Part shown: piece after piece, positions 1-64,000 of the stretch
How the letters are laid out: each line of letters opens with the position of its first letter
How positions within the stretch are numbered: the first letter of the stretch is position 1
Assembly (NCBI GenBank): GCA_040756875.1
Contig: JBFLYH010000001.1
Span: forward strand, 1,388,299-1,452,298
DNA from: a candidate division FCPU426 bacterium
GTDB lineage: Bacteria > Oederibacteriota > JAAXVQ01 > JAUVAV01
DNA: 64,000 nucleotides
Direction: 5' to 3'
Made by a program: the position numbers and the translations under genes
The notes under the pieces: generated by a model
The model's input: the letters and a program-made list of their open reading frames with translations, nothing else
Databases searched by the model: none
Told to the model about the DNA's origin: nothing

Positions 1-14
1 AAAGCCGCCACGCC

Positions 15-1535
15 TCACAACTTGAGGGATTTTACGCGGAAGACCGACACCTTGTCCCGTTTGCCCTTGACCGCCAGCGGCGTCAGCCGTTCGGCGACGA
101 CCTTGGCGTTCACCTGCAGGTAGGTTTCCTCGGAAATTAAAATGCTGCCGCCTTCGGCCACGGATTCCAAACGGGCCGCCAAATTCACCGAATCGCCGAT
201 GACCGTATAATCCATCTTCTGCGACGAACCCATGTTGCCCGAAACCACGTCGCCGGTGTTGATGCCGATCCCGATGGTCACGGTCTTTTCCCCGGCCGCC
301 CGGCGGCGCTGGTTCATTTCGTCCACGGCGATCTGAATTTCCAGGGCGCTGCGCACGGCCCGCAAGGCATCATCTTCCTTGGCCAGCGGAATGCCGTACA
401 CGGCCATGACGCAATCGCCGACGAATTTGTCCAGCATGCCGCCGTTGCGAAGGATGATCTCGGTCTGCACCGAGAGGTAACTGTTGATGATGGAAACGAC
501 CTCTTCAGGCTGCATGGTTTCGGACATGGCGGTAAAGCCGCGGATATCGGAAAACAGGATGGTGGCCCGCTTGCGGGCTCCGCCCAAAGCCATGCTGCCC
601 GGATTTTTCAGGACCTCCTCCATCACCTGGCTCGACACATACGTGGAGAACGCGCCCTTGATCAGTTCCTTCTCACGCAGCGAACTGGCCATTTCGTTGA
701 AGGCCGCGGTCAGCTCGCCCAGTTCATCCTTGCGGTTTACGCGCAGTTTCTGGTTGAGGTCTCCGGAGGCAATGGCCAGCACGCCGCCCACCAGGCGTTT
801 GATGGGTTGCGTCAGGTATTGAGCCATCACAATGGCGCCGATCGCGCCCAGCAACAGCACCACGGCCGTGGCGATCAGCAGCTTGGCCGCCGCCTGTTTG
901 ACCGTCATGGCCACCAGCGATTCGGACATCGCCAGGTGCACCACGCCGATTTTTTTCCGGCCTTCGGTCAAGTCCGGCCGCGCCACGAATACCGGCACCG
1001 CGATGTCGATCCGGTGGTCTTTTTCGCCTATGGTGTAGGGCTGGACCTGGATCATTTCCCCCGAATATTTCGTGATCTCCTTGGACGGAGGGTCGTATTT
1101 CTCTCCAGTTTTTTGGATATCGTTGTGGGCCACGATCTTGTCGTCGATGTCCACCATGGTGATCTCCACCACGCCGGCGTTTCCGGTGATGTTGCCTGGC
1201 ATACCCTGTTCTTCGCCGGTGATGTCGTCCCACAAAGACTGCAGCACGTTTCCCCAGGTAATGGAGGTCAGGGAATTCGAACCGGCTGCCGGCATGGTCT
1301 CATGGATGAGCGTGGCGCAGACCAAATCGTTCAGCACCGCCTCCCCGGCGGACGAGGCCAGGCTGCGGGCGATGGTCACACCGCGCTTGACCACCTCGGC
1401 CCGCAGGGAACGTTCCTGTTGGCGGTACGTCAGCCAGGTGGTCAGGGCCATGACCGACCCGATGGTCAGGATCATCAGGAAAGTGATCTGCACCATCAGG
1501 GGAATGCGGCCTTTGGCCTTCACGACTGGGCCCAT
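15..1535 (-). CDS. Membrane-bound class III adenylate/guanylate cyclase with periplasmic sensor and HAMP domain
   Basis: Two TM helices, then HAMP (PIKRL...DELGELTAAFNEM). Cyclase motifs FSDIRGFT, KFVGD and GNMGS..MDYTVIGDSVNLAARLE; the K/T specificity residues fit an adenylate cyclase. Confidence 0.92.
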   Translation of the reverse strand: MGPVVKAKGRIPLMVQITFLMILTIGSVMALTTWLTYRQQERSLRAEVVKRGVTIARSLASSAGEAVLNDLVCATLIHETMPAAGSNSLTSITWGNVLQSLWDDITGEEQGMPGNITGNAGVVEITMVDIDDKIVAHNDIQKTGEKYDPPSKEITKYSGEMIQVQPYTIGEKDHRIDIAVPVFVARPDLTEGRKKIGVVHLAMSESLVAMTVKQAAAKLLIATAVVLLLGAIGAIVMAQYLTQPIKRLVGGVLAIASGDLNQKLRVNRKDELGELTAAFNEMASSLREKELIKGAFSTYVSSQVMEEVLKNPGSMALGGARKRATILFSDIRGFTAMSETMQPEEVVSIINSYLSVQTEIILRNGGMLDKFVGDCVMAVYGIPLAKEDDALRAVRSALEIQIAVDEMNQRRRAAGEKTVTIGIGINTGDVVSGNMGSSQKMDYTVIGDSVNLAARLESVAEGGSILISEETYLQVNAKVVAERLTPLAVKGKRDKVSVFRVKSLKL

Positions 1536-1536
1536 G

Positions 1537-2820
1537 TCACTGAATTCCTTTCTTCAAAGCCACGGTCTCGATAAAAACGTCCACGATCTCCGGATCAAAC
1601 TGCGTTCCGGACCCCTTCTTCAGTTCATCGATGGCCTGGGAACGGGTCATGGCCGAACGGTGTTTCTGCGCCGACGTCATGGCGTCGAAAGCGTCCGCCA
1701 CGGCCAGAATGCGGGCTCCGAGCGGAATGTCCTTGCCCTTCAAACCGGCGGGATATCCCGCCCCGTCATAGCGTTCATGGTGGTGCAAAACGAGCTTCAC
1801 CGTTCCACGCAATGCCTGGATCTGGTTCAGGATTTCCGCGCCGACCATGGGATGTTCCTTGAGCTTCTTATACTCCTGTTCGGAAAGCTTGCCGGTGCTG
1901 TGCAGGATCGAATCCGGCACTGCGATGTGCCCCAGGTTCTGAACCTGCGCCGCCAGGCGGATGTTCTCCACTTCCTCAACAGCTAGTCCGATGACCTGGG
2001 CCACGCTGGCGGCGTACTCCGCGACCCGCTGATCGTGCCCGCCGGCGAATTTGTCGCGCGATTCCAGGGTTTTAGCCATGGCGCGCAACATGCCGATATA
2101 AAGCTCCTTGAGGTGCTCGGTCATCTCGTTGAACGCGTTGGCTACCAGGGTCAATTCATTCTGGCCCTTGAGATTGATTTTATAATTTAAGTTCCCCTCG
2201 CCAATGGCCTTGATGCCGTGCAACAGGTCGTTCAGGGGCCGCATGGTCATGTTGATCAACAGCACCGAGACGAACACGCCGATCAGCAGCAATCCGGCTG
2301 CGATGGACATGGACTCGCGGAACGTCTGATTGACGAAACGGTCAATGGCCCGCTGCGACATTCCCACGTGCACCGCGCCGATGCGGACGCCGTTGCGCAA
2401 ATTGATGGGAATGGCTATATCTATGATCGGCTCTTTTTTATCGTCCTGGTAGGGCTGGATCAGTATTTCTTCATTGGTCAAAGGCCGTAGGCCCGGCGGT
2501 TCCACGTAGGACTTGCCCACGTCCTCGATGCGACTGTGGGCGAGGATCTGCATCCGGTCGTTGAGGGTGAGCGCGTACAATACGCCGTCGTTCTTCATGG
2601 TGCTGGTGACGAACGTGGCCAGGGCCAGCTGGTCATTGCCGATGAGCGAATCCGTGCTGACTGTGGCCAGATTTCTGGCTATCGTGGCGCCGCGGCGGGT
2701 CATCTCCCGCAGCAGAACATCACGCTCTTGGCGGATAAAAAAAAAGGTGGAGCCCAGGACCGTCACGGTCACCAGGGCGATCGTGATGAGAATAAACTGC
2801 AGTTTGATGCTGATCCGCAT
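1537..2820 (-). CDS. Membrane sensor-HAMP-HD-GYP domain protein (HD motif degenerate)
   Basis: Two TM helices, HAMP, HHERYDGAGYP, ARILAVADAFDAMTS and GTQFDP. The canonical LHDIGK reads VQNLGH. Confidence 0.88.
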   Translation of the reverse strand: MRISIKLQFILITIALVTVTVLGSTFFFIRQERDVLLREMTRRGATIARNLATVSTDSLIGNDQLALATFVTSTMKNDGVLYALTLNDRMQILAHSRIEDVGKSYVEPPGLRPLTNEEILIQPYQDDKKEPIIDIAIPINLRNGVRIGAVHVGMSQRAIDRFVNQTFRESMSIAAGLLLIGVFVSVLLINMTMRPLNDLLHGIKAIGEGNLNYKINLKGQNELTLVANAFNEMTEHLKELYIGMLRAMAKTLESRDKFAGGHDQRVAEYAASVAQVIGLAVEEVENIRLAAQVQNLGHIAVPDSILHSTGKLSEQEYKKLKEHPMVGAEILNQIQALRGTVKLVLHHHERYDGAGYPAGLKGKDIPLGARILAVADAFDAMTSAQKHRSAMTRSQAIDELKKGSGTQFDPEIVDVFIETVALKKGIQ

Positions 2821-2927
2821 CCAAACCTCCGCCGGGTCACAGGCGGATGACTCAGATCCACATGCCCCGCGCAGTGAAAACGCCTGTAAACTAAAACCAT
2901 TTCGTGGCGAAAAATGTCGTGGCGGTC

Positions 2928-2957
2928 AGTTTAGCAACTTAAATAAGTCATTGTCAA
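2928..2957 (-). promoter_or_regulatory. sigma70-type promoter for the HD-GYP/cyclase operon
   Basis: Minus strand TTGACA-N18-TAAACT with an extended -10 TG dinucleotide. Confidence 0.5.
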
Positions 2958-2979
2958 GAAAAAACCAGTCCGTTTCCAC

Positions 2980-3009
2980 TTGACAAAAAATGAAAAAATC
3001 CTTTAAAAT
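2980..3009 (+). promoter_or_regulatory. sigma70-type promoter for the TolB-OmpA gene
   Basis: TTGACA(2980-2985)-N18-TAAAAT(3004-3009). Confidence 0.55.
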
Positions 3010-3115
3010 CTTGACAAAATCACCAAGGAGGCAGAACGGACGCGAAGGTGTTGGAAACCAAATCCACTAAAATTTCCGGAGCTATTTGGCTAAATATATG
3101 ACAATATTTCTTTCC

Positions 3116-4729
3116 ATGCGACGCTCATCCAGCCTTCTTCCCCTTCTGATCCTATCGATTATTTTCAGCGGCGGGTGCAAAAAATCCCCCTCTCAGCCTG
3201 CCGTTTCACCGGCGCCAACCGCCCTGCCCTACTCGGATCAAATTCTGTATACCTCCGGCGGCCAGTTGTACCTGACTTCCCTGGACGGAGAGCAAACAAA
3301 AAAACTAAGCGCTGCCGGCCGCAATATCTGGTTTCCTTCCGTATCGCCGGATTATACGCGGTTGGCCTTTTGGGCCGCTTCAAACGGGTTCCACGAACTG
3401 TGGGCCTATGACATCGCCGGGGATTCGCTCCGGCAACTCACCTTTTTCAACCAAAAGCTCGCCCAGGCGCATCTGCAGAATTTCAATTTGCACAACGCGC
3501 CCGCCTGGGAGCCTGACGGCAGGCGCATCGTCTTTTCGCAGGCGGACAAACTCTGGAGCGTCGACGCGGAGGGATTCAACCTGGAAACCGTCCTGTCCGA
3601 CGGCGTTTTTTACGCCCCGTCCCTGTCGCCGGATGGAAAACTGTTGGCTTACGTTTCAGAACGCGACCAGGCGCGCAATCTTTTTATTCGCCGGCTGGGC
3701 ACGAACGAAGAATGGCCGGTGACCGCTTTTCCCTACACCCACTCGGCAGGAAGCCCGAGTTGGTCTCCGGACGGATCGTTGCTCGCATTTGCCCTGGTGG
3801 CAGGCGAACAGGTTGATATCTGGGTGGTGCGCCCGGACGGAGAACAGTTGCGGCGCCTGACCCAGGATGGATACAGCAATTCACCCGTCTGGTCGCCGGA
3901 TGGCCAGCGTCTGGCTTTCGCCTCCGGAAGGCAGGATCCGTATCACTGGGAAATTTGGGTCATGAACCGCGACGGCGGCGGCCAGTTTGCCGTAACCCGC
4001 AATGGAGGCTCGTCGCCGGTTTGGATCCGAATGTCCAAGCAAGCGGCTTCCCCGGCGCCCATAGTGGTTGCCACACGGGTTCAATCCGCCACCCCGGCGA
4101 TTTCGCCGAAACCTACGGCTGCTCCGACTTATAAACCCACGGCCCAGCCTACAGCCAAGCCTACAGCTAAGCCTACTGCCAAACCCACTGCCAAACCTAC
4201 GCCTCAACCGACTCCCCGGCCCACCGCCAAACCCACGCCCCGGCCCGCTGTGAAATCCGTCACCACGCCGGCACCTGCAGCCACCGCAACCGGCGGCGAG
4301 GAGGAGGCGGAGTACGAGGAGTATGAAGAATATGCCGACGAGGATCAGGCGGTATTGCCCGAAGCGGATCTGGGCGCGGCCGTGGAAGGCAACCGCATTG
4401 TTTTCACGCCGAAAATCGAGTTCTACTTCGCCAAAGACATGATCAAACCGGGTTCGCTGCCCACCTTAAAACAACTGGCCGAAGAATTGGACGCTTATCC
4501 GGATGCTTCGCTGGTTGTCAAAGGATACATGCGCGGACCGGGGTTCCTTAAAAAAATCCTGCCCATTCTAAAGACGCTCTCCCGGGCCAGGGCCAACAGT
4601 GTCTTGCGCCACTTGATCGTGAATGAAAAAATCCGCCAGATCAACGTAACCGCACTGGGCGAGACCGATCCCGTGCCTGACGTTGCGCGCAACCAGGAAA
4701 AACCCGTTCTCATCGTCGAAGTAAAGTAA
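3116..4729 (+). CDS. Lipoprotein: TolB-like PD40 beta-propeller + Pro/Thr/Lys linker + OmpA/Pal-like C-terminal domain
   Basis: Lipobox FSGGC, repeated P.WSPDG..LAF, (KPTA)n linker, acidic patch, and OmpA-like IEFYFAKDMI...LSRARANSVLRHL. Start chosen at ATG 3116; the ORF is open from 3086. Confidence 0.8.
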   Translation: MRRSSSLLPLLILSIIFSGGCKKSPSQPAVSPAPTALPYSDQILYTSGGQLYLTSLDGEQTKKLSAAGRNIWFPSVSPDYTRLAFWAASNGFHELWAYDIAGDSLRQLTFFNQKLAQAHLQNFNLHNAPAWEPDGRRIVFSQADKLWSVDAEGFNLETVLSDGVFYAPSLSPDGKLLAYVSERDQARNLFIRRLGTNEEWPVTAFPYTHSAGSPSWSPDGSLLAFALVAGEQVDIWVVRPDGEQLRRLTQDGYSNSPVWSPDGQRLAFASGRQDPYHWEIWVMNRDGGGQFAVTRNGGSSPVWIRMSKQAASPAPIVVATRVQSATPAISPKPTAAPTYKPTAQPTAKPTAKPTAKPTAKPTPQPTPRPTAKPTPRPAVKSVTTPAPAATATGGEEEAEYEEYEEYADEDQAVLPEADLGAAVEGNRIVFTPKIEFYFAKDMIKPGSLPTLKQLAEELDAYPDASLVVKGYMRGPGFLKKILPILKTLSRARANSVLRHLIVNEKIRQINVTALGETDPVPDVARNQEKPVLIVEVK

Positions 4730-4871
4730 TCAGGATCGAAATAAAGCCGGCGGGAAACCCCTGAAAAACAGTTCATCCCCAAATCCAGTCCGGGCGTTTC
4801 TTTCCCCCGGATCACTTCTTCTGCCATCTTCGTCTGATTTCGAATCCCGTTCGGGCGTTCGGGGGGCGTGG

Positions 4872-6836
4872 TTACCAGTTGGTGGGCATGGCCTTGCGCG
4901 CCTTGTCCTTGTCCGCGCATTCGGCTTTCAAGGCCTGCAAGGTGGGGAAAAGCTTTTCCGCGGATGCAACCGTGGTGGCATAGTCTTCGCTGCGCAGCAG
5001 CAACTTGATCTTGCCGAGCTCCTGCTTCAGTTCCGCCACTTGCTTGGGAAAATAGCGTTCTCCGTTCAGCGTATCAATGTCCAGCATCAACTTGACGGCC
5101 CGGCCATAAGCGCCGCGGGCGCGCTTGCGCAACCGTTGAACACGCGCGTCCAACGGAGCGGTCAGGGTAGCCTTTTCGGGGGCAGGCGTCACGGCCGGGA
5201 CCGGCGCAGAATCCCGGGATTTTTCCGGCGCGGGCGCCGGCGGCGCTTTGACTTCTTCGGCTTCGGCTTTTTCCCTCCGGACGGCGCGGACCGCCAAACG
5301 CTCGGCTTCACGGCTAACCGCCTGGGAAATCGCCTGCACACGTTCGCTTTCCCCCACTGAAAGGTTTTCCTCGGCTAAGGCCAGTTGTTTCTGCAACGCC
5401 GAAAGTTCTTCGTCGAAATATTCCCGCACTCGCCGGTTTTTCCTGGCTGCCGAGAAGGCCGCCCGGGCGCGCTGCAAACTCGAACCGGCCTCGCGCAAGG
5501 CTGCACGCCGGGCCACCAGCGCAGCCTCCCGTTCCTTGCGTTCCTGCTGTTGCTTTTGTTGTTCGGACAACACCTCGAGTTTCTTCTGCACGGACTGGAG
5601 CAACAGGGAGGCCTGGCTGTGGCGGGGGTCCAAGGTCTGCGCCTTGCGGTATTCCGAAGCGGCACTAAGCAGGTTACCCTCCTTTTCGAATTCCAACCCC
5701 TGGTCGATATGAATGCGGATTTCAGCCTGGCGTTTGAGGGTCTCATTCAGCGCCGTGATTTTTTGGCGCAGGGTTTGGTCATCCGGAACCATTTCCGCGG
5801 CTTCTTCCCACGCCTGCAACGCCGCCTGGGCGTCGCCTTCGCGGCGGTAGTCCTCGCCCTCCTCGATCAAGCGGTCGGCCAGCGCGCGGGCGTCATCCTC
5901 GGCGCTTTGGGAAGCTCCAAACGTGAATTGCAGGTTCAACAGATGCGTGACTCCGGCCTCGCTGAATCCCCCCAGAGGAATGACGAGGGCGTATTCCACG
6001 CCCACGGACCACGCGGTTTGGGGCAGACGCAGGGTAAACCCTGCCGTGGCTTCGGAAAGCTCGCGGTCGCCCAGAGCCAGTCCCAAGCGGCTCGCGAAAA
6101 TGCCGCGAACCCACCAGGCCTCCCCGCCCAGGGCCAGGCGATAGTGTCCGGACTGCGTCAGGGCTTCGAAGCCGGCCAGATAATTTTCCTGCCTCCAGCC
6201 CGCACCGGCCCGCAACTGGAACGGGACGCGCGACTCGGCGCCGGACAACGAAAGGTTGGGCTGGTTCACGTTCGCCAACGACAAACCAGCGGTGATTTCG
6301 TCCGTCAGATACATCAGCCCGCCCACGTCCACACCCACGGCCAGGGCCGACGTCCCGCCGTCGAAGTAGGGGTTCGCGGCAGTTGCAGCGGAATCCAGAT
6401 AGCGCTGCTGCAGCAGTTTTAAAGCGATGCCGGCCATATAGCTTCCGGTTTCATCGAGCGCCAGGCCATATCCCAGGGCCCAAAGGTTTTCCTGATACAT
6501 ATCTTGTAAAGAGCGTTGAAACCACGAGGCGCCGATCGAACCGTAATCTTCCAGGGGTTGGATATACGATATCCTGCCCTCCGACAACACTCCGTCATTG
6601 AGTCCGGCCAGCAGACGCCCATAGCTGAGACCTGCCATCGGCGTCGGAATCTGCGCCATTCCCGCGGGGTTGGAAAAAAGCGCATCCGTGTCGTCAGCCA
6701 GGGCGCAGAACGCGCCAGCCATGCCCGCCGAACGGGCGCCGGGTTTTTCCAGCTCAAACCCCGCCTGCACGAGGCGCGGCCCGCAAAAAGCGGCCGTTCC
6801 GAACAGCAACAATGCCCAACCCCAGGAGGTTTTCAT
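4872..6836 (-). CDS. PorP/SprF- or PorV-like outer-membrane beta-barrel fused to a TPR/helical C-terminal region
   Basis: Signal peptide, GAR.AGM.GAF.A.ADD..A...NPAG, NVNQP, terminal THLLNLQFTF strand, then TPR-like helices (ALQAWEEA, AASEYRKAQTLDP). Confidence 0.72.
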   Translation of the reverse strand: MKTSWGWALLLFGTAAFCGPRLVQAGFELEKPGARSAGMAGAFCALADDTDALFSNPAGMAQIPTPMAGLSYGRLLAGLNDGVLSEGRISYIQPLEDYGSIGASWFQRSLQDMYQENLWALGYGLALDETGSYMAGIALKLLQQRYLDSAATAANPYFDGGTSALAVGVDVGGLMYLTDEITAGLSLANVNQPNLSLSGAESRVPFQLRAGAGWRQENYLAGFEALTQSGHYRLALGGEAWWVRGIFASRLGLALGDRELSEATAGFTLRLPQTAWSVGVEYALVIPLGGFSEAGVTHLLNLQFTFGASQSAEDDARALADRLIEEGEDYRREGDAQAALQAWEEAAEMVPDDQTLRQKITALNETLKRQAEIRIHIDQGLEFEKEGNLLSAASEYRKAQTLDPRHSQASLLLQSVQKKLEVLSEQQKQQQERKEREAALVARRAALREAGSSLQRARAAFSAARKNRRVREYFDEELSALQKQLALAEENLSVGESERVQAISQAVSREAERLAVRAVRREKAEAEEVKAPPAPAPEKSRDSAPVPAVTPAPEKATLTAPLDARVQRLRKRARGAYGRAVKLMLDIDTLNGERYFPKQVAELKQELGKIKLLLRSEDYATTVASAEKLFPTLQALKAECADKDKARKAMPTNW

Positions 6837-7744
6837 CGCGCCAGCACCACTGCGGCCCGGTAGGTTCGATTCCCGGCCTGAATGACCAAGACATATATTC
6901 CGGCCGGCAAAGCTTTGCCCGCATCATCCCGGCCGTCCCAGCGCACGGTATAGTCCGGGATTTGGCCGCGCACCGTGCCTTCCGCGACACGCCTGCCGTT
7001 GAGCGAATAGACTTTGGCGTGTATCTCTCCCGCCGAAAGCTCGGATTGGAATACCGCCGCCAGTTCCCGGTTCAGGCTTCCATCCGGAGTGAATGTGCGC
7101 GTTAGCCATCTGACATTTCCCAACAAACCGGAAAAAGCAACCGTCGGCGGCGAGACATACGGAACCCGGGTGGGACTGATGCTGGGCGTCGGCGAAATGG
7201 TGGGGGTGCGTGTAATCGTGAAAGTCGGCGTAACGGTGGCGGAAGGTGAAAAAGTCGGCGTGCGGCTGGGTGTGGGGCTGATGGTGCCGGTCGGGCTTTC
7301 CGTGGCCGTCTCGCTGATCGTGGGTGTAGCGGTCCGGGTGGCGCTCTCGGTGGGAGTAGTCGTGATGGAAAGCGTAGGGGAAATCGTCGGGGTTGGAGAC
7401 TCGGTCGCAGTGTCCGTGGACGTCGGCGATTCGGTCAAAGTCGGGCTCAAGGTGGGAGTGGCTGAAAGAGTGGCTGTCCCGGTGATCGTAAACGTGCCTG
7501 TCGGCGTGGGAGAATCGGTCAGCGTCGGCGTGACAGTCGCGGTGGGTGTATCCGTCGGCGTGGAAGTCAGCGTGACAGTCTCGGTCGGGGTCGGCGAGTC
7601 CGTGGGTGTGTCAGTAAAAGTCGGCGTGTCCACGGCCGCCGCATACAAATTCGAAGCCGAAAAAACCGCCAAAGCACACGCGACCATCACACTCAGCACA
7701 CACCCTAATCGCAACATAGCCCCTCGCGTGAAGTGTTTTCGCAA
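6833..7744 (-). CDS. Secreted Thr/Pro-rich (mucin-like) protein with FlgD-Ig / type-B-CTD-like C-terminal domain
   Basis: Signal peptide, ~160 aa TP/TS repeats, then FTPDG...YSLNGRRV...WDGRDDAGKALPAGIY. Stop overlaps the start of the PorP-like gene (ATGA). Start uncertain (TTG 7744 or ATG 7717). Confidence 0.75.
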   Translation of the reverse strand: MRKHFTRGAMLRLGCVLSVMVACALAVFSASNLYAAAVDTPTFTDTPTDSPTPTETVTLTSTPTDTPTATVTPTLTDSPTPTGTFTITGTATLSATPTLSPTLTESPTSTDTATESPTPTISPTLSITTTPTESATRTATPTISETATESPTGTISPTPSRTPTFSPSATVTPTFTITRTPTISPTPSISPTRVPYVSPPTVAFSGLLGNVRWLTRTFTPDGSLNRELAAVFQSELSAGEIHAKVYSLNGRRVAEGTVRGQIPDYTVRWDGRDDAGKALPAGIYVLVIQAGNRTYRAAVVLAR

Positions 7745-7814
7745 GTATTGATCTTACGAATTAACCTCTTGGATTTCAATGTTTTTTTAGACCGGACGCC
7801 AAGGGGAACCTTGC

Positions 7815-9056
7815 TTACTTCACCAGCGCAACCTTTTTCTTTTCGCTTCGGACAATGCCACCCTGCTGGTTGGAAATCCTGATCGTCAGCAGATAAATCC
7901 CGGGCGCGGCTTCCGGCGCATTCCAGACGCAGGTCAGCATCTGTCCACTGCCGCCATCCCGGGACTCCAGGATGTGCGCCACCCTTTCCCCGCACATATT
8001 GTAAATATCCACTGCCACTTGAACCTGCCCCTCGGCCGGATAGGCGATCACCACCCGGTTACGGGCCGGATTGGGATAGACGGTCGTTTCACTCAAACGC
8101 AGAAGCGGGGAGGGCGTGGCGGTCATCGTCGCCGTCACGGTGGGAGTCCCCGTATCCGCAGGGGTCGGCGTCACGGTGAATGAAGGCGTGACCGTGGGCG
8201 TCGGTGATAGGGTCGGAGTGTCGGTCCAGGTGCCGGTGGCAGTGAGCGTCGGCGTCATCGTCAGCGTCGGCGAAGCTGTCGCGGTAAATGTCACGGTCAG
8301 GGTCGGGGTCGCGGTCGGCGTGGCAGTGGAAGTTTCAGTAGCCGTAGAAGTCGGCGTAACGGTCTGGGTTGGAGTCGAAGTCAGGGTGACGGTCGGGGTG
8401 AGGGTCGGCGTGGGCGTGGGAGGCGGCATGCGCACCGTGACGTAATCCACGACAAAGTAGGTGCTGCCAAAACCCTCGGCCGTCAGTTGCACGCGGAAAG
8501 TGTGCCCCGGGCCGATCCACCCCATGATCGAGGCATAATTAAGGATGAATGTCCCGGTTGTGCTTGTGCTGGAGACAAGGTCCCGATACTGCCAGGCCCC
8601 GTTGATTTCCTGGATGCCAACCTTCCATGTCATGGATGGCGAGAGCGAGGTCACGCGGATCTCAATGTGCGTGAAAACACTGGTGTTTGGAGAAAGGAGC
8701 GGAGAAAGCACCTTGCCCCAGGTGCTGTCCGCTGTCCGCGTCACGGCCGCTTGCGAAACCAGGCAGGAGTAGGAAATATGCGCATTGAACAGCGGATCGT
8801 CGCTTTCATCCTGCCAGCCTGCAGGCTGTGCACCCGGCGGTCCTGCATCAAAGTCGTCCCGCCAGTATTCATAAGTCGGCGTATTGGTCGGAGTGGGCGT
8901 GCTGGTGGAGGTGCAGGTGTGAGTTGATGTCGCCGTCAGGGTAGGTGTGTCTGTCGGGGAGGCGGCCCAAAGCCCCTCTCCTTGGGCCAACAAAACCAGC
9001 CACAGGCCGGCCGGTATCATAAGGGTGTGCTGCATTACCCTTTTCATGGGCATCAA
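7815..9056 (-). CDS. Secreted protein: one copy of the repeated ~150-aa module + TP linkers + T9SS type-A-like CTD
   Basis: Signal peptide; WRDDF..QPAGW...WGKVLSP...VDYV module; C-terminal YPNP...GERVA...PGIY...KKVALVK. Confidence 0.8.
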   Translation of the reverse strand: MMPMKRVMQHTLMIPAGLWLVLLAQGEGLWAASPTDTPTLTATSTHTCTSTSTPTPTNTPTYEYWRDDFDAGPPGAQPAGWQDESDDPLFNAHISYSCLVSQAAVTRTADSTWGKVLSPLLSPNTSVFTHIEIRVTSLSPSMTWKVGIQEINGAWQYRDLVSSTSTTGTFILNYASIMGWIGPGHTFRVQLTAEGFGSTYFVVDYVTVRMPPPTPTPTLTPTVTLTSTPTQTVTPTSTATETSTATPTATPTLTVTFTATASPTLTMTPTLTATGTWTDTPTLSPTPTVTPSFTVTPTPADTGTPTVTATMTATPSPLLRLSETTVYPNPARNRVVIAYPAEGQVQVAVDIYNMCGERVAHILESRDGGSGQMLTCVWNAPEAAPGIYLLTIRISNQQGGIVRSEKKKVALVK

Positions 9057-9240
9057 CAGCCAGTTGCAACGAATACCGTTAACTTTTCAGACTATGCTTG
9101 ACTCCTTTCTTTTCAAAGAAAAACCACGTCTGATTCCCGGCCTTCTCATCATTCTAATTATATCACTGTTTCGAACGGATCGTTCCCGGAAAAAGGCTTG
9201 TTTTACAAGGCGTTCTTCAGGCATGGCATCTACCAGGCTT

Positions 9241-12200
9241 TTATCGGATAATAGCGACCTTTTTAGTTTCAGAAAAAACGATTCTTCCGTTCGCGTCAAG
9301 TATCCTGATCCGAGCTAAATACACCCCTGGCGCCTGGTCCGAACAATTCCAGAGCAGGGTCATGGTCTGCCCCCGGCCAGCCTGTTGATTCTCGATCAAA
9401 TGCGCCACGCGCTCTCCTGCCAACTGGTAAATATCAATGGTGACCGTATAATTGCCGCTGCGGGTATAAGCGAAGGTCGTCCGGTTACGGGCCGGGTTGG
9501 GATAGACCATGACCCGGCCTGCCTCCAGCCAGGGCGTAGGCGAAGGCGTGGCTGTGTTCAGCGTGCCGGCACCGATCGCGTTGTCAGGCGTGGGGCTGAT
9601 GGTGAAGGTCGGAGTGGGCGTGGGCGGCAAGGCATAGATTCTCACTGAATCAGCCAGTAAATAACTGCCCGGGCTTCCTTCCAGCGTCAGTTGGATAAAA
9701 AAACTCTGGCTGCCGCTGCGACCCATGACCGTGGGAATGTCGAACACAAAACTTCCGGTCTGGGAGGTCAACGGCATGAGCGTCCAGAAGGACCACGCCC
9801 CGCCGTTTTCCTGGATGCCCGCGTTCCACACTGCGCCGGGCGAGAGGCCGAGCACCCGGAGTTCCAGCCGGTTATACTGGGAAACATTGCACGTTAAAGC
9901 CGGAGAAAGCACCTTGCCCCAGGTGTCGTCCGCCGTGCGGGTAAGCGCGGCGCAGGACGGCGAGGCAGAGTAGGCCAGATGACAATCAAAGGCCGGGTTC
10001 TCGCTTTCATCGCTCCACCCCGGCGGTTGCACCCAAAACGTCCCGTTGAAGTCCTCCAGCCAGAAGGTGTCGGCCGGCGTCGGACTCGGGGTCGGCCGGT
10101 TGCCGTTCACCACGCTGACGTTTTCGACCAGCACCCAGGAGTTGTCCAACGAAAACTGGCTTTCCACACCGCCGACCGCCACGGTGAAATACTGGAGCCC
10201 ACTTTGCAGGGAGAGCGGCAGGTAGTGGCGTAGATTGAATTTGAAAGCCCCCTTCACCGGGGAATCATAGTGCATGCGGACCGAATACCCGCTGGGAGTG
10301 TTGCTTAAAAAGGCGTACCATTTTCCATAGAGGTCTTTGATATCGATGCGCAGGTCAGCCTCCTGGTCCATGTCAACGCTGAACGGGTAAATTTTTTCGA
10401 TCGAGCCGTACCCGTAAGGCTCAGCCCCGCGATACAGGTCATAGATCCTGACCCCATTCTCCAGCGGCGCAAACTGGGCGCGATTATAAACCGGCGTCCA
10501 CTGGGCGGTGACGCCCGGCAGCTGGGTGTTGAGCATGATCTGCTCGCCCCCCGCAGCCGGAGGCACCACGGTCCAGGGGTCGGACGGCCGGGGCACTGGT
10601 CCCGGGTTTTTCAGGTTGCTGCCTGTGTAAGCAGTGGCGTTCACCTCGGCCCCGGACCGCAGCAGTCCGGCCGCCGTGAACAGCCCCATCAAATGCGGCG
10701 TCCCGTCTTGTTCGGTGTCGTTGAGCAGCCACACCAGCCCGCCCGCGAGGTCGGTCTGGTAGATGCTGTCCCAGACATGGGTGAAATAGTCGCTCACTTC
10801 CGCCGCCGGCGGGCTGAGGTTGAAATCCATCCCAAACTCTTCAAACAGTATGGGTTTAACCTGGCCTAATGATTGCATCAGGGTTCTGGCTTGCATGGCC
10901 GCGCCGATATAAGCGTCCCTGCGGTCGTAATAGTGAATGGTCACCACATCCACAGGCGCCAGATCCAGGCTGCGCAGGCTGTCCGGCCAGGCCGTAGCCG
11001 CTATCACCAAATGATTGGGATCCAGGCTCTGCATATACCCCGCCAGATCCTGGTGCCAATCCAAGGCGTACGGATGAGCTGTCAAATCACCGTTAACCAG
11101 CGCCACATAGACATCCAACTCGTTGGTGACGCCCCACCCTAAAATGCGGTCGTCGTCCCGGAACCGCTCCAGAATGAGGCGCACATGGTTCTTTTGGTCC
11201 GTTCGGGTCGCGGGAGAATAATTCCGCGTATAGGGGAAAAACGTGAATTCCACTTTCAACCCCGCTTTGTCCGCAAAGTACAGGAATTGTTCCATGCGGG
11301 CCAACATCTCGGGCTTGACCGCGGCCCCGCCGAATTCATCATAATGGATGAACGTGCGGATGGTGTTGAATCCCAGGCCGGTCGCGCGGCTCAGCTCGGT
11401 TTCGATCATGGCTTGATCCCATTCCACCCACATCTTTTGCCAGCCGTGCGCCGAGGGATAGTAATTGGCCCCTTTGATTTTAACGATCGTTCCCTGCAAC
11501 TCCAATTGTTCGGGGTCCGCGCCGCTGACCCGGACGAAATCACCGGCCGCCGCCTGGCGGCGGTTCCCGAATACCCGCACACTCTCCACCGTGATTTGTT
11601 CGCCCGCCGCCCCTTCCACGGTAATTTGCACCACGATATCCTTTTCGCCGGACCAGCCGATGATCTGGGCGTAATCAAACTCGAAAACCCCGTCCGTGGT
11701 CTGACTGGCGCATAAATCCCAGTAATTTGAAGTCCCATTTTCCAAAATGCCCACTTTCCACGAAACCGCGGAAGAAAAGCTGCTGACATTGATCTCCAGG
11801 CGGTTATAGGCGTTGACATCACAGCGAATGGGCGAGGACAACACCTTGCCCCAGACATCCTCCGCAGTGCGCACGATTGCAGCCGACGAAACGCCGCTGT
11901 AGTTTATCTCGGCGTTGAAAGTCGCATCATCCGTTTCATCGAACCAATTGGAGGGCTGGAGGCCTGCGGTGCCGGTAAAATCCTCATGCCATATGTCCGC
12001 CGTCAGGGCGCTGGGCGTGGGGGTACGGGTCGGCGTTGAAGTCGGCCCGTCGGGCGTGAAGCTTGGGGTGGGCGTGGGGCTGGCCGTCGGAGTGGGTGGA
12101 GCCGAACGCACGCTCACATAATCCGCCACCAGATACTTCCCCACACCTCCCTCCACGGTCAATTGAACGTAAAAATCCTTCGTGCCGCTCCATCCCATGG

Positions 12201-12741
12201 CTGAAGCATAGGGATATATGAAAGTTCCGATCTGGCTCTGGCTCGCGCACAGGCTTTGGTACGTCCAGGAACCCCCATATTCCTGTATACCGATCTTCCA
12301 GGTGGTGGTCGGTGAAAGCCCGGCGATCTTGACTTCTACATAACCAAACTGGCTGGTATCGCAATGCAAAAGCGGCGAAAAAACCTTGCCCCAGACATCT
12401 TCGGCGGTCCTGGTTACCGCGGCCAGGGACGGTTGAAAGGAATAAGCTATTTCTGCATTGTAGGTATTGACATCCGTTTCGTCCTGCCATCCGGCCGGTT
12501 GTAGTCCGGGTGTACCTCCGTTAAAATCATCCCGCCAGAATTCAATCACCGGTGTGGCGGTCGGGGAGGGCGTGAGGGTAAACGTTACGGTTGCGGTGGG
12601 AGAAGGTGTCTGGGTATCCGTATCTGTCGGAGTAAACGTAGGGGAGGCTGCCATGACGGTGTTGAAAATGCAAAAAAACATCACTATGTTAAAAGTAATG
12701 ATTCCTGCCCACGTTCTCTGCTTCCCAGGCATGACAGCCAT
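9241..12741 (-). CDS. Secreted GH-A clan (GH5/GH2-like) glycoside hydrolase with 3 repeated modules and T9SS-like CTD
   Basis: KGANYYP, GFNTIRTF, acid/base WGVTNE, IHYY, nucleophile PILFEEFG, GGLVW; CTD YPNP...KKVAIIR. Confidence 0.82.
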   Translation of the reverse strand: MAVMPGKQRTWAGIITFNIVMFFCIFNTVMAASPTFTPTDTDTQTPSPTATVTFTLTPSPTATPVIEFWRDDFNGGTPGLQPAGWQDETDVNTYNAEIAYSFQPSLAAVTRTAEDVWGKVFSPLLHCDTSQFGYVEVKIAGLSPTTTWKIGIQEYGGSWTYQSLCASQSQIGTFIYPYASAMGWSGTKDFYVQLTVEGGVGKYLVADYVSVRSAPPTPTASPTPTPSFTPDGPTSTPTRTPTPSALTADIWHEDFTGTAGLQPSNWFDETDDATFNAEINYSGVSSAAIVRTAEDVWGKVLSSPIRCDVNAYNRLEINVSSFSSAVSWKVGILENGTSNYWDLCASQTTDGVFEFDYAQIIGWSGEKDIVVQITVEGAAGEQITVESVRVFGNRRQAAAGDFVRVSGADPEQLELQGTIVKIKGANYYPSAHGWQKMWVEWDQAMIETELSRATGLGFNTIRTFIHYDEFGGAAVKPEMLARMEQFLYFADKAGLKVEFTFFPYTRNYSPATRTDQKNHVRLILERFRDDDRILGWGVTNELDVYVALVNGDLTAHPYALDWHQDLAGYMQSLDPNHLVIAATAWPDSLRSLDLAPVDVVTIHYYDRRDAYIGAAMQARTLMQSLGQVKPILFEEFGMDFNLSPPAAEVSDYFTHVWDSIYQTDLAGGLVWLLNDTEQDGTPHLMGLFTAAGLLRSGAEVNATAYTGSNLKNPGPVPRPSDPWTVVPPAAGGEQIMLNTQLPGVTAQWTPVYNRAQFAPLENGVRIYDLYRGAEPYGYGSIEKIYPFSVDMDQEADLRIDIKDLYGKWYAFLSNTPSGYSVRMHYDSPVKGAFKFNLRHYLPLSLQSGLQYFTVAVGGVESQFSLDNSWVLVENVSVVNGNRPTPSPTPADTFWLEDFNGTFWVQPPGWSDESENPAFDCHLAYSASPSCAALTRTADDTWGKVLSPALTCNVSQYNRLELRVLGLSPGAVWNAGIQENGGAWSFWTLMPLTSQTGSFVFDIPTVMGRSGSQSFFIQLTLEGSPGSYLLADSVRIYALPPTPTPTFTISPTPDNAIGAGTLNTATPSPTPWLEAGRVMVYPNPARNRTTFAYTRSGNYTVTIDIYQLAGERVAHLIENQQAGRGQTMTLLWNCSDQAPGVYLARIRILDANGRIVFSETKKVAIIR

Positions 12742-12822
12742 AAACCCCCCAGAAGTCTGACGACTCTGGCTAACCCCTGCTTATATTGTATCCTTAAAAA
12801 TCCCTATAAACACTATCTATAT

Positions 12823-12851
12823 TTAGACTAGCTCATTTAGCTAATATTTCC
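12823..12851 (-). promoter_or_regulatory. Candidate ECF sigma promoter (shared motif)
   Basis: GGAAAT-N17-GTCTAA upstream of 9241..12741. Confidence 0.6.
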
Positions 12852-12863
12852 GTTTTTCCAAAT

Positions 12864-12899
12864 AAAAAGGGGGGCAGAGGTTATCCCTCCGCCCCCCCC
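12864..12899 (-). terminator. Rho-independent terminator
   Basis: G/C-rich stem followed by T5 on the minus strand, just after stop 12918. Confidence 0.75.
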
Positions 12900-12917
12900 T
12901 AAAGGCACAAACATAGT

Positions 12918-15401
12918 TTATTTGATAATAGCGACTTTTTTCTTCTCTTTCATAAGCACCTGTCCGCCTGCATCCGTGATTACAATCCGGCATAAATATA
13001 CGCCCGGCGCCACGTTCACCGCATCCCAGGCAGTCCTCAACGTCTGGCCGGTTCCGCCGTTTACCGTTTCCGTGACCGAAGCCACCCGTTCACCCGCCAG
13101 CGTAAAGATATCGATGGTTACTTTCCCCGCGCCGGGCACGGTGTAGGCAAAAAACACTTTGCCTTTGGCCGGGTTGGGATAGGGCAAGACCTGGTTGGCA
13201 GCCACGAAAGGCGTGGCCGTCGGGGTGGCGGTCGGCGTGGGGGTATTCATTGCCAGTTGCGCGGTTGGCTCAGGCGTGGGGGTCAAGGTCAGGGTTGGAA
13301 CGGGTGTGGAGGTTGCCGAAAAAGTTGGAGTCGCGGGTATGTAGATGGCGCCTAGTACGGTCTCTTCGCCGCCCACACGCACCCAATCCACTTCCACGGC
13401 CTTGCCCGGCGCACCCTCCACGGTCAGCTGGACGCGGAAGGCGTGCGTACCACTCCATCCTGTTGCGGTTGCGTAATTATACTTGTATGTTCCGGTTCCG
13501 GTCTGACTTCCGCTGAGGTTGTAGTAGGTCCAACTGCCCTCAGCCTCCTGGATGCCGACTTTCCAGCTGGCGTCGACGCTCACCGAAGCCACGGCTACCT
13601 CCACATAGCTATATACCGAAACATTGCAGTTGATGACCGGCGAAAGCACTTTGCCCCATTCACCCTCGGCGGTGCGCGTTACCGCGGCCAGTGAGCTGAC
13701 CGCGGAGTAAGCGATTTCGGCGTTGAAATTGGCGTCATCCGTTTCGTCCATCCAGTTCGCGGGTTGTTGCCCCTGGGTGCCCGCAAAATTCTCGAAATAC
13801 GCATTGCTCGGTGTCGGAGTGGGAGTGGGCGTTATGGTCGGCGTGGGGGTGGGCGAGGGCATGCCTTCACGGTGAATCCGCACCTGGTCAAACGTGACAA
13901 CGCAATTGCCGCCCTCGGAAATCAGTTCCACCCCCAGGTTTTTCACCCCGCTCCAGCCGGAGGCGGTCGGGATGTCGAAGGAATAGGTGCCCGGCGCCGC
14001 CAGCGAACCGCTGCAGACATGCTCCTCCCACCCGCCGGCCTGGCTGAACACCGCGATCTTGGCCGTGCCGCCCGAAATGGCCGAGATCGTCACCTCCAGA
14101 GTGCTGTACAGGTTCAAATTCACATCCGCAGAATAGGACAGCACTTTGCCCCACTCCTGGCCGGAGACCGTGGTCACTTCGGCCAGGCTGTCTGTGGCCG
14201 CGTAGGCGATCTGGGCGTTCATGCCGCCGTCGTCCGATTCATCGTACCATCCTGCCGGCTGCGCCCCCTGCGAGCCGCCGGAGAAGTGCTGGTTCCAGAA
14301 CAGGGGGTTGTTTTCCCACCAGTCGATCCGGTCGCCCCCGAACGTGGGCGCGACGACATCGGCATCGCCATCCCCGTCCACGTCAGCGGTTATCACATCA
14401 ATCACGCCCCCGTAATTGTCATCGATGACATGGGCGGTGATATTTTCGGAGCCGTCGTTCTCCCACCAGACGATGTCACAGGAATCCTTGGCGCAGCCGA
14501 CCACATCCAGGTCCCCGTCATTGTCCATGTCGGCCGCCAGGACGGATTGCGCTCCGTCGAAGCCGGTGGCGATGACATGTTTGGTAAAACTCATCGACAG
14601 GTTGTTCTCATACCACGCAACCGTATCCTGCCCTTCGGAAGCCGCCAAAATGTCCACGTCGTTGTCCTGGTCCAAATCCACAGCCACCACATCCGTAGGA
14701 TCGATAAAATTCGAGTCGACTACCCTCTCGGTATATTTATCGAGAGAAGGGTCGTATTCAAGGACCAAAATGTCCTCGACATCAACTGCGCCTGCAATGA
14801 CATCAATATCCCCGTCATTGTCCATATCACCGGCGTCGATGAAATAAGTATACTTCGGATTGACGAAGACGTTTTTTTCAACAAAGCCGCCGGAGCCGTT
14901 GTTGATCCATTTGATAATATCGCCCTGGTATATCTTGCTGCAGAGCACGTCCAGATCATTGTCCAGGTCCAAATCCTTGACCCTTATCTTTTTGATCCAG
15001 GCAAATTCCGGGTATGGCTCCGAGGTCATGTTGTGGTGGGTGAAATTCTCCGAGCCGTCGTTCTCCAGCCACATGGAACGGCTGCCGCCGACGGCAATAT
15101 CCACATCCCCGTCCCCGTCCAAATCGCCGGCACTGACCGTATCATCATACTTGATATTTGTCCCGGCCGTATGCCTGATAAAATTGCCGACACCGTCATT
15201 TTCCCACCAATAAACCGTTTGCTCCACAATGCCAATAATGTCCATATCGCCGTCAGTATCCAAATCCGCAGCGCAAATTTCCAAAGGTCCATCGACGCTA
15301 TCCTCGACTTCGCGTTTTTGAAAGTCACTGCTCCAAGCCAAGGATTGCAGTAAAAGCAAGGCCGCACCCAACATGCCGTACCGGACGATTGAATTGCGCA
15401 T
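12918..15401 (-). CDS. Secreted FG-GAP/VCBS repeat protein with 2 repeated modules and T9SS-like CTD
   Basis: Seven DxDxDGDxD...WxEN repeats, two QPAGW/QPANW...WGKV modules, and CTD YPNP...KKVAIIK. GGAGG SD. Confidence 0.85.
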   Translation of the reverse strand: MRNSIVRYGMLGAALLLLQSLAWSSDFQKREVEDSVDGPLEICAADLDTDGDMDIIGIVEQTVYWWENDGVGNFIRHTAGTNIKYDDTVSAGDLDGDGDVDIAVGGSRSMWLENDGSENFTHHNMTSEPYPEFAWIKKIRVKDLDLDNDLDVLCSKIYQGDIIKWINNGSGGFVEKNVFVNPKYTYFIDAGDMDNDGDIDVIAGAVDVEDILVLEYDPSLDKYTERVVDSNFIDPTDVVAVDLDQDNDVDILAASEGQDTVAWYENNLSMSFTKHVIATGFDGAQSVLAADMDNDGDLDVVGCAKDSCDIVWWENDGSENITAHVIDDNYGGVIDVITADVDGDGDADVVAPTFGGDRIDWWENNPLFWNQHFSGGSQGAQPAGWYDESDDGGMNAQIAYAATDSLAEVTTVSGQEWGKVLSYSADVNLNLYSTLEVTISAISGGTAKIAVFSQAGGWEEHVCSGSLAAPGTYSFDIPTASGWSGVKNLGVELISEGGNCVVTFDQVRIHREGMPSPTPTPTITPTPTPTPSNAYFENFAGTQGQQPANWMDETDDANFNAEIAYSAVSSLAAVTRTAEGEWGKVLSPVINCNVSVYSYVEVAVASVSVDASWKVGIQEAEGSWTYYNLSGSQTGTGTYKYNYATATGWSGTHAFRVQLTVEGAPGKAVEVDWVRVGGEETVLGAIYIPATPTFSATSTPVPTLTLTPTPEPTAQLAMNTPTPTATPTATPFVAANQVLPYPNPAKGKVFFAYTVPGAGKVTIDIFTLAGERVASVTETVNGGTGQTLRTAWDAVNVAPGVYLCRIVITDAGGQVLMKEKKKVAIIK

Positions 15402-15464
15402 GCCACACCTCCGAGTTAATCAGGCAAATCCCCCAAGTCTTTATACCTTGGGGTTGAATATGGG

Positions 15465-15494
15465 GTAGACGCAAATGTCTCACATTTTATTACA
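15465..15494 (-). promoter_or_regulatory. Candidate ECF sigma promoter (shared motif)
   Basis: TGTAAT-N18-GTCTAC upstream of 12918..15401. Confidence 0.6.
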
Positions 15495-15545
15495 TTTATT
15501 TTTGCTTATTATATACATGGTTTCTATTTGGCGTATAAATAATTG

Positions 15546-15580
15546 AAAAAGGGGCGGGCTGCCACTGGCCACCCGCCCCC
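15546..15580 (-). terminator. Rho-independent terminator
   Basis: GGGGCGGG/CCCGCCCC stem plus T5 after stop 15614. Confidence 0.75.
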
Positions 15581-15613
15581 GTGCGAAAGAACGCCCACAG
15601 CTGCGTTCTGTGC

Positions 15614-18600
15614 CTACTTGATCAGCGCCACTTTCTTGGTCTGGTTGAGGACGATCTTCCCTTCCCCGTCTGTTACCACGACCCGCACCAGGTAAATCCC
15701 CGGAGCCACACCGGCGGCCTTCCAGCTGGTGGTCAGCGTCTGGCCCGTGCCCTGCTTGTGTTCCACAATGCTCGCCACCCTTTCGCCGGTCAGGCGGAAG
15801 ATGTCGATTTGGACTTTCACCGGCCCGTTAACCGTGTAGGCGAAATTCACCTGCCCGCGCGCTGGATTGGGATAGGCCGCCACGGTTTGCGCCTTGACAA
15901 AGGGCGTGGAAGTGGAAACCGGCGTCGGCGTGCCCGTGGCTGCGGATATAATCGTTTCCGGCGTGCTGGTCTTGGTGGCCGTGGGAGTCGGGGTCGGCGT
16001 CGAGGTAAGGGTGGAAGTCGGCGGAATGTAGATAATGGCAGCCTGGGCTTCCTGCTGCATGAGTTGGTCGCCCACGGCCTGCGCTTCAGCCTGAGTTTCA
16101 AAGTTCATGCTGGCAGTTATCTTTTCATCCATCCGTTCCACTGACGCGGCGCTTACCCACCAATCCGGCACCACGATAATGGGAACATAGCTGATTCCTC
16201 CCAATCCCTGGTTGTCCACACTGATGATATTGACCTCCCAGTTCTTGTTGCCGGCGGTGAAGGCGGCACTGGCCGGTTCTCCGGCAGGACCGGTGATGCG
16301 CGTGACTTCTTTCACTCCGCCGAAAGTGCCGGAACCGGTTATCACGCGGTAACGCAGGGTGATACTCGGCTGCGGTGTAAGTTGATAGAGCGAAGTCGCC
16401 AAGATATTCTGGGTATGCGTAGTGTGCATGAAGTAAGACAATTCCGGCCAGGCCCTAACCCTTTGCGGAGTTTTCGGTGTCGGCGTGGGCGTCGGCGTGA
16501 TCGTCGTTTCCGAAGTTGAGGTATACGTCTCGGTCGGCGTATGGGTATAGGTGTAGGTTTCCGTCGGCGTCTCGGTGAGTGTCGGAGTCAGCGTCGGGGT
16601 ATAGGTCGGCGTATCCGTTGCCGTGTCGGTCCACGTTTCGGTCGGGGTCTCGGTCGGCGTGTCCGTGGGCGTGTCGGTCGGGGTCTCGGTATACGTGTAC
16701 GTCGGTGTCTCAGTTGGGGTGTCGGTCGGGGTGTCAGTTGGCGTCTCGGTCCACGTTTCAGTCGGAGTCTCGGTCGGTGTATCCGTGGGCATGTCAGTCG
16801 GGGTCTCGGTATACGTGTACGTCGGTGTCTCAGTTGGGGTGTCGGTCGGGGTGTCGGTTGGCGTCTCTGTCCACGTTTCGGTCGGTGTCTCGGTCGGTGT
16901 ATCCGTGGGCGTGTCAGTCGGGGTCTCGGTATACGTGTACGTCGGTGTCTCAGTTGGGGTGTCGGTCGGGGTGTCAGTTGGCGTCTCGGTCCACGTTTCA
17001 GTCGGAGTCTCGGTCGGTGTATCCGTGGGCGTGTCAGTCGGGGTCTCGGTATACGTGTACGTCGGTGTCTCAGTTGGGGTATCTGTCGGGGTGTCGGTTG
17101 GCGTCTCCGTCCACGTTTCAGTCGGTGTCTCGGTTGGTGTGTCCGTGGGCGTGTCGGTCGGGGTCTCGGTATACGTGTACGTCGGTGTCTCAGTTGGGGT
17201 GTCGGTCGGGGTGTCGGTTGGCGTTTCCGTCCACGTTTCAGTCGGCGTCTCGGTCCACGTTTCAGTCGGCGTCTCGGTCGGCGTCTCGGTTGCTGTTTCC
17301 GTTGGAGTCGGGGTTGGAGTCGGGGTGATTTCCGGCAGATAGAACGGCGTTCCAGGTACGCCTGTGGAGGAATAAAGGTTGATCCGGCCTATCACATTTC
17401 CGCTCTCATAGTATCCAGGAGCGCCCACCATAAACTCCGCCAAGCTGTCTCCGTTAATATCTCCTGTTCCGGAAACAGCCACGCCGAAGCTTGAGCCGGT
17501 TTGATCACCGGCAATAATCCAATAGGGTTCAATACCCAGTCCGGCGGCGGATCCCAGGAAGGTATAAACCCGTCCCGTAGGATTGTCCCATGTCCACCCA
17601 CCCGTCGCGCCTACCGCAACATCCGGGTACAGGTCGCCGTTTATGTCGCCAATTCCTGCCACACAATCACCGAAATGTTCGCTGGCAACATTGCCCTCGG
17701 CTGTCCAAGCTGGCACTGTCTGCAACCCAGCTGCCGAGCCGAGATAGAGATAGGCGGCGCCTCGGCTGTCCGCGGCATTCAGATAAGCTCCCACCATCAC
17801 ATCATCATATCCATCCCGGTTAACATCCCCGGCTGAAGCGACTGAAATCCCATAGCCGCTGCCTGAAGATCCCGCGACCATCCATGCAGGCGTGGTTGCC
17901 AATCCAGCGGCCGACCCCAGATATACATACGCCTTGCCGGTCTGCCGGGCGCCTATAACCACATCGTCAAAACCGTCGCCATTGACATCGCCGGCCGAAG
18001 CGGCAGAACAGCCGAAAAGATCGTTGATATTTTCCCCTTGAGCAATCCAGTCCGGGGTTGAATTGAGCCCCAGAGCCGAACCCAAATAAACGAACACATG
18101 CCCTCGCATGCTGTCGTAAATATAACCACTGACCATGACATCCGCATAACCGTCATGGTTCACGTCGCCGGCTGTCGCCACGACGCCCCCAAGCTGTTCA
18201 TTGGCCGCGCTGCCATAGACCGTCCAGGCAGGGGTTTGCGACAAGCCTTCAGCCGAGCCTAAATACAAATAGGCCGCGCCTTGATTGGTCGCTGCTTGGC
18301 TGTAACCATAGGCTCCAATGACTACATCCTCAAAACCGTCTTGATTCACGTCGCCGGCCGAACCTACAGTGCCGAAGCAGGCGTTGGTCTGCGGACCGGC
18401 CATTGTCCAGACCGGGACCGTGGTCAGGCCTGAGGCAGATCCCAGAAAAACATCCACGCGCCCCGTATTGCTGTTCCAATTAGGACTGCCGACGATTAAG
18501 TCCGGATAGCCGTCGCCATTTACATCCGCCCGATCCTGGTATGATCCGGTTTGAGACTGTTGTATCCCTTTAAGAATCCAGACTGGAACAACTGAAGGAG

Positions 18601-21600
18601 TCGGCGTCGGTGTTTCGGTGAAGGTGGAAGTCGGCGTCTCAGTCGGCGTCTCAGTCGGCGTCTCGGTCGGCGTGGGGGTTACTTCCGGAAGCCCGCTGCC
18701 CTGGAGAATCCGTAAAGCACTACTATCCGCCACGTATATCAGATTCCCGACCAACTGCAAATCCGTGGCTACACCCGGCGTATCAAAGAACCCGGTCTCA
18801 TATGGCCGGTAAGGATCAGCGACATTGAGAACTCTAACACCCGAATATCCGTCCGCAACCACGGCAAACGGCCACGCAACAGCAACATCCAGGGCTGCAA
18901 ACGGCGTGTCATAAAAACCGACATAAACAGGAGCCGTCGGATTCGATACGTCCACAATCCGCACGCCCCCATAATAGTCCGCGACAAAAGCATATCCATT
19001 GGACACGGCGACTTTCTGGGCCCCTCCCGGCGTGTCATACAAGCCAATCTGTACCGGAACCGCGGGGTTGCTGACATCAAATATTCGCAAGCCTGCCGTG
19101 CCGGCAGCGACATAGGCATATGTTCCTTCCACCTGGATTCCCTCGGCTTGATTGGGTACCGCAACCTGTCCCGCGAGTATGGGATTGGCGGGATCCGCGA
19201 CATCCAATATCATCAATCCTTCGCTGCCGTTCGCGAGGTAGGCATAATGCCCGGCAACTTGAATATCCTGCGCCTGCATCATCTCCTGATAATGCCCGAC
19301 TTCCACGGGTATTGCGGGATTGGAAATATCGACTATTCTCAAACCAAACTCCATGCAGGCCACATAGGCATATATTCCCGAAACTGCCACGGCGGCGGCA
19401 TCACCCTCGCTGATTTGATAATACCCCAGTTCACTCGGAGCCGCAGGGTTGGATATGTCAATAATCCGCAAGCCGTCCATCGCAGCGGCTGCATAAGCAC
19501 GCTGACCGGCAATGAAAACGTCCTGGATACTATTGATTCCCAATGCGCCTAACTGGGCAAGGGCGATTCCTGGCAAAGGCGTCGGGGTCTGCGTTGGCCA
19601 TTGAATGGGCGTCGTTGTCGGCGTAGGAGTCGGCGTGGGAGCCGGTCCCGGCAACCCGGTGATTTCAAGTATGCGCACCCCGCCTTCATCTCGAGGAGCC
19701 GCATAGGCATACAAATCCTTGATAGCGCAGCTTACGATTCTTTCGGTCGCAGTATAACTAGCCACCTCAAAAGGAGCTGCGGGATTGGCGATATTAACCA
19801 TACGCAATCCAGCCAGATCACAAGAAAGGAAGGCATAGTCGCCAGCCAGGCACACCTCTTCAACATTTCCGGAAGTAGTATAATGTCCGACTTCCACTGG
19901 CATTGCAGGATTCGACAGGTCAATGATCCGCAATCCGCCGGTCAAATCCGCCACATACGCCATAGCGCCCTGCACCATAATGTCTCGGGTATATCCTGGA
20001 GAACCATAAAAAGACGTTTCAACCGGATGACGGGGGTCTGAAACGTCAATGATTCTCACGGCAGTGCCGTCGGCTACCAGCGCATACTGTCCCAACATGG
20101 CAACATCCATCGCATTTCCCGGGGTGTTGTAGAATCCGAGTTCAACCGGATGGGTAAGATCCGAGCAATCCAATATTTGCAGACCGCTTTCCCCTTCCGC
20201 AATGAATGCATACTGACCTGATACGGCAATATTATACGGGAACCCAGGGGTATAATACGTCGAAACAGCAGTCGGATTGGAGGGGTTGGAAATATCCATC
20301 ACAACCAGAGGGTTCGACCCAAGAACATACGCATGGTTGCCCTCCACCCGCAGATTGCGCGCTCCCGCCACATTCATCAACCCGACAGGAGTGGGCATAG
20401 CCGGATTCGACACATCCAGGATTTCAATCCCCAGCGGGCCGCCGCACAGGAAAGCGAGCTGCCCGGCCACCACAATTTTTTCCGTATTTTCACTACTATA
20501 CTCGCTAATTTCATGCAGCCCGATGGTCGCGGTCATTGTTGGGGTGGGTGTCGGGGTCGGGACAAACGTCGCATAGATTCGCACAGCATCGAAAGTGGCC
20601 GAGGCACCGTTCGGCCCTTCCACTGACAGCTGAACTCCGTACAACTGCACGCCGCTCTCGCCGGTTACGCTCGGAATGTCAAAGATATAGGTCCCGGGCG
20701 CGTTGATACTGTCCCCGCTCAGCAGATCCCAGAATTGATACGGCGGTGTGGGGCCAGGATGGAAGACACCCACCCGTACTGTCGCGCCGTTCAAACTTGT
20801 GATCGTGACAGCCAGTTTGGTGAAGATAGACAGGTCCACGTCTTGTGAGAATGAAGCCACCTTGCCCCAGCCGCCGTCATTGGCGACTGTTACCTCAGCC
20901 AGACCATCCGTCGCGCTGTAAGCGATTTCCGCGGCCGGACTGATCGTATCCGAGGCATCATACCAACCCGCAGGCTGGGCGCCCGGCGTACCTCCACTGA
21001 ATTCCTCCAACCAGAGCGTGTTGATCGGAGTGGAAGTCGCAGTCGGCGTGGGCGTTAAAGTAGGCGTTTCGGTCATCGTCGGCGTAGGAGTCGGTTCCGG
21101 CGCGAAGATCCGGATTGAATCTATGGTTACGATCCCGCCGTTCCCGCCCTCCGCGGAAAGTTGCAGGGCATACAACTGCACGCCGGTCTCGCCGGTGGTG
21201 GTCGGAATATCGAACACATAAGTTCCTGGCGAATTGATGCTCGCTTGGCCTTGCAGGAAATCCCAGAACTGATACGCCGGATCCGGATGGAAAATGCCCA
21301 CCCTAAGCGCGGCGCCGTTCACGGCCGCCACTTTAATTTCCACCTTGGTATAGTAAGAAAGATCCACGTTTTGCGAGAAGGATACAACCTTGCCCCACCC
21401 GCCGTCGTTGGTTATGGTGATCTCCGCCAGTCCGTCGATAGCGGCGTAAGCAATTTCCGCCGAGGGAGCGATAGTATCCGTGGCATCGTACCAGCCGGCG
21501 GGCTGGCCGCCGGGCGTACCGCCGGTGAACTCCTCCTGCCACAGGGTCATGGGCAAGGGCGTGGGGGTTGGGGTGATGGTAGGCGTGGGCGTTTCCGTGG

Positions 21601-24600
21601 GCGTGGGAGTAATCGTGGGTGTTTCGGTTTCAGTCGGGGTTGGCGTAGGCGTGGCTGTCAGCTGAACCGGCGGCAGCATGGCCGTCTGGCCGGCCTGCAG
21701 GAACTGCAGGTCCTCGATATAAGTCCGGTACTTGCCCGTTGCGGTCGGCTCATCGAATCCCACCATGACCAGGTCGATGATCTTGCCTTCCAAGGGCGAC
21801 AGATCAGCTTCCACGTAGTACCAGGTATTATAGGGATCCGCGCGTCCGGCCGGATGCATGTCAACACCGTATTGGTCCTTGATCCCGGTGTTGCGCAACT
21901 CCGTCCCATCCGTGCAATGGAAGTCGACGGAGACGTGGTGGTTGCCTGCCTCGCCGTTCTGTAAATGGTAGATCCGGTAGACCATATGCATGCCGGTTTC
22001 GATGGTAATGTTGTGGAAGGGCTGAATCAGGTCGCTGTACAGGCGGTAATAGCAATAAGCCGGCGCGGCCACGGCATTGCCGCCGGCCATGAGGAATTTC
22101 TGGCCGCGGAAAGCAGGCACGCCCGCTTCGCCGCCGGGGCGCGGGCTGCACTCGGGCGGCAGATAGGAATAGAACCCCTCGACATTCTGCGAGGCCAGGA
22201 CCGTGTCCCGGAAGCCGCCGTTTTCGCCGATCTCCCAGTTGCACTGGACCGGCTCCACGCCCGGGTCCGCCCCGGTAAATATTTTCAGGCGGTCGATGAA
22301 CGCCTCGTAATGCAATCCGTTCGCGCCCGTGTCAAAGCCCACGCGGACCTCGTTGATGGTCTTGCCCGCCAGGCCGGACAGGTCCGCCTCGACATAGGTC
22401 CAGGCGTTGGACTCCACGTCGCGGTAGGCGGGATGCATGAGATAACCGCGCTGGTCTGAAATGCCGAGATTGCGCAGGGCTGTGCCGTCGCTGAAGATCA
22501 GGTCGATGCAGACATGGGTGTTGCCCTGTCCCAGGCCGTCTTTCCGGTTGTAAATCCAATACGACAGGCGCGTGTCCGCCACGACCGCAATCGGGCTGAA
22601 GCCCGGGTAGGAGGCATCGAACAATTGATAATAGCAATAGGCCGGAAGGGACTGGTTTTCCACCTGGCCGGCCACATACAGGTAGCGCGGGCCTTCCAGG
22701 CTTGCCACGCCGTTGTAGCCCGCGTCCGTCACCATGCACACGGGCATGGGGTAAGGATCGTATCCAATGAGATTGCTGGCAGCGATCACCTGAGTGGAAT
22801 AGCCTTCCATCTCGCCCAGGTTCCAACTAGTTTTCAAGGGATAGGTTAAATGGGAGGTCGGGAGTTTGGGCGGAATGGGTGTGGTTTCTTTAAGAAGGCG
22901 GAAATAATCGAATACACCGTTATCGCCAGGATTACTTCCATTGATCCAGACCTTGATCGAGAACTGCGAAGGATCAAACCCATTTGCTACTGTATTAATG
23001 TTCACGCGGTACGTTCCTGGCGTGTTAAGTCCGACAAAAGCGGGATAATAAGTGGGCGATACAAACTCTTGCTGGACTCCAATGTCGAAGTACGTTCCTG
23101 GCGTGATGCTGTCCAGCTTGACTTCCAGGGTATTGAATACCATGCCGCCGTGCGCTGTGGTCGTGACATCGCGGAAGATTGGGGAAATCACATTGCCATA
23201 TTGAGGCGAAGTGCTTGACAGGCTAATAATGCCGCCAGAAGAACCGTTGCCGGCAATGGTTGCGTTGGAATCATTTCTCCAGCCTGGCGGCAGCACGCCT
23301 GCCGGGCCGGTGAAATCCTCGTCAAAACCCTCGGGCTCGCCCGGGCCGCCGTGGATGGCAATCTGATTGGCGTAGTCGCCCAGCGAAGCCAGGCCCGACT
23401 GGAACAACTGCCCGACCGTGTACCAGCCCAGGCCGATATACCCGTTGTCCGTGAGCATGCGGAAGGCGTCTTCCATCTCGAAGGTCGTGTTCGAGCCGGC
23501 GTTCTCGCCGTATTTTTCCATGCCATACTGGTCGACCAGCCAGGCGTAATAATGAGGGGCAGACCAGTTGGGGTTCAGCAGACTGAGTTCCCAGGCCGGT
23601 TCGTGCACGGGCTGAGTGCTCCAATCGTCCTCTTTCCAGGCTTCCCCGCGCCAGACCGCCTGAAGCGCGGTGTTGGCGAACAGAACATTTTTACGGTCCG
23701 CCAGACCAGCCAGATAACGGTCCGGAACAAAGCCCCGGTTCACCCAATAGTAATTGCGCGTCAGGCCGGCCAGATCGCTGTTGGCTTCGGCTTCAATATC
23801 TCCGGACCGGGCCATGAAGCCGCCGCCCATGAGCAGCAGGCGGCCGTCGTAATATTTTTTCATGGTGGTGATTTGCCAATTGATGAAATCCGTCAGGTTC
23901 TGGTAGTACCAATCGAGGAATGCCTGGGCGGCGGACGGATTGTACGTGGTGCCGTCGGTAATGGAAATGTCGTCGAAATCAACCGTGGCCAGGGTTGCCG
24001 GGCCCGTGACAAACAGCTCCACATAGGCTTTGGCTGTGTAAGTCACCGAGGCGAAGCTGGGGCTGGTCACTGTGGTCCAGGTAGTGGCCGAACTCGCGAC
24101 ATTGGTCATTTCGGACCAGGTAAACGCCCCGGTCGGCTGGAAGACGCGGATGTTGCCGGTCACACCCGGGGTATTGCTTCGGATGCGTCCGCTCAGAGTG
24201 TACGTGGTGTTGGGTTTAAGGACAATGCTCTGCCGCAAATGATATTCCCGGCCACTCTGATCAGGCGGGGTGGTGTAACTTAAATAATGGCTGCCTTCGG
24301 GCGCGCCGCCGGTTTGCACGTTCGGCTGCCAGCCGCTTTGATAATAGCAGTCCAGCGTATTTTCCCAATTGGCGATGGTGTTGGCATAGTAAGTGTCTTC
24401 GAATCCGCCGTTGACCACACGCTGGCCCTGGATGCCCGTGGCACCGGGCATGAAGGAGGCGGCCAGAGGGTTCGAGGCAATGGCCGCCCGGGCATACGGG
24501 TCCCAGGCCCAATAGCAATTGCGATGGCCGTAATAGTCGTTCGCTTCGGGATAAGCGACTTCGCCCCAGCGCCCCACGGTCAGATAGACAGCCCAAAAAT

Positions 24601-25105
24601 TGTTGCCCAGGTCGGAAAACACCCGCGCCAGGTAACTTTCGAAAGCCGTGCGGTAATTCGGTTCCCAGATGCTGACCAGGGAGTCAGGCGCATTGCCATG
24701 ATTCTCAGGGTCCCAAGGCGAACCGTACTGGTTGACATAATGGGCGTTCGGATGGGCGGTCCAGTACCAATCCGGCACCGGGAAGGGGTTGACGCGCAGG
24801 ACAATGGCAAACCCTTTTTCGCGCAATTTGCGAATCTCGGCCTGTTTCTGGCTGATGTAATTGGCGTCGTATACGCCCTGACTGGGTTCGTACAGCGCCC
24901 AGCGGATGTATACGTTACGCAGTCTGAGCCCTGCCGTATATTCGGCGTCGAGATGGGAGGCATCCGTGGGTTCACCGTGATTAGGCTGGCCGGGATTGGA
25001 AATGGACTCGTCCCAGGCTGTCCCGTAAAAAGCGGCTTGAGCCGGCGAAAGGGACAAGCTGGCAAATAGAATAGAAAGAACAACGAATGTTTTCTTGCCT
25101 GGCAT
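15614..25105 (-). CDS. Giant secreted modular glycoside hydrolase (GH14/GH42-like barrel with CBM insert, repeated modules, LVIVD repeats, FG-GAP integrin-alpha repeats, TP repeats, T9SS-like CTD)
   Basis: Signal peptide; GRWGEVAYP and YGENAG resemble beta-amylase catalytic motifs; NGGFE...DDISI CBM4/9-like insert; [15 protein letters not shown] repeats; [11 protein letters not shown] FG-GAP repeats; CTD ...KKVALIK. Confidence 0.8.
16621..17240. repeat. Intragenic tandem repeat, about 5 x 120 bp (two alternating 60-bp subunits) encoding a TP linker
   Basis: Near-identical sequence at 16681, 16801, 16921, 17041 and 17161; encodes [20 protein letters not shown] / ...ETWTE. Confidence 0.9.
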
Positions 25106-25295
25106 ATGCAGGAGACCCCCTCCGGCAGGTTGGTGTGTCGGAAAAAAGACGGAAGATAATGTTTTTCCGGATCAGCGACGGAGGAAACCCAAGGATATAG
25201 TGGGAAACGGGTAAGGAAATATAAGTATATCACAAAATCAGTTAAAATCAATTTTACGCCTGAAAATAAAGTGCTTTTATCTTCCTACTTTACAG

Positions 25296-25324
25296 TTAGA
25301 CTCAGGCAAAACGTTTTTATAACA
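25296..25324 (-). promoter_or_regulatory. Candidate ECF sigma promoter (shared motif)
   Basis: TGTTAT-N17-GTCTAA upstream of 15614..25105. Confidence 0.62.
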
Positions 25325-25334
25325 CCCTAAAAAT

Positions 25335-25368
25335 AAAACCAGGGGCGCATACTGCCTGCGCCCCTGGT
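25335..25368 (-). terminator. Rho-independent terminator
   Basis: ACCAGGGGCGCA/TGCGCCCCTGGT stem plus T tract after stop 25397. Confidence 0.75.
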
Positions 25369-25396
25369 CGGAATTCAGTCCAACGAATCAGGCTTT

Positions 25397-26347
25397 TTAA
25401 AAACGAACCGCCACGGCCACCTGATGGATCAATCCCAGATCACCATAAGAGCCCAGCGCATAGTCCACGTTGAAGATATCCAATTTGAACCCTATTCCCG
25501 CGGTCAGCCCTGCGATCCCGCCCATCTCGCCTGTATCCTTGATCTTGTACCCTACCCGCCCGGCCACCAGCTGGTCATACCAGTATTCAGTGCCCACGTT
25601 GACGGAAGTATAATTGACGTCGCCGAAAGGCAGGTTGACATCAAGCGCCACATTCCAAATGTCCCGGGAAGAGACCAGGGCCGGAAGCACGTAAGCGGCG
25701 CCCGCCTTGGCGTTCATGGGCAAATAAGCATCCGCCACTTTGGTCCCCAGGTTCTGGACCGCCAGTCCGATCTGCAACCCGTCTATGCCGGGCTTTAGCA
25801 AACCGCCCACATCCACAGCCACGGCGGAATACGTTTCAGTGTCGATGTTTTGGGTGAATACTTTCACCGCGCCGCCCACAGCCAGATTTTCCAGCAACCA
25901 CTGGCCGTAGCCGGCCGAGGCTGTCATCACATACGGGGTAAACTGGCCCTGGTCGACCGGCATCCCTGTGGCTTCATCAAAACCCGTTTTATCAATGGCG
26001 CCGTAGTTCAGGTAAGTCACATTGGCGCCAATGCCTGCGCCCGCGAAGAGATTCTGAGCGTACGCCAGGTACTCCTGGGACGTTTCCTCCAGGTAAATAT
26101 TGTGCATGAATCCGGCCTGATAGCCTTGCATTTGGGCCAAGCCCGCCGGGTTCCAGGCCAGGGCATTCAGGTCATCGGCCAAAGCCACGTACGCCTCGCC
26201 CATGGCTACGGGCCTGGCGCCCAGTCCCAACTTCAATTCCGACGCCCCTACCTTGCCGATATCATAATTCGTTTGCGCCGCCCAAACCACGCCTCCTGAA
26301 GAGATAATGACGACGACGGCCAGCCAAGCGATAATCGTTTTTGTCAT
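25397..26347 (-). CDS. PorV/PorQ-family outer-membrane beta-barrel protein
   Basis: Signal peptide, GARPVAMGEAYVALADD.NAL.WNPAGL, YLNYG, D.G, QNLG and a C-terminal Phe. Confidence 0.82.
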   Translation of the reverse strand: MTKTIIAWLAVVVIISSGGVVWAAQTNYDIGKVGASELKLGLGARPVAMGEAYVALADDLNALAWNPAGLAQMQGYQAGFMHNIYLEETSQEYLAYAQNLFAGAGIGANVTYLNYGAIDKTGFDEATGMPVDQGQFTPYVMTASAGYGQWLLENLAVGGAVKVFTQNIDTETYSAVAVDVGGLLKPGIDGLQIGLAVQNLGTKVADAYLPMNAKAGAAYVLPALVSSRDIWNVALDVNLPFGDVNYTSVNVGTEYWYDQLVAGRVGYKIKDTGEMGGIAGLTAGIGFKLDIFNVDYALGSYGDLGLIHQVAVAVRF

Positions 26348-26390
26348 GATTTTTAATCCCTCGATTTATAGTGATTGGATTTCTTAATAA

Positions 26391-26420
26391 TTAGACTGAA
26401 GATGGCTGGTAAATATTACA
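26391..26420 (-). promoter_or_regulatory. Candidate ECF sigma promoter (shared motif)
   Basis: TGTAAT-N18-GTCTAA upstream of the PorV-like gene. Confidence 0.62.
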
Positions 26421-26442
26421 TTCATTTTTTGATTTTTTACCC

Positions 26443-26477
26443 GCAGGGCGCCCGAAGGCATGCTTGGGGCGCCCTGC
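26443..26477 (-). terminator. Stem-loop after the giant hydrolase gene (no clear U tract)
   Basis: GCAGGGCGCCC/GGGCGCCCTGC inverted repeat. Confidence 0.45.
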
Positions 26478-26504
26478 AGGACAAAAGTTCCCGGGAACTG
26501 GCTG

Positions 26505-29500
26505 CTATTTGATGATTGCCACCTTCTTCTTCTGATCCACAACCACCCGGCCAGCCGCATCCGTCACCTGGATCCGGCACAGGTAGATGCCCGGCGCGAT
26601 ACCAGCGGCGTCCCAGATTGTGGTCAGGGTCTGCCCTGCCCCTCCCTGCTTGCGGTCCGTGATCCGCGCCACCCGTTCGCCGGTCAGGCGGTACACATCG
26701 ATGGTCACGCTCGCCTGCCCGGTCACGGTATAGGCGAAGGTGACGTGCCCCCTGGCCGGATTGGGATACGTGACCACTTTATGTTCACCCAGCCACGGCG
26801 TGGGGGTCGGCGTCGGCGTGGGGGTATTGGTGTTTACAACCGGGGTCGGCGTGTCTGCGGCCGCCGTCGGCGTGAAGGTGGGCGTGGTCGTGGGCGTGAA
26901 CGTCGGGCTGTTGGCTACGTACAGCGCCTGCCAACCCCCGGCCGAACTGCCGACGACCTCAGGCAGGCAGATCCGGACCCAATCCACTTCCAGGCCGCTG
27001 CCGGCCAGCCCTTCGGCGACCAGCTGCACCCTGAAGGCGTGCGTCCCGGTCCAGCCGGTGACAGCCGCAAGATCATAGGCGAACCGGCCGGTCTGGCTCT
27101 GGCTCGAGTTGAGATCCCAGTATTGCCACGCTCCGCCCTCCTCCTGAATTCCCACTTTCCAGGTCGTGTCAGGCAGCACCGAAGCCACCGCCAGCTCCAC
27201 GTAGCGATAGACCGAAACATCGCAGGTGATCAGCGGCGACAAGGTCTTGCCCCAGTTGCTCTCCGCCGTGCGGGTGATGGAAGCCAGGGATGCGGTATAG
27301 CTGTACGAAAGCTGGGCGTTAAACTGGCTGTCGTCCGTTTCATCCAGCCAGCCGGCAGGCTGGTCGGGCGCCGTTCCCACAAAGTCTTCGCGCCAGGCCT
27401 CGGCCGGAACCTGCGTCGGCGTCACGGTCAAGGTGGCGCTGGACGTCGGCGTGGCGGTCGGCGTCAGGCTGGACGTGGGGGTGATCGTGGGCGTGATCGT
27501 GGAGGTCACGGATCGCGAAGGCGTAACGGTCACGGTCGGGGTCATCAGGTCGCTGAATATCCTGACCCAGTCCACATAGACCGCCGTGTATTGCCCTTCT
27601 ATGGTCAACTGAACATAAAAGTCATGCGTGCCCGCCCAGCCTGTAATGCCGGGAATGTCAAAAGTGAATATCCCCGTCTGGGACGAACTCGTGTTGCAAT
27701 CCCAATAGTTCCAACTGCCGCCGATTTCCTGGATGCCCAGCTTCCAGGTGGGATTCTGCGAGAGACTGTCGATCTTTATCGAGACTTTCCTATATAAGCT
27801 GACATCGCAGTGCATGGCAGGGGACAATGCTTTCCCCCAGGACGCAATCGAGCCGAGAGAAATATATCCGCTTCCCAGGTCCGCGGCGAAAGCGACATTG
27901 TCGGTGGAATCCTGCCACAGCGCCGAGGGCGGGGTAAATTCGTCCCGCCAGAATTCTTCCGGCATAGGCGTCGGATTGGGCGTGGGGGTTGAAGTCGGAG
28001 GCGTAAACCCGTCGGCCACGAAATGCTTGGCGTAAATGTGCTTGTTCGATCCGTTGGATTCGGCAAAAGCGGCAAACGGCATGGTATAGGCCAGACCCAC
28101 GGTGGAGGTGTCCGCTCCCTGATAGGGATCAAGGTTCAGACTGCCGCTGGCCAAAGCCCACTGGCCTCCGTCCCACTTCTTGACATAAATCTGATTGTCT
28201 TCGCCCCAAGTAACAAACAGATTGACGCCGTCGGAAGCCAGCCGGGGATGGTCGCCCACCTGGCTCTCAGCCAGGTTCAAATAGCTGCCAAGCATATTCC
28301 AGTCCGTGCCGTTCCACTGTTTGACAAACACTTTTCCGCTTTCCAGCCAGGCTGCGGTTGGCAGGCCGTCATGGATGATGATCTCCGGTTGGTCGGCGCT
28401 CTGGCCGGAGTCCACATTCAGCACACCGCCATTCTGCACCCACTGGCTGCCGTTCCAATGCTTGACGTATAATTTGGACGATTCATGCCAAATCACGTAG
28501 GGTGTCTCTCCATCCAGGGCGATGGCGGGATTCGCCACTTCGTCGGTCGAAACAGCATTAAGCGCGCCGCCGAGGGTCACCCAGGTGGCGCCATTCAAAT
28601 AGCAGGCAAAAGTCTGATAATTGGTCCGCGGATACTCCCTGCGCTCGCGGTAGGCGACCCAGGGAACGCCGCTGGCCGACCCCGCGATGCGCGGCTGGCC
28701 GGTCTGATACCACTCATAAGCGCCGATTAATCCGCCCAGGCGCTGCCAATCTCCGTTCATGAAACACTTGACGTAGACGTTCTCATGCCCTGTATCCCCT
28801 TCAGTCCAGGCGGCATAGGGCAAGCCGCTGATCATGGTCAGATTCAAATCAGCCGCCATGTTCCACCCCTGATAGGAGGGAACGCGGGTCACCATGTTCA
28901 GCTTGGTTCCCAGCAGCTCCCACGCGCCGCTTCCGGCATAACGCTTGACGTACAAACTGTTGATTTTCCCGCTCACCGCCGGTTCTTCCCAGCTGACGTA
29001 AGGAATGCCGTTGAGCATGGCCAGCCGCGGGTTGCGGGCGTTTAGAATGATATTGACGTTCAAGCTTCCGCCGTCTGACAGCCATTGACCCGGGATCGTC
29101 ACGGGCGTGGGGGTATAGGTGGGGCTGGCCGTGGGCGTCGGCGTGGCGGTTGCAGTGAGGGTGATGGTTTGCGTGATGGTGATTGTCGGCGTGGGCGTTA
29201 TCGTGGCCGTCTCGGCCTGGGTCGGGGTCACGGTGGCAGTGACCGTAGGCGTCGGGGTGGGCGTGTTCAGCGTCGAAGACGGAATAATCCTTATGTAATC
29301 CAGGGTGGCGCTGTCTCCGGGCCCATAGGCAAGCACATCCACCTTGATGACGAACTCGGACTGGTCCATGTATCCCGTGTAATAACTCCACAGATCCCGG
29401 ATGTTGTATTGTTTGGTGCCAGTGCCGTAGAACCACAATCCGCCATAAGTCGCCTGGCGTTCGCCCGCTTCCCGCAATTGAACGGCCAGCGCGTAAATGT

Positions 29501-32500
29501 GGTTCACGCCCGATACGCTGACCTCCAAGGTATCGTAAACGCTGGTGTCGAGGTTTTTGACGACTGCCGACCAGGTTTCACCCGTGGAATCCGCCGTTAA
29601 AGCGATGGTCGCTTGCGTGCCGCCGTCCCCTGTGAAGGAGCATTCATGCACCGACCAGCCTTCGGGCCGCTGTCCGGCCGGACCGGTGAAGTGGTCGAGA
29701 TATCCAGCCGGGCCCTCGGGATGAATGCGAAGATAATCGAGTTTTCCAACCGTCGCGCCCTGCGGCCCATTGGCCCAGACTTTGACAAAAATGGCCGAGA
29801 GGTCCTGTCCGGCCGCGATGTCGTGGAGGCGCACGCGGTGCGTTCCGGGCGTATTGAGCCCCGCGAAAGCGGTAATATAGGGGCCGTTGATGATCTGGAT
29901 GCCGACGTCAAAATAGCAATTCGCGTTGACTTGCTCGACTTTTATTTCCAATACATCGTTCACAGTGGTGTTCAGTCCCCGGATGTCAGGCGACCAAATG
30001 TCGCCGTACGTCCGGTCCGGATCGAGCGTGATGGCGGCGTAGGTCGCGCCGTCGGACGTCAGGGTGGCGCCGCTGGCGGGCGAATTGCTTTTATCGCGCC
30101 ACCCGGAAGGAATTTGCCCGTTCGTCCCCTTCAGGTGATCCGTATACCCTTCATTCCCCACCACCCGCACGTACTCCAGGGTTGCGGCCCCGCTGCGCGC
30201 CGAATCGTTGGGCCAAAACTTGATTGAAAACCGCGACAGGTCGGCTCCCGGCGCGAGGCTGTTCAAATCCACGTAATAAACCCCAGCCGTCGTGGCCCGC
30301 AACGCCCCAAAATATTGGAAGCTGCCTGTCTCCTGCTGAATACCCACATCCAGATAGTCGCAGGTGAGACTGTCGATTTTGATCTCCAGGACGTGGAAAA
30401 CCTGGGTGTCCAGGTTGGTGATCACGGGAGAGATCACGTCCCCGTAGGTGTCCAGGGGATCCAAGGTGATTACGGCTTGAGAGGCGCCATTGTCTTCGAT
30501 CCGGGCGTTATACTCCCCCCAGGCCATGCGGTCGCGCCAGCCTTCGGGTTTTTCACCCGCCGCGCCTCCGAAGTGCTCCTCATACCCGTCCGGCGTGGGC
30601 GTGACCACCGGAACCGGCGGATGCTGGACAAAACGGACGTAATCCAAAACCGCGTCACTGGCGGCCGGCGTGCCGTTAAGCCACATTTTGACGGTCATGG
30701 CGCTCAAATCGGCCTCGGCCGGCACCCGGTCGAGTTTTGCCCGCCAGATGCCGCCGTCATTCACGCGGGCAATCAACCCGTAGTCCTGGAAGTTGTTGGT
30801 TTGGGTGTTCCGCGCCAGCAGGCCGACATCCACCCAGGCGCCGGACGTCACTCCGTCGACTTTGAATTCCAGGGCATCGTAGGTTGCGCGGTCGTGCTGG
30901 TAAATCATCGGGCCGGCGATGTTGCCGTAACTGCTGCCGCCGAGCAGGCGGATGGTCGCCTGGCTCGAGCCATTGCCCTGGAACGTGGCGTTGTATTCGT
31001 TGGAATTCGAACTGTCGTTCCAGCTGGCCGGAACCTGTCCGGCCGGGCCGGTAAAGTGGTCGTCGAACGCCGGATCGGGATTCGGAGTGATCTTGATGTA
31101 ATCCAATTTAACGGCCGCGTTCCCGGCCGGGCCGTTGATCCACAGCCGGAACGCGAACGCGGACATGTCCAGGTCGCCTTTAATGGCGTTCAGATCCACG
31201 CGGTAGGTGCCCGGATGATCAAGGCGGTGCATGCAGTTGTTCTGCCGGTGGCTGCCACGCTGTTCGTTCAGGGTGACGTCCAGCCAAGTGTTGGGCGTGA
31301 CCTCCTTGATCCGGATCTCCAGTTGATTGTACGCCGTGGGGTCCAGATTGACGAAAATAGGCGTCCGCACCTGGCTGTAGTTATTGACGCCCGGACGCAA
31401 GGAGACGGTCGCCGTGGAGTCTCCGTTGCGGGTGATGGTCGCGTTGGAGATGTTGGGGTCCTGCCAATCCGTGTAGTCTTCCCAGTTGGCCGGCAGGGTG
31501 GCGGCCGGCCCGTCAAACTCTTCGAGATACCCGGCCTGGGCCGGCGCGGGTTCGAACGCCAGGTCATCCACGTAGGCGCGGTACGCTTCTCCGTGCAGGT
31601 TCCAGTCAGGGTCGTCGAATGCCACGTAAATCTCGTGGATTTCCTTCGCGCCGCCGTTCAGGAGCGGAGTAAGATCGACTTCCACCAGGTTCCAGGCGTT
31701 GGCCGGATTATTCGCGACCTGGCGGGCGCTGGGATGAACGCCGATCCCATTCTGGTCCAGCAGCCCGGAGTCCCGCAAATACTGCCGGTTGGACGGCACG
31801 TTGGGATCGGCGCCAGCTGCCGTATACATGAAATCAACGGCCACGCACTTGTTTCCGTCGTCAGCGCGCCCCGGGTCGTCGTAATGGTAGATGTAATAGC
31901 GCAGCTTCATGCCCGGCGTGACGGTGATTTTATGATAAGGAATGAGGACGTCGTTGAACAGCCAGGAATAGCAATAGGGATTTCCGGGGCCGGTCAGATC
32001 CACTTTCCCGGATGCGACCAGGTAATCGCTGCCCGTGCGCGGGAGCACGTTGCGGTTGCCGGTATACGCCCGGGTGCACAGCGGCGCGCCGTATTCCGCC
32101 GGATCATAGCCCGCGACATTGTTGCGCGAATCGTAGACATTGTCATACCCCATGGCCTCCCCGGCCTCCCACCCCGCGGCAATGGGATGGATGCTCCCAC
32201 CCGTGGGCGGTTTGGGCGGCAGGGCGTTGTACTGGGCGATGAGGTCCACGTAGTTCTTGATATTCGTGCCGCGCGCGGGTTCAAACAACTGCCCGATGGT
32301 GTACCACCCCAGCCCGCTGAAATCCAGGGTTTGCAGATTCTGAAACACATCCTGCATTTGGGCGAAGCTGTTGAGGCCGCCGTTTTCACCGTACAATTTG
32401 GCCGTGGGGCCCCAGATGTCCCTCGCCGTCTGGGCATAGTATTTGGGGGCCGACCAGTCGCTCCGCAGGGGGCTGTCGTTCCAGGCCGCGCCGCTGAAGC

Positions 32501-35126
32501 GGTCCGGATGTTCCCAGTCGTTCCACACCACTTCCATGCCGGTATCGGCGAAATACACGTTGCTGAGGTCGACGGTCGGATCGTTTTTAAGGGCCTGGAG
32601 GTAACGGTCCACGGCAAACCCGCGGCTGACCCAGTACGCGTTCTTCGTTTTGCCCGAAAGGTCGTTGTTGATTTCCGCCTCAATGTCGCCCGGCCGCGTG
32701 GCATCGCCCCCGCCCATCAGAATCAAGCGGCCGCTGTAATGGGCGCGGATTTCGGCGATCTGCCACTTCAACGCGCTGACGAGGCCGCCGTAGTACCAAT
32801 TGATGAACTGCTCGGCCTGGCTGTGATCGGCGCCCGGGTGGTCGAGGTCTGCCAGGGAGAACCCGTCGAAATCCATGGTTCCCTGCCCGCTGTTGTCGTA
32901 GGTCGTGAGGCTGGCGTCCAGGTAAGCCAGTTGGGCGTCGGCCGGACTGGTCAACTCGTGCCGGAAATCCTTCCAGCCTTCGGCCGAATATTTTTTCACC
33001 CATACTTGTCCGGCTTCCAACCAGGCCAGATACGGGGTGGCGCCTTGCACCGCCAGTTCGGGATAGCTGGCGTGGACCATGCCGTTGGCGTTCAATAGGC
33101 CGCCGACGCGTTCCCAGTCGCCGCCGTTCCACTTTTTGCAGTACAGCTTTTGCGTCTCGTTCTGCAGGATGCCCTCGAACCACACGGCGTAAGGCGTTTC
33201 TCCGGCAAAGGCGATGTCCGGGTAATCGGCAAAGAGCTGGGGATTCAGGGTCAGGTTTCCGCCCACCAGGGTCCAATCGGCGCCGTTCCAGCGTCTGACG
33301 TGGATTTGCATGTTTCCATCGCTGGTAATGACATACGGTTCATTGGCGGGAGACAAGGCCAGATTGGGGCGCTTGCCCGTGCTCAGGCTTGATCCCAGCA
33401 GCTGCCACGAACTCCCGTTGAATCGTTTGACGTAGATCCAGAGCCCCGAGCCTCTCCCCACCTCGTTCCAGGCGACGACCGGCTGGCTGTCCGACCCGAT
33501 GGCCAGCCGGGGCATGACGGGAATGATGCTCGAATCGTTGTCCGACACCACGACCAAGTCCCCTCCCACCAAACTCCATTTGTTGCTTTCGAATTTCTTC
33601 ACGTAAATCCGGTAGGGGTAGCCGTTGTTCTGCGACCAGACCACATAGGGCGTGCCGTTGTGGACGGCGATATCCGAGAATTGGTTGCCGCCGCACGGCA
33701 GTTTGCTGAGATAGGTGCCCAACGCCTGCCAGGAACTGCCATTGAATTTCTTGACCGCGATGTAACCGTCGCCGGTGCGGCGGTAGCTCACGTAAGGCGT
33801 GCCGTTGAAGGCCGCGATCCTCGGGAAGGTGCCGGTGGCCACCTGCCCGCCGACCGCCTGCCAGGCGGCGCCGTTCCACATTTTGACCTGCAAGGAAGTC
33901 CCGGCCTGGGCATAGACCACGTAAGTCTTCTGGTCGACCGGATCAATGGCCAGGTGTCCCTTGCCTTCCCACGAGGAAACGGCCTGGGCATTGGGCGAAT
34001 TGCCCTGCCAGGCCCAGACATCGGCTTCGGCTTGATACGCCAGGGTGGTGGCGCCGATGGCGTCCGCGAAATACAGGCGCAGATTGCCGCTGGCGTTGGC
34101 GGAGGCCTGCCGGGCCATACCCGTCAGGCGGTAGCGCGTCCCGCTCCGCACCGGCATCTCCTGGCGCAGATGGTAATTCGTTCCGGCCGCGCTCTGGTAA
34201 CGCAGCCAGCGGCTGCCTTCGCCGGCCTGGTTCGGGTCCTGGATGACCTGGGGGTTCCAGCCCGAACCCAGGGCATGGCAATCCCGCGCGCTCCACCAGT
34301 TGGCGATGGTCCCGGAATAGAAAGTATCCTCGAAGCCGCCGTTCACCAGCCGCTGGCCGGTTCCGGCCTGCGTGGCCGGCATCCAGCCCGGCACCGGGCA
34401 GGCGGCCTGGGCGTCGTTTTCGTAGGCCCAATAGCAGTTCCAATTCCCGTAGTAATCCTCGCCCCGGCTGTCGCCCGGCCGGTCCAAGCGCTTGACCGGA
34501 TTAAGGCCTGGAAAGGCCACTTCCCCGAATTGGCCGCTGGAAATATAGATTGCCCACAGGCTGTCCTTCAGGTCCGCAAACTCAGTCAGCACTTGGTGGA
34601 TATAGGCGCAGACCCGGTTCTGGTAATTCGCATCCCAAAGGCTGACTTGGGTGTTATATTGTTCCTCCTCATCCAGCCGATTGTCCACCAGGTCCGGCTC
34701 CCATTCCCGGCCATATTGATTCTTGTACCGCACGTTGCCTTCGTCTTTATAGTATTTCGGCACGGGAAAGGGATTGATGCGCAAGACGACCTGAAACCCG
34801 GCGTTTTGGTAGTGTTGAATTTCAAGCCGTTTCTGGTTCAGGTAATGGGCGTTCCAGTTTCCATCGTTCTGATAATCCGCCCAGCGGATATAGACGTTGC
34901 GGAGGTTGATCCCCCGGTCATGTTCATCCAGAAGATAGCGGAAATCCGTGGGTACACCGTGCATGCTTTCCTTATTGGTATTCACTCTGGGATCTTTGGC
35001 ATAGGGAACCAGGTAGTGATAGGATTCATCCCAAGCCGTTCCGAAATCATATGAATGGCCCGGCGTTTGAAAAGCAGACAAGGCCAGCACGGTCATCCCA
35101 GCGATAAGCCATTTTTTCCAAGCCAT
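26505..35126 (-). CDS. Giant secreted modular glycoside hydrolase (GH14/GH42-like barrel, CBM insert, two beta-propellers, 7 repeated modules, T9SS-like CTD)
   Basis: N-terminus paralogous to 15614..25105 ([30 protein letters not shown]); VKxWNGxxW propeller repeats; CTD ...KKVAIIK. Start chosen at ATG 35126; the ORF is open from 35159. Confidence 0.8.
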   Translation of the reverse strand: MAWKKWLIAGMTVLALSAFQTPGHSYDFGTAWDESYHYLVPYAKDPRVNTNKESMHGVPTDFRYLLDEHDRGINLRNVYIRWADYQNDGNWNAHYLNQKRLEIQHYQNAGFQVVLRINPFPVPKYYKDEGNVRYKNQYGREWEPDLVDNRLDEEEQYNTQVSLWDANYQNRVCAYIHQVLTEFADLKDSLWAIYISSGQFGEVAFPGLNPVKRLDRPGDSRGEDYYGNWNCYWAYENDAQAACPVPGWMPATQAGTGQRLVNGGFEDTFYSGTIANWWSARDCHALGSGWNPQVIQDPNQAGEGSRWLRYQSAAGTNYHLRQEMPVRSGTRYRLTGMARQASANASGNLRLYFADAIGATTLAYQAEADVWAWQGNSPNAQAVSSWEGKGHLAIDPVDQKTYVVYAQAGTSLQVKMWNGAAWQAVGGQVATGTFPRIAAFNGTPYVSYRRTGDGYIAVKKFNGSSWQALGTYLSKLPCGGNQFSDIAVHNGTPYVVWSQNNGYPYRIYVKKFESNKWSLVGGDLVVVSDNDSSIIPVMPRLAIGSDSQPVVAWNEVGRGSGLWIYVKRFNGSSWQLLGSSLSTGKRPNLALSPANEPYVITSDGNMQIHVRRWNGADWTLVGGNLTLNPQLFADYPDIAFAGETPYAVWFEGILQNETQKLYCKKWNGGDWERVGGLLNANGMVHASYPELAVQGATPYLAWLEAGQVWVKKYSAEGWKDFRHELTSPADAQLAYLDASLTTYDNSGQGTMDFDGFSLADLDHPGADHSQAEQFINWYYGGLVSALKWQIAEIRAHYSGRLILMGGGDATRPGDIEAEINNDLSGKTKNAYWVSRGFAVDRYLQALKNDPTVDLSNVYFADTGMEVVWNDWEHPDRFSGAAWNDSPLRSDWSAPKYYAQTARDIWGPTAKLYGENGGLNSFAQMQDVFQNLQTLDFSGLGWYTIGQLFEPARGTNIKNYVDLIAQYNALPPKPPTGGSIHPIAAGWEAGEAMGYDNVYDSRNNVAGYDPAEYGAPLCTRAYTGNRNVLPRTGSDYLVASGKVDLTGPGNPYCYSWLFNDVLIPYHKITVTPGMKLRYYIYHYDDPGRADDGNKCVAVDFMYTAAGADPNVPSNRQYLRDSGLLDQNGIGVHPSARQVANNPANAWNLVEVDLTPLLNGGAKEIHEIYVAFDDPDWNLHGEAYRAYVDDLAFEPAPAQAGYLEEFDGPAATLPANWEDYTDWQDPNISNATITRNGDSTATVSLRPGVNNYSQVRTPIFVNLDPTAYNQLEIRIKEVTPNTWLDVTLNEQRGSHRQNNCMHRLDHPGTYRVDLNAIKGDLDMSAFAFRLWINGPAGNAAVKLDYIKITPNPDPAFDDHFTGPAGQVPASWNDSSNSNEYNATFQGNGSSQATIRLLGGSSYGNIAGPMIYQHDRATYDALEFKVDGVTSGAWVDVGLLARNTQTNNFQDYGLIARVNDGGIWRAKLDRVPAEADLSAMTVKMWLNGTPAASDAVLDYVRFVQHPPVPVVTPTPDGYEEHFGGAAGEKPEGWRDRMAWGEYNARIEDNGASQAVITLDPLDTYGDVISPVITNLDTQVFHVLEIKIDSLTCDYLDVGIQQETGSFQYFGALRATTAGVYYVDLNSLAPGADLSRFSIKFWPNDSARSGAATLEYVRVVGNEGYTDHLKGTNGQIPSGWRDKSNSPASGATLTSDGATYAAITLDPDRTYGDIWSPDIRGLNTTVNDVLEIKVEQVNANCYFDVGIQIINGPYITAFAGLNTPGTHRVRLHDIAAGQDLSAIFVKVWANGPQGATVGKLDYLRIHPEGPAGYLDHFTGPAGQRPEGWSVHECSFTGDGGTQATIALTADSTGETWSAVVKNLDTSVYDTLEVSVSGVNHIYALAVQLREAGERQATYGGLWFYGTGTKQYNIRDLWSYYTGYMDQSEFVIKVDVLAYGPGDSATLDYIRIIPSSTLNTPTPTPTVTATVTPTQAETATITPTPTITITQTITLTATATPTPTASPTYTPTPVTIPGQWLSDGGSLNVNIILNARNPRLAMLNGIPYVSWEEPAVSGKINSLYVKRYAGSGAWELLGTKLNMVTRVPSYQGWNMAADLNLTMISGLPYAAWTEGDTGHENVYVKCFMNGDWQRLGGLIGAYEWYQTGQPRIAGSASGVPWVAYRERREYPRTNYQTFACYLNGATWVTLGGALNAVSTDEVANPAIALDGETPYVIWHESSKLYVKHWNGSQWVQNGGVLNVDSGQSADQPEIIIHDGLPTAAWLESGKVFVKQWNGTDWNMLGSYLNLAESQVGDHPRLASDGVNLFVTWGEDNQIYVKKWDGGQWALASGSLNLDPYQGADTSTVGLAYTMPFAAFAESNGSNKHIYAKHFVADGFTPPTSTPTPNPTPMPEEFWRDEFTPPSALWQDSTDNVAFAADLGSGYISLGSIASWGKALSPAMHCDVSLYRKVSIKIDSLSQNPTWKLGIQEIGGSWNYWDCNTSSSQTGIFTFDIPGITGWAGTHDFYVQLTIEGQYTAVYVDWVRIFSDLMTPTVTVTPSRSVTSTITPTITPTSSLTPTATPTSSATLTVTPTQVPAEAWREDFVGTAPDQPAGWLDETDDSQFNAQLSYSYTASLASITRTAESNWGKTLSPLITCDVSVYRYVELAVASVLPDTTWKVGIQEEGGAWQYWDLNSSQSQTGRFAYDLAAVTGWTGTHAFRVQLVAEGLAGSGLEVDWVRICLPEVVGSSAGGWQALYVANSPTFTPTTTPTFTPTAAADTPTPVVNTNTPTPTPTPTPWLGEHKVVTYPNPARGHVTFAYTVTGQASVTIDVYRLTGERVARITDRKQGGAGQTLTTIWDAAGIAPGIYLCRIQVTDAAGRVVVDQKKKVAIIK

Positions 35127-35201
35127 GGAAGTACCCCCCGAATGATGTTTCCGTAACACCTGTATATATAATGAATCGCAATGGATATTGTTAACCAGAG
35201 G

Positions 35202-35230
35202 TTAGACTAGGCAGGACGCGGTTTATAACA
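35202..35230 (-). promoter_or_regulatory. Candidate ECF sigma promoter (shared motif)
   Basis: TGTTAT-N17-GTCTAA. TGTTATAAA-N14-GTCTAAC is shared exactly with the 25296 site. Confidence 0.62.
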
Positions 35231-35235
35231 GGACT

Positions 35236-35275
35236 AAAAAAAGAAAAGCCCTCCGGCTGGCAACCGGAGGACTTT
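35236..35275 (-). terminator. Rho-independent terminator
   Basis: CCTCCGG/CCGGAGG stem plus T tract after stop 35299. Confidence 0.7.
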
Positions 35276-35298
35276 GACAGGCAAAAGGCGATAACGCT

Positions 35299-36243
35299 TT
35301 AAAAATGCACTCCCACGCTGAATTGGTGGGCCGTGCCCAGGTCTCCAAAAGCAGCCAGGGCGTAATCCACCACCAACAATTCGCCGCGGATGCCCAGCCC
35401 CAGGGTCAGGCCGGTCGAACCGCCCAAGCCTCCGGTTTCGCGGATTTTATAACCCAAGCGCAGGGCGTAATTCGTGTACCAGTATTCGGTTCCCAGATTC
35501 GCGGACACGTACCGGGTATCTCCGAAGGGAACGTCCACGTCCAAAAGCACGTTCCAACTGTCCTTGTCGAACAATTGGACCGGCAGTTTATAGGCCGCGC
35601 CCACCTTGGCCGCCAGGGGCAGGTTGAAATCCAGCACCGGCGTGCCCAGGTTGCGCACCACGGCGCCCAGCTGCAGGTTCAGGACCGGCGGCTTGACCAG
35701 CACGCCCGCGTCAAAGGCCACGGCTGAATAGCTCTCGGTGTCGATGGTCTGCGAAAAATACTTTATCGTCGCGCCTACGGCCACCATGGGCACCAGCCAC
35801 TGGCCGTACCCGGCGGAAAAGGCCAGCACCGACGGCGTGAAATCCCCCTGCGCTTCCGGCAGGCCGTCGCTTCCCACCACGTATCTGGAAAATTGGCCGT
35901 AATTAATGTACATGAGGTTCGCGCCCAGGCCCGAACCGCCGAATATATTTTGGGCGTAGGCGAGGTATTCCACCGAAGTACCCTGGAGATAAATGTTGTG
36001 CATGAACCCGGCTTCGATCCCGCCAATCTGGGCCAGGCCGGCGGGGTTCCAGGCCGTGGCATTGACATCGTCGGCCTTGGCGATGAAAGCCTCGCCCATG
36101 GCCACGGGCCTTGACCCCAACCCCAGCCCCAGTTCAGAGGCGCCCACCTTGCCGGCCGCAAAATCCGTCTGATCGGCCCATCCAGCCGCCACCCAAACGG
36201 CAGCCGCGCCCAGCGCGGCGATCAAGTGATGCCAACGGATCAT
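35299..36243 (-). CDS. PorV/PorQ-family outer-membrane beta-barrel protein (paralog of 25397..26347)
   Basis: GSRPVAMGEAFIAKADD.NA..WNPAGL; shares GKVGASEL, FMHNIYL and GYGQW with the other copy; C-terminal Phe. Confidence 0.82.
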   Translation of the reverse strand: MIRWHHLIAALGAAAVWVAAGWADQTDFAAGKVGASELGLGLGSRPVAMGEAFIAKADDVNATAWNPAGLAQIGGIEAGFMHNIYLQGTSVEYLAYAQNIFGGSGLGANLMYINYGQFSRYVVGSDGLPEAQGDFTPSVLAFSAGYGQWLVPMVAVGATIKYFSQTIDTESYSAVAFDAGVLVKPPVLNLQLGAVVRNLGTPVLDFNLPLAAKVGAAYKLPVQLFDKDSWNVLLDVDVPFGDTRYVSANLGTEYWYTNYALRLGYKIRETGGLGGSTGLTLGLGIRGELLVVDYALAAFGDLGTAHQFSVGVHF

Positions 36244-36264
36244 GACGTTCCTCCTGTCATCCGA

Positions 36265-39200
36265 TTATTTAATGATAGCCACTTTCTTGACCTGATTCAC
36301 GACCTGCAGACCCTGGTCATTGGTAACCACCAAGCGGCAGAAGTAAATGCCCGGCGCCACCTGGGCCGCGTTCCAGACCATGGTCAGCACCTGGCTGGGC
36401 GAACCGACCGCCTGCTCCTGCACCGAGGCCACCCGCTCGCCGGTCATGCGATAAATGTCCAGTGTGGCGGTCACCGGCCCGTTGGCCTGGTAGCCGAAAA
36501 TAACCCGGTCAGTGGCCGGGTTGGGATAAGCCAGGAAATCGTTTTTAGCCACCCAGGGCGTGGCGGTGTAAGTCGGCGTCACCGTGGGTGTCGCGGTCGG
36601 GAAGCCGTAACCGGCGATCCGGACAAAGTCCAGTTCCACGTACTTGCCGGCGCCGCCTTCCACGGCGATTTCCACGCTGAACCGATGCGTGCCGCTATTC
36701 CAGCCCGCCACGGCGGCGTAATTGTATTCAAAGGTACCGAGGTTGGCATTGTTCGCCTGGATCTCATACGTCGCGTAGGAGCCTTCCAGTTCCTGAATAT
36801 TGAGTTTCCACTGTGTGGCGGTCGAAATACCCTTTACGCTGATCTGCACCAAGGGGAATTGCGCCGTGTCGATCGTCAAGGCCGGAGACATGACTTTGCC
36901 CCAGGTGCTGTCCGCGTTGCGCGTGACCGCGGCCCAGGAATAGGTCGTGGAATGGGCAATCTCCAGGTTGTAGGCCGGGTTTTGGGATTCATCTTCCCAA
37001 TTTGCGGGCTGCTGGCCGGGCGTGCCGATGAAATGATCTTCCCAGCCGATCACAGTCGGTATCGGTGTGGGCGTAATCGTGGGTGAGGGTGGCACGCCGA
37101 GCATGTAGATTTGCACCAGATCCAAAGTCACCGTGGCCGGCGCATCGCCCACCAGGACCAGTTCCACGCTGAAGGTATGTACTCCGGTATTCAAACCGGT
37201 CAGCGTGGCATAATTGAAATTGAACGTCCCGACCGAGCCTGTTTCCGTATTCAAGTCCCAATGCCTGAAGCTGCCTTCCTGTTCCTGGATCCCGAGCTTC
37301 CACTGGGCGCCGCCCGCCACGTTGCTGACGACGACTTGGAGCCAGGGGTATTGGCCCACGTCCACAGTCTTGTTGGAGGTCAGCACCTTGCCCCAGCCTT
37401 CGCTGCCAGCCGGCCGCGTGAGCGCCGCGTAAGAATTGACGGCTGAATAGGAGATTTCGAGATTGAAGCTAATGGTATCGGTGTCGTCGAGCCAGCCTGC
37501 GGGCTGCTGTCCGGGTGTGCCGCCGGTGAAATGATCGCTCCAGAAAGCGGTGATCGCCTGGGTGGCGGTGATCGTGGGCGTGGCGGTCGCGCTGTTTACG
37601 ACATCCGGCGTATTCGTGACGGTAAAGGTGGCCGGCGGAGTCGTGCCGTAGATGCGCACCTGGTCCACCACCACGTATTCACCGGCCCCTCCTTCCACCA
37701 CGATTTCCACGCTGAACACGTGCGTGCCGGTGTTCCAGCCCGTAAGCGCGGCGTAATTGAAGGATTGCGTGGCCACCCCGCTTTGGGAGCCGCTCAGGTC
37801 CCAATGGGAATAACTGCCTTCCTGTTCCTGGATGCCGAGTTTCCAGGTGGCGCCGGCTGAAAGCCCGCTCACCGTGATTTCGACCATGGGATAGAACCCC
37901 ACGTCGACGGTCTGGTTGGGCGACAACACCTTGCCCCACGTGCTCTCCGCGGTCCGCGTCACCGCGGCCAGGGAGCTGGTGTAGGAATAGGCGATGTGCG
38001 CGTTGAAGGTAGCATCCTGGGTCTCATCCGTCCAATTGGTCGGCTGGTCGCCGGCCGTGCCTATAAAATGATCCTGCCAGCTATTGTAAGTGCCGGTCCC
38101 GGTAGTGGAGGTCGGCGTGGGCGTGAACGTCCGGGTGATGGTCCGGGTCGCGGTAATAGTCGGAGTGGGCGTGTGGGTGTTCACGAGGTCCGGCGTATTG
38201 GTAATGGTGAAGGTCGGAGAAGCGGTCGGCGTCGGCGTAATAGTGGGCGTTTTGGTCAAGGTGGGAGTATTGGTCGGCGTATTGGATGTCCCATAGATGC
38301 GCACGGAATCCACGACCACGTATGTTCCCGTGCCGCCTTCCACGATGATCTCCACGCTGAACACGTGCACCCCGCTCAGCAACCCGGTCAGCGTGGCATA
38401 GTTGAACGGAAACGTTCCGGTCCCGGTTTGCGACCCGCTCAAATCCCAGTGCCGGTAGCTCCCCTCCTGCTCCTGGATCCCCAGCTTCCAGCTGGTGCTG
38501 GCCGAAAGCCCGGTGACCACGATTTCCACCATCGGATAAGCTGCCACGTCCGCGGTCTGCGCCGGCGACAGTACCTTGCCCCACGTGCTCTCCGCCGTGC
38601 GCGTCACTGCGGCCATGGAATTAATATAGGAATACGCGATGTGCGCGTTGAAATTCGCATCCTGCGTCTCGTCCCACCAGTTGGTCGGCTGGTCGCCGGC
38701 TAGACCCACGAAATGATCCTCCCAAAAGTTGGACGTCGGACCGCCGGGCGTGACCGTGGGCGTGATGGTGGGGGTAAAGGTCGGCGTGCCGCTGCTGCCG
38801 CTGTAAATGCGCACGGAATCTACGACCACGTATGTTCCCGTGCCGCCTTCCACGATGATCTCCACGCTGAACACGTGCGTCCCGCTCAGCAACCCGGTCA
38901 GCGTGGCATAGTTGAACGGAAACGTCCCGGTCCCGGTTTGCGACCCGCTCAAATCCCAGTGCCGGTAGCTTCCCTCCTGCTCCTGGATCCCCAGCTTCCA
39001 CGACGTGCTCGCCGATACCCCGCTCACTACAATTTCAATCATGGGATACGTCGCCGTATTCACAGTCTGCGCCGGAGACAGCACCTTGCCCCACGTGCTT
39101 TCCGCGGTCCGCGTCACCGCAGCCATCGAACTCGTGTACGAGTAGGCGATATGCGCGTTGTAGCTCGAATCCTGCGTCTCGTCCCACCAGTTGGTCGGCT

Positions 39201-39810
39201 GATCGCCGGCTATGCCCACGAAATGGTCCTGCCAAAAGTTGGACGTTGGACCGCCGGGCGTGGCCGTGGGCGTGATGGTGGGGGTAAAGGTCGGCGTGCC
39301 GGCAACGTCATAGATGCGTACGGAATCCACGACCACGTATGTTCCCGTGCCACCTTCTACGATGATCTCCACGCTGAACACGTGCACTCCGCTCAGCAAC
39401 CCGGTCAGCGTGGCATAGTTGAACGGAAACGTCCCGGTCCCGGTTTGCGACCCACTCAAATCCCAGTGCCGGTAGCTTCCCTCCTGCTCCTGGATCCCCA
39501 GCTTCCAGCTGGTGCTGGCTGAAAGCCCGGTGACCACGATCTCAATCATCGGATTAGCGGCCACATCCAAAGTCTGCGCCGGCGACAGCACCTTGCCCCA
39601 CGTGCTCTCCGCCGTGCGCGTCACTGCGGCCATGGAATTAACATAGGAATACGCGATGTGCGCGTTGAAATTCAAGTCCTGCGTCTCGTCCCACCAGTTG
39701 GTCGGCTGGTCGCCGGCCGTACCCACGAAATGTTCTTCCCAGACATTGGCCGCCTGGGTATTGACCGCCGCGAACACGATCAGTCCCATCACCGCGAGTA
39801 TTTTTTTCAT
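36265..39810 (-). CDS. Secreted non-catalytic scaffold-like protein: 6 tandem repeated modules + TP linkers + T9SS-like CTD
   Basis: Signal peptide MKKILAVM (GGAGG SD before ATG 39810); six W.[DE]HF.G...QP..W modules; CTD YPNP...KKVAIIK. Confidence 0.85.
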   Translation of the reverse strand: MKKILAVMGLIVFAAVNTQAANVWEEHFVGTAGDQPTNWWDETQDLNFNAHIAYSYVNSMAAVTRTAESTWGKVLSPAQTLDVAANPMIEIVVTGLSASTSWKLGIQEQEGSYRHWDLSGSQTGTGTFPFNYATLTGLLSGVHVFSVEIIVEGGTGTYVVVDSVRIYDVAGTPTFTPTITPTATPGGPTSNFWQDHFVGIAGDQPTNWWDETQDSSYNAHIAYSYTSSMAAVTRTAESTWGKVLSPAQTVNTATYPMIEIVVSGVSASTSWKLGIQEQEGSYRHWDLSGSQTGTGTFPFNYATLTGLLSGTHVFSVEIIVEGGTGTYVVVDSVRIYSGSSGTPTFTPTITPTVTPGGPTSNFWEDHFVGLAGDQPTNWWDETQDANFNAHIAYSYINSMAAVTRTAESTWGKVLSPAQTADVAAYPMVEIVVTGLSASTSWKLGIQEQEGSYRHWDLSGSQTGTGTFPFNYATLTGLLSGVHVFSVEIIVEGGTGTYVVVDSVRIYGTSNTPTNTPTLTKTPTITPTPTASPTFTITNTPDLVNTHTPTPTITATRTITRTFTPTPTSTTGTGTYNSWQDHFIGTAGDQPTNWTDETQDATFNAHIAYSYTSSLAAVTRTAESTWGKVLSPNQTVDVGFYPMVEITVSGLSAGATWKLGIQEQEGSYSHWDLSGSQSGVATQSFNYAALTGWNTGTHVFSVEIVVEGGAGEYVVVDQVRIYGTTPPATFTVTNTPDVVNSATATPTITATQAITAFWSDHFTGGTPGQQPAGWLDDTDTISFNLEISYSAVNSYAALTRPAGSEGWGKVLTSNKTVDVGQYPWLQVVVSNVAGGAQWKLGIQEQEGSFRHWDLNTETGSVGTFNFNYATLTGLNTGVHTFSVELVLVGDAPATVTLDLVQIYMLGVPPSPTITPTPIPTVIGWEDHFIGTPGQQPANWEDESQNPAYNLEIAHSTTYSWAAVTRNADSTWGKVMSPALTIDTAQFPLVQISVKGISTATQWKLNIQELEGSYATYEIQANNANLGTFEYNYAAVAGWNSGTHRFSVEIAVEGGAGKYVELDFVRIAGYGFPTATPTVTPTYTATPWVAKNDFLAYPNPATDRVIFGYQANGPVTATLDIYRMTGERVASVQEQAVGSPSQVLTMVWNAAQVAPGIYFCRLVVTNDQGLQVVNQVKKVAIIK
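38285..39745. repeat. Three near-identical ~510-bp intragenic duplications (modules 1-3)
   Basis: Blocks such as gttgaacggaaacgt.ccggtcccggtttgcgaccc.ctcaaatcccagtgccggtagct recur at about 38401, 38911 and 39418. Confidence 0.85.
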
Positions 39811-39894
39811 TCCAGCCTCCCCACCAAACGGCCTCAGGCAGGATACGCCCAAAGCCTTGTATATATCGGGATTATATCATAGCGCAATATATAG

Positions 39895-39924
39895 TTAGAC
39901 TTGCAAAATACCCAAATCGTTTCA
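39895..39924 (-). promoter_or_regulatory. Candidate ECF sigma promoter (shared motif)
   Basis: TGAAAC-N18-GTCTAA upstream of the scaffold gene. A TGATATAAT extended -10 lies at 39871-39879. Confidence 0.58.
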
Positions 39925-39946
39925 CATTTTTTTTGTGAATGAGCGG

Positions 39947-39991
39947 AATAGGGCGAACCCCGCGCAAGCTGCTCGCGGGGTCCGCCCTATT
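39947..39991 (-). terminator. Long stem-loop after 40000..44487
   Basis: AATAGGGCG.ACCCCGCG / CGCGGGGT.CGCCCTATT inverted repeat. Confidence 0.55.
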
Positions 39992-39999
39992 TGCCGGTT

Positions 40000-42900
40000 T
40001 TATCGAATCAAGGCCACCTTCTTCTTCAATTTCATTACCTCGTTGCCACTGGCACCGGTTATTTCAATGCGGCAAATATAAATGCCCGGCGCCACGCCCT
40101 CGGCTTGCCAAGTCGTAACCAGGGTCTGCCCCTGGCCGCCGTCCCGGAATTCCGTGATCGCGGCTACCCGTTCCCCGGTCAGCCGGTAGATGTCAATCTT
40201 CACCTTGCCCGCACCTGCAAGTGTATAGGCGAAATGCACATTCCCGCGCGAGGGGTTGGGATAAGTCATGACCTGGTTTTTGCCCAGCCAGGGGGTGGGC
40301 GTGGAAGTCGGCGTCAGGGTCGGGGTTGATGTCGGTGTCAGGGATGGAATGGTTATTGGCGTCGAAGTGGGAGTGGGAGTAGGAGTGAATACAGAGGTAA
40401 CGGACGGCACCGGCGTCAGGGGAGCCATGGTACTGCCCATGACACTGCCCGCTTGGCCGACCCATAGATAGTCGACCTCAAACCATTTGCCGGCCGCGCC
40501 CTCCACGACCATCTCCAGATTGAACTCCTGGACGCCCGCCCACCCGGTTATCGCGGAATAATTGTAAGTATATTCCCCGGTGCTTGACGAGCTGTTCTGC
40601 AGGACGGCAAATTCCGTCTCGCTGTCTTTCTTGCGAATGATCAATTTCCATGCGGTGTCGGCCGAAATCCGGTCCACCTTGATTCCCACGATCGGATACT
40701 CACTGACGTTCGCTGTGAGCAAGGGAGACTGGACTTTTCCCCAGCCGATGGCATCCGCCGTGCGGGTAATACAAGCCACGGAATAGGCGGAGGAAAAAGC
40801 GACGTGCGCATTAAAGCCCGTGTCGTCGTTTTCGTCCTTCCACTCTTGCGGCTGCACCCATAATGTGCCTTTGAAATGGTCGGCCCAGGCCATGCCGGCC
40901 GGCAAGGTCGGTTCCGGCGGCCGGGTCCCGTTCACGACGCTGATGTTTTCCAGCCAGGCGGCGGCATAGTCGGTCGGCGAGGGCAGCACCCCGTTGGCCG
41001 CCCCCACGATCAGCCTGAAACTCCGGACGCCATTTTGCAGGCTTTCGGGGAGATAATACTTGAGGTTGTAAATATATTCGCCCGGCAGGCCTGCGTCGTA
41101 TTCCATCCGGACGATGGGATCGCTGGTCGAGCTGCCCAATTGCAAATAGGTATACCATACCTGCTGAACCTTCCGGACGTTCATCCTCACATCCGCTTCC
41201 TGGTCCATATCCACGGTAAACGGCTGGCTGGCGGCAATGCTGCCCCAAAAATCCTGGGTCGTCGATCCGGCAACATTGAGTTTGACTTCCGTGCCGTCTA
41301 TCACGCGGCTGGTCGAACCGTCGCGGACCGGCCACTGGGCGATGATGTCCGGCACTTGGTAGTTGAGCAGGATCTGTTCGGCGCCTGCGGCTGCCGGCAT
41401 CACGGCCAAGGGCGCGGCGGGCCTGGACACCTGGTTAAGCGGATTGAACGTCGTGCCTTGATAGGCGTTCAACACCGCTCCCACGCCGTCGCGCATGGCC
41501 CCGGCCGTGGTAAAACAACCCTTGTTTTGGGTGACAAAATCGTTCAAAGTCCAAATCATGGTGCCGGCGATGTCCGCGGAATATGCCTGCGAATAAACAC
41601 GGTTGAAATAGGCGGCGATTTGTTCCGCAGAATACCCGGCATTATAATCCAACCCGTGTTCTTCGAACAGAATCGGCCGGGTTACGCCTTTTTTCGCCAT
41701 AAGCTGTCTGGCCTGCATGACCATGCCCAGCTCCGGTTTGTCATCGCCGAGCGAATGGAGGGCAAAAACATCTATATTCGTCAGGTCCAGCGCCCGGATG
41801 GCAAAAGGCCGGCTGGAGGCAGCGACCAGAAGATGATTCGGGTCCTGGGCCTTCATATGTTCGGCCATGTTGGCATGCCACGCATACGCTTCGTCTTTTT
41901 TGCTTTGCAAAGCGAAATGCAGCGCATAAAGATCGAGTTCGCTGGTTACCCCCCAGGCAAAGATGCGGTCGTCCTCCTTGAAACGTTCAAGCACGGCGGT
42001 CAAATGATCCCTCATTCCCTGCCACTTCGAGACCGAATAATCCCGGGCATAGGGGAAGAACGTGAGTTCGACCCGCAGGCCCAGGCGGTCGGCAAGGTAT
42101 AAAAAGTCCTCCATACGCGCCAGCATTTCCGGCCTCACGCTGGCCCCGCCGAATTCTTCGTAGTGCACGAAAAATCTCACCGCGTTGAACCCAAGTTGGG
42201 CAACACGCGCGAGTTCTTGTTCGACCCGTTCCGCATCCCATTGGCTCCACACTTCGTGATTCGTCTCATCGTAGGTCGCAGGATAATAATTGACCCCTTT
42301 GATTTTAACCACCGTGCCATTCAGTTCCAGCTGTTCGGGTTCGGTCGCGCTGCGATGGATGAAACTGACGGCAGCCGGCCTGCGCACTCCGAATATTTTC
42401 ACGTAATCAATGGCCAGGTTGCTTCCGGCGATCCCCTGGACCTTAATCTGAATCTGAAGCCGTTTCTCTCCTGACCAGCCGGCGATCGCCGCATAATTGA
42501 AATAATAGCGGCCCGGGGATGCCTGCCACGGGCAGAGATCGTAATCATTGCCTTCCACCTCATGAATGCCGACTTTCCAGGCGGTGCCAGCGGAAACGCC
42601 GTCTACTTTGATCTCCAAATGATCATACTGGCTGGCATTGGTCAGGAACGGCAGGGACACGGTTTTCCCTTCCGCGTTTTCCAGCAGAGTCAACGTCGCG
42701 GTCGTGCTCCCGCTTCCGTCGCCGACGAACTCGGAATCCAGGCCGGAATTCTGGCTTTCGTCAAGCCAGCCAAAAGGTTGGCCGGAAATGTTCCGGAAAT
42801 GGTCAAACCAGAAATCCGCGATCGGGGTGACCGAAACCGTGGCTGTCATGGTCATGGTCGGCGTCGGGGAAACGGTCGGCGTCTGCGTGGCTGTAAGGGT

Positions 42901-44487
42901 TTGCGTAGGCGTGGGGCTGATGGTGCAGGAGGCGGAAAGCGTCGAGGTCACTGTGGGTGTCGGCGTCACCGTGGGCGTCGGAGTCAGCGGAACGCTCTGA
43001 CGCAGGCTCACGCTGTCAAAAATGGCCGAATGGTTCGTCCCCTCGGTAAACAAATCGACGCCGAACGTGACGATTCCGCTCCAGCCCATGACGCTGCGCA
43101 GATCCCAGGCATAGGTTCCGGCCGCCGAGATTCCGCTCTGGATGTCGTACCCTCCTGTCCCCCGCGCTACGCCGACCTTGACGGTCCCGGTGGCGACTTG
43201 ATCGATTTTGACTTCCAGAAAAGGATACTGATCAATATCCGCCGTTATGTTTTGGCCGGTCATGATCTGCGCATAATTGGCCTGGCCGTCATTGGTTTCG
43301 ATCACATAGCCGTCGCGCGTGTCGTACCAGGCAATGGGCCTGGTTAGGAGCCACCCTTGGGGGGGATTGCCGGGCGAAGACGGAGGGATGTCATCCGAAT
43401 AGTTGAACTCGTCCTGCCAGGCCACTGTCGCCGAAACAGTCTGAAGCGGATTGGTGCTGATTCTCACGAAGTCCAACTTCACCTGGCAGTTTGCGCCATC
43501 CGAAATCAACTCCACACCCAGGTATTTGATTCCGCTCCACGCGCCGCTGGTGGCCGCGGGAATATCGAAAGTATACAGCCCGGGCCGGGTAATCGACTGG
43601 GCGCAGGTAAACGATTGCCACCCCCCCGAGGTGGTGAACACATTGACTCTGAACGTTCCGTTCGTTACGCTGTCCACTTTGACTTCCAGCGTGGCATACA
43701 CATTCAGATTCACGTCCTGCGAAAAGGACTGCACCTTCCCCCACGAAGCCCCGGGGACTGTTTGCAACAAAGCCCTCGAGATTTGGCTGTCATAGGCGAT
43801 TTCGGCGTTGAAGCTGCCGTTATTGGTTTCATCGTACCATCCCGGGCATTGCATCCCGGGGGACGAAGGAGGGACATCGTCGCTATAGACGAATTCTTCC
43901 CTCCACTTGTACAGGGCATAGGCGGGTTTGCGGGTTATTTTAATGTAATCCAATTCAATCCATTTTCCGGAAGCGCCCTCGACCACGACTTCGAACTTGA
44001 AAGCATGCGTGCCTGTCCAGCCAGCCACGGCGGCATAATCGTAGCAAAACGTTCCGCCGGTGTTCTTGGTGGCCTGGATCACCCAGGAAGGAGAACCCGG
44101 GGTGCTTTCGCGCAGAATCAGTTTCCAGCCCGTGCTCGACGACAGCCGGTTGACTTTGATTTCCACCAGGGGATACTCATCGACATTGACCACCCGCTGC
44201 GGGGTCGACACCTTCCCCCATACGTCCTGGGCGGTCCGCGTCACAGCCGCCACGGAGGATTGATACGAGTAGGCGATTTCCGCGTTGAAGTCGGCGGAAT
44301 TGGTTTCGTCGATCCAGCCGGCAGGCTGCGCCCCCGGCGCGCCTCCGTCGAAATGATTGATCCAAATGTCCGGCGTGGGGGTAGGCGTCGGGGTCGCCGC
44401 CGCCCATCCCGGCAATGTAAACAACAGCCATCCGACGAACAACCACCTGGTTTGCGACCCTGTCTGAATCCCGCTTTGGTTTTTCAT
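40000..44487 (-). CDS. Secreted GH-A clan (GH5/GH2-like) glycoside hydrolase with 5 repeated modules and T9SS-like CTD
   Basis: Paralog of 9241..12741 (KGVNYYP, WGVTSE, PILFEEHG); CTD ...KKVALIR. Start chosen at ATG 44487 (GGAGG SD); the ORF is open from 44529. Confidence 0.8.
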   Translation of the reverse strand: MKNQSGIQTGSQTRWLFVGWLLFTLPGWAAATPTPTPTPDIWINHFDGGAPGAQPAGWIDETNSADFNAEIAYSYQSSVAAVTRTAQDVWGKVSTPQRVVNVDEYPLVEIKVNRLSSSTGWKLILRESTPGSPSWVIQATKNTGGTFCYDYAAVAGWTGTHAFKFEVVVEGASGKWIELDYIKITRKPAYALYKWREEFVYSDDVPPSSPGMQCPGWYDETNNGSFNAEIAYDSQISRALLQTVPGASWGKVQSFSQDVNLNVYATLEVKVDSVTNGTFRVNVFTTSGGWQSFTCAQSITRPGLYTFDIPAATSGAWSGIKYLGVELISDGANCQVKLDFVRISTNPLQTVSATVAWQDEFNYSDDIPPSSPGNPPQGWLLTRPIAWYDTRDGYVIETNDGQANYAQIMTGQNITADIDQYPFLEVKIDQVATGTVKVGVARGTGGYDIQSGISAAGTYAWDLRSVMGWSGIVTFGVDLFTEGTNHSAIFDSVSLRQSVPLTPTPTVTPTPTVTSTLSASCTISPTPTQTLTATQTPTVSPTPTMTMTATVSVTPIADFWFDHFRNISGQPFGWLDESQNSGLDSEFVGDGSGSTTATLTLLENAEGKTVSLPFLTNASQYDHLEIKVDGVSAGTAWKVGIHEVEGNDYDLCPWQASPGRYYFNYAAIAGWSGEKRLQIQIKVQGIAGSNLAIDYVKIFGVRRPAAVSFIHRSATEPEQLELNGTVVKIKGVNYYPATYDETNHEVWSQWDAERVEQELARVAQLGFNAVRFFVHYEEFGGASVRPEMLARMEDFLYLADRLGLRVELTFFPYARDYSVSKWQGMRDHLTAVLERFKEDDRIFAWGVTSELDLYALHFALQSKKDEAYAWHANMAEHMKAQDPNHLLVAASSRPFAIRALDLTNIDVFALHSLGDDKPELGMVMQARQLMAKKGVTRPILFEEHGLDYNAGYSAEQIAAYFNRVYSQAYSADIAGTMIWTLNDFVTQNKGCFTTAGAMRDGVGAVLNAYQGTTFNPLNQVSRPAAPLAVMPAAAGAEQILLNYQVPDIIAQWPVRDGSTSRVIDGTEVKLNVAGSTTQDFWGSIAASQPFTVDMDQEADVRMNVRKVQQVWYTYLQLGSSTSDPIVRMEYDAGLPGEYIYNLKYYLPESLQNGVRSFRLIVGAANGVLPSPTDYAAAWLENISVVNGTRPPEPTLPAGMAWADHFKGTLWVQPQEWKDENDDTGFNAHVAFSSAYSVACITRTADAIGWGKVQSPLLTANVSEYPIVGIKVDRISADTAWKLIIRKKDSETEFAVLQNSSSSTGEYTYNYSAITGWAGVQEFNLEMVVEGAAGKWFEVDYLWVGQAGSVMGSTMAPLTPVPSVTSVFTPTPTPTSTPITIPSLTPTSTPTLTPTSTPTPWLGKNQVMTYPNPSRGNVHFAYTLAGAGKVKIDIYRLTGERVAAITEFRDGGQGQTLVTTWQAEGVAPGIYICRIEITGASGNEVMKLKKKVALIR

Positions 44488-44574
44488 TTTCCCCCTCCGG
44501 CGATTGGATTTCTCCAGTGAAACCATCATCCGTCCGCTTGCGTTTCACCGTTCCTTTCAGCGGACGGATCAGAA

Positions 44575-47457
44575 TCATTTGTATCCATATACTCTTACAT
44601 AATCCAGCAGGATAAACTGCCCGGGCTCCCCCTCCATGTTGATCTGCACGATGAATTCCCTGACCCCGCGCCAGCCGGTCTTGGCCCGTAGGTCCGCCGA
44701 ATAGGTCAGGGCGTCGGCCGAGCCGGCGACAAGGTCCCAGTAATTGTCCGTGCCCGGCTCGCGCAGGGCGATGTTCCAGCGCGTGCCCGGCGAGTTGCGG
44801 ACCACTTTGGCTTCCACGTAGTTGTAGCGGTCGACATCGAGGCGGATCAGGCGGCTGCGGATGTTCCCCCAGGTGCTCTCCGCGGTGCGCGTGACCGCGG
44901 CGAAGCCGGGTTCGCACGCATACGCGATCTCGGCATTGAGGTCCGCCTGGTCGGTTTCATCCTGCCATTGCGAGGGTTGCCGGCCCGGCGTGCCGTTGAA
45001 GTCGTCCTGCCATCCGTTCATGCAGGGCGGCGTGACGGTGGGCGTGCCGGTCGGGCGCTGCCGCGGTTCGGCCAGGCCGGGCACAAAGGCGCCCATCCGG
45101 TTGTTCACGATGACGGCCCGGGAGGAAAACCCGGCGGTTGTGATGAACATCATCCAATATCCCGGTCCGAGATCAGGGGGAAACCTCAGGCGCAGCGTGT
45201 CCTTGGTCTGGGACCACGCCAGGGGATAAAGCCGGGAAGTCAGGTCCAGCATTTGCCCGGAAGAACTGTACACGCCCATGCTGCCGCTGTCCAGGGCGAG
45301 GAGCCAAGCCCGGGGATAATTCACAGCCGAACTGCCCCACCCCTGGCCGCAGCCTGCCCCCCAGGGGCCGCGAAATCCCTGCCCGATCACGATGCCGATG
45401 GCCCCGGGTTTGGCCACATCGGACCAGGTCTTGATCCGCGGGCCTGGCCCGGATTCAGGCGGCAGGGCTTCGCCGCGATAAGAACAGGCTTCCAGGCTGG
45501 CCAGATATTCCAGCCGGTCCTCGCCGCCGGTCAGCAGCACGCGGCCGTCCGCCAGCAGCGTGGCCGTATGCTCCCGGCGCTGGCCCGCCAGCGGGGCTGA
45601 AAGGTGGAAATGGTCCGTGGCCGGATGGTACCATTCTGTTTCCGCGGCGCCGCCCGCCAGCAGGACGTCGCCGCCGGGCAGCAGGGTGGCGGTGTGCCCG
45701 CTGCGGGCCCGGTTGAGGCGGCCGGCGGAAACGAACCGGTTGGTCGCGGGATCATAGCGTTCCGCCCCGGCTAAAAGGCTTTCCTGATTGGCGCCGCCGG
45801 CGATCAAAACCTGGCCGTTGGCCAGGCGTGTGGCCGTGTGCATGGCTCTGGGTTCGGCCATGGCGCCGGCGGGCGAAAAACGCCGGGTCAGCGGATCGTA
45901 CAATTCGGCGCTGGCCAGGTAACGCGCGCCGTTGTACCCTCCGGCGATCAGCACTTTGCCATTGGCCAGCAAGGTTGCGGAATGCTTTTCCCTGGGTTCA
46001 GCCATGCGGCCCGCGGAGATGAAGCTTCTGCTTTCAGGATCATAGAGCTCGGCGCTTGCGAGATGCTTCTGGTTGAATCCCCCGGCCAGCAGCACCTGGC
46101 CGTTGTTCAGGAGTGTGGCCGTTTGCTTTTCCCGCCGGGCCAGCATCCTGCCCGTCATTTCGAAGCGCCGCGTGTCCGGATGGTAAAGCTCGGCGCTGTC
46201 ATAATACTCGCCGTCGCCGTAGCCGCCGGCCAGCAGCACCTCGCCTCCGGGCAGGAGGGTCGCGGAATGGCAGTGCCGCGGAACCAGCATCATGCCCGCC
46301 GCCAGGATGGCATTGGCCTGGGGGGCGAAGCGTTCGCACTGGGCGAGATAACGTCCGTTATAACCGCCCGCGATCAGAACCTGGCCGTCCGGCAGCAGGG
46401 TGGCGGTGTGGGTGTGACGGGAAAGGCTCATGGATCCCAGCGCGGTCCAGGCGCCGGTTCCGGGCAGGTAGAGTTCCGGCCGCAGCCCGCTGCCGCCGCC
46501 GAAGACGAAGACTTTGCCGTCTGGCAGCAGCGTGGCGCTGTGGAAGGCGCGGGCCGAAGCCATGGGCGCCTGCGTCAGCCAGCGGTTGCCGGCAGGATCA
46601 AACCTCCATGCCTGAGGCCCGGACAGCAGCATCACCGTGCCGTCAGGCAGCAGCGTGGCGGTCAAACCGGGCCGGAGGGCGTCCAGCTGGCCCACAACCT
46701 GCGCGCGCCGCTCCTGGGGGAAATACCGCTCCACTGCCGCGGGCCCGCCGCCGGCCAGCAAGACGCTTCCGTCCGCCAGCAGCACGGCCGCCGGGTCGAT
46801 GCGGTCGCCCGCGAGCCGGCCGGCGGACTGAAAGTCATTGCGCCCGATGCGGTAGATTTCCACGGCCGGGTTCCCGCCGCCGGCCACCAGCACCTGCCGC
46901 TCGTCCAACAGGACGGCCGCATGCCCGGCGCGAGCGAATTGAAGGTTTCCGGCTTTTCGGAATTTTCCGTTTCGCGGGTCGTACAGTTCGGCCGCCTGCG
47001 GGCCGCCGCCGGCCAGCAACACCTGGCCGGTCGGCAGCAGCGTGGCCGTGTGCCCTGCCCGCGCAAAATGCATGCTGCCCGTGGAGGTAAACTCGCCGGT
47101 TGCCGGCTGGTAAATCTCAGCCGAGGATTGCGGCTTTCCGAACGCGTCCTCGCCGCCCGCGATCAGAACCGTGCCGTCGGGCAGCAGCGTGGCCGTGTGC
47201 CGGGCCCGCCGGTTGGTCATGTATCCGGCGACGCGGAAAGTCCCGTTTTGCGGATCGAACAGCCAGGCGCCGTAGCCCGGCCGGCCCTGGCTGAAGCCTC
47301 CGGTCAGCAGCACTTTTCCGTTGGGAAGCAGGGTCGCGGCATGCCGCGCAGTGTCCGTGGTCGCTTCCACCGGATAGCACCACTCCCCGGCAGCGGCTGA
47401 TTTGAGGTAGGCGAATATCAACAGGGCGGATAGCAGGATGCGAGCGGTAGGTCTCAT
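44575..47457 (-). CDS. Exported Kelch-repeat (double beta-propeller) protein ending in one repeated module, no CTD
   Basis: Signal peptide; about 14 R..HTATLL.DG.VL.AGG...AELY.P repeats; final WQDDF..QPSQW...LDYVRV module. Confidence 0.85.
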   Translation of the reverse strand: MRPTARILLSALLIFAYLKSAAAGEWCYPVEATTDTARHAATLLPNGKVLLTGGFSQGRPGYGAWLFDPQNGTFRVAGYMTNRRARHTATLLPDGTVLIAGGEDAFGKPQSSAEIYQPATGEFTSTGSMHFARAGHTATLLPTGQVLLAGGGPQAAELYDPRNGKFRKAGNLQFARAGHAAVLLDERQVLVAGGGNPAVEIYRIGRNDFQSAGRLAGDRIDPAAVLLADGSVLLAGGGPAAVERYFPQERRAQVVGQLDALRPGLTATLLPDGTVMLLSGPQAWRFDPAGNRWLTQAPMASARAFHSATLLPDGKVFVFGGGSGLRPELYLPGTGAWTALGSMSLSRHTHTATLLPDGQVLIAGGYNGRYLAQCERFAPQANAILAAGMMLVPRHCHSATLLPGGEVLLAGGYGDGEYYDSAELYHPDTRRFEMTGRMLARREKQTATLLNNGQVLLAGGFNQKHLASAELYDPESRSFISAGRMAEPREKHSATLLANGKVLIAGGYNGARYLASAELYDPLTRRFSPAGAMAEPRAMHTATRLANGQVLIAGGANQESLLAGAERYDPATNRFVSAGRLNRARSGHTATLLPGGDVLLAGGAAETEWYHPATDHFHLSAPLAGQRREHTATLLADGRVLLTGGEDRLEYLASLEACSYRGEALPPESGPGPRIKTWSDVAKPGAIGIVIGQGFRGPWGAGCGQGWGSSAVNYPRAWLLALDSGSMGVYSSSGQMLDLTSRLYPLAWSQTKDTLRLRFPPDLGPGYWMMFITTAGFSSRAVIVNNRMGAFVPGLAEPRQRPTGTPTVTPPCMNGWQDDFNGTPGRQPSQWQDETDQADLNAEIAYACEPGFAAVTRTAESTWGNIRSRLIRLDVDRYNYVEAKVVRNSPGTRWNIALREPGTDNYWDLVAGSADALTYSADLRAKTGWRGVREFIVQINMEGEPGQFILLDYVRVYGYK

Positions 47458-47635
47458 GGAGCCCCCAGGCAGGCCAGTATAGCTTGGAGTCAGGTGGCAA
47501 ACAAGGGTTTAATCCCTCCGCAGAGGGATAGGATAGCGGGATTGTCTTGCGGAGGGAGGGAGCCCTGGCCAGCGGTCCCGTAGGGACCTTCTGCCCAGGG
47601 TTCACTCCACTGGCGGTTGGGAACAGCTGTCAGGA

Positions 47636-48253
47636 TCAGGCGGTCACCAGGCCCACGGCATCTTCCCCCAGCCACGGGCGGCTGATTTTCGACAGTAAAT
47701 GTTTGCCCCGCAAGAGGCGCACGCCCAGGATTGCAGCCGGAATGTTCAAACGCCTGGCTGCTTCGCTGTAAGAGTGGCGCTTCCAATAAATAAGGTAGAT
47801 CACGCGCCGGTATTTCTTCGGCAGCGTCTTCAAGGCCTGGCGCAGGCCGCTGATCTGCTGTTCCAGCACCAGCTGCTCCTCCAGGTTGTTTCCCGGTGCG
47901 GTCAAAACCAGGTTCTCGGGCAGACCGGCCTGAGGCAGGCGCCGCCGCTTGGTCAGATGTGTCTTGCAGGTGTTGGCCGTTATGCGGAACAACCAGGTCC
48001 ACAGCCCCGATTGGCCGCGAAAATTAAGAATCTTTTTCTCGCCCAAGACTTTGGAAAAAACTTCCTGTGCCGCGTCCCGGGCATCGTGCAGATCGCGGAA
48101 ATAACGCAGGCAGGTATTCAGCACTTTGCGATAGTATCGGTCTGCCAGCTGATCCGCCGCGCTTGCCACGTTATTACGGATTAGCTGGATGAGCTCCATA
48201 TCCGTTAAATCGATCGTATCTTTCTTTTCAGTACAAATAACAGGCATGGGCAT
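47636..48253 (-). CDS. ECF-type RNA polymerase sigma-70 factor
   Basis: Region 2 DARDAAQEVF...TWLFRITAN; region 4 LP...R.V..L....SYSEAARRLNIP; 205 aa. Confidence 0.9.
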   Translation of the reverse strand: MPMPVICTEKKDTIDLTDMELIQLIRNNVASAADQLADRYYRKVLNTCLRYFRDLHDARDAAQEVFSKVLGEKKILNFRGQSGLWTWLFRITANTCKTHLTKRRRLPQAGLPENLVLTAPGNNLEEQLVLEQQISGLRQALKTLPKKYRRVIYLIYWKRHSYSEAARRLNIPAAILGVRLLRGKHLLSKISRPWLGEDAVGLVTA

Positions 48254-48283
48254 TCGCTCCTATATTAATGATTCACAATAATA

Positions 48284-48299
48284 AGCAAACGCCATGCCA
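48284..48299 (-). promoter_or_regulatory. sigma54 (-24/-12) promoter of the ECF sigma gene
   Basis: Minus strand TGGCATGGCGTTTGCT = GG-N10-GC, matching TGGCA-N6-TTGCW, 30 bp upstream of the start codon. Confidence 0.75.
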
Positions 48300-48412
48300 C
48301 TTCTAGGCAGTTAGTAAAAAACTCTTTTCCTTATAAATAAGCTGTTTCTGCATTTATTCAAAAGAAGAGACAAACGAAACCGGAAGGTTTTTATTCCAGC
48401 CGGAACAAATAA

Positions 48413-48430
48413 CTTCCACTTCAGTGGAAG
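48413..48430. promoter_or_regulatory. Palindrome, candidate enhancer (UAS) for the NtrC-like activator
   Basis: Perfect CTTCCACT-TC-AGTGGAAG about 115 bp upstream of the sigma54 site. Confidence 0.45.
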
Positions 48431-48489
48431 CCGCACTGGGCAGGCACCTGGATATTTTAGGAGGGATTTAAATCATTCCGGCGGACAAC

Positions 48490-49860
48490 TCAGGCTTGGT
48501 TTTTAGGAGGGCGTTGGATGCCATAGCGACGCAGGAGTTGGTTGAGCTGCTCCCGCGCCAAGCCCATGGCCCGGGCTGCTTCGGAAACATTGCCCTGGTG
48601 TTTTTGCAGGTAACGGCCGAGATAGTCGCGATGGAAATCCCGCAGCAATGCCTCCTTGGCCTGGCGATAGGGCTGTTCCCGTTTTTCCGCTGATCCGGAA
48701 TTCGCGGGGCGCCCGGCTGCCTGCATCTGAAAATCCCGCCAATGCAAGACGCCGTCCGGGCATTGCTGGGCCGCGGCTTCCGTGCGCTTGCGCAGTTCGC
48801 GCACATTGCCTTCCCAGGCCAGGCTGCCCAGCCGGACGTACACCTCCGGTTCCACCCGGGTGACGGGCTGTTTGAGGCGCGGGTTCAACTCGGCGAGAAA
48901 ATGTTCGACCAAGAGCGGTATGTCCTCGGGATGTTCGCGCAAGGGCGGCAACTGAATCACCTGCCCCTTGAGCCGCTGGTATAAATCCTGGCGGAACTGG
49001 CCGGCTGACAAGAGGCTGCCCAACGGTTGGTTAGTCGCCGCCACCACCTGCACATCCACGCGTACCGGCTGCCGCCCGCCGACCGGATGGAACTCCCGCC
49101 GCTCCAGAAAGGTCAGGAATTTTTTCTGCTGGTCCGGGGGCAATTCCCCGATTTCGTTCAAAAACAGCACTCCGCCGTGAGCCTGCGTCAACCGGCCGGC
49201 CCGGCTCGCTTCCGCGCTGGTGAACGATCCCTTCTCATGGCCGAAGAGCTCGCTCTCGAACAGCGCCGGCGGGATATTGGTGCAATCAAGCATGACAAAG
49301 GGGCCGTCACGACGCGGCCCCAGGCGGTGGATCATGGCCGCGGCCAGGTCTTTGCCCGTGCCGGTCTCGCCCAGAATCAGCGTATCCAGACCTTTTTGCG
49401 CGCTTTGAAAAACTTGCATGGTCGCGTCGAGCATGGCCTGCGATTTGCCCACGATCCTGGCCTCCCATACGGCCGTCGGCGAAGGCCGGGGCGCGGCAAC
49501 GGTCAGCCGCTTCAGTTTGGCCGCCAATTCCGCCAGGTCGATCGGCTTGGTGATGAAATCCGCGGCGCCGGCCTGCATGGCCTCCAGCAACAGCCCTGAA
49601 TCCGGCTGCCCGGTGATCACCAGCACCGGCGGCGAGTTGTCGCCCAGGTCCCTCCGCACGCCGCGCAAAACCTCGAGGCCTCCCGGGCCTTGCCCCAGAA
49701 AAACGTCCAGCAGTAACGCTTCCGGCGGCTGGCTGCGGACCGCCGCCAGCGCGGTTTCCGCATCCTGGGCGGTTTGCACCTCGAACCCCTCCCAGCGCAG
49801 CCGTTCCACCAGCAGGTCCAGGATATCGGGGTTGTCGTCCACAATCAGGATCTTGGCCAT
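48490..49860 (-). CDS. NtrC-family sigma54-interacting response regulator (REC-AAA+-Fis HTH)
   Basis: REC (IVDD, LLDV, KP), Walker A GETGTGKD, ESELFGHEKGSFTSA, FRQDLYQRL, WEGNVREL, and HTH GNVSEAARAMGL. Confidence 0.92.
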   Translation of the reverse strand: MAKILIVDDNPDILDLLVERLRWEGFEVQTAQDAETALAAVRSQPPEALLLDVFLGQGPGGLEVLRGVRRDLGDNSPPVLVITGQPDSGLLLEAMQAGAADFITKPIDLAELAAKLKRLTVAAPRPSPTAVWEARIVGKSQAMLDATMQVFQSAQKGLDTLILGETGTGKDLAAAMIHRLGPRRDGPFVMLDCTNIPPALFESELFGHEKGSFTSAEASRAGRLTQAHGGVLFLNEIGELPPDQQKKFLTFLERREFHPVGGRQPVRVDVQVVAATNQPLGSLLSAGQFRQDLYQRLKGQVIQLPPLREHPEDIPLLVEHFLAELNPRLKQPVTRVEPEVYVRLGSLAWEGNVRELRKRTEAAAQQCPDGVLHWRDFQMQAAGRPANSGSAEKREQPYRQAKEALLRDFHRDYLGRYLQKHQGNVSEAARAMGLAREQLNQLLRRYGIQRPPKNQA

Positions 49861-49875
49861 GTCAATTCCCCCGAT

Positions 49876-51240
49876 TCATTCGCCGGCCGGAAGGGTCAGC
49901 GAAAAGGTCGTGCCCTGCCCGGGCGCGCTGTCTGTCACGCGCAGTCCGCCGCCCATGACCTGGGCCAGTTGGCGGGCAATGGCTAGCCCCAAGCCCGTGC
50001 CCTTGACTCCGGGCTGCAGGCGGACAAACGGCTCGAAAATGCGTTCCCATTCCGGTTCCGGTATCCCCGGCCCCTGGTCCTGCACCTGCAGCGTCACCGA
50101 ACGCTCCGAGCATGCGGCCTGCAAGCGGACCGGCGTGCCGGCCGGCGAAAACTTCAGGGCATTGCGGACCAGATTGAAAAGCACGCGCTTCAACTGGGCC
50201 GGATCCGCCAGAACCCGGCAGCCGGCCGGCGAGAAAACGCTCAGGACTTGGCGCTTGGCGGCCGCTTCCTCCTCGAGGGCATCGCAGACCGCCTCCAGCA
50301 GCGGCCCCAGTTCGACCACCTCCGCGTGGATCGGCATCCGCCCCTGGATGAGGCGTTCATGATCGCCGAGGTCGCCGATCAGGCCGACCAGGGCTTCGGC
50401 GTTCTGCTGCGTGACGGCCAGGTTTTTTTCCAGATTCTCCGGCGGCTGCCCCTGGCGCAGCTTGAACAACTGGTTGTCCAGTTTGCCATGGATGACCGTC
50501 AGGTAGGCATTGGCATCGTGGGTGATGGCCGAAAGCATGGCGGATTTCTGGTTTTGCTCCTGGCGCAGGCGTTCCTGGGTCTGGTTTAAGACCTGGTTTT
50601 TTTCCAGAACTTCGCGGTGAACGGCCGCAAGCTGGCGGTAGAGCCGGTTGAGCAGGAGCAGCGCCGCTCCCAGGGCGGCCAGGACCACCCCGCTCAGCCA
50701 GGTGGCCAGCAGGATATTGTTCTTCTGGGCGATGAAGGCTTCCAGGGAAAAAACCACGGCCAGCAACGTCGGCGGCCCCGTCTGGCCCGCCGGAGGCGGG
50801 GTCGAAAAACCAAAGTACAGGTGCCTCGGCAATCTCAGGCCCTCGGTGTTCTCCACCGCCGAATCCAACAGCCCCGGGGCCAGCCCTGCGGACTGTCCCG
50901 CCTCAAGAATACGCTTGCCGTTCGACCAGTAGGCCACGTACTGGATGTTGGGAATCCGCGACAGCAGCATGACGAAATTGAACATGTTTTCCGATTGGCC
51001 GCGGAAAATGGAATGCATGGAGCTTTCGTTGATGCTGCGGGCCAGGGTTTGCAGGGAATGCAGCTGGCTGCGCTCCATGGCGCGCAGGTTGAGCAGCACC
51101 GCGGCCATCAAAATTCCGGTGCCGGCCAAGAGGCCCAAGCCGAGCGCCCACAGCACCGGGTTCCCCTTCACCGTACGGATGGCCGGCGCGGTTTCCGCGC
51201 GCGGGGGCGTCTCACTTGAGGAGGGTTCGGACGTAGGCAT
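49876..51240 (-). CDS. Membrane sensor histidine kinase
   Basis: Two TM helices, H-box ITHDA, N-box NLVRNALKF, DQGPGI, F-box, GTGLGLAI. Confidence 0.92.
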   Translation of the reverse strand: MPTSEPSSSETPPRAETAPAIRTVKGNPVLWALGLGLLAGTGILMAAVLLNLRAMERSQLHSLQTLARSINESSMHSIFRGQSENMFNFVMLLSRIPNIQYVAYWSNGKRILEAGQSAGLAPGLLDSAVENTEGLRLPRHLYFGFSTPPPAGQTGPPTLLAVVFSLEAFIAQKNNILLATWLSGVVLAALGAALLLLNRLYRQLAAVHREVLEKNQVLNQTQERLRQEQNQKSAMLSAITHDANAYLTVIHGKLDNQLFKLRQGQPPENLEKNLAVTQQNAEALVGLIGDLGDHERLIQGRMPIHAEVVELGPLLEAVCDALEEEAAAKRQVLSVFSPAGCRVLADPAQLKRVLFNLVRNALKFSPAGTPVRLQAACSERSVTLQVQDQGPGIPEPEWERIFEPFVRLQPGVKGTGLGLAIARQLAQVMGGGLRVTDSAPGQGTTFSLTLPAGE

Positions 51241-51559
51241 ACGTCGAATACGTCAATCCCAGGCCGGCCGCCAGGATGTAGAACATGGACCAGGTTTTGT
51301 ACTGGTACATCCGCAGCAGCAGGGTGCGGGACTCGTTTTGCAGGTATAGGGGGGACAGGGTGTGGTATACGTGATAATGGTTGTAGGCGCACAGTACCAG
51401 CGCGACCGCCCCCAAAGCCGACCCGATCCAGTAGGGACGCTGTTTGAGGGCCAGGTTGATCTTGCGCACGGCCAGGGCGTGGTAGACCAACGCCGCGGCA
51501 AAGAGCAGGAAGCTCACTTCGTAGAGAAAAAAACTGGCCCGGTACAGAAGATCAAGCAT
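51212..51559 (-). CDS. Small 3-TM membrane protein
   Basis: 115 aa with three hydrophobic helices; overlaps the kinase start. Confidence 0.7.
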   Translation of the reverse strand: MLDLLYRASFFLYEVSFLLFAAALVYHALAVRKINLALKQRPYWIGSALGAVALVLCAYNHYHVYHTLSPLYLQNESRTLLLRMYQYKTWSMFYILAAGLGLTYSTYAYVRTLLK

Positions 51560-51560
51560 G

Positions 51561-51917
51561 TCAGTCGTGCCTCCGGGACAGGTAGGTCAGAACCCGCCAG
51601 AAACGGTAGCATCCCCACCAGCACAGTCCGGCCGACCACACCAGCAGCGCGTAGCCGATCCATTGTTCCACCGGGCCCATGTTCTCGTGTTGGAGCGAGG
51701 CCATGGCCTGCAACAGCAGGTAGGCGAATACTCCGGCCGGCGCGATGAAATAAAACGGCCAGTGGGTCACCAGCTGGTACGCCTGCTCAAACCGCCGGGC
51801 CACGAAGCCCATGAGCCCGAACCCGATCCACAAAACCGCCCCGGCGAGGATGGCGGTGTAGCTGGTGACCGTGACGAACCAGAAATGTTCAAACGGCAGT
51901 AGCGTGGGTCCGGGCAT
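51561..51917 (-). CDS. Small 3-TM membrane protein
   Basis: 118 aa with three hydrophobic helices; tight operon spacing. Confidence 0.7.
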   Translation of the reverse strand: MPGPTLLPFEHFWFVTVTSYTAILAGAVLWIGFGLMGFVARRFEQAYQLVTHWPFYFIAPAGVFAYLLLQAMASLQHENMGPVEQWIGYALLVWSAGLCWWGCYRFWRVLTYLSRRHD

Positions 51918-51923
51918 GCGGGT

Positions 51924-53285
51924 CTATTTTTTCTCCAAACTCATTTCGATTTCCCGCGCCATGAGTTCGGCGGCTTCCGTGCCCAGAATCAGGCGCGCGG
52001 ATTGAAAAAGGAGATCACTGATGTTTTTCAACTGGGCGGGATTCAGGCCGCGCCCCGTGGTTTCCACCTTCTTTTTTTCCCGCTCCAGCAGCGCCCGGCC
52101 CAGGAAACCCATGTGTTTGTTGGCGATGAATTCCAACGCGGCCAATCCCTGCGGCGGCTGGGGCTCGGCAACGGCAGCCACGGGTTCCGCAGGGCCCGCG
52201 CCTTCGCCGGGCAGTTCGTTGAGCCAGGCCATGTTCTCCTGATAGGCAGAGCTGGGCGGCGGAACCTTTCCCCAGTCCGCCTGAATGTCCAGAATCAGAT
52301 CATCGGCCTTGAAGCTGAGGATTTCCTCCTCCTCGCTTTCCTGGAGCGGAGCGGCCGCCGGAGCCGCCACCGGAACCACCGGGGCGGGGGCGGGTTTTTC
52401 CTCGGCTGCTGCCGGGACCGCGGGCTGGCTGGGTCCGAGCACGGTCTGAGCGTCCACCGGCGGCGGCAGGACGCCTTCGATAATGTCCATCAGCAGTTCG
52501 GGCACGCCGAGCCAGGACAACACCTCCGCCTGACCGGTCACCAACTGCCTCTCCGCGAAGGTGTAGCCGCCCAGGAAGGCACCTTCATGAAACAAGGCCA
52601 GCGCCACTTCCAGGTCCGAGCCCTTGCGCGTGTAGGTCTGCCGGTTCAGCGCCTCCTCCAAGTCCTGGGGGCGGATGGCACCGGTTTTGACCAGCGCGTC
52701 CCCCAGGCGCAGGGCGCCCTCGCCGGAAAGCTGCAGCCGGATGGCGTCGCGCAGCTGGTCGGCGTTGATTTTATTCAGCTTGAGCAGGAGGTTACCCAAC
52801 CGGGTGTTGTTGCGGATGCGGTAAAAGCGGAGGGTGCCGGTGAACCGCTTGCGTGCGAAGGTGGCAAACAGCTTGGGCAGGTCCAGAAAAGTGGTTTCGA
52901 GCTCGCGGTGGGCCGGTGCCCGGGAGGCCAGGGCGCCGAGCGCCTCCAATACCCCCGGGTCCAGCTCCCCCACGTTGAGGACCGTTTCCCGTTCGCTGGC
53001 GCCGGTGCTTAAAAAATGGCGAATGACCTCCGGCGGGGACAATTGCAGGTCTTCGGTGCCTTCGTAAAAGCCGTTGCGGATTTGGCCGCGGTGAAACAGG
53101 AGCAATCCGTGCTCGTGCGGCGCCAGCAACTCGACGTAGCCGCTGAACGCCGGGACCAGAAGCTCCTCAAGCAACCCGGCGAAACGCGAACTGCGGTAAT
53201 TGAGTTTTTCGTATTTGAGTTTACCGTTCGGGATGAATAATTGGGGCCACAAGGCGTCGACTCCCATGAGGATTGAAAGGATCAT
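51924..53285 (-). CDS. Cytoplasmic protein with tandem MshEN c-di-GMP-binding motifs and DUF4388/PATAN-like segments
   Basis: RLGNLLLKLNKINADQLRDAIRLQ and RLGDALVKTGAIRPQDLEEALNRQ; FSGYV..L/FTGTL segments. Confidence 0.7.
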   Translation of the reverse strand: MILSILMGVDALWPQLFIPNGKLKYEKLNYRSSRFAGLLEELLVPAFSGYVELLAPHEHGLLLFHRGQIRNGFYEGTEDLQLSPPEVIRHFLSTGASERETVLNVGELDPGVLEALGALASRAPAHRELETTFLDLPKLFATFARKRFTGTLRFYRIRNNTRLGNLLLKLNKINADQLRDAIRLQLSGEGALRLGDALVKTGAIRPQDLEEALNRQTYTRKGSDLEVALALFHEGAFLGGYTFAERQLVTGQAEVLSWLGVPELLMDIIEGVLPPPVDAQTVLGPSQPAVPAAAEEKPAPAPVVPVAAPAAAPLQESEEEEILSFKADDLILDIQADWGKVPPPSSAYQENMAWLNELPGEGAGPAEPVAAVAEPQPPQGLAALEFIANKHMGFLGRALLEREKKKVETTGRGLNPAQLKNISDLLFQSARLILGTEAAELMAREIEMSLEKK

Positions 53286-53325
53286 ACCACCGGCCGCAGG
53301 CGAGCGTCAACCGGCGAATGCTTCC

Positions 53326-56265
53326 CTATCCCGGCGCGGCCAAGGCCAGCTGCGGCAGCCGCTCCTGCCAGGTGACCGGGATTTTCAGGATCACTCCCTG
53401 CCGTTCGAACAATAAATACCCGTATTTCAGGCCGAAAAAGAACAAATTCCGGGTCAATTCCACGTCGGCCCGGCAATATTGCTCCAATAGGTCCCAGCGG
53501 CCTTCCCGAAACCAGGCGATGGCCTGCAAGCCTTCCGCGGTTTTGCCCTGGTTGAGCGTGGCCCGCCCCAAATGCTCCAGGGACAGCCGGTGCCCGAGCG
53601 TCTGGCGGACCTCCTGGGCGATATCCAGGGTTTTGATCCTTTCCAGGAATTTCCCGTATGGCTTGAGCACTGTCAGGTCAAACTGGTTGATATTGAACCC
53701 CACCACCAGGTCCGCGGACAGCAGGTGCTGGATCAGCGCGCCGGCCTGTTCTTCGCGGTAGGTCGTATACGCCCCGGTGCTGTGGTCGTACGCCACAGCC
53801 AGCGAGAGCCCCATGAGGTCCGCGCGGTCCCACCCCCCCACCTCGGCCGCGCTGCGCTGGGTCTCCACGTCGAAAACCACCAAATGGAACGGCCGAGCGG
53901 CTGCCAGTGGCTCCGGCGAAACGGGCTCGGGCTGGTTGAGGACAGGCGGGCCCGATTCGGGAGCAGAGGACTGCAATATACCCGACTTGGACACACGCCA
54001 GTCGCCCACGGTTTCGCGCGAGGCGGCTGCCAGCAGCATCTGGCAGGCCTGCTTGTCCAGCGGCTGGTTGCGGCTGCCGCATTTGGGCGAATGAATGCAG
54101 GCCGGGCAGCCTTCCTCGCATTCGCAGCGGCTGATCATTTCATGGGCCGTGCCCAGCCACTCGGCCAGCACTTCCCTGCCCTTGGCCGCCAGCCCCACGC
54201 CGCCGGGGAAACCGTCGTAGATGAACAAGCAGGGCTGGGTGACCTGGGGATGGGCCAGCGTGGAAAGCCCGCCCAGGTCCCAACGGTCGCACAGCACGTG
54301 CACGGGCAGGCTGGCGATCAGCAGGTGCTCGGCCGCGTGCAGGCCGCCGGCGAAGTCCAGGCCGAATTCCAAGCTCCGCTTCCGCCAGGATTCCGGCACG
54401 GTCAGGAGCATGGCCTGGGTTTCGAACACGCGCGGCGGCAGGTTGAGTTTGTGTTCGGACAGCAGGGACTGGTCGCGCACGCGGCGGCGCTCGTAGGACA
54501 CGATCTTTTCCGTGACCCGCACGCGCACCACGCCGGCCTGGAAACGGCCGGTCGAGCCTTCCACCCGCTCGTTGGGCGCCAGGCCGAGGATCTCCACCTC
54601 CTCGCTGCTGGTGTACTGGGTGTACCAATCCGCGTCCGAGGCTTTGACCAGCACGGTCCGGCGGTCGAAGTCCAGCCCGATGACCTCGTACTGCTGGCCC
54701 GCGTGCAGATAGACCGCGCCCTGATGGCACTCTTTGAACACGCGCGACTCGTCGATGCTGCCGAGCAGGTCCCCGTTGCGTTCCAGCTTGATGGCAAAGC
54801 CATCGCCCACGGAACGGATGTCCAGCAGGCGGTGGGGATGCTTGCGGCTGCAGAACCACTGGTTCCCTTCCCCGGCCTCCTGCAAGTCGCCGGATGCCGT
54901 CAGTCCCGGCGCCTCGGCCAGGGCCGCGGAACCGAGCACGGCCGCGTCCGCCGCAACCAGGGGCTGTTCCTTGGCCGCGCACGGCAGGTGCTGCCGCAGC
55001 ACAAAAATGTTTTCAGGATCGAGCACGCAATTCTCAAACTTTCCGGCCAGGAAAACCTCGGGATGGCGCAGGAAATAATGGTCCAGCGCGTCCGGCAGGG
55101 CGATGAGGACCATGAGCGCGTCGCGCTGCTGCCGGCCCGCGCGCCCCACCCGCTGCCAGGTGCTGATCATGGTGCCCGGATATCCCACCAGCACGGCCGC
55201 ATCCAGGCCGCCCACGTCGATGCCCGATTCCAGGGCGCTGGTGCTGATGACCGCGGCCAGTTCGTCGCGGAACAGGCGCTGCTCGATCCTGCGGCGCTCC
55301 TCGGGCAGGTAGCCGGCGCGATAAGCCGCAATCCGCTCGCCGTGGCGCGGCGAAGCCTCCCGCACCCAGATTTGGATGAGTTCCGCGATCTTGCGGGATT
55401 TGGTGAACAGGATGGTCTTGACGTTGTGCTCCAGGCATTCCTGCAGCACGGCCGCCGCCTCGGCGTAAGGGCTGCCTTTGGGATCGAGCAGGATCACGTG
55501 GCGCCCCTGCCGGGGGGCGCCGCTCTGCTCGATGACCGAGAACGGCAATCCGCTCAGGTTTTCGAGGAACTCCCGGGCATTGGCCATGGTGGCCGAACTG
55601 GCGACGAAAGTCGGGCCCGGCTCGCCGCACAGGCGGCGCAGGCGGCGCAGAATCTGGGAGACATGGGAGCCGAAGATGCCCCGGTAGGTGTGGGCCTCGT
55701 CAATGACCACGAACCGCAACTGCCGGAAGAACTGGCGCCACGCTTCGGGATAGGCCAGCAGGCCGTAATGCAGCATATCGGGGTTGGTGAACAGGACGCG
55801 GGGCAGGCGGCGCTTGATCCGCCCCCTGGCCGCGGGTGGTGTGTCGCCGTCGTAGACTGCGGCTGAAAGCGACGGGTCGCCCACCTGCTCAAAGAAGGCG
55901 TTCAGGGTTTTCAGCTGGTCCTGGGCCAGGGCTTTGAGCGGGAACAAATACAGCGCGCGCGCCTCCGGGTCAGCCAGCAGCCGCTCGCCGACCGCCAGGT
56001 TGTAAATCAGGGTTTTGCCCGAGGCGGTCGGCGTGGTGACGCCGGTGTGCTGGCCTTGGCGCAGCTGGCGCAAAGCCTGGGCCTGGTGGGAATAAATTTT
56101 TTGAATGCCCGCGGCGGCCACGGCCCGCCGCAGCGGTTCGGGACAGGTGTCGTCCAGCTCCTCAAAAACCGGCGGCTGGGCGGGCAGATACTGGTAGTGG
56201 GCCACGGATTCGGCAAACGCGCTCGTCCGCACCAGGCGGTCGACCAGCGAGTGAAAATCTTTCAC
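53326..56265 (-). CDS. DEAH-box helicase with DUF1998 Zn domain (MrfA/SftH/Hrq1-like) fused to an RNase H-like 3'-5' exonuclease
   Basis: TASGKT, DEAH, SAT, QRVGRAGR, C.C..GCP.C, then VFDVET...GFN...FD...YC..DV. Start chosen at GTG 56265, overlapping the upstream stop (GTGA). Confidence 0.9.
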   Translation of the reverse strand: MKDFHSLVDRLVRTSAFAESVAHYQYLPAQPPVFEELDDTCPEPLRRAVAAAGIQKIYSHQAQALRQLRQGQHTGVTTPTASGKTLIYNLAVGERLLADPEARALYLFPLKALAQDQLKTLNAFFEQVGDPSLSAAVYDGDTPPAARGRIKRRLPRVLFTNPDMLHYGLLAYPEAWRQFFRQLRFVVIDEAHTYRGIFGSHVSQILRRLRRLCGEPGPTFVASSATMANAREFLENLSGLPFSVIEQSGAPRQGRHVILLDPKGSPYAEAAAVLQECLEHNVKTILFTKSRKIAELIQIWVREASPRHGERIAAYRAGYLPEERRRIEQRLFRDELAAVISTSALESGIDVGGLDAAVLVGYPGTMISTWQRVGRAGRQQRDALMVLIALPDALDHYFLRHPEVFLAGKFENCVLDPENIFVLRQHLPCAAKEQPLVAADAAVLGSAALAEAPGLTASGDLQEAGEGNQWFCSRKHPHRLLDIRSVGDGFAIKLERNGDLLGSIDESRVFKECHQGAVYLHAGQQYEVIGLDFDRRTVLVKASDADWYTQYTSSEEVEILGLAPNERVEGSTGRFQAGVVRVRVTEKIVSYERRRVRDQSLLSEHKLNLPPRVFETQAMLLTVPESWRKRSLEFGLDFAGGLHAAEHLLIASLPVHVLCDRWDLGGLSTLAHPQVTQPCLFIYDGFPGGVGLAAKGREVLAEWLGTAHEMISRCECEEGCPACIHSPKCGSRNQPLDKQACQMLLAAASRETVGDWRVSKSGILQSSAPESGPPVLNQPEPVSPEPLAAARPFHLVVFDVETQRSAAEVGGWDRADLMGLSLAVAYDHSTGAYTTYREEQAGALIQHLLSADLVVGFNINQFDLTVLKPYGKFLERIKTLDIAQEVRQTLGHRLSLEHLGRATLNQGKTAEGLQAIAWFREGRWDLLEQYCRADVELTRNLFFFGLKYGYLLFERQGVILKIPVTWQERLPQLALAAPG

Positions 56266-57032
56266 GTTTGGCTGCTTTCCGTGGCCAGCGGCCTGGTCAG
56301 GGTCCGCCACAACCGCCCGGGTTCGTCGGTGGTGATCCGGTCCGCACCCAGGGCCATCAGCCGCCGGGCCCAAACCGGATCATTGACCGTCCAAACCATG
56401 GGCCGCATTCCTGCGCCCCTCAGAATGCGGAGAAAATCACCGGCCAGGCGCCACTGCCGGTCAAAGGCCCGGAGCCAGGCTTGGTTGAGGAACACTGCTT
56501 CCAATTTGACCGCCCAGTGAAACGCCAGCAGCTTGGTCAGCAGCCGCCGCACGGCCGGGCGGGTCCGCGGCCGCGGTTCGCCATAGGCCGCGTCGCAGAG
56601 CACGCCCAGGCGGAGGTGCGGATCCAGGCGGCGCAGGCGGCGCAGAAACCCGCCGGCCAGGGCGGACACGACCGCGCGGCGCGCCATGCCGTGGTCCTTC
56701 AGCACGGCGAGCAGGCGGCTGGCCGTGATCGCAGCCTGCCAGCCGCCGTCCGCACGCAAGGCTTTGACGTCCAGATGCATGGTCGCGCCCGTAGGCCTGA
56801 CTTGCCGCATAACATCATCGAGGGTGAGCACGCTGCCGGGCAGCGCGTCCGCTGGCCATTCGTGCACCTGGCGGCCCTGGCATTCGGGGTCGTGCTGGGC
56901 GATGATCAGGCGGTCCGAAGTGGCGCGAAGGTCGCACTCCAGCCAGAGGCCGGGAATGGACCGTCGCCAGTTGAGGGCGCGGCGCAGGGCGGTCAGGCGG
57001 TTGAGCCGGTGCGCGATCAATTTAGGCGCCAT
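56262..57032 (-). CDS. Glycerophosphodiester phosphodiesterase (GDPD) family protein
   Basis: IAHR, ECD, HD, LDVK and WTVND...GAD.ITTD.P. Confidence 0.8.
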   Translation of the reverse strand: MAPKLIAHRLNRLTALRRALNWRRSIPGLWLECDLRATSDRLIIAQHDPECQGRQVHEWPADALPGSVLTLDDVMRQVRPTGATMHLDVKALRADGGWQAAITASRLLAVLKDHGMARRAVVSALAGGFLRRLRRLDPHLRLGVLCDAAYGEPRPRTRPAVRRLLTKLLAFHWAVKLEAVFLNQAWLRAFDRQWRLAGDFLRILRGAGMRPMVWTVNDPVWARRLMALGADRITTDEPGRLWRTLTRPLATESSQT

Positions 57033-57816
57033 GGAGGGACATCCGTTGCAGAAAATTCCTCACTGCCTGGTTGAACGCTTCGGGTTGCTCCTGGGCGGCC
57101 AGGTGCCCGGCCCGCGGGATCTGCCGGAAAACCGCCCCCGGAACGGCCGCGGCCAGCTGCTCCATGCCCGCAGGCGGAGTCACCGTGTCCTCGGCGCCGC
57201 AGAGGACCAGGGTGGGGCAACGGATGGAGGCCAGAAGCGCGGACCGGTCGGGCCGCTGGCCCATGGCCAAGGACAGCTGGGCCAGGCCCTGGGCGTGTTC
57301 TCTTTCGACCAGGGCTTGCGCCGCGCGCACCAGTTCCGGCTGCTCCCGGTGCGTGGTGGCGCCGAACAGACGGCTGACGCGTTCCTTGAGCACGCCCGCG
57401 CCTTTTTGCTTGAGTTCTTCCGCGGTTTGGGCGCGCTGGAGCACCGCCTCCGGCGGATCCGCCTCGCTGCGGGTGTCCGCCAGGACCAAGCCCATCACGC
57501 GCTGGGGCGCCAAGGCGCACAGGGCCAGCGCCACATAACCGCCCAAGGAGACACCCAGCGTCACGACCCGGTCTAATCCGAGCGCATCGAGCAAAGCCGT
57601 CACGTCCTGAGCCAGGAGTTCCAGGCTGACCTCCCTGGCCTCGGCCGAACGGCCGGTGCCCGGATAATCCACGAGGATCAGGCGGGCCGCGTCAACCAGG
57701 GCGCTTTGGCGGGAGTAAAAAGCATGGTTGAATGGGAACGGCGGCAGGCACAGGACAGGCAGCCCCTGGCCTTGCACAGAGAAATACAGCTTTGCCCCGC
57801 GACTGGTCCAATACAT
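57022..57816 (-). CDS. Alpha/beta fold hydrolase
   Basis: D.PG.G.S, nucleophile GVSLGG, PTLVLCGAED, AGH...EQPEAF. Confidence 0.9.
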   Translation of the reverse strand: MYWTSRGAKLYFSVQGQGLPVLCLPPFPFNHAFYSRQSALVDAARLILVDYPGTGRSAEAREVSLELLAQDVTALLDALGLDRVVTLGVSLGGYVALALCALAPQRVMGLVLADTRSEADPPEAVLQRAQTAEELKQKGAGVLKERVSRLFGATTHREQPELVRAAQALVEREHAQGLAQLSLAMGQRPDRSALLASIRCPTLVLCGAEDTVTPPAGMEQLAAAVPGAVFRQIPRAGHLAAQEQPEAFNQAVRNFLQRMSLHGA

Positions 57817-57895
57817 GATCAGACCCTCTGGGATGGAGTGCGCCTGCCGGGCGGAGTCCGCTTCCAGCGGGCGGATTCTTCGTCAGCGTTCGGGC

Positions 57896-58288
57896 TTACT
57901 TCCCCTGCCCCTGCCACAGCCCGTGGAGATTGCAGAACGCGCGCGCCACCAGCGCCTGGCCGTCGTCCTCGATGGTGAAAACCGCTTCAGCCTGTATGGC
58001 GCCTTCGCGGAAGTCCTGACGGTAAACCTGATCGCCCGAGAGGACTTCAATAAACAAAATGTAATGCTGCGGGGTCATGGGATGCGGTTCGGACCCGACT
58101 TTGACCGTCACCCTGCTGCCCTGCCGGATGATGACCGGCACATGCTTTTCTTTTGAGGCGTCCACGGTGTTGGCTTCCAGTTGGGTCATGGGCTGGCCGC
58201 AGCAGACTATAGCCGGCTTGCCGTTCCACAACGACTCCACCAGGTTGCCGCATTTCTCGCATTTGTAGATTTGCTTTTTTTCGATCAT
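57896..58288 (-). CDS. dfx: Desulfoferrodoxin (2Fe superoxide reductase)
   Basis: CEKCGN...CCG, EKHVP, HPM, HYI, CNLHG. Confidence 0.93.
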   Translation of the reverse strand: MIEKKQIYKCEKCGNLVESLWNGKPAIVCCGQPMTQLEANTVDASKEKHVPVIIRQGSRVTVKVGSEPHPMTPQHYILFIEVLSGDQVYRQDFREGAIQAEAVFTIEDDGQALVARAFCNLHGLWQGQGK

Positions 58289-58400
58289 GAACAGCCTCCT
58301 TGTCCTCTGGGAATCCGCGAGGGGTCATTATATAGACCCCGGGTTGATTCGGATAGTTGATTTTTGGCATTTCATGGATAAAACCCGGGCCGCTTTTGCC

Positions 58401-58430
58401 TGGACAGGGTTTGTCGCGCGATTTTATACT
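58401..58430 (+). promoter_or_regulatory. sigma70-type promoter
   Basis: TGGACA-N18-TATACT; supports a start downstream of 58430. Confidence 0.4.
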
Positions 58431-58470
58431 TAAAGCGGTTGAAACACACTCTTTCCGCAAGGCGGTTCCT

Positions 58471-60210
58471 TTGAAGAAAACCTTCCGCGGTTGGCGGTTC
58501 GGACTGGGCTTGGCGCTGGCCGCGGCCGGATCGGCCGCAGCCGCACAAGCGGCGGTCTACTATGTCGCATCCGGCAATTCCCTGGCCGCGGATGCGAACC
58601 CCGGCACCCAATCCCTGCCCTGGCTGACCCTGCAGCACGCGGCGGACACGGTTTCCGCCGGCGACGAAGTCGTGGTGCTGCCCGGCGATTACGCCCGGCC
58701 GACCCTGCGGCGCGGCGGCGCGGCCGGCGCTCCGATCATATTCCGCGGGCAAAACCCGCCCGATCGTTCCCTGATGAACCCCGACGCCGTGCTCGACCCG
58801 GCCAGCCCCGTGCCGGTGCCGGGAAATCCGGCGGCCAATGCCGTGGTGCACGGCGTCAGCATCCGGGCGAATTTCATCCATGTCCGCAACCTGGAAGTGA
58901 CGGCCATCACCGGCCGGGGCGGCATTTCAGTGCAGGACTGCCAGGACGTCGAGATCTCAGGCAACTTTATCCACGACCTTAATCCCGGCCTATACGACTA
59001 CGGCGGGGTGCGCGGCGAAAACCACCGCACCTACCTGGTGCGGGTATTGAACAACGTGCTCTACCACGTGCAGGGCACGGGCATCGGACTCATGGGCCAG
59101 GGCTGGCTGGTGGAAGGCAACGAAGTTTCCCACGGCACCGACATCCGTACGGACACGGGCGAAGACACCGGCGGCGACGTGGACGCGGTCCGCTTTTTCG
59201 GCGGCAACCACGTGATCCGCGGCAACTACCTGCACCATTACCTCAATACGGAATGCGCCGGTTCGCCGCACATGGACGCGTTCCAGACGTTTTCCGTGTA
59301 TCCGGATTCCCAGTTCGCCTACAACATCGTGGTGGAAGGCAACCGTTGCGAGTATTTCGGCCAGATGTTCATGTGCGAGGACCAGGCCGAGCAGTCCGGC
59401 GGGGAAAACAGCGTGCACGACATCACCTTCCGCAACAACCTGTTCCGCGGCGCCCGGGCCTATTCCATCATCATTTCCGATTATACGGACCACTTTTCGT
59501 TCATCAACAACGTGGTCAGCGAATCGTGGTACGGCCCGCTCTCGGTCTCGGACCACGGCCATCACATTACCGTACTCAACAATATTTTTTACCGCAACGG
59601 CCAGTCCGCGTGGAGCACGGCCCAAGGCCGAAACGGCGGCGCGCAGCTGAACGACCCCACCTGCATCGAGGGCTCATTGTGGGATTACAACCTCTATTAC
59701 CCGGATTTTACCTGGCCGCTGAAAAATCCCGACTTTGACCGGCATTCGCGCTTCGGCCCTGATCCGCAGTTCGCGGACGCCGCGGCCTCGGATTTTCACC
59801 TCACCGCCGGTTCACCGGCCGTGGACGCGGGCTCGCCCTGGGGCAATTTCAATTATGATTTAGAGGGGCATTTCCGGCCGCACGGCCCGGCCTGGGACCT
59901 GGGCGCCTACGAATATAATTCGCACTATGCCCCGCCGCCGGCCGACATCGCCCTCATTCCCGTGATGACCTACCCCAATCCCGGCCGGGATAGGGTCCAC
60001 TTCCGGTTCGATCCCCGGACACCGGCTGCCGTCAGCGTTGACATTTTCAATCCCGCGGGCGAACGCGTCGGCAAGCTGGCGGGTTTCGTGGACCCGGATT
60101 GGCGCAACCTCGACTGCGACGCCCGGGGATGGCCGGCAGGGGTTTATCTCTACCGTGTGATTCAAAACGGCAAGCCGGGCGCCACCGGCAAATTCGCCCT
60201 CAGGCCGTAA
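58471..60210 (+). CDS. Secreted right-handed parallel beta-helix protein with divergent T9SS-like CTD
   Basis: YYVA...PW.TLQHAA...AGD, repeated GN/NN helix rungs, DFHL..GSPAVDAG...DLGAYE, YPNP...GERV...AGVY. Start chosen at TTG 58471; the ORF is open from 58357. Confidence 0.8.
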   Translation: MKKTFRGWRFGLGLALAAAGSAAAAQAAVYYVASGNSLAADANPGTQSLPWLTLQHAADTVSAGDEVVVLPGDYARPTLRRGGAAGAPIIFRGQNPPDRSLMNPDAVLDPASPVPVPGNPAANAVVHGVSIRANFIHVRNLEVTAITGRGGISVQDCQDVEISGNFIHDLNPGLYDYGGVRGENHRTYLVRVLNNVLYHVQGTGIGLMGQGWLVEGNEVSHGTDIRTDTGEDTGGDVDAVRFFGGNHVIRGNYLHHYLNTECAGSPHMDAFQTFSVYPDSQFAYNIVVEGNRCEYFGQMFMCEDQAEQSGGENSVHDITFRNNLFRGARAYSIIISDYTDHFSFINNVVSESWYGPLSVSDHGHHITVLNNIFYRNGQSAWSTAQGRNGGAQLNDPTCIEGSLWDYNLYYPDFTWPLKNPDFDRHSRFGPDPQFADAAASDFHLTAGSPAVDAGSPWGNFNYDLEGHFRPHGPAWDLGAYEYNSHYAPPPADIALIPVMTYPNPGRDRVHFRFDPRTPAAVSVDIFNPAGERVGKLAGFVDPDWRNLDCDARGWPAGVYLYRVIQNGKPGATGKFALRP

Positions 60211-60217
60211 AAAGCAT

Positions 60218-60256
60218 AAAAAAAAGCCTCCTGGCTCGCTAGGCCAGGAGGCTTTT
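60218..60256. terminator. Bidirectional rho-independent terminator
   Basis: A8-GCCTCCTGGC...GCCAGGAGGC-T4 between convergent genes. Confidence 0.85.
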
Positions 60257-60281
60257 CCCGGGCTGATGGCAACCAACACCT

Positions 60282-61814
60282 TTATTTCCGCGTTCTTCCC
60301 TTGCCGCTGTTTTGTTTTTGGGATTTTCCCGGCTGCGAATCCTGATCCTCGATCGCCGGCGACGGCTGGACGTCCGCCGACGCGTCCTCGGACCTCATCT
60401 CCCGGCTCCGCTCTTCGGTCCGGGCCGGCGCTTGTCCACGGTTTGAAGCGTCCGTGTCCACCGCGGCGCCGGAACGGTCCTTGTTCCCGGTGGGCTTTTC
60501 CTTGCGCCCGTTTTTCTGTCCCTGGTTTTGCTCCGGCTCCGGGGTGGGCGCCAGATCGGGCGAATCCGCCTCTTGGCTCCGTGCCGGCTGCTGGACTTGG
60601 GTCTGTTTGCCCGGACGGTTGTTGCCGACTTCCTGCCTGCGTTCCTGTCCCAGTCCCACGCCTTGGCCCGGTGTCTTTTCAGCCTCGCGGGTTTTATCCC
60701 TGCCCATTCCCCGGTCGCTTTCAGGCGAATCAATCTGGTCCGCATTCACGTCGCCTGGGTATTGATTAGGCGCCGGAGCCTGGGGTTCGACCCTGGACGG
60801 TTTTTGATAACGGCTTTTGCCGCTCATTTCCGGCGTGGCTACCCGCGGCGGTACGGCTTGGACTTCAGGCTCATACGGCCGGGTTTGCACTGCCGGCTGG
60901 TGATAGGGCTCGGGCTGCTGATAGGTCTGCTGGGGCGGCTGCGTCCGCCGGTCCGGCTGCGAAGGCTGCGGCTGCCGCGGTCCCGTATTCCTTTCCTGCC
61001 AGCGTTCAGGCACCCAATTGTTCCTGCGGTTATAATGGCCGGGAACGAAATCCGCGTCATCCCGGTCCCGGTCCAGACGGCCGGGAGTATAGAGGCCGCG
61101 GGGGTCCCAATAGCCGGGGACCCACCTGTGCGCAGGCGGCGCAGCCTGCCAGCTGCCGACCACCCATATTCCCTGGCCGTTGAAATAGCCGCCGATCCAG
61201 ATAAAGCCTTCGCGCCTTTCGGGTCTCCAATATCCTTCCTTCCAGGTGCCGTTCGCGAGCCAAAATCCCGGCACCCACACTAACCCCGGCTTCGGAGACT
61301 TGACCGGGACCCAGTAGCCTTCTTCCCATTCGCCGTTCCGGGTCCAATGCCCTTCGCGCCAGGTATACCCTGTGCGCTTGGCGGGACGCCACTTCCCTTC
61401 GATCCAATACTTGCCCCACCAATGTCCAGGCACCCACACCCACTGCGAGCCGCAGCTCTTAAGTGGTTTCCAGTAGCCCGGGCAAAAGTAAGCGCCGTTC
61501 CAATAACCATCCACCCAGATGAATCCGGCGCGGTCACGCAGGCGCCAGAAACCGGGCACCACCACGTCCTCCTGCAGGGAGTACGGTTCCACCCAAATAT
61601 AGGCGGAACCCGGATTCGCCGTTCCGGCCGGCAGGATTAAAACCAACGAGAGCGAAGCGCCGGTGTCCACGGCATTCTCAGGCGCAACATAAGGCGCCGA
61701 CGGCACGTGCACGACCTGAGGATCCGCCACGGGCCTGGCAACATAATAATGAACCGAACAGCCGGCCAATGCCGCCAAACAAACCATACCCCCGAGCACT
61801 TTCGACCACATCAT
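60282..61814 (-). CDS. Lipoprotein with YXWGXW (WXXGXW) repeats and a long Q/P-rich disordered tail
   Basis: Lipobox LAGC; many W.PG.W / W..G.W repeats. Confidence 0.8.
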   Translation of the reverse strand: MMWSKVLGGMVCLAALAGCSVHYYVARPVADPQVVHVPSAPYVAPENAVDTGASLSLVLILPAGTANPGSAYIWVEPYSLQEDVVVPGFWRLRDRAGFIWVDGYWNGAYFCPGYWKPLKSCGSQWVWVPGHWWGKYWIEGKWRPAKRTGYTWREGHWTRNGEWEEGYWVPVKSPKPGLVWVPGFWLANGTWKEGYWRPERREGFIWIGGYFNGQGIWVVGSWQAAPPAHRWVPGYWDPRGLYTPGRLDRDRDDADFVPGHYNRRNNWVPERWQERNTGPRQPQPSQPDRRTQPPQQTYQQPEPYHQPAVQTRPYEPEVQAVPPRVATPEMSGKSRYQKPSRVEPQAPAPNQYPGDVNADQIDSPESDRGMGRDKTREAEKTPGQGVGLGQERRQEVGNNRPGKQTQVQQPARSQEADSPDLAPTPEPEQNQGQKNGRKEKPTGNKDRSGAAVDTDASNRGQAPARTEERSREMRSEDASADVQPSPAIEDQDSQPGKSQKQNSGKGRTRK

Positions 61815-62168
61815 TCATCCCTCCTTTAGACTTGCCTTGCCCCCTTTACGAAAGCTCCGTTCGGGGGTGATAGCTGTAAACCCGCGGCTAACCGCGGGGA
61901 GTTTCACTCTCTATAACCCCGTCGCCCTTCCGGAGTTTCGAAAACTTACGGCTGGTGCGGCTCATGTTATCTCGAAAGCATCCGATCCGCCACGCGTGCT
62001 TAGACCCCGGAGGGCCCCACTAGAATCGGCTTTAAATGCCAGCTTATTCAGTCGCATCTCTCTTTTTGCCAAATACCCCGCAGCAGGCTGCGGAGGTACG
62101 GAAAGGGGGGAAGGGATCAGCGGGTTGGATGATGGCATGGGAAGACCGTGGGCTCGGCCCAGGAAAGT

Positions 62169-62861
62169 TCATTCCTCCAACTGGAAAGGCGGGTAGTGGT
62201 CCGTGGTGAGCAAAATAGAATAGGCGGCTACGCGCAGATGCCAGCGCAGGACACCGACGACAAAGTCAAACATGCCCCGGGGAAACCGGCCGGTAAAAAG
62301 CAAGGCCAGCCAGGCCAGAATCACGACAATGAATGCGGCCAGCTCCAGCACGGCTAAAATCACGAAGTGCGGAATGGCCAGCAGCCATTTGACCAGCGGC
62401 AGCCAGCGGTTGAGTTCGCGTTCCGCCTGGGGATAAGGCAGGCGCAGGTGCACTTTCTGCTCCTCGTCGGTTGAGGGATATACATCGTCCAACAGCAGGC
62501 AATAAGCCGCCACGCGGGTGGTGAACCCGGCCAACCCCAGGTTCCATTCAAACCACCATTTGGGATATTTGTGGCGGAACAGCAGCATGAGCAGCGTGGG
62601 CAGCACCAAGAAGCCTGCGATCGAGATCTGCGCGCCTCCGCCGCCGGCCAGCAGCAAGCCGAGCAGGATGCAGATGGGGATCGCGAGCAACGGCCGGAAA
62701 AACACCGACAGCCGGTCTTGTTCGCGTTCCGGATAATTCACGGCCAGCCCTACGGGATATCCGGCCGCCGCTTTCGCGGGAATCGCCGCCGGGGCGGCAG
62801 CAGCGCTTTTGGATCTGACAGTCCGTTTGGTTTTCTTGGGTTTGGAGGTTTTCGCGGGCAT
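62169..62861 (-). CDS. DUF4389 family membrane protein
   Basis: Two repeats of R..LAIP...LF..[KR][YF]P.....RV.AY..LL.D.YP. Confidence 0.85.
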   Translation of the reverse strand: MPAKTSKPKKTKRTVRSKSAAAAPAAIPAKAAAGYPVGLAVNYPEREQDRLSVFFRPLLAIPICILLGLLLAGGGGAQISIAGFLVLPTLLMLLFRHKYPKWWFEWNLGLAGFTTRVAAYCLLLDDVYPSTDEEQKVHLRLPYPQAERELNRWLPLVKWLLAIPHFVILAVLELAAFIVVILAWLALLFTGRFPRGMFDFVVGVLRWHLRVAAYSILLTTDHYPPFQLEE

Positions 62862-62968
62862 CGCGGGTGCGTCTCCTTGGCAGCGGGATGGACAGCTTAG
62901 TTATCATAATCCCGCTGTTTCCACGACGCAAGCGAATTACGGTTGTTCCCGCGTTGGGAAGGGTTTGG

Positions 62969-63853
62969 TCAGACGCGATACAGCCTGGAGAGGGCGCCGG
63001 CCAGCACGGCCGCTGCCAGCACGCCGGCCAGGCCGGCCAGCAGGGTGGCGGCTGATCCGCCTCCCAGCCACGGTGCCTGATAATCCGCGAACCAGGCAGG
63101 CAAGGAAAACGAAGGAAAGGAGGCGAACGCCAGGCGCTCGGCTACCCGTTCCAACCCGTCCGGAAAGGTGCTGGCCCACGGGCTGGCCAAGACGGCTAAC
63201 AGTGCGAGTACCGAAGCGCTCCAAATCCCTGCGCGCTCCGAAGCCTGAAAACGCGATGCAGCCCAACGCAGCGCGGTCGCAAACAATAGCGTCAGCAGGG
63301 CTTCGCCCGCGCCGATGAGCACGTGCACCGACAGCATGGCCGGCACGACTTTGCCCAAGGCCACGGCGCCGGACCAAGCCACTTCCAGGCTGCAAGCCAT
63401 GGCTGCGGCTGCCATCGAAAACCAAGCAGCGCCGGCCAGGGAAACCGAGGGATTCAGCCCGCGGGCGTTCAAGCGTTCGTAAAGCCAGCCGGTTGCGCCG
63501 GCGCCAATCAGACTCATATTGATGATGTTGGCGCCCACAGCCAGGATGCCGCCGTCGCCGAATAAAAACGCCTGGACCAGAAGCACCGCAGCCATGGCAA
63601 GCACGGCAAACGGGACGCCGACCAGGCTCACGGCCAAAACCGCGCCCAACAGGTGGCCGGAGGTTCCGTTCGCAACCGGATAATTGAGCATCTGCAGCGC
63701 AAAAACCAACGCCGTTACTGCAGCCAGCCGCAGGGCTGAAGGCCGGCGCGGGCTTTTTCTGGCCGCATATGCCGCCCAACCGATCCCGGCTCCGGCCACA
63801 GCCAAGGTGACCGGGCAAACCGCGCCGTGCAACATGGAACTGGGGATATGCAT
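62969..63853 (-). CDS. cbiM: ECF-transporter Co/Ni substrate component CbiM/NikM fused to a PDGLE (NikN-like) domain
   Basis: MHIP N-terminus, FALQMLNYP...GTSGH, Q.FLFGDGG, H.LIG.GE and ASTFPDGLE. GGAGG SD. Confidence 0.88.
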   Translation of the reverse strand: MHIPSSMLHGAVCPVTLAVAGAGIGWAAYAARKSPRRPSALRLAAVTALVFALQMLNYPVANGTSGHLLGAVLAVSLVGVPFAVLAMAAVLLVQAFLFGDGGILAVGANIINMSLIGAGATGWLYERLNARGLNPSVSLAGAAWFSMAAAAMACSLEVAWSGAVALGKVVPAMLSVHVLIGAGEALLTLLFATALRWAASRFQASERAGIWSASVLALLAVLASPWASTFPDGLERVAERLAFASFPSFSLPAWFADYQAPWLGGGSAATLLAGLAGVLAAAVLAGALSRLYRV

Positions 63854-63903
63854 AGGAGGGTCCTCCTGATGGTAACAGCAGGTTGGAATAGCGTTTGATC
63901 AGG

Positions 63904-63974
63904 TGAACAGTTGAGCAGTAGATCAAGCAGTTGAACTTCTCTCCTGTTCAACTGTTCCACTGTTCAACTGCTCT
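63904..63974. repeat. 8-nt periodic repeats arranged as an inverted repeat upstream of cbiM
   Basis: AACAGTTG/AGCAGTAG/AGCAGTTG followed by CTGTTCAA CTGTTCCA CTGTTCAA CTGCTC. Confidence 0.6.
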
Positions 63975-64000
63975 CCATTTTTCCGCCTGCGGCGGTTAAA

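Follow-up and report, generated by a model that had tools for sequence, protein, structure and literature searches.

What kind of system is encoded by about 48 kb of co-oriented genes in an uncultured bacterium that lies outside Bacteroidota, in a phylum represented by 99 species genomes in the collection? The locus, contained in a 64,000-nucleotide stretch of DNA that was analysed as a whole (the window), had been predicted to be a self-contained, glycan-targeting secretome with cargo resembling that of type IX secretion (the T9SS), dedicated barrels, a shared novel module and its own regulatory cascade. Based on the evidence given below, we lean towards considering it an island of cargo genes, under regulation, that serves type IX-like secretion in a candidate phylum other than Bacteroidota, in which case giant sugar-binding surface proteins would be kept, over some 48 kb, beside partner outer-membrane barrels and a three-step genetic switch.

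All long ORFs between positions 4872 and 56373 are on the minus strand, and the island (4872-53285) is wholly so, as had been described. Its synteny is kept in both relatives examined, G001 (of the same genus) and G003, and the genes are not scattered in either of them. The DUF4388/MshEN gene that forms the upstream edge of the island occupies the same place in G001 and G003 (orthologues 77% and 52% identical).

Exported cargos and their C-terminal domains

The island encodes the following exported proteins:

6833..7744, minus strand: exported protein of 303 aa with Pro/Thr repeats and a weak, FlgD_ig-like C-terminal domain (CTD) (FlgD_ig 27.4 bits)
7815..9056, minus strand: 413-aa cargo with signal peptide, one module and type A CTD
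9241..12741, minus strand: 1166-aa cargo with two modules, a GH5-like TIM barrel (~395-888), one module and CTD
12918..15401, minus strand: 827-aa cargo with FG-GAP propeller, two modules and CTD
15614..25105, minus strand: 3163-aa cargo with N-terminal domain, CBM4_9-like region, three modules, LVIVD and FG-GAP propellers, Pro/Thr repeats and CTD
26505..35159, minus strand: 2884-aa cargo with the same N-terminal domain as the 3163-aa cargo, seven modules and CTD
36265..39852, minus strand: 1195-aa cargo with six tandem modules and CTD
40000..44529, minus strand: 1509-aa cargo with four modules, a GH5-like TIM barrel (714-1209), one module and CTD
44575..47457, minus strand: 960-aa exported Kelch-propeller protein with one module at its end and no CTD

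The count of nine exported modular proteins, eight of them with a CTD-like tail, agrees with the original prediction; the ninth, the Kelch protein, has a signal-peptide-like N-terminus. Pfam Por_Secre_tail matched seven proteins (E 1.1e-6 to 8.9e-5), three of which reached its 27-bit cut-off, and NCBIfam TIGR04183 (type A sorting domain) placed six of the eight above its cut-off of 23 bits, with 18.8 bits for 6833-7744 and no listing for 26505-35159. A CTD profile trained on the organism's own genome recovered all eight, each at the extreme C-terminus, with E values of 1.8e-25 to 4.9e-31 for the seven large cargos and 1.2e-5 for 6833-7744. The motifs YPNP, GERV, APGIY and KKVAIIK occur in the island CTDs, and the type A CTDs at the ends of the eight Sec-exported proteins all belong to a single subfamily. 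The repeats of 6833-7744 match residues 2560-2880 of the 3163-aa cargo.

Outer-membrane barrels and secretion machinery

Three barrels are encoded among the cargo genes:

4872..6836, minus strand: 654-aa outer-membrane barrel (~31-306) with a C-terminal TPR region (57.8 bits on PorV_fam, under its cut-off of 90; TPR_2 E 1e-5)
25397..26347, minus strand: 316-aa barrel of the PorV/PorQ family, with a GTCTAA promoter of its own (PorV_fam 164.1 bits, cut-off 90)
35299..36243, minus strand: 314-aa barrel of the PorV/PorQ family, its gene following that of the 1195-aa cargo after 21 nt (PorV_fam 150.8 bits, cut-off 90)

The last two share 59% identity. The first is 26% identical to barrel 25397-26347, and its gene begins within the last 4 nt of the upstream CTD gene. 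These proteins had been described as three PorV/PorP-like barrels, of which the PorV part stands for two clear members and, weakly, for the third; the PorP part does not, as both clear barrels fall into PorV/PorQ and not into PorP/SprF.

CTD proteins number about 101 in the genome and PorV-family barrels 42, and 31 of the 42 barrel genes lie at most 600 bp behind a CTD gene on the same strand (mean 0.45 and maximum 4 in 2000 random-placement trials). Dedicated barrels are thus a genome-wide trait rather than a peculiarity of this locus, where an adjacent barrel is lacking for five of the eight cargos. CTD and barrel distances are correlated (Mantel r 0.377, with none of 5000 permutations as high), a correlation that can arise from co-duplication alone, and the nearest neighbor is identical in 10 of 27 CTD-barrel pairs. 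Modelling of barrel 25397-26347 with the CTD of the upstream cargo gave an ipSAE of 0.81 (best control 0.00, with no non-cognate barrel among the controls), a value attained in 116 of 157 complexes of solved structure and in 2 of 215 pairs that were mismatched. Contact agreement was at least 96%, partner pLDDT at least 82 and the interface used the conserved CTD motifs; the high score may come from PorV/PorQ-CTD structures, already solved, that the model has memorized. PorV itself has a FadL-like barrel fold, and weak Toluene_X and UPF0164 matches were seen for the island barrels, so that they could be viewed as FadL-type channels for the uptake of breakdown products and not as CTD partners. 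We regard this as very improbable, since the scores of the two clear barrels are far over the PorV/PorQ-family cut-off, barrels are placed systematically behind CTD genes, the two diverge together and the modelled interface involves conserved CTD motifs.

The T9SS of Bacteroidota such as Porphyromonas gingivalis and Flavobacterium johnsoniae comprises type A cargo, the Sov/SprA translocon, a PorV shuttle and the PorU-PorV / PorZ-PorQ attachment complex. The island cargos are alike in combining a signal peptide with a type A CTD that carries the YPNP and terminal Lys-rich motifs, and the host also has PorV/PorQ-family barrels and, at C1:863629-869964, a Sov/SprA homologue (224.2 bits, cut-off 200) of a protein conserved across the phylum. 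This gene is about 520 kb from the island and no translocon is encoded inside the locus, which is therefore not self-contained as had been proposed. In contrast to Bacteroidota, none of GldK/L/M/N (PorK/L/M/N) was detected in the host genome, all four being matched in a Bacteroidales control; GldM went undetected in all 99 species genomes of the phylum, and GldK likewise across the phylum. The best PorV equivalog match in the genome reached 63.9 bits (cut-off 250), and the PorU sortase match was weak (84.3 bits, cut-off 420), leaving PorU not clearly present. The lineage seems to run a type IX-like secretion without the usual motor, and these results do not fit an ordinary Bacteroidota host. 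In reviews (PMC11205867), T9SS is already assigned to the FCB superphylum.

The cargos would cross the outer membrane via SprA, whereupon the island barrels would take hold of their CTDs and either carry the cargos or tether them at the surface, in a role resembling that of PorQ holding PorZ or of PorP/SprF shuttles holding type B cargos; the two barrels would probably serve the whole CTD subfamily (about 12 proteins). According to PMC12618676 and PMC9143113, type B CTD substrates of F. johnsoniae have cognate PorP/SprF-like shuttles. Cargo genes are genetically linked to their own barrel in both systems, and orphan cargos may share a shuttle there (PMC12618676), as the five barrel-less island cargos may; however, the island tails are type A and its two clear barrels belong to the PorV/PorQ family.

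The shared module and glycan targeting

The predicted novel module, of about 150 aa, was borne out: 28 copies occur in eight island proteins (37 in the genome), it is found only within the host's order and none of the 28 was assigned to a Pfam family (best E 0.0075 in one copy; CBM_6 at 0.067 in one copy). Its AF2 model (pLDDT 93.5) matched CBM29, CBM4, CBM22, CBM27 and a xanthanase domain (VIA Z 10-13.3, rmsd 2.7-3.6 Å over 124-143 residues), and Foldseek retrieved CBM22 at E 2.3e-4. According to the model, the module folds like a carbohydrate-binding module (CBM). It has the jelly-roll fold of the beta-sandwich CBMs (CBM4, CBM22, CBM27, CBM29, CBM61; Z 10-13), a similar length and an arrangement in tandem arrays beside GH domains, but the likeness is one of fold and not of sequence membership.

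Two cargos, of 1166 and 1509 aa, contain divergent GH5 domains, and glycan targeting is therefore supported, as it is by the module fold. The GH5-like domain has 667 remote homologues (PF00150 in 20 of 25 scanned) in whose alignment both catalytic Glu are invariant, and its profile matches the endo-beta-mannanase 7bob (E 1.4e-32). The 1166-aa cargo keeps the NE acid/base, HxY and EE nucleophile motifs, that is, all GH5 hallmarks seen in the alignment, and its G003 orthologue (P0153), named "cellulase family glycosylhydrolase" at NCBI, carries PF00150 and PF26410. The domain of the 1509-aa cargo retains the nucleophile Glu and may be inactive, because it has SE in place of NE and lacks the HxY tyrosine. 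At the N-termini of both giants (3163 and 2884 aa) weak GH42/GH35 matches were found, in the former within a ~200-aa beta/alpha domain.

Once at the surface, the cargos would attach to a beta-linked glycan, which one or two of them would also cleave, forming a glycan-capturing coat. Possibly, though with appreciably less probability, the island makes a structural or adhesive coat of adhesins or of proteins for cell-cell contact instead of a system that degrades glycans, with modules and propellers in charge of adhesion and the GH5-like domains as binding relics. A catalytic-type domain is present in two of the nine proteins only, one with altered motifs; FG-GAP, LVIVD and Kelch propellers and Pro/Thr linkers predominate; and the jelly-roll fold is also that of MAM and ephrin-receptor domains, which do not bind glycans. 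Moreover, parts related to c-di-GMP, which usually go with the control of adhesion and biofilms, flank the island on both sides (MshEN, 51924-53285; HD-GYP, 1537-2820). Against this reading, the best fold matches of the module are overwhelmingly CBMs, the GH5 hallmarks of the 1166-aa cargo are complete and both giants have the GH42/GH35 matches; glycan adhesion and glycan cleavage are, in any case, not mutually exclusive. Like polysaccharide utilization loci (PULs, SusC/SusD) and cellulosomes, the glycan-capturing island would be a clustered and co-regulated set of surface-exposed proteins that bind or cleave glycans, but SusC/SusD, TonB-dependent receptors, cohesins and dockerins were not matched among the 30 window proteins scanned, in line with the claim that it is neither of the two.

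Regulatory genes and promoters

The regulatory features of the island are:

47636..48253, minus strand: ECF-type sigma factor, 205 aa (Sigma70_r2 and r4_2; TIGR02937 79.5 bits)
48284..48299, minus strand: sigma-54-type -24/-12 promoter TGGCAT-N5-TTGCT, located some 30 nt ahead of the start codon of the ECF sigma gene
48490..49860, minus strand: NtrC-type response regulator with REC, sigma-54 AAA+ activator and Fis HTH domains (Sigma54_activat E 1.4e-57)
49876..51240, minus strand: membrane histidine kinase, 454 aa (HATPase_c E 2.3e-27)
51212..51917, minus strand: two small hydrophobic proteins (115 aa and 118 aa), neither assigned to a family; G003 also keeps the first one next to its MshEN gene
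51924..53285, minus strand: DUF4388 protein with an MshE-type c-di-GMP-binding motif (NF053729 41.3 bits, cut-off 38)
39895..39900, minus strand: GTCTAA -10-like element that precedes the gene of the 1195-aa cargo and has TGTGAAAC upstream of it
35202-35207, 26391-26396, 25296-25301, 15465-15470 (GTCTAC), 12823-12828 and 7787-7792, minus strand: six further sites of this type

Family matches thus confirm the sigma factor, activator, kinase and MshEN protein that had been proposed. The sigma-54 site has one mismatch to the consensus and is the sole intergenic one among three matches with at most one mismatch in the window; such sites precede all five ECF genes examined (that of the island and four in other cassettes), one with TTGA for TTGC, and rpoN is present in the genome (453.5 bits). 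The ORF list contains no anti-sigma-like ORF next to the ECF sigma gene. Seven cargo or barrel genes have a GTCTAA-type promoter in front of them, the Kelch gene having no such site, and these promoters recur before orthologues in G001 (four) and G003 (two), with conserved sites and variable spacers. Six of the 41 genomic GTCTAA sites fall within this 2% of the genome. With these promoters, the sigma-54 sites, rpoN and the genomic cassettes, a regulatory cascade is plausible. The kinase would phosphorylate the NtrC-type activator, which would turn on the sigma-54 promoter of the ECF sigma gene; this sigma would then read the GTCTAA-type promoters of seven transcription units for cargo or barrels, each terminated on its own.

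It is rather unlikely, although less so than uptake channels are, that the kinase, activator, ECF sigma and MshEN protein are unrelated neighbors and that the cargo is driven by another sigma reading GTCTAA genome-wide. The elements are not specific to cargo: 35 of the 41 genomic sites lie outside the window, most before genes without a CTD, and only seven of the 35 are found in front of a gene for a CTD protein, barrel or module, the baseline being 136 of 2319 genes. The position of the cassette shifts between genomes, and G001 keeps the promoters with no orthologous sigma at that place, its nearest sigma (37% identical) being elsewhere in the island. On the other hand, all three HK-NtrC-ECF cassettes of the genome adjoin module-bearing genes, the G001 and G003 islands each contain one ECF-NtrC pair and the closest orthologues of the island sigma (52% in G006, 51% in G014) are also beside module genes. 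Upstream of the window GTCTAA sites there is, in addition, a shared TGT(T/A/G)A(A/T)A element, five of whose six genomic copies are in the window, the pattern having been derived from these same sites.

The proposed cascade has two precedents in the literature. In Pseudomonas syringae, HrpR/S and sigma-54 activate HrpL, an ECF sigma that controls the type III secretion regulon (PMC5263251); likewise, in the island an enhancer-binding protein and sigma-54 would drive an ECF sigma gene without an adjacent anti-sigma, and the ECF would drive secretion substrates, but this is another secretion system in another phylum, the island activator has a receiver domain and a partner kinase, and we infer the ECF step. 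In P. gingivalis, the PorY-PorX-SigP cascade regulates T9SS genes (PMC4800418) and, as in the island, links a kinase, a response regulator and an ECF sigma to T9SS-related genes, whereas the island regulator is an NtrC-type sigma-54 activator, which would act on a promoter, and the cascade would control cargo genes rather than the machinery.

Gene content and conservation of the island

The island, which occupies window positions 4872-53285, is rated as a T9SS-like island of regulated cargo genes, with a family of CBM-fold modules that is unclassified. Every long ORF from 4872 to 56373 lies on the minus strand. Exported proteins with a T9SS C-terminal sorting domain (CTD) are termed cargos and are named by their length.

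Genes of the island and the helicase upstream of it, in transcription order
53326-56373 (-), DEAH/MrfA-type helicase, first in transcription order
51924-53285 (-), DUF4388 protein with an MshE-type c-di-GMP motif (MshEN)
(-), two small hydrophobic proteins, between the MshEN gene and the histidine kinase
49876-51240 (-), histidine kinase
48490-49860 (-), NtrC-type response regulator
47636-48253 (-), ECF sigma factor
(-), 960-aa Kelch protein, after the ECF sigma factor
(-), cargos of 1509 aa and then 1195 aa, after the Kelch protein
35299-36243 (-), barrel of the PorV/PorQ family, after the 1195-aa cargo
(-), 2884-aa cargo
25397-26347 (-), barrel of the PorV/PorQ family
(-), cargos of 3163, 827, 1166, 413 and 303 aa, in this order
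4872-6836 (-), barrel-TPR fusion, last in the island

The inventory of genes in the original prediction was correct, and a hydrophobic signal-peptide-like stretch, judged by eye, opens each of the nine exported proteins. The genes are not scattered in relatives: the same island was found in a genome of the same genus (G001) and in one of another genus (G003), with identities of 48-88% for the cargo orthologues and 58-81% for the barrels; its upstream edge is again formed by the MshEN protein (77% in G001, 52% in G003). An ECF-NtrC pair occurs in both of these islands, and the kinase as well in G003.

At the downstream flank lies a sCache-HAMP adenylate/guanylate cyclase (window 15-1535, minus strand) together with a sCache-HAMP phosphodiesterase of the HD-GYP type (1537-2820, minus strand), which reached 164 bits on the c-di-GMP phosphodiesterase model and has a 94% identical counterpart at the same position in G001. 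With the cyclase and the HD-GYP protein at one edge and the MshEN protein at the opposite one, the island may be under the control of cyclic nucleotides. The sole plus-strand gene beside the island (3086-4729), kept in G001 (74%), encodes a lipoprotein-like protein in which a TolB/PD40 propeller is combined with a PT repeat and an OmpA-like C-terminus. The helicase, a 1015-aa DEAH protein with the MrfA Zn-binding domain, is encoded directly upstream of the MshEN gene, an adjacency also seen in G003, and scored 714.6 bits on TIGR03817 ("helicase/secretion neighborhood"), under the cut-off of 874. A desulfoferrodoxin gene is located at window 57896-58288 (minus strand) and, taken with the sigma-54 regulators, is suggestive of anaerobic life.

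Sorting domains, PorV/PorQ-family barrels and the translocon

The NCBIfam type A sorting domain (TIGR04183) was detected above its cut-off in six of the eight window cargos, and a CTD profile built from the host genome itself matched all eight at the extreme C-terminus; the motifs YPNP, GERV, APGIY and KKVAIIK are common to seven aligned window CTDs. Over the whole genome this profile produced 102 matches, 98 of them within 5 residues of the stop codon, and 101 were counted as C-terminal. With respect to the barrels, the PorV/PorQ family model (cut-off 90) gave 164 and 151 bits for the two small ones of the window, which are 59% identical to each other, and 57.8 bits, under the cut-off, for the barrel-TPR fusion. 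Genome-wide, 42 ORFs matched this model (33 over the cut-off) and none exceeded the cut-off of the PorV equivalog, the best reaching 63.9 bits against 250.

Barrels dedicated to cargo had been regarded as a trait of this locus. The evidence describes a genome-wide rule instead: 31 of the 42 barrels are encoded at most 600 bp downstream of a CTD gene on the same strand (26 of 42 with the stricter TIGR04183 list), while 2000 trials of random placement averaged 0.45 and gave at most 4, and therefore dedicated barrels are not particular to the island. Among 27 CTD-barrel pairs with full-length barrel matches, the distances between CTDs correlated with those between barrels (Mantel r 0.377, a value attained in 0 of 5000 permutations) and the nearest neighbour was identical for CTD and barrel in 10 of the 27. 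This pattern shows that CTD-barrel pairs are copied as units, co-divergence alone being no proof of binding.

The seven strong window CTDs form a subfamily with five CTDs from elsewhere in the genome, two of which belong to proteins bearing the shared module described in the next section. The only barrels paired with this subfamily are the two of the window, so they may serve all of its members. The predicted complex between barrel 25397-26347 and the CTD of the cargo upstream of it yielded an ipSAE of 0.81, versus 0.00 for the best control, a mark that 116 of 157 solved complexes attain, as do 2 of 215 mismatched pairs; the contacts agreed in at least 96% and the partner pLDDT was at least 82. 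This pass may only reflect likeness to PorV/PorQ-CTD complexes, because such complexes have already been solved.

The plus strand encodes one more CTD cargo at window 58357-60210, a right-handed beta-helix protein of 617 aa whose CTD falls into another subfamily (at best 41% to other CTDs). Many PorV-family barrels of the genome are located in ORFs of 420-790 aa and thus extend well beyond the barrel, as the fusion at 4872-6836 does with its TPR tail. Other barrel-TPR fusions, at C2:864166-866349 of the host genome and in G003, have a kinase-NtrC-ECF cassette directly after them.

The machinery with which these cargos might be exported was searched with HMMs in the host genome (3.22 Mb, 7 contigs, scored 100% complete). 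A Sov/SprA homologue of 2111 aa was found above the cut-off (TIGR04189, 224.2 bits vs 200), and 58 of the 60 high-quality phylum genomes encode SprA-like proteins of about 2000 aa. As the host gene is located about 520 kb from the island, the latter is not the self-contained system that had been proposed. Evidence for the sortase was weak, since the match to the PorU model was confined to the C25 peptidase part of one protein of 1188 aa (84.3 bits vs 420). Two matches to the C-terminal part of the same model were located within a 7689-aa open frame (C1:1011196-1018230), as CTD-like domains internal to a giant protein.

Knowledge of the T9SS comes from Bacteroidota, in which all type A cargos depend on one PorV and the PorLM/PorKN machinery is regarded as core to the system. 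GldK, GldM and GldN gave no match in the complete host genome and GldL only E 0.089, whereas in a Bacteroidales MAG used as positive control the same models recovered gldK-L-M-N side by side with 545, 133, 388 and 139 bits; being centred on Bacteroidota, these models would miss very divergent analogues. The four models found nothing in G001 or G003, and GldM was likewise missing from two further relatives (G011 and G014, the latter of the sister family). GldL and GldN were searched in the host genome, G001 and G003. At the level of the phylum, GldK exceeded its cut-off in 0 of 60 genomes, 26 of which contain partial matches of the FGE-sulfatase type (at most 76 bits), and GldM occurred in 0 of 99. 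On this evidence, the lineage would possess the translocon, the signal and the barrels and would lack the ring and the motor. An alternative explanation, that the island represents ordinary cargo of a member of Bacteroidota, was rejected because the host phylum comprises 99 species genomes in the collection with GldM in none of them; the host is not a member of Bacteroidota.

The closest known scheme is that of T9SS cargo with PorV and PorQ-PorZ, from which this system differs in that type A tails accompany multiplied PorV/PorQ barrels and PorKLMN was not detected. Another close system is the cognate shuttle pairs of type B CTDs and PorP-SprF in Flavobacterium johnsoniae, although here the tails are of type A and the barrels belong to the PorV/PorQ family. 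According to the accessible part of one report, a single PorV recognises all type A CTDs (PMC12618676). Reviews, as far as their accessible sections indicate, assign the T9SS to the FCB superphylum (PMC11205867), and other sources, to the same extent, call it Bacteroidetes-specific (PMC7463736). Among publications judged from titles and the openings of abstracts, none dealt with the pairing of type A cargo and PorV-family paralogs, or with SprA without PorKLMN, outside Bacteroidota; such absence from print is weak evidence.

Altogether, these observations can be combined into a joint reading that we put forward tentatively, as possible rather than probable: the phylum would use a motor-less relative of the T9SS, with a conserved SprA and CTDs and no PorKLMN, in which sorting falls to dozens of cargo-dedicated PorV/PorQ barrels inherited together with the CTD of their cargo, and the island would be one regulon of this system, encoding a coat that captures glycans, is made of a lineage-specific CBM family and is turned on through a kinase, a sigma-54 activator and an ECF sigma factor in succession. 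This genome and the sampled genomes of the phylum have kept the translocon and the signal, show none of the PorLM/PorKN machinery and have PorV-family barrels multiplied beside cargo. If the reading were true, they would provide a naturally minimal system in which to ask what drives and sorts the transport through SprA, and how the specificity between barrel and CTD is encoded. The main value of the island is the genome-wide and phylum-wide context that it exposed; it also yields 28 copies of an unclassified CBM-fold module, a divergent clade of GH5 that could serve enzyme discovery and a compact regulatory design from sigma-54 to ECF outside Proteobacteria.

The shared module and glycan-related domains

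All-against-all BLAST and an iterated profile defined a module of about 150 aa with 28 copies in eight of the nine exported proteins of the island. The whole genome contains 37 copies in 14 ORFs, three quarters of them inside the island.

Copies of the shared module per island protein
2884-aa protein, 7
1195-aa protein, 6
1509-aa protein, 5
1166-aa protein, 3
3163-aa protein, 3
827-aa protein, 2
413-aa protein, 1
Kelch protein, 1

The novelty of this module, which had been predicted, was confirmed insofar as no Pfam family matched it (best E 0.0075 among the 28 copies; CBM_6 at 0.067 in one copy) and its profile found nothing in the PDB better than E 0.06. The AlphaFold2 model, for which the 28 copies served as alignment, is a confident beta-sandwich (pLDDT 93.5, pTM 0.89). 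Foldseek placed CBM22 and CBM61 at the top (E 2-5e-4, TM about 0.5), and an exhaustive VIA search gave Z 13.3 to a xanthanase domain and 12.6-11.4 to a porphyran-binding CBM, CBM29, CBM4, CBM27, CBM22 and CBM86, with the jelly rolls of MAM, reelin and ephrin receptors close behind the CBMs. With CBM-fold matches and no Pfam match, the predicted structure is that of a CBM-type fold, yet of no family known by sequence.

The module is restricted in distribution. Among 41 scanned genomes (the host and 40 relatives), 7 of the 10 further members of the host's family contain it, as do all four of the sister family, and 0 of 26 from 12 other families of the phylum. In a collection of 5.8 billion proteins, nine carriers were found among the 8000 candidates scored, namely those sharing most words, and a whole-protein scan of the genome collection returned two loci, the same-genus relative and a chance CTD match in a Bacteroidales MAG. 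G014 contains 83 copies, mostly on one contig and many of them at 7 to 99 kb of contig C2, a far larger expansion of the same island.

Putative catalytic domains were detected in two cargos. In the 1509-aa protein, a central stretch of 496 aa is 43.5% identical to the matching part of the 1166-aa protein; neither has a significant Pfam match of its own (GH2_C at E 0.0047 is below threshold). The sequence matched an endo-beta-mannanase in the PDB (E 1.5e-5) and the Atlas placed the domain among Cellulase/GH5 clusters, at 0.94. An exhaustive HMMER search collected 667 homologues at E <= 1e-3, with PF00150 in 20 of the 25 scanned, and a search for homologues of near length gave one match only. 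In the GH5 alignment, E151 (acid/base) and E244 (nucleophile) are invariant and the Arg, His and Trp positions of GH5 are likewise present; its profile retrieved first GH5 mannanases from the PDB (7bob, E 1.4e-32 and weaker) and then GH2 enzymes. The G003 orthologue of the 1166-aa protein is named "cellulase family glycosylhydrolase" by NCBI. The 1166-aa protein keeps the NE and HxY motifs; in the 1509-aa protein and its G001 orthologue, SE replaces NE and the Tyr is missing. Based on these features, the domains of both proteins are assigned to GH5 (clan GH-A), with a predicted (beta/alpha)8 barrel and a catalytic Glu pair. The N-terminal domain of about 200 aa common to the 2884-aa and 3163-aa proteins showed weak GH42/GH35 matches (PDB profile E 0.06, Atlas 0.83) and a poor AlphaFold2 model (pLDDT 52.2), and its GH-A nature is a lead only.

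Thus, the CBM-fold modules and the GH5 evidence support glycan targeting, as had been proposed, with the binding-type modules contributing far more to this than the enzymes. Neither the SusC-like TonB-dependent transporter nor the SusD-like lipoprotein family was present among the 30 window proteins scanned, and cohesin and dockerin gave no match among them, in agreement with the view that the island is neither a PUL nor a cellulosome.

Regulation of the island

The proposed cascade would run from the kinase to the NtrC-type activator acting with sigma-54, from there to the ECF sigma factor and finally to the cargo promoters. It resembles the HrpR/S-sigma-54-HrpL system and, more loosely, PorY-PorX-SigP, as described in the accessible portions of PMC5263251 and PMC4800418, respectively. 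Features of an HrpL-type cascade are present as a putative -24/-12 site before the ECF gene, an adjacent gene for an NtrC-type enhancer-binding protein, and rpoN (453.5 bits). The site, TGGCAT-N5-TTGCT at 48284-48299 (minus strand) between the NtrC and ECF genes, has one mismatch to the consensus and is located about 30 nt before the start of the ECF gene, with an AGGAG ribosome-binding site directly after it. Over the window, the consensus shows no enrichment (29 matches vs 35 expected at two mismatches or fewer); of the three hits with one mismatch at most, this one alone is intergenic. The genome encodes three kinase-NtrC-ECF cassettes, all abutting module-bearing genes, and in all five cases examined (the window, the two other cassettes, G001 and G003) the ECF gene has a sigma-54-type site upstream, one of the other cassettes reading TTGA for TTGC; sites of like quality number 51 genome-wide on both strands.

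Concerning the step to the cargo, seven genes for cargos or barrels each have a terminator-like hairpin upstream and, after it, a GTCTAA element (GTCTAC once), 48-196 nt before the start codons of the longest ORFs, and in five of the seven sites TGT(G/T/A)A(A/T)A or a similar A-rich element occurs 15-19 nt further upstream. The composite pattern, which was derived from the very sites it counts, occurs six times in the genome, five of them in the window, versus two in the reversed genome. Both elements are kept before orthologous genes in G001 (four sites) and G003 (two sites), with different spacers. Two observations speak against a private regulon. Plain GTCTAA elements in promoter position amount to 41 in the genome, six of them in the window, and of the 35 outside it only 7 are located before genes for CTD proteins, barrels or modules, against a baseline of 136 of 2319 genes. 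In G001 the block of Kelch, sigma, activator and kinase genes is missing at this place, and the ECF-NtrC pair of its island is only 37-40% identical to that of the window. With sigma-54 sites present and GTCTAA not specific to cargo, the cascade is therefore well founded up to the ECF sigma gene, and we infer the action of the ECF sigma factor on the cargo promoters.

Many GTCTAA sites outside the window have a different common upstream element, GCATGAAA, and GTCTAA may be a -10 element common to a family of ECF sigma factors with differing -35 specificity. This second promoter-like class, which reads GCATGAAA(A), about 14 nt and GTCTAA, was observed upstream of roughly a dozen genes, for example at C1:111003, C1:564927, C1:1351300, C2:196238 and C2:1065778.

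What the first reader, a model, noticed from the sequence alone, without database searches (positions are those of the whole stretch)
7815..47457. Unrecognised ~150-aa module present in 28 copies across 8 adjacent proteins
Seen: consensus W.[DE][DEH]F.G..G.QP.[GN]W.DE.D...FNA.I.YS...A.VTRTA...WGKV.SP....Y..EI.V.....W..GIQE..G.W..L...G.F.Y.YA...GW.G...F.V.L.VEG..G....VD.VR. Manual counts, including divergent copies: 7815 x1, 9241 x3, 12918 x2, 15614 x3, 26505 x7, 36265 x6, 40000 x5, 44575 x1. A still more divergent copy may follow each GH5-like barrel. I cannot assign it to a named family. Inference: the alternating beta pattern, N-terminal F, C-terminal D-x-V-R and conserved Trp residues suggest a jelly-roll carbohydrate-binding module, or alternatively a homotypic assembly module.
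Basis: partly seen in the sequence, partly recalled or inferred. Interest (0 to 1): 0.85.

Follow-up and report, generated by a model that had tools for sequence, protein, structure and literature searches.

The report
Unnamed sugar-binding-like module, 28 copies
Eight neighbouring surface-protein genes of an uncultured groundwater bacterium carry 28 copies of a 147-residue module that belongs to no named family, folds like the sugar-binding modules of polysaccharide-degrading enzymes, and probably holds the cell or its enzymes onto a polysaccharide, though binding has not been tested.

Summary
E-values run from 1e-32 to 1e-64; the best of 88 reversed or shuffled controls is 0.16.

No Pfam, NCBIfam or solved-structure sequence family claims the module. 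A confident AlphaFold2 model (pLDDT 95.9) is a beta-sandwich jelly roll. Its best structural matches are almost all carbohydrate-binding modules (CBM4, 22, 29, 86 and others; Z 11-13.6, 8-14% identity), and none stands out.

The family is small: 514 of 1.84 billion cluster representatives. Within its phylum it sits in one order (12 of 15 genomes, against 2 borderline hits in 84).

Six of the eight proteins carry a type IX secretion sorting domain over the curated cut-off and one a sub-threshold copy. Four carry glycosidase-like barrels. Two PorV/PorQ-family genes lie inside the locus.

Three module subtypes pair consistently with particular neighbouring domains.

Best reading (about 0.5): a new, lineage-restricted family of CBM-like surface modules. 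Glycan binding is inferred, not shown. Main rival: an adhesive or structural coat module.

The parts
7815..9056 (-). P1, 413 aa: signal peptide, PT linker, 1 module (8424-8870), PT linker, T9SS C-terminal domain (7818-8081)
9241..12741 (-). P2, 1166 aa: modules at 12100-12543, 11563-11997 and 9628-10068; GH5-like barrel 10579-11562; divergent post-barrel copy 10102-10578; CTD 9244-9507
12918..15401 (-). P3, 827 aa: FG-GAP propeller, type B module 13866-14303, type A module 13365-13805, CTD 12921-13181
15614..25105 (-). P4, 3163 aa: N-terminal split glycosidase-like barrel (weak), type C module 22886-23332, two unnamed ~190-aa domains, type B modules 21098-21547 and 20567-21019, LVIVD and FG-GAP propellers, PT repeats, CTD 15617-15874
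26505..35159 (-). P5, 2884 aa: split glycosidase-like barrel with a large insertion; five tandem type C modules (31080-31535, 30621-31073, 30153-30590, 29715-30152, 29277-29708); two type A modules (27549-27956, 26961-27401); sub-threshold CTD 26508-26768
36265..39852 (-). P6, 1195 aa: six type A modules and nothing else but linkers (39304-39747, 38797-39240, 38287-38730, 37642-38085, 37099-37548, 36607-37050) plus CTD 36268-36528. Copies 1-3 are 88-94% identical in protein and 85-92% in DNA
40000..44529 (-). P7, 1509 aa: modules 43927-44370, 43450-43911, 42994-43425, 42385-42816 and 40450-40893; GH5-like barrel 41413-42387; divergent post-barrel copy 40927-41412; CTD 40003-40263
44575..47457 (-). 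P8, 960 aa: Kelch propellers, one type A module 44581-45018 at the very C-terminus, no CTD
25397..26347 (-). PorV/PorQ-family outer-membrane barrel gene between P5 and P4
   Evidence: NF033709 164.1 bits, cut-off 90; the same position is kept in sister genome G032
35299..36243 (-). Second PorV/PorQ-family gene, between P6 and P5
   Evidence: NF033709 150.8 bits, cut-off 90; the same position is kept in G032

Best explanation
The module is a previously unnamed, lineage-restricted family of non-catalytic beta-sandwich (jelly-roll) domains of the kind used as carbohydrate-binding modules. The eight proteins have signal peptides. Most end in a type IX secretion C-terminal domain, so they are most likely exported and held on the cell surface on long Pro/Thr linkers. 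There the module arrays would bind a polysaccharide multivalently. That would tether the GH5-like and other glycosidase-like barrels, and the propeller proteins, to the substrate or the cell to it. The three sequence subtypes (A, B, C) would have different specificities matched to their neighbouring domains. Shown: the repeat family, its fold, its absence from named families, its extracellular context and its narrow taxonomic range. Inferred: glycan binding, avidity, and subtype specificity.
For: (1) Fold. The AF2 model has pLDDT 95.9 and pTM 0.90, with 11 strands. With VIA-align, 150 chains score Z >= 8. By my reading of the titles, 18 of the top 20 rows are CBMs or non-catalytic modules of carbohydrate-active enzymes: xanthanase module 6fhn (Z 13.6, rmsd 2.5 over 133 residues), porphyran CBM 8xmz (13.2), CBM4-2 4bj0 (12.7), CBM29 (12.5), CBM86 (12.0) and CBM22 (11.8). 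Foldseek gives the same picture.
(2) Context in the window. Four of the eight proteins carry glycosidase-like barrels. The P2 barrel matches GH5 mannanases and a DUF5060 protein in the PDB (E 3e-7 to 1e-2). Its relative P0165 passes Pfam PF00150 (31.7 bits against a 23.5 cut-off). The barrels of P4 and P5 are weak.
(3) Subtype-partner rule, which also holds outside the window. Type C follows the split barrel in 3 of 3 representatives. GH5-like proteins carry only type A in 6 of 6. FG-GAP proteins carry B+A in 4 of 7 and A+A in 3 of 7.
(4) Wider family. In the 82 of the 150 listed representatives that I scanned, the module travels with other glycan-binding or adhesion domains (PA14, GLEYA, Laminin_G_3, F5/8 type C, CBM_4_9). 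It also travels with two different surface anchors, the T9SS CTD (27 of 65) and SLH.
(5) Export. TIGR04183 is over its cut-off in 6 of the 8 proteins, P5 is sub-threshold and P8 has none. Two PorV/PorQ genes lie in the locus. Elsewhere in the genome there is a SprA-like 2149-aa ORF and about 46 CTD matches.
(6) Composition. Trp is 3.7% of module residues against 1.1% in the genome's ORFs of 300 aa or more. That ORF set is six-frame and includes spurious frames.
Against: No binding data exist and no ligand is known. The structural Z-scores decline smoothly (13.6 down to 10.2 over 50 entries) with 8-14% identity, so the fold class is common and names no family or sugar. The same list holds non-lectin jelly rolls: MAM, Eph ligand-binding domain, reelin, gingipain K1 adhesin and phage tail proteins. 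Positions conserved across the whole family (W18, F7, P15, three Gly, D140) look like fold determinants rather than a binding site. Half of the window's proteins (P1, P3, P6, P8) have no glycosidase-like domain. In 29 of the 65 shorter representatives Pfam sees no domain at all. Only about 10 of the stored relatives carry either barrel. The subtype-partner rule may reflect shared descent of orthologues rather than function. I could not map conserved residues onto the model, because no coordinates are returned.
Confidence: 0.5

Rival explanations
1. A structural or adhesive coat module. The arrays act as rigid spacers or protein-binding adhesin units that build a surface layer or mediate attachment to cells or particles. 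The analogy is with the repeated cleaved-adhesin jelly rolls of the T9SS cargo proteins gingipain and HagA, or with MAM domains. Glycan recognition is not the point.
For: P1 and P6 consist of nothing but modules, linkers and a CTD. Many relatives have no catalytic domain. The gingipain K1 adhesin domain (4itc, Z 10.3), MAM and Eph domains are structural neighbours, and so are phage tail and fibre proteins. Copy number changes fast: the sister species has 27 copies distributed 1, 2, 2, 3, 4, 5, 5, 5 against 1, 3, 2, 3, 7, 6, 5, 1 here. P6 copies 1-3 are 85-92% identical in DNA. This is typical of surface arrays under diversifying or length selection.
Against: The highest-ranking structural neighbours are CBMs rather than adhesin or MAM domains. 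No Pfam Cleaved_Adhesin or MAM hit was reported for any of the 28 copies. Type A keeps many polar and aromatic residues conserved (36 invariant columns among 8 copies of 50-59% identity), more than a spacer would need. The subtype-partner pairing with glycosidase-like barrels is hard to explain for a mere spacer.
Confidence: 0.27
2. A self-anchoring module. It binds the bacterium's own surface glycan (an LPS-like polymer or the O-glycans of the Pro/Thr linkers), so the proteins cross-link into a glycoprotein coat. This is a special case of glycan binding with a different biological role.
For: The linkers between modules are long PT-rich stretches. P8 has no CTD yet ends in a module, so it would need another way to stay on the cell. 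Relatives use the module with SLH anchors as well. An earlier, unchecked note of this scan reports several GT39/ArnT-like periplasmic glycosyltransferases in this genome.
Against: There is no direct evidence. Linker glycosylation is not shown. The association with glycosidase-like barrels points outward to a substrate.
Confidence: 0.13
3. A degenerate, non-catalytic remnant of a GH16/concanavalin-A-like glucanase domain with no binding role.
For: The only sequence similarity to solved structures is to the first and last strands of GH16 beta-1,3-glucanases: 2hyk at E 0.033, with 'W.DEF.G' at the start and 'DYVRV' at the end. GH16 folds also appear in the structure lists.
Against: The module has 147 residues against about 240 for GH16. 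The match covers only about 45 + 12 residues and is not significant. CBM folds rank higher. With 514 family representatives and strong conservation, the domain looks selected rather than decaying.
Confidence: 0.05

Closest known systems
Beta-sandwich (type B-like) carbohydrate-binding modules: CBM4, CBM22, CBM29, CBM86, CBM61, CBM27, CBM16
   Same: The same jelly-roll fold and size (about 130-165 residues). Z is 11-12.7 with rmsd 2.4-3.1 over 122-140 residues. Like them, the module occurs in tandem, is appended to GH5-like and other glycosidase-like barrels, and sits in extracellular multi-domain proteins.
   Different: There is no sequence relationship detectable by HMMER: 0 of 28 copies hit at E <= 0.001, and the best are CBM_6 at 0.065 and CBM_15 at 0.13, one copy each. 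No CBM chain is found by the profile, apart from the hyaluronan-binding module 4d0q at E 0.32. Identity in the structural alignments is 8-14%. The ligand is unknown. Most family members have no catalytic partner.
Non-catalytic module (residues 658-814) of the Paenibacillus multi-modular xanthanase, PDB 6fhn
   Same: It is the best structural match for both the module (Z 13.6, rmsd 2.5, 133 residues) and the post-barrel copy (Z 11.8).
   Different: Identity is 14%, and it ranks only 0.4 Z above the next entry. I did not read the paper, so I cannot say what that module does.
Cleaved-adhesin (K1/K2/K3, HagA) jelly-roll domains of Porphyromonas gingivalis T9SS cargo
   Same: A repeated beta-sandwich module in large T9SS-exported surface proteins; the fold is similar (4itc, Z 10.3).
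   Different: No sequence match. It ranks lower than the CBMs. Those domains act in haemagglutination and adhesion after proteolytic processing (recalled, not tested here).
GH16 / concanavalin-A-like glucanases
   Same: The N-terminal 'W.DEF.G...P..W' and C-terminal 'DYVRV' strands resemble those of beta-1,3-glucanase 2hyk (E 0.033).
   Different: The module is about 100 residues shorter, the match is not significant, and no catalytic strand aligns.

Membership tests
Named CBM families that have a Pfam model (CBM_4_9, CBM_6, CBM_11, CBM_15 and others) | Significant match to the family's profile HMM | tested here: not met
   0 of 28 copies match any Pfam family at E <= 0.001. The weak hits are CBM_6 at 0.065 and CBM_15 at 0.13, one copy each. 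No family lies on the module in the 82 relatives scanned. The precomputed, newer Pfam labels of relatives list none either.
CBM families with a solved structure | Sequence similarity of the module profile to a CBM chain in the PDB | tested here: not met
   The A1 profile against 177,635 distinct PDB sequences gives a best E of 0.033, to a GH16 enzyme. The only CBM-type chain is 4d0q at E 0.32.
Carbohydrate-binding module (CAZy sense) | Discrete fold of a known CBM fold class (beta-sandwich) | tested here: met
   AF2 pLDDT 95.9. 18 of the top 20 VIA rows are CBMs or CAZyme modules, Z 11.3-13.6.
Carbohydrate-binding module (CAZy sense) | Lies within a carbohydrate-active enzyme | tested here: inconclusive
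   4 of 8 window proteins have glycosidase-like barrels. P2 and P7 are GH5-like; P4 and P5 are weak. The other four have none.
Carbohydrate-binding module (CAZy sense) | Demonstrated carbohydrate-binding activity | not testable with these tools
   Needs recombinant protein and glycan arrays, ITC or affinity gels.
CAZy CBM families without Pfam model or structure; dbCAN HMMs (e.g. dbCAN CBM11) | Match to the dbCAN/CAZy family model | not testable with these tools
   No dbCAN library is on hand. Doud et al. 2019 (PMC7031533, passages read) report 24 dbCAN CBM11 hits in a Goldbacteria genome. I could not test whether those are this module. The CBM11 structure 1v0a is only a mid-rank fold neighbour (Z 10.4) and is not hit by sequence.
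T9SS type A cargo (the host proteins, not the module) | C-terminal sorting domain TIGR04183 / PF18962 | tested here: met
   TIGR04183 is over its 23-bit cut-off in 6 of 8 proteins (P1, P2, P3, P4, P6, P7). P5 has only PF18962 at 24.4 bits, below the cut-off of 27. P8 has none.
Cleaved adhesin / MAM domains | Match to the family profile | tested here: not met
   Neither family appears among the hits for the 28 copies at E <= 1. There is fold similarity only (Z 10.2-11.3).

The most novel reading that the evidence does not exclude
The module arrays are not substrate-harvesting CBMs. They are the building blocks of a lineage-specific, self-assembling glycoprotein coat. Modules on one protein would bind the glycosylated Pro/Thr linkers, or the cell's own surface polymer, on neighbours. 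With the locus-encoded PorV/PorQ paralogues as dedicated shuttles, the eight proteins would knit into a surface 'fur' that displays enzymes and propellers, a T9SS-built functional analogue of an S-layer or cellulosome scaffold.
Probability: 0.1. Interest if true: 0.7.

Novelty: new member of a known kind. Interest (0 to 1): 0.45.

Why it matters
If the modules bind glycans, they define a new CBM family that current annotation does not see; its relatives are labelled 'hypothetical' or only 'T9SS sorting domain-containing'. The three subtypes could be mined for new specificities. The family makes up about a third of a 40-kb surface-protein island (4,128 of 12,117 residues). It is also the most expanded unnamed domain I met in this uncultured groundwater lineage, so it probably says much about how these bacteria meet their substrate or each other. 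It also shows that T9SS-type cargo islands with their own PorV/PorQ paralogues exist well outside Bacteroidota. The fold itself is ordinary and no new mechanism is implied, so the value is that of a well-delimited target for expression, binding assays and a Pfam/CAZy entry.

Tried and rejected
- **Homodimer prediction.** Two copies of the module, using alignment A1, gave 'no answer' (score 0.00, mark 0.42). This is no evidence either way on self-association.
- **Expression.** The only holder of window 7815-15401 is one DNA run of a groundwater metagenome, possibly the source sample. No RNA holder is listed, so expression could not be addressed and I laid no reads.
- **ESM Atlas.** The service was not available, and it held neither the module nor two stored homologues. 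No result.
- **The listing of cluster members.** The database was switched off, so the taxonomic labels of distant relatives could not be read.
- **The search for related loci with A1.** The alignment was too diverse for patterns. I repeated it with 8 type A copies (A2). That found 12 loci in only 2 uncultured-bacterium MAGs. The scan is pattern-limited and is not a census.
- **Weak partial HMM hit at P4 residues 290-385 (E 0.0047).** This region carries an 'NGGFED' motif. In relative P0021 the same region is Pfam CBM_4_9 (31.2 bits). I read it as a different jelly roll inserted in the barrel, not as a copy of the module.
- **Literature (passages of PMC7031533).** A search for 'FCPU426' gave 134 papers, of which 15 were listed. 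A search for 'Goldbacteria' plus 'carbohydrate-binding' gave 3 papers. Nothing in the listings or the passages I read describes this module. This is not an exhaustive search, and the supplements were not opened.
- **Binding-site mapping.** I wanted to map conserved residues onto the model to look for a binding cleft or a calcium site. The tools return no coordinates, so my ideas stay as inference. One is a concave face formed by the 'WKVGIQE' and 'F.VQL.VEG' strands. The other is a GH16-like structural Ca2+ site at the [DE]-F and D-x-V-R positions.


Full report
**What is there**

The window has eight large minus-strand ORFs between 7815 and 47457 (translations). I call them P1 to P8. I seeded an HMM on the six obvious copies in P6 and iterated it over the eight proteins. 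It settled on 28 domains of about 147 residues, with domain E-values from 6.9e-32 to 3.5e-64. In 88 reversed or shuffled versions of the same proteins the best E-value was 0.16.

W18 is invariant, and F7, P15, G51, G105, G131 and D140 are at least 90% conserved. The modules make up 4,128 of the 12,117 residues of the eight proteins. In the whole 3.22-Mb genome there are 37 copies in 14 ORFs, 28 of them in this window.

**Subtypes and turnover**

The 37 copies have a median pairwise identity of 29%, ranging from 14.5% to 93.8%. They fall into three recognisable groups:
- Type A is the canonical form, with the motifs 'AAVTRTAE..WGKV.SP', 'WK[VL]GIQE' and 'GW.G...F.VQL.VEG'. It includes P1.1, P2.1-3, P3.2, P5.6-7, P6.1-6, P7.1, P7.5 and P8.1.
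- Type B comprises P3.1, P4.2, P4.3 and P7.2.
- Type C comprises P4.1 and P5.1-5.
- P7.3 and P7.4 are outliers.

P6 copies 1-3 are 88-94% identical in protein and 85-92% in DNA, so they are recent tandem duplicates. The only sister species of the genus held has a syntenic island with 27 copies in eight ORFs, distributed 1, 2, 2, 3, 4, 5, 5, 5. Copy number therefore changes between close relatives.

**The extra copies after the GH5-like barrels**

The roughly 160-residue domain after the barrel in P2 (residues 722-880) and in P7 (1040-1201) gave only faint HMM hits. A profile of eight such domains (A3) aligns to the module profile over 124 colinear columns (hhalign probability 83%, E 9e-6). jackhmmer started from that domain runs into the whole module family. 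Its AF2 model is of middling confidence (pLDDT 70.2), but it has the same top structural neighbours as the module: 6fhn, 8xmz, 6sgf, 1gwk and 4bj0, at Z 10.2-11.8. I accept these as two further, very divergent copies.

**No named family**

- Pfam and NCBIfam find nothing on the module in the eight proteins.
- Scanned singly, 0 of the 28 copies reach E <= 0.001 against Pfam. The weak hits (CBM_6 at 0.065, CBM_15 at 0.13, CIA30 at 0.13 and others) each involve one copy.
- The A1 profile against all PDB sequences gives a best E of 0.033. That match is to the first and last strands of a GH16 beta-1,3-glucanase.
- In 82 of the 150 listed relatives (65, 17; 68 not scanned), no Pfam family overlaps the module.
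- The public names of relatives are 'hypothetical protein', 'T9SS type A sorting domain-containing protein' and 'cellulase family glycosylhydrolase'. Their precomputed, newer Pfam labels list no family for the module.
- One label, PF26410 on P0165, is not in the local Pfam copy. It is absent from the module-only relatives, so it cannot be the module.

**Fold**

The AF2 model built from A1 is very confident (pLDDT 95.9, pTM 0.90): an 11-stranded beta sandwich with one short helix.

Foldseek against the PDB gives 86 matches at E <= 0.001. They are headed by CBM4 (1gui), CBM22 (4xuo), CBM86 (6sgf), a mannanase CBM, CBM61 and CBM11, with TM-scores of 0.5-0.6.

The independent all-against-representatives alignment gives 150 chains at Z >= 8. 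By my reading of the titles, 18 of the top 20 are CBMs or non-catalytic modules of carbohydrate-active enzymes:
- 6fhn: Z 13.6, rmsd 2.5, 133 residues aligned.
- 8xmz: Z 13.2, rmsd 2.5, 125 residues aligned.
- 4bj0: Z 12.7, rmsd 2.9, 140 residues aligned.
- CBM29 12.5, CBM86 12.0 and CBM22 11.8.

The other two of the top 20 are reelin and a phage baseplate protein.

The scores fall smoothly and identity is 8-14%. The fold class is therefore clear, but no single family is singled out. Non-lectin jelly rolls (MAM, Eph, gingipain K1 adhesin, Z 10-11) are in the same list. Viral predicted structures match mainly tail and fibre proteins.

**Context**

All eight proteins begin with a hydrophobic signal-like segment (my reading; no predictor was run). 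Pro/Thr-rich linkers join their domains.

*Sorting domains.* Six proteins pass the NCBIfam cut-off for the T9SS type A sorting domain. P5 has a sub-threshold copy. P8 ends with a module and has none.

*Glycosidase-like barrels.*
- P2 and P7 carry a GH5-like barrel. The PDB matches are to GH5 mannanases and a DUF5060 protein (E 3e-7 to 1e-2).
- The relative P0165 passes PF00150.
- 'NEL'/'SEL' and 'FEE[FH]G' motifs sit where clan GH-A enzymes have their two glutamates. This is my reading against recalled knowledge.
- P4 and P5 start with a split barrel that resembles GH42/35 only faintly.

*Other domains.* These are FG-GAP, LVIVD and Kelch propellers.

*Secretion machinery.*
- Two PorV/PorQ-family barrel genes lie inside the island, just upstream of P5 and of P4 (164 and 151 bits against a cut-off of 90). 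The sister genome keeps them in the same places.
- A SprA-like 2149-aa ORF exists elsewhere in the genome. Its five colinear pieces are each below the family cut-off.
- About 46 CTD-type matches also exist elsewhere in the genome.
- I found no convincing PorU sortase; the best hit is 49 bits against a cut-off of 420.

**Distribution**

A full HMMER pass over 1.84 billion cluster representatives finds 514 proteins at E <= 0.001, 298 at <= 1e-10 and 117 at <= 1e-30.

Among the 99 genomes of the phylum, 14 have a match. Twelve of the 15 genomes in the window's order have one (family f1: 7 of 10 plus the window's own genome; f2: 4 of 4). Only 2 of the other 84 do, both borderline at E 3e-4 and 7e-4.

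One relative in the window's family is labelled 'candidate division FCPU426 bacterium' by NCBI. The DNA is held by a groundwater metagenome run.

More distant family members carry SLH anchors, PA14, GLEYA, Laminin_G_3, F5/8 type C, PKD and fn3 domains. The module is therefore an extracellular building block that is not tied to one anchoring system.

**Subtype-partner rule**

I classified the modules of stored relatives with subtype HMMs:
- Type C always follows the split barrel directly (3 of 3 representatives, with 2-5 copies each).
- GH5-like proteins carry only type A (6 of 6).
- FG-GAP proteins carry B then A (4 of 7) or A then A (3 of 7).

This is what one expects if the subtypes have specialised roles next to particular domains. 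These proteins are also relatives of the window's proteins, though, so they are not independent cases.

**Interpretation**

The best-supported reading is a new sequence family of CBM-like beta-sandwich modules. They would be displayed in arrays on T9SS-exported surface proteins and bind a polysaccharide multivalently. The fold, the glycosidase-like neighbours, the company of other lectin-type domains, the subtype pairing and the high Trp content (3.7% against 1.1%) point that way.

Several things point the other way:
- There are no binding data.
- The family-wide invariant residues look structural.
- Half of the window's proteins and most relatives have no catalytic domain.
- The fold is shared with adhesin and receptor domains.

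I put this reading at about 0.5. A structural or adhesive coat module gets 0.27, binding of the cell's own glycans 0.13, and a GH16-like remnant 0.05.

On the literature, Doud et al. 2019 (PMC7031533; I read passages only) link the FCPU426 16S cluster to Goldbacteria. These were recovered as cellulose-bound cells, and their genome had 24 dbCAN 'CBM11' hits. I could not test whether those hits are this module, nor whether that organism is close to this one. It is a lead only.

**Verdict**

This is a new member of a known kind of domain and not a new kind of system. It is a good, well-delimited candidate for a new Pfam/CAZy family and for binding assays.

Noticed in passing
window 25397-26347 (-) and 35299-36243 (-): Two PorV/PorQ-family outer-membrane barrel genes sit inside the cargo island, each just upstream of a giant protein (P4, P5). 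The sister genome G032 keeps both at the same relative places. They could be cargo-dedicated shuttles.
   Followed up: partly
window 4872-6836 (-) and 6833-7744 (-): Downstream of P1 lie two more genes. One is a 303-aa protein with a FlgD_ig/T9SS-like C-terminal domain. The other is a 654-aa protein whose N-terminus resembles PorV/PorQ (57.8 bits, below the cut-off of 90) fused to TPR repeats.
   Followed up: partly
window, P4 residues 746-940 and 943-1133; P5 residues 982-1200: A second unnamed domain of about 190-215 residues ('AYCYY...VEADLS...VGFD') has no Pfam hit. It occurs twice in P4 and once in P5, and also in relatives P0010 and P0012, always right after the split barrel.
   Followed up: partly
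window, N-termini of P4 (about 23333-25105) and P5 (about 32200-35159): The glycosidase-like barrel is split. In P5 its two halves (residues 50-271 and 776-981) are separated by about 500 residues. The insertion includes propeller-like 'W..LG' repeats that no Pfam model recognises.
   Followed up: no
window 16596-17290: A 120-bp DNA tandem repeat, 5.8 copies at 92% matches, encodes the TETPT-type linker repeats of P4.
   Followed up: no
window 44575-47457 (-): P8 (Kelch propellers plus one module) is the only one of the eight proteins without a T9SS C-terminal domain. It ends one residue after its module, 46 nt before the start of P7.
   Followed up: no
window 47636-51240 (-): An ECF-type sigma factor, a sigma-54-type response regulator and a histidine kinase lie directly upstream of the island. 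In G032 a similar regulator-kinase pair sits inside the island.
   Followed up: no
window 58357-60210 (+): A right-handed beta-helix protein (Beta_helix, NosD-like) with a 'YPNPGRDRV'-type C-terminal sorting domain; it has no module.
   Followed up: no
G000 C1:865312-868770 and C2:433374-433907: A SprA-like 2149-aa ORF matches in five colinear pieces, each below the family cut-off. There is only a weak PorU-like hit (49 bits against a cut-off of 420). About 46 CTD-type matches occur genome-wide. The T9SS of this lineage appears divergent.
   Followed up: partly
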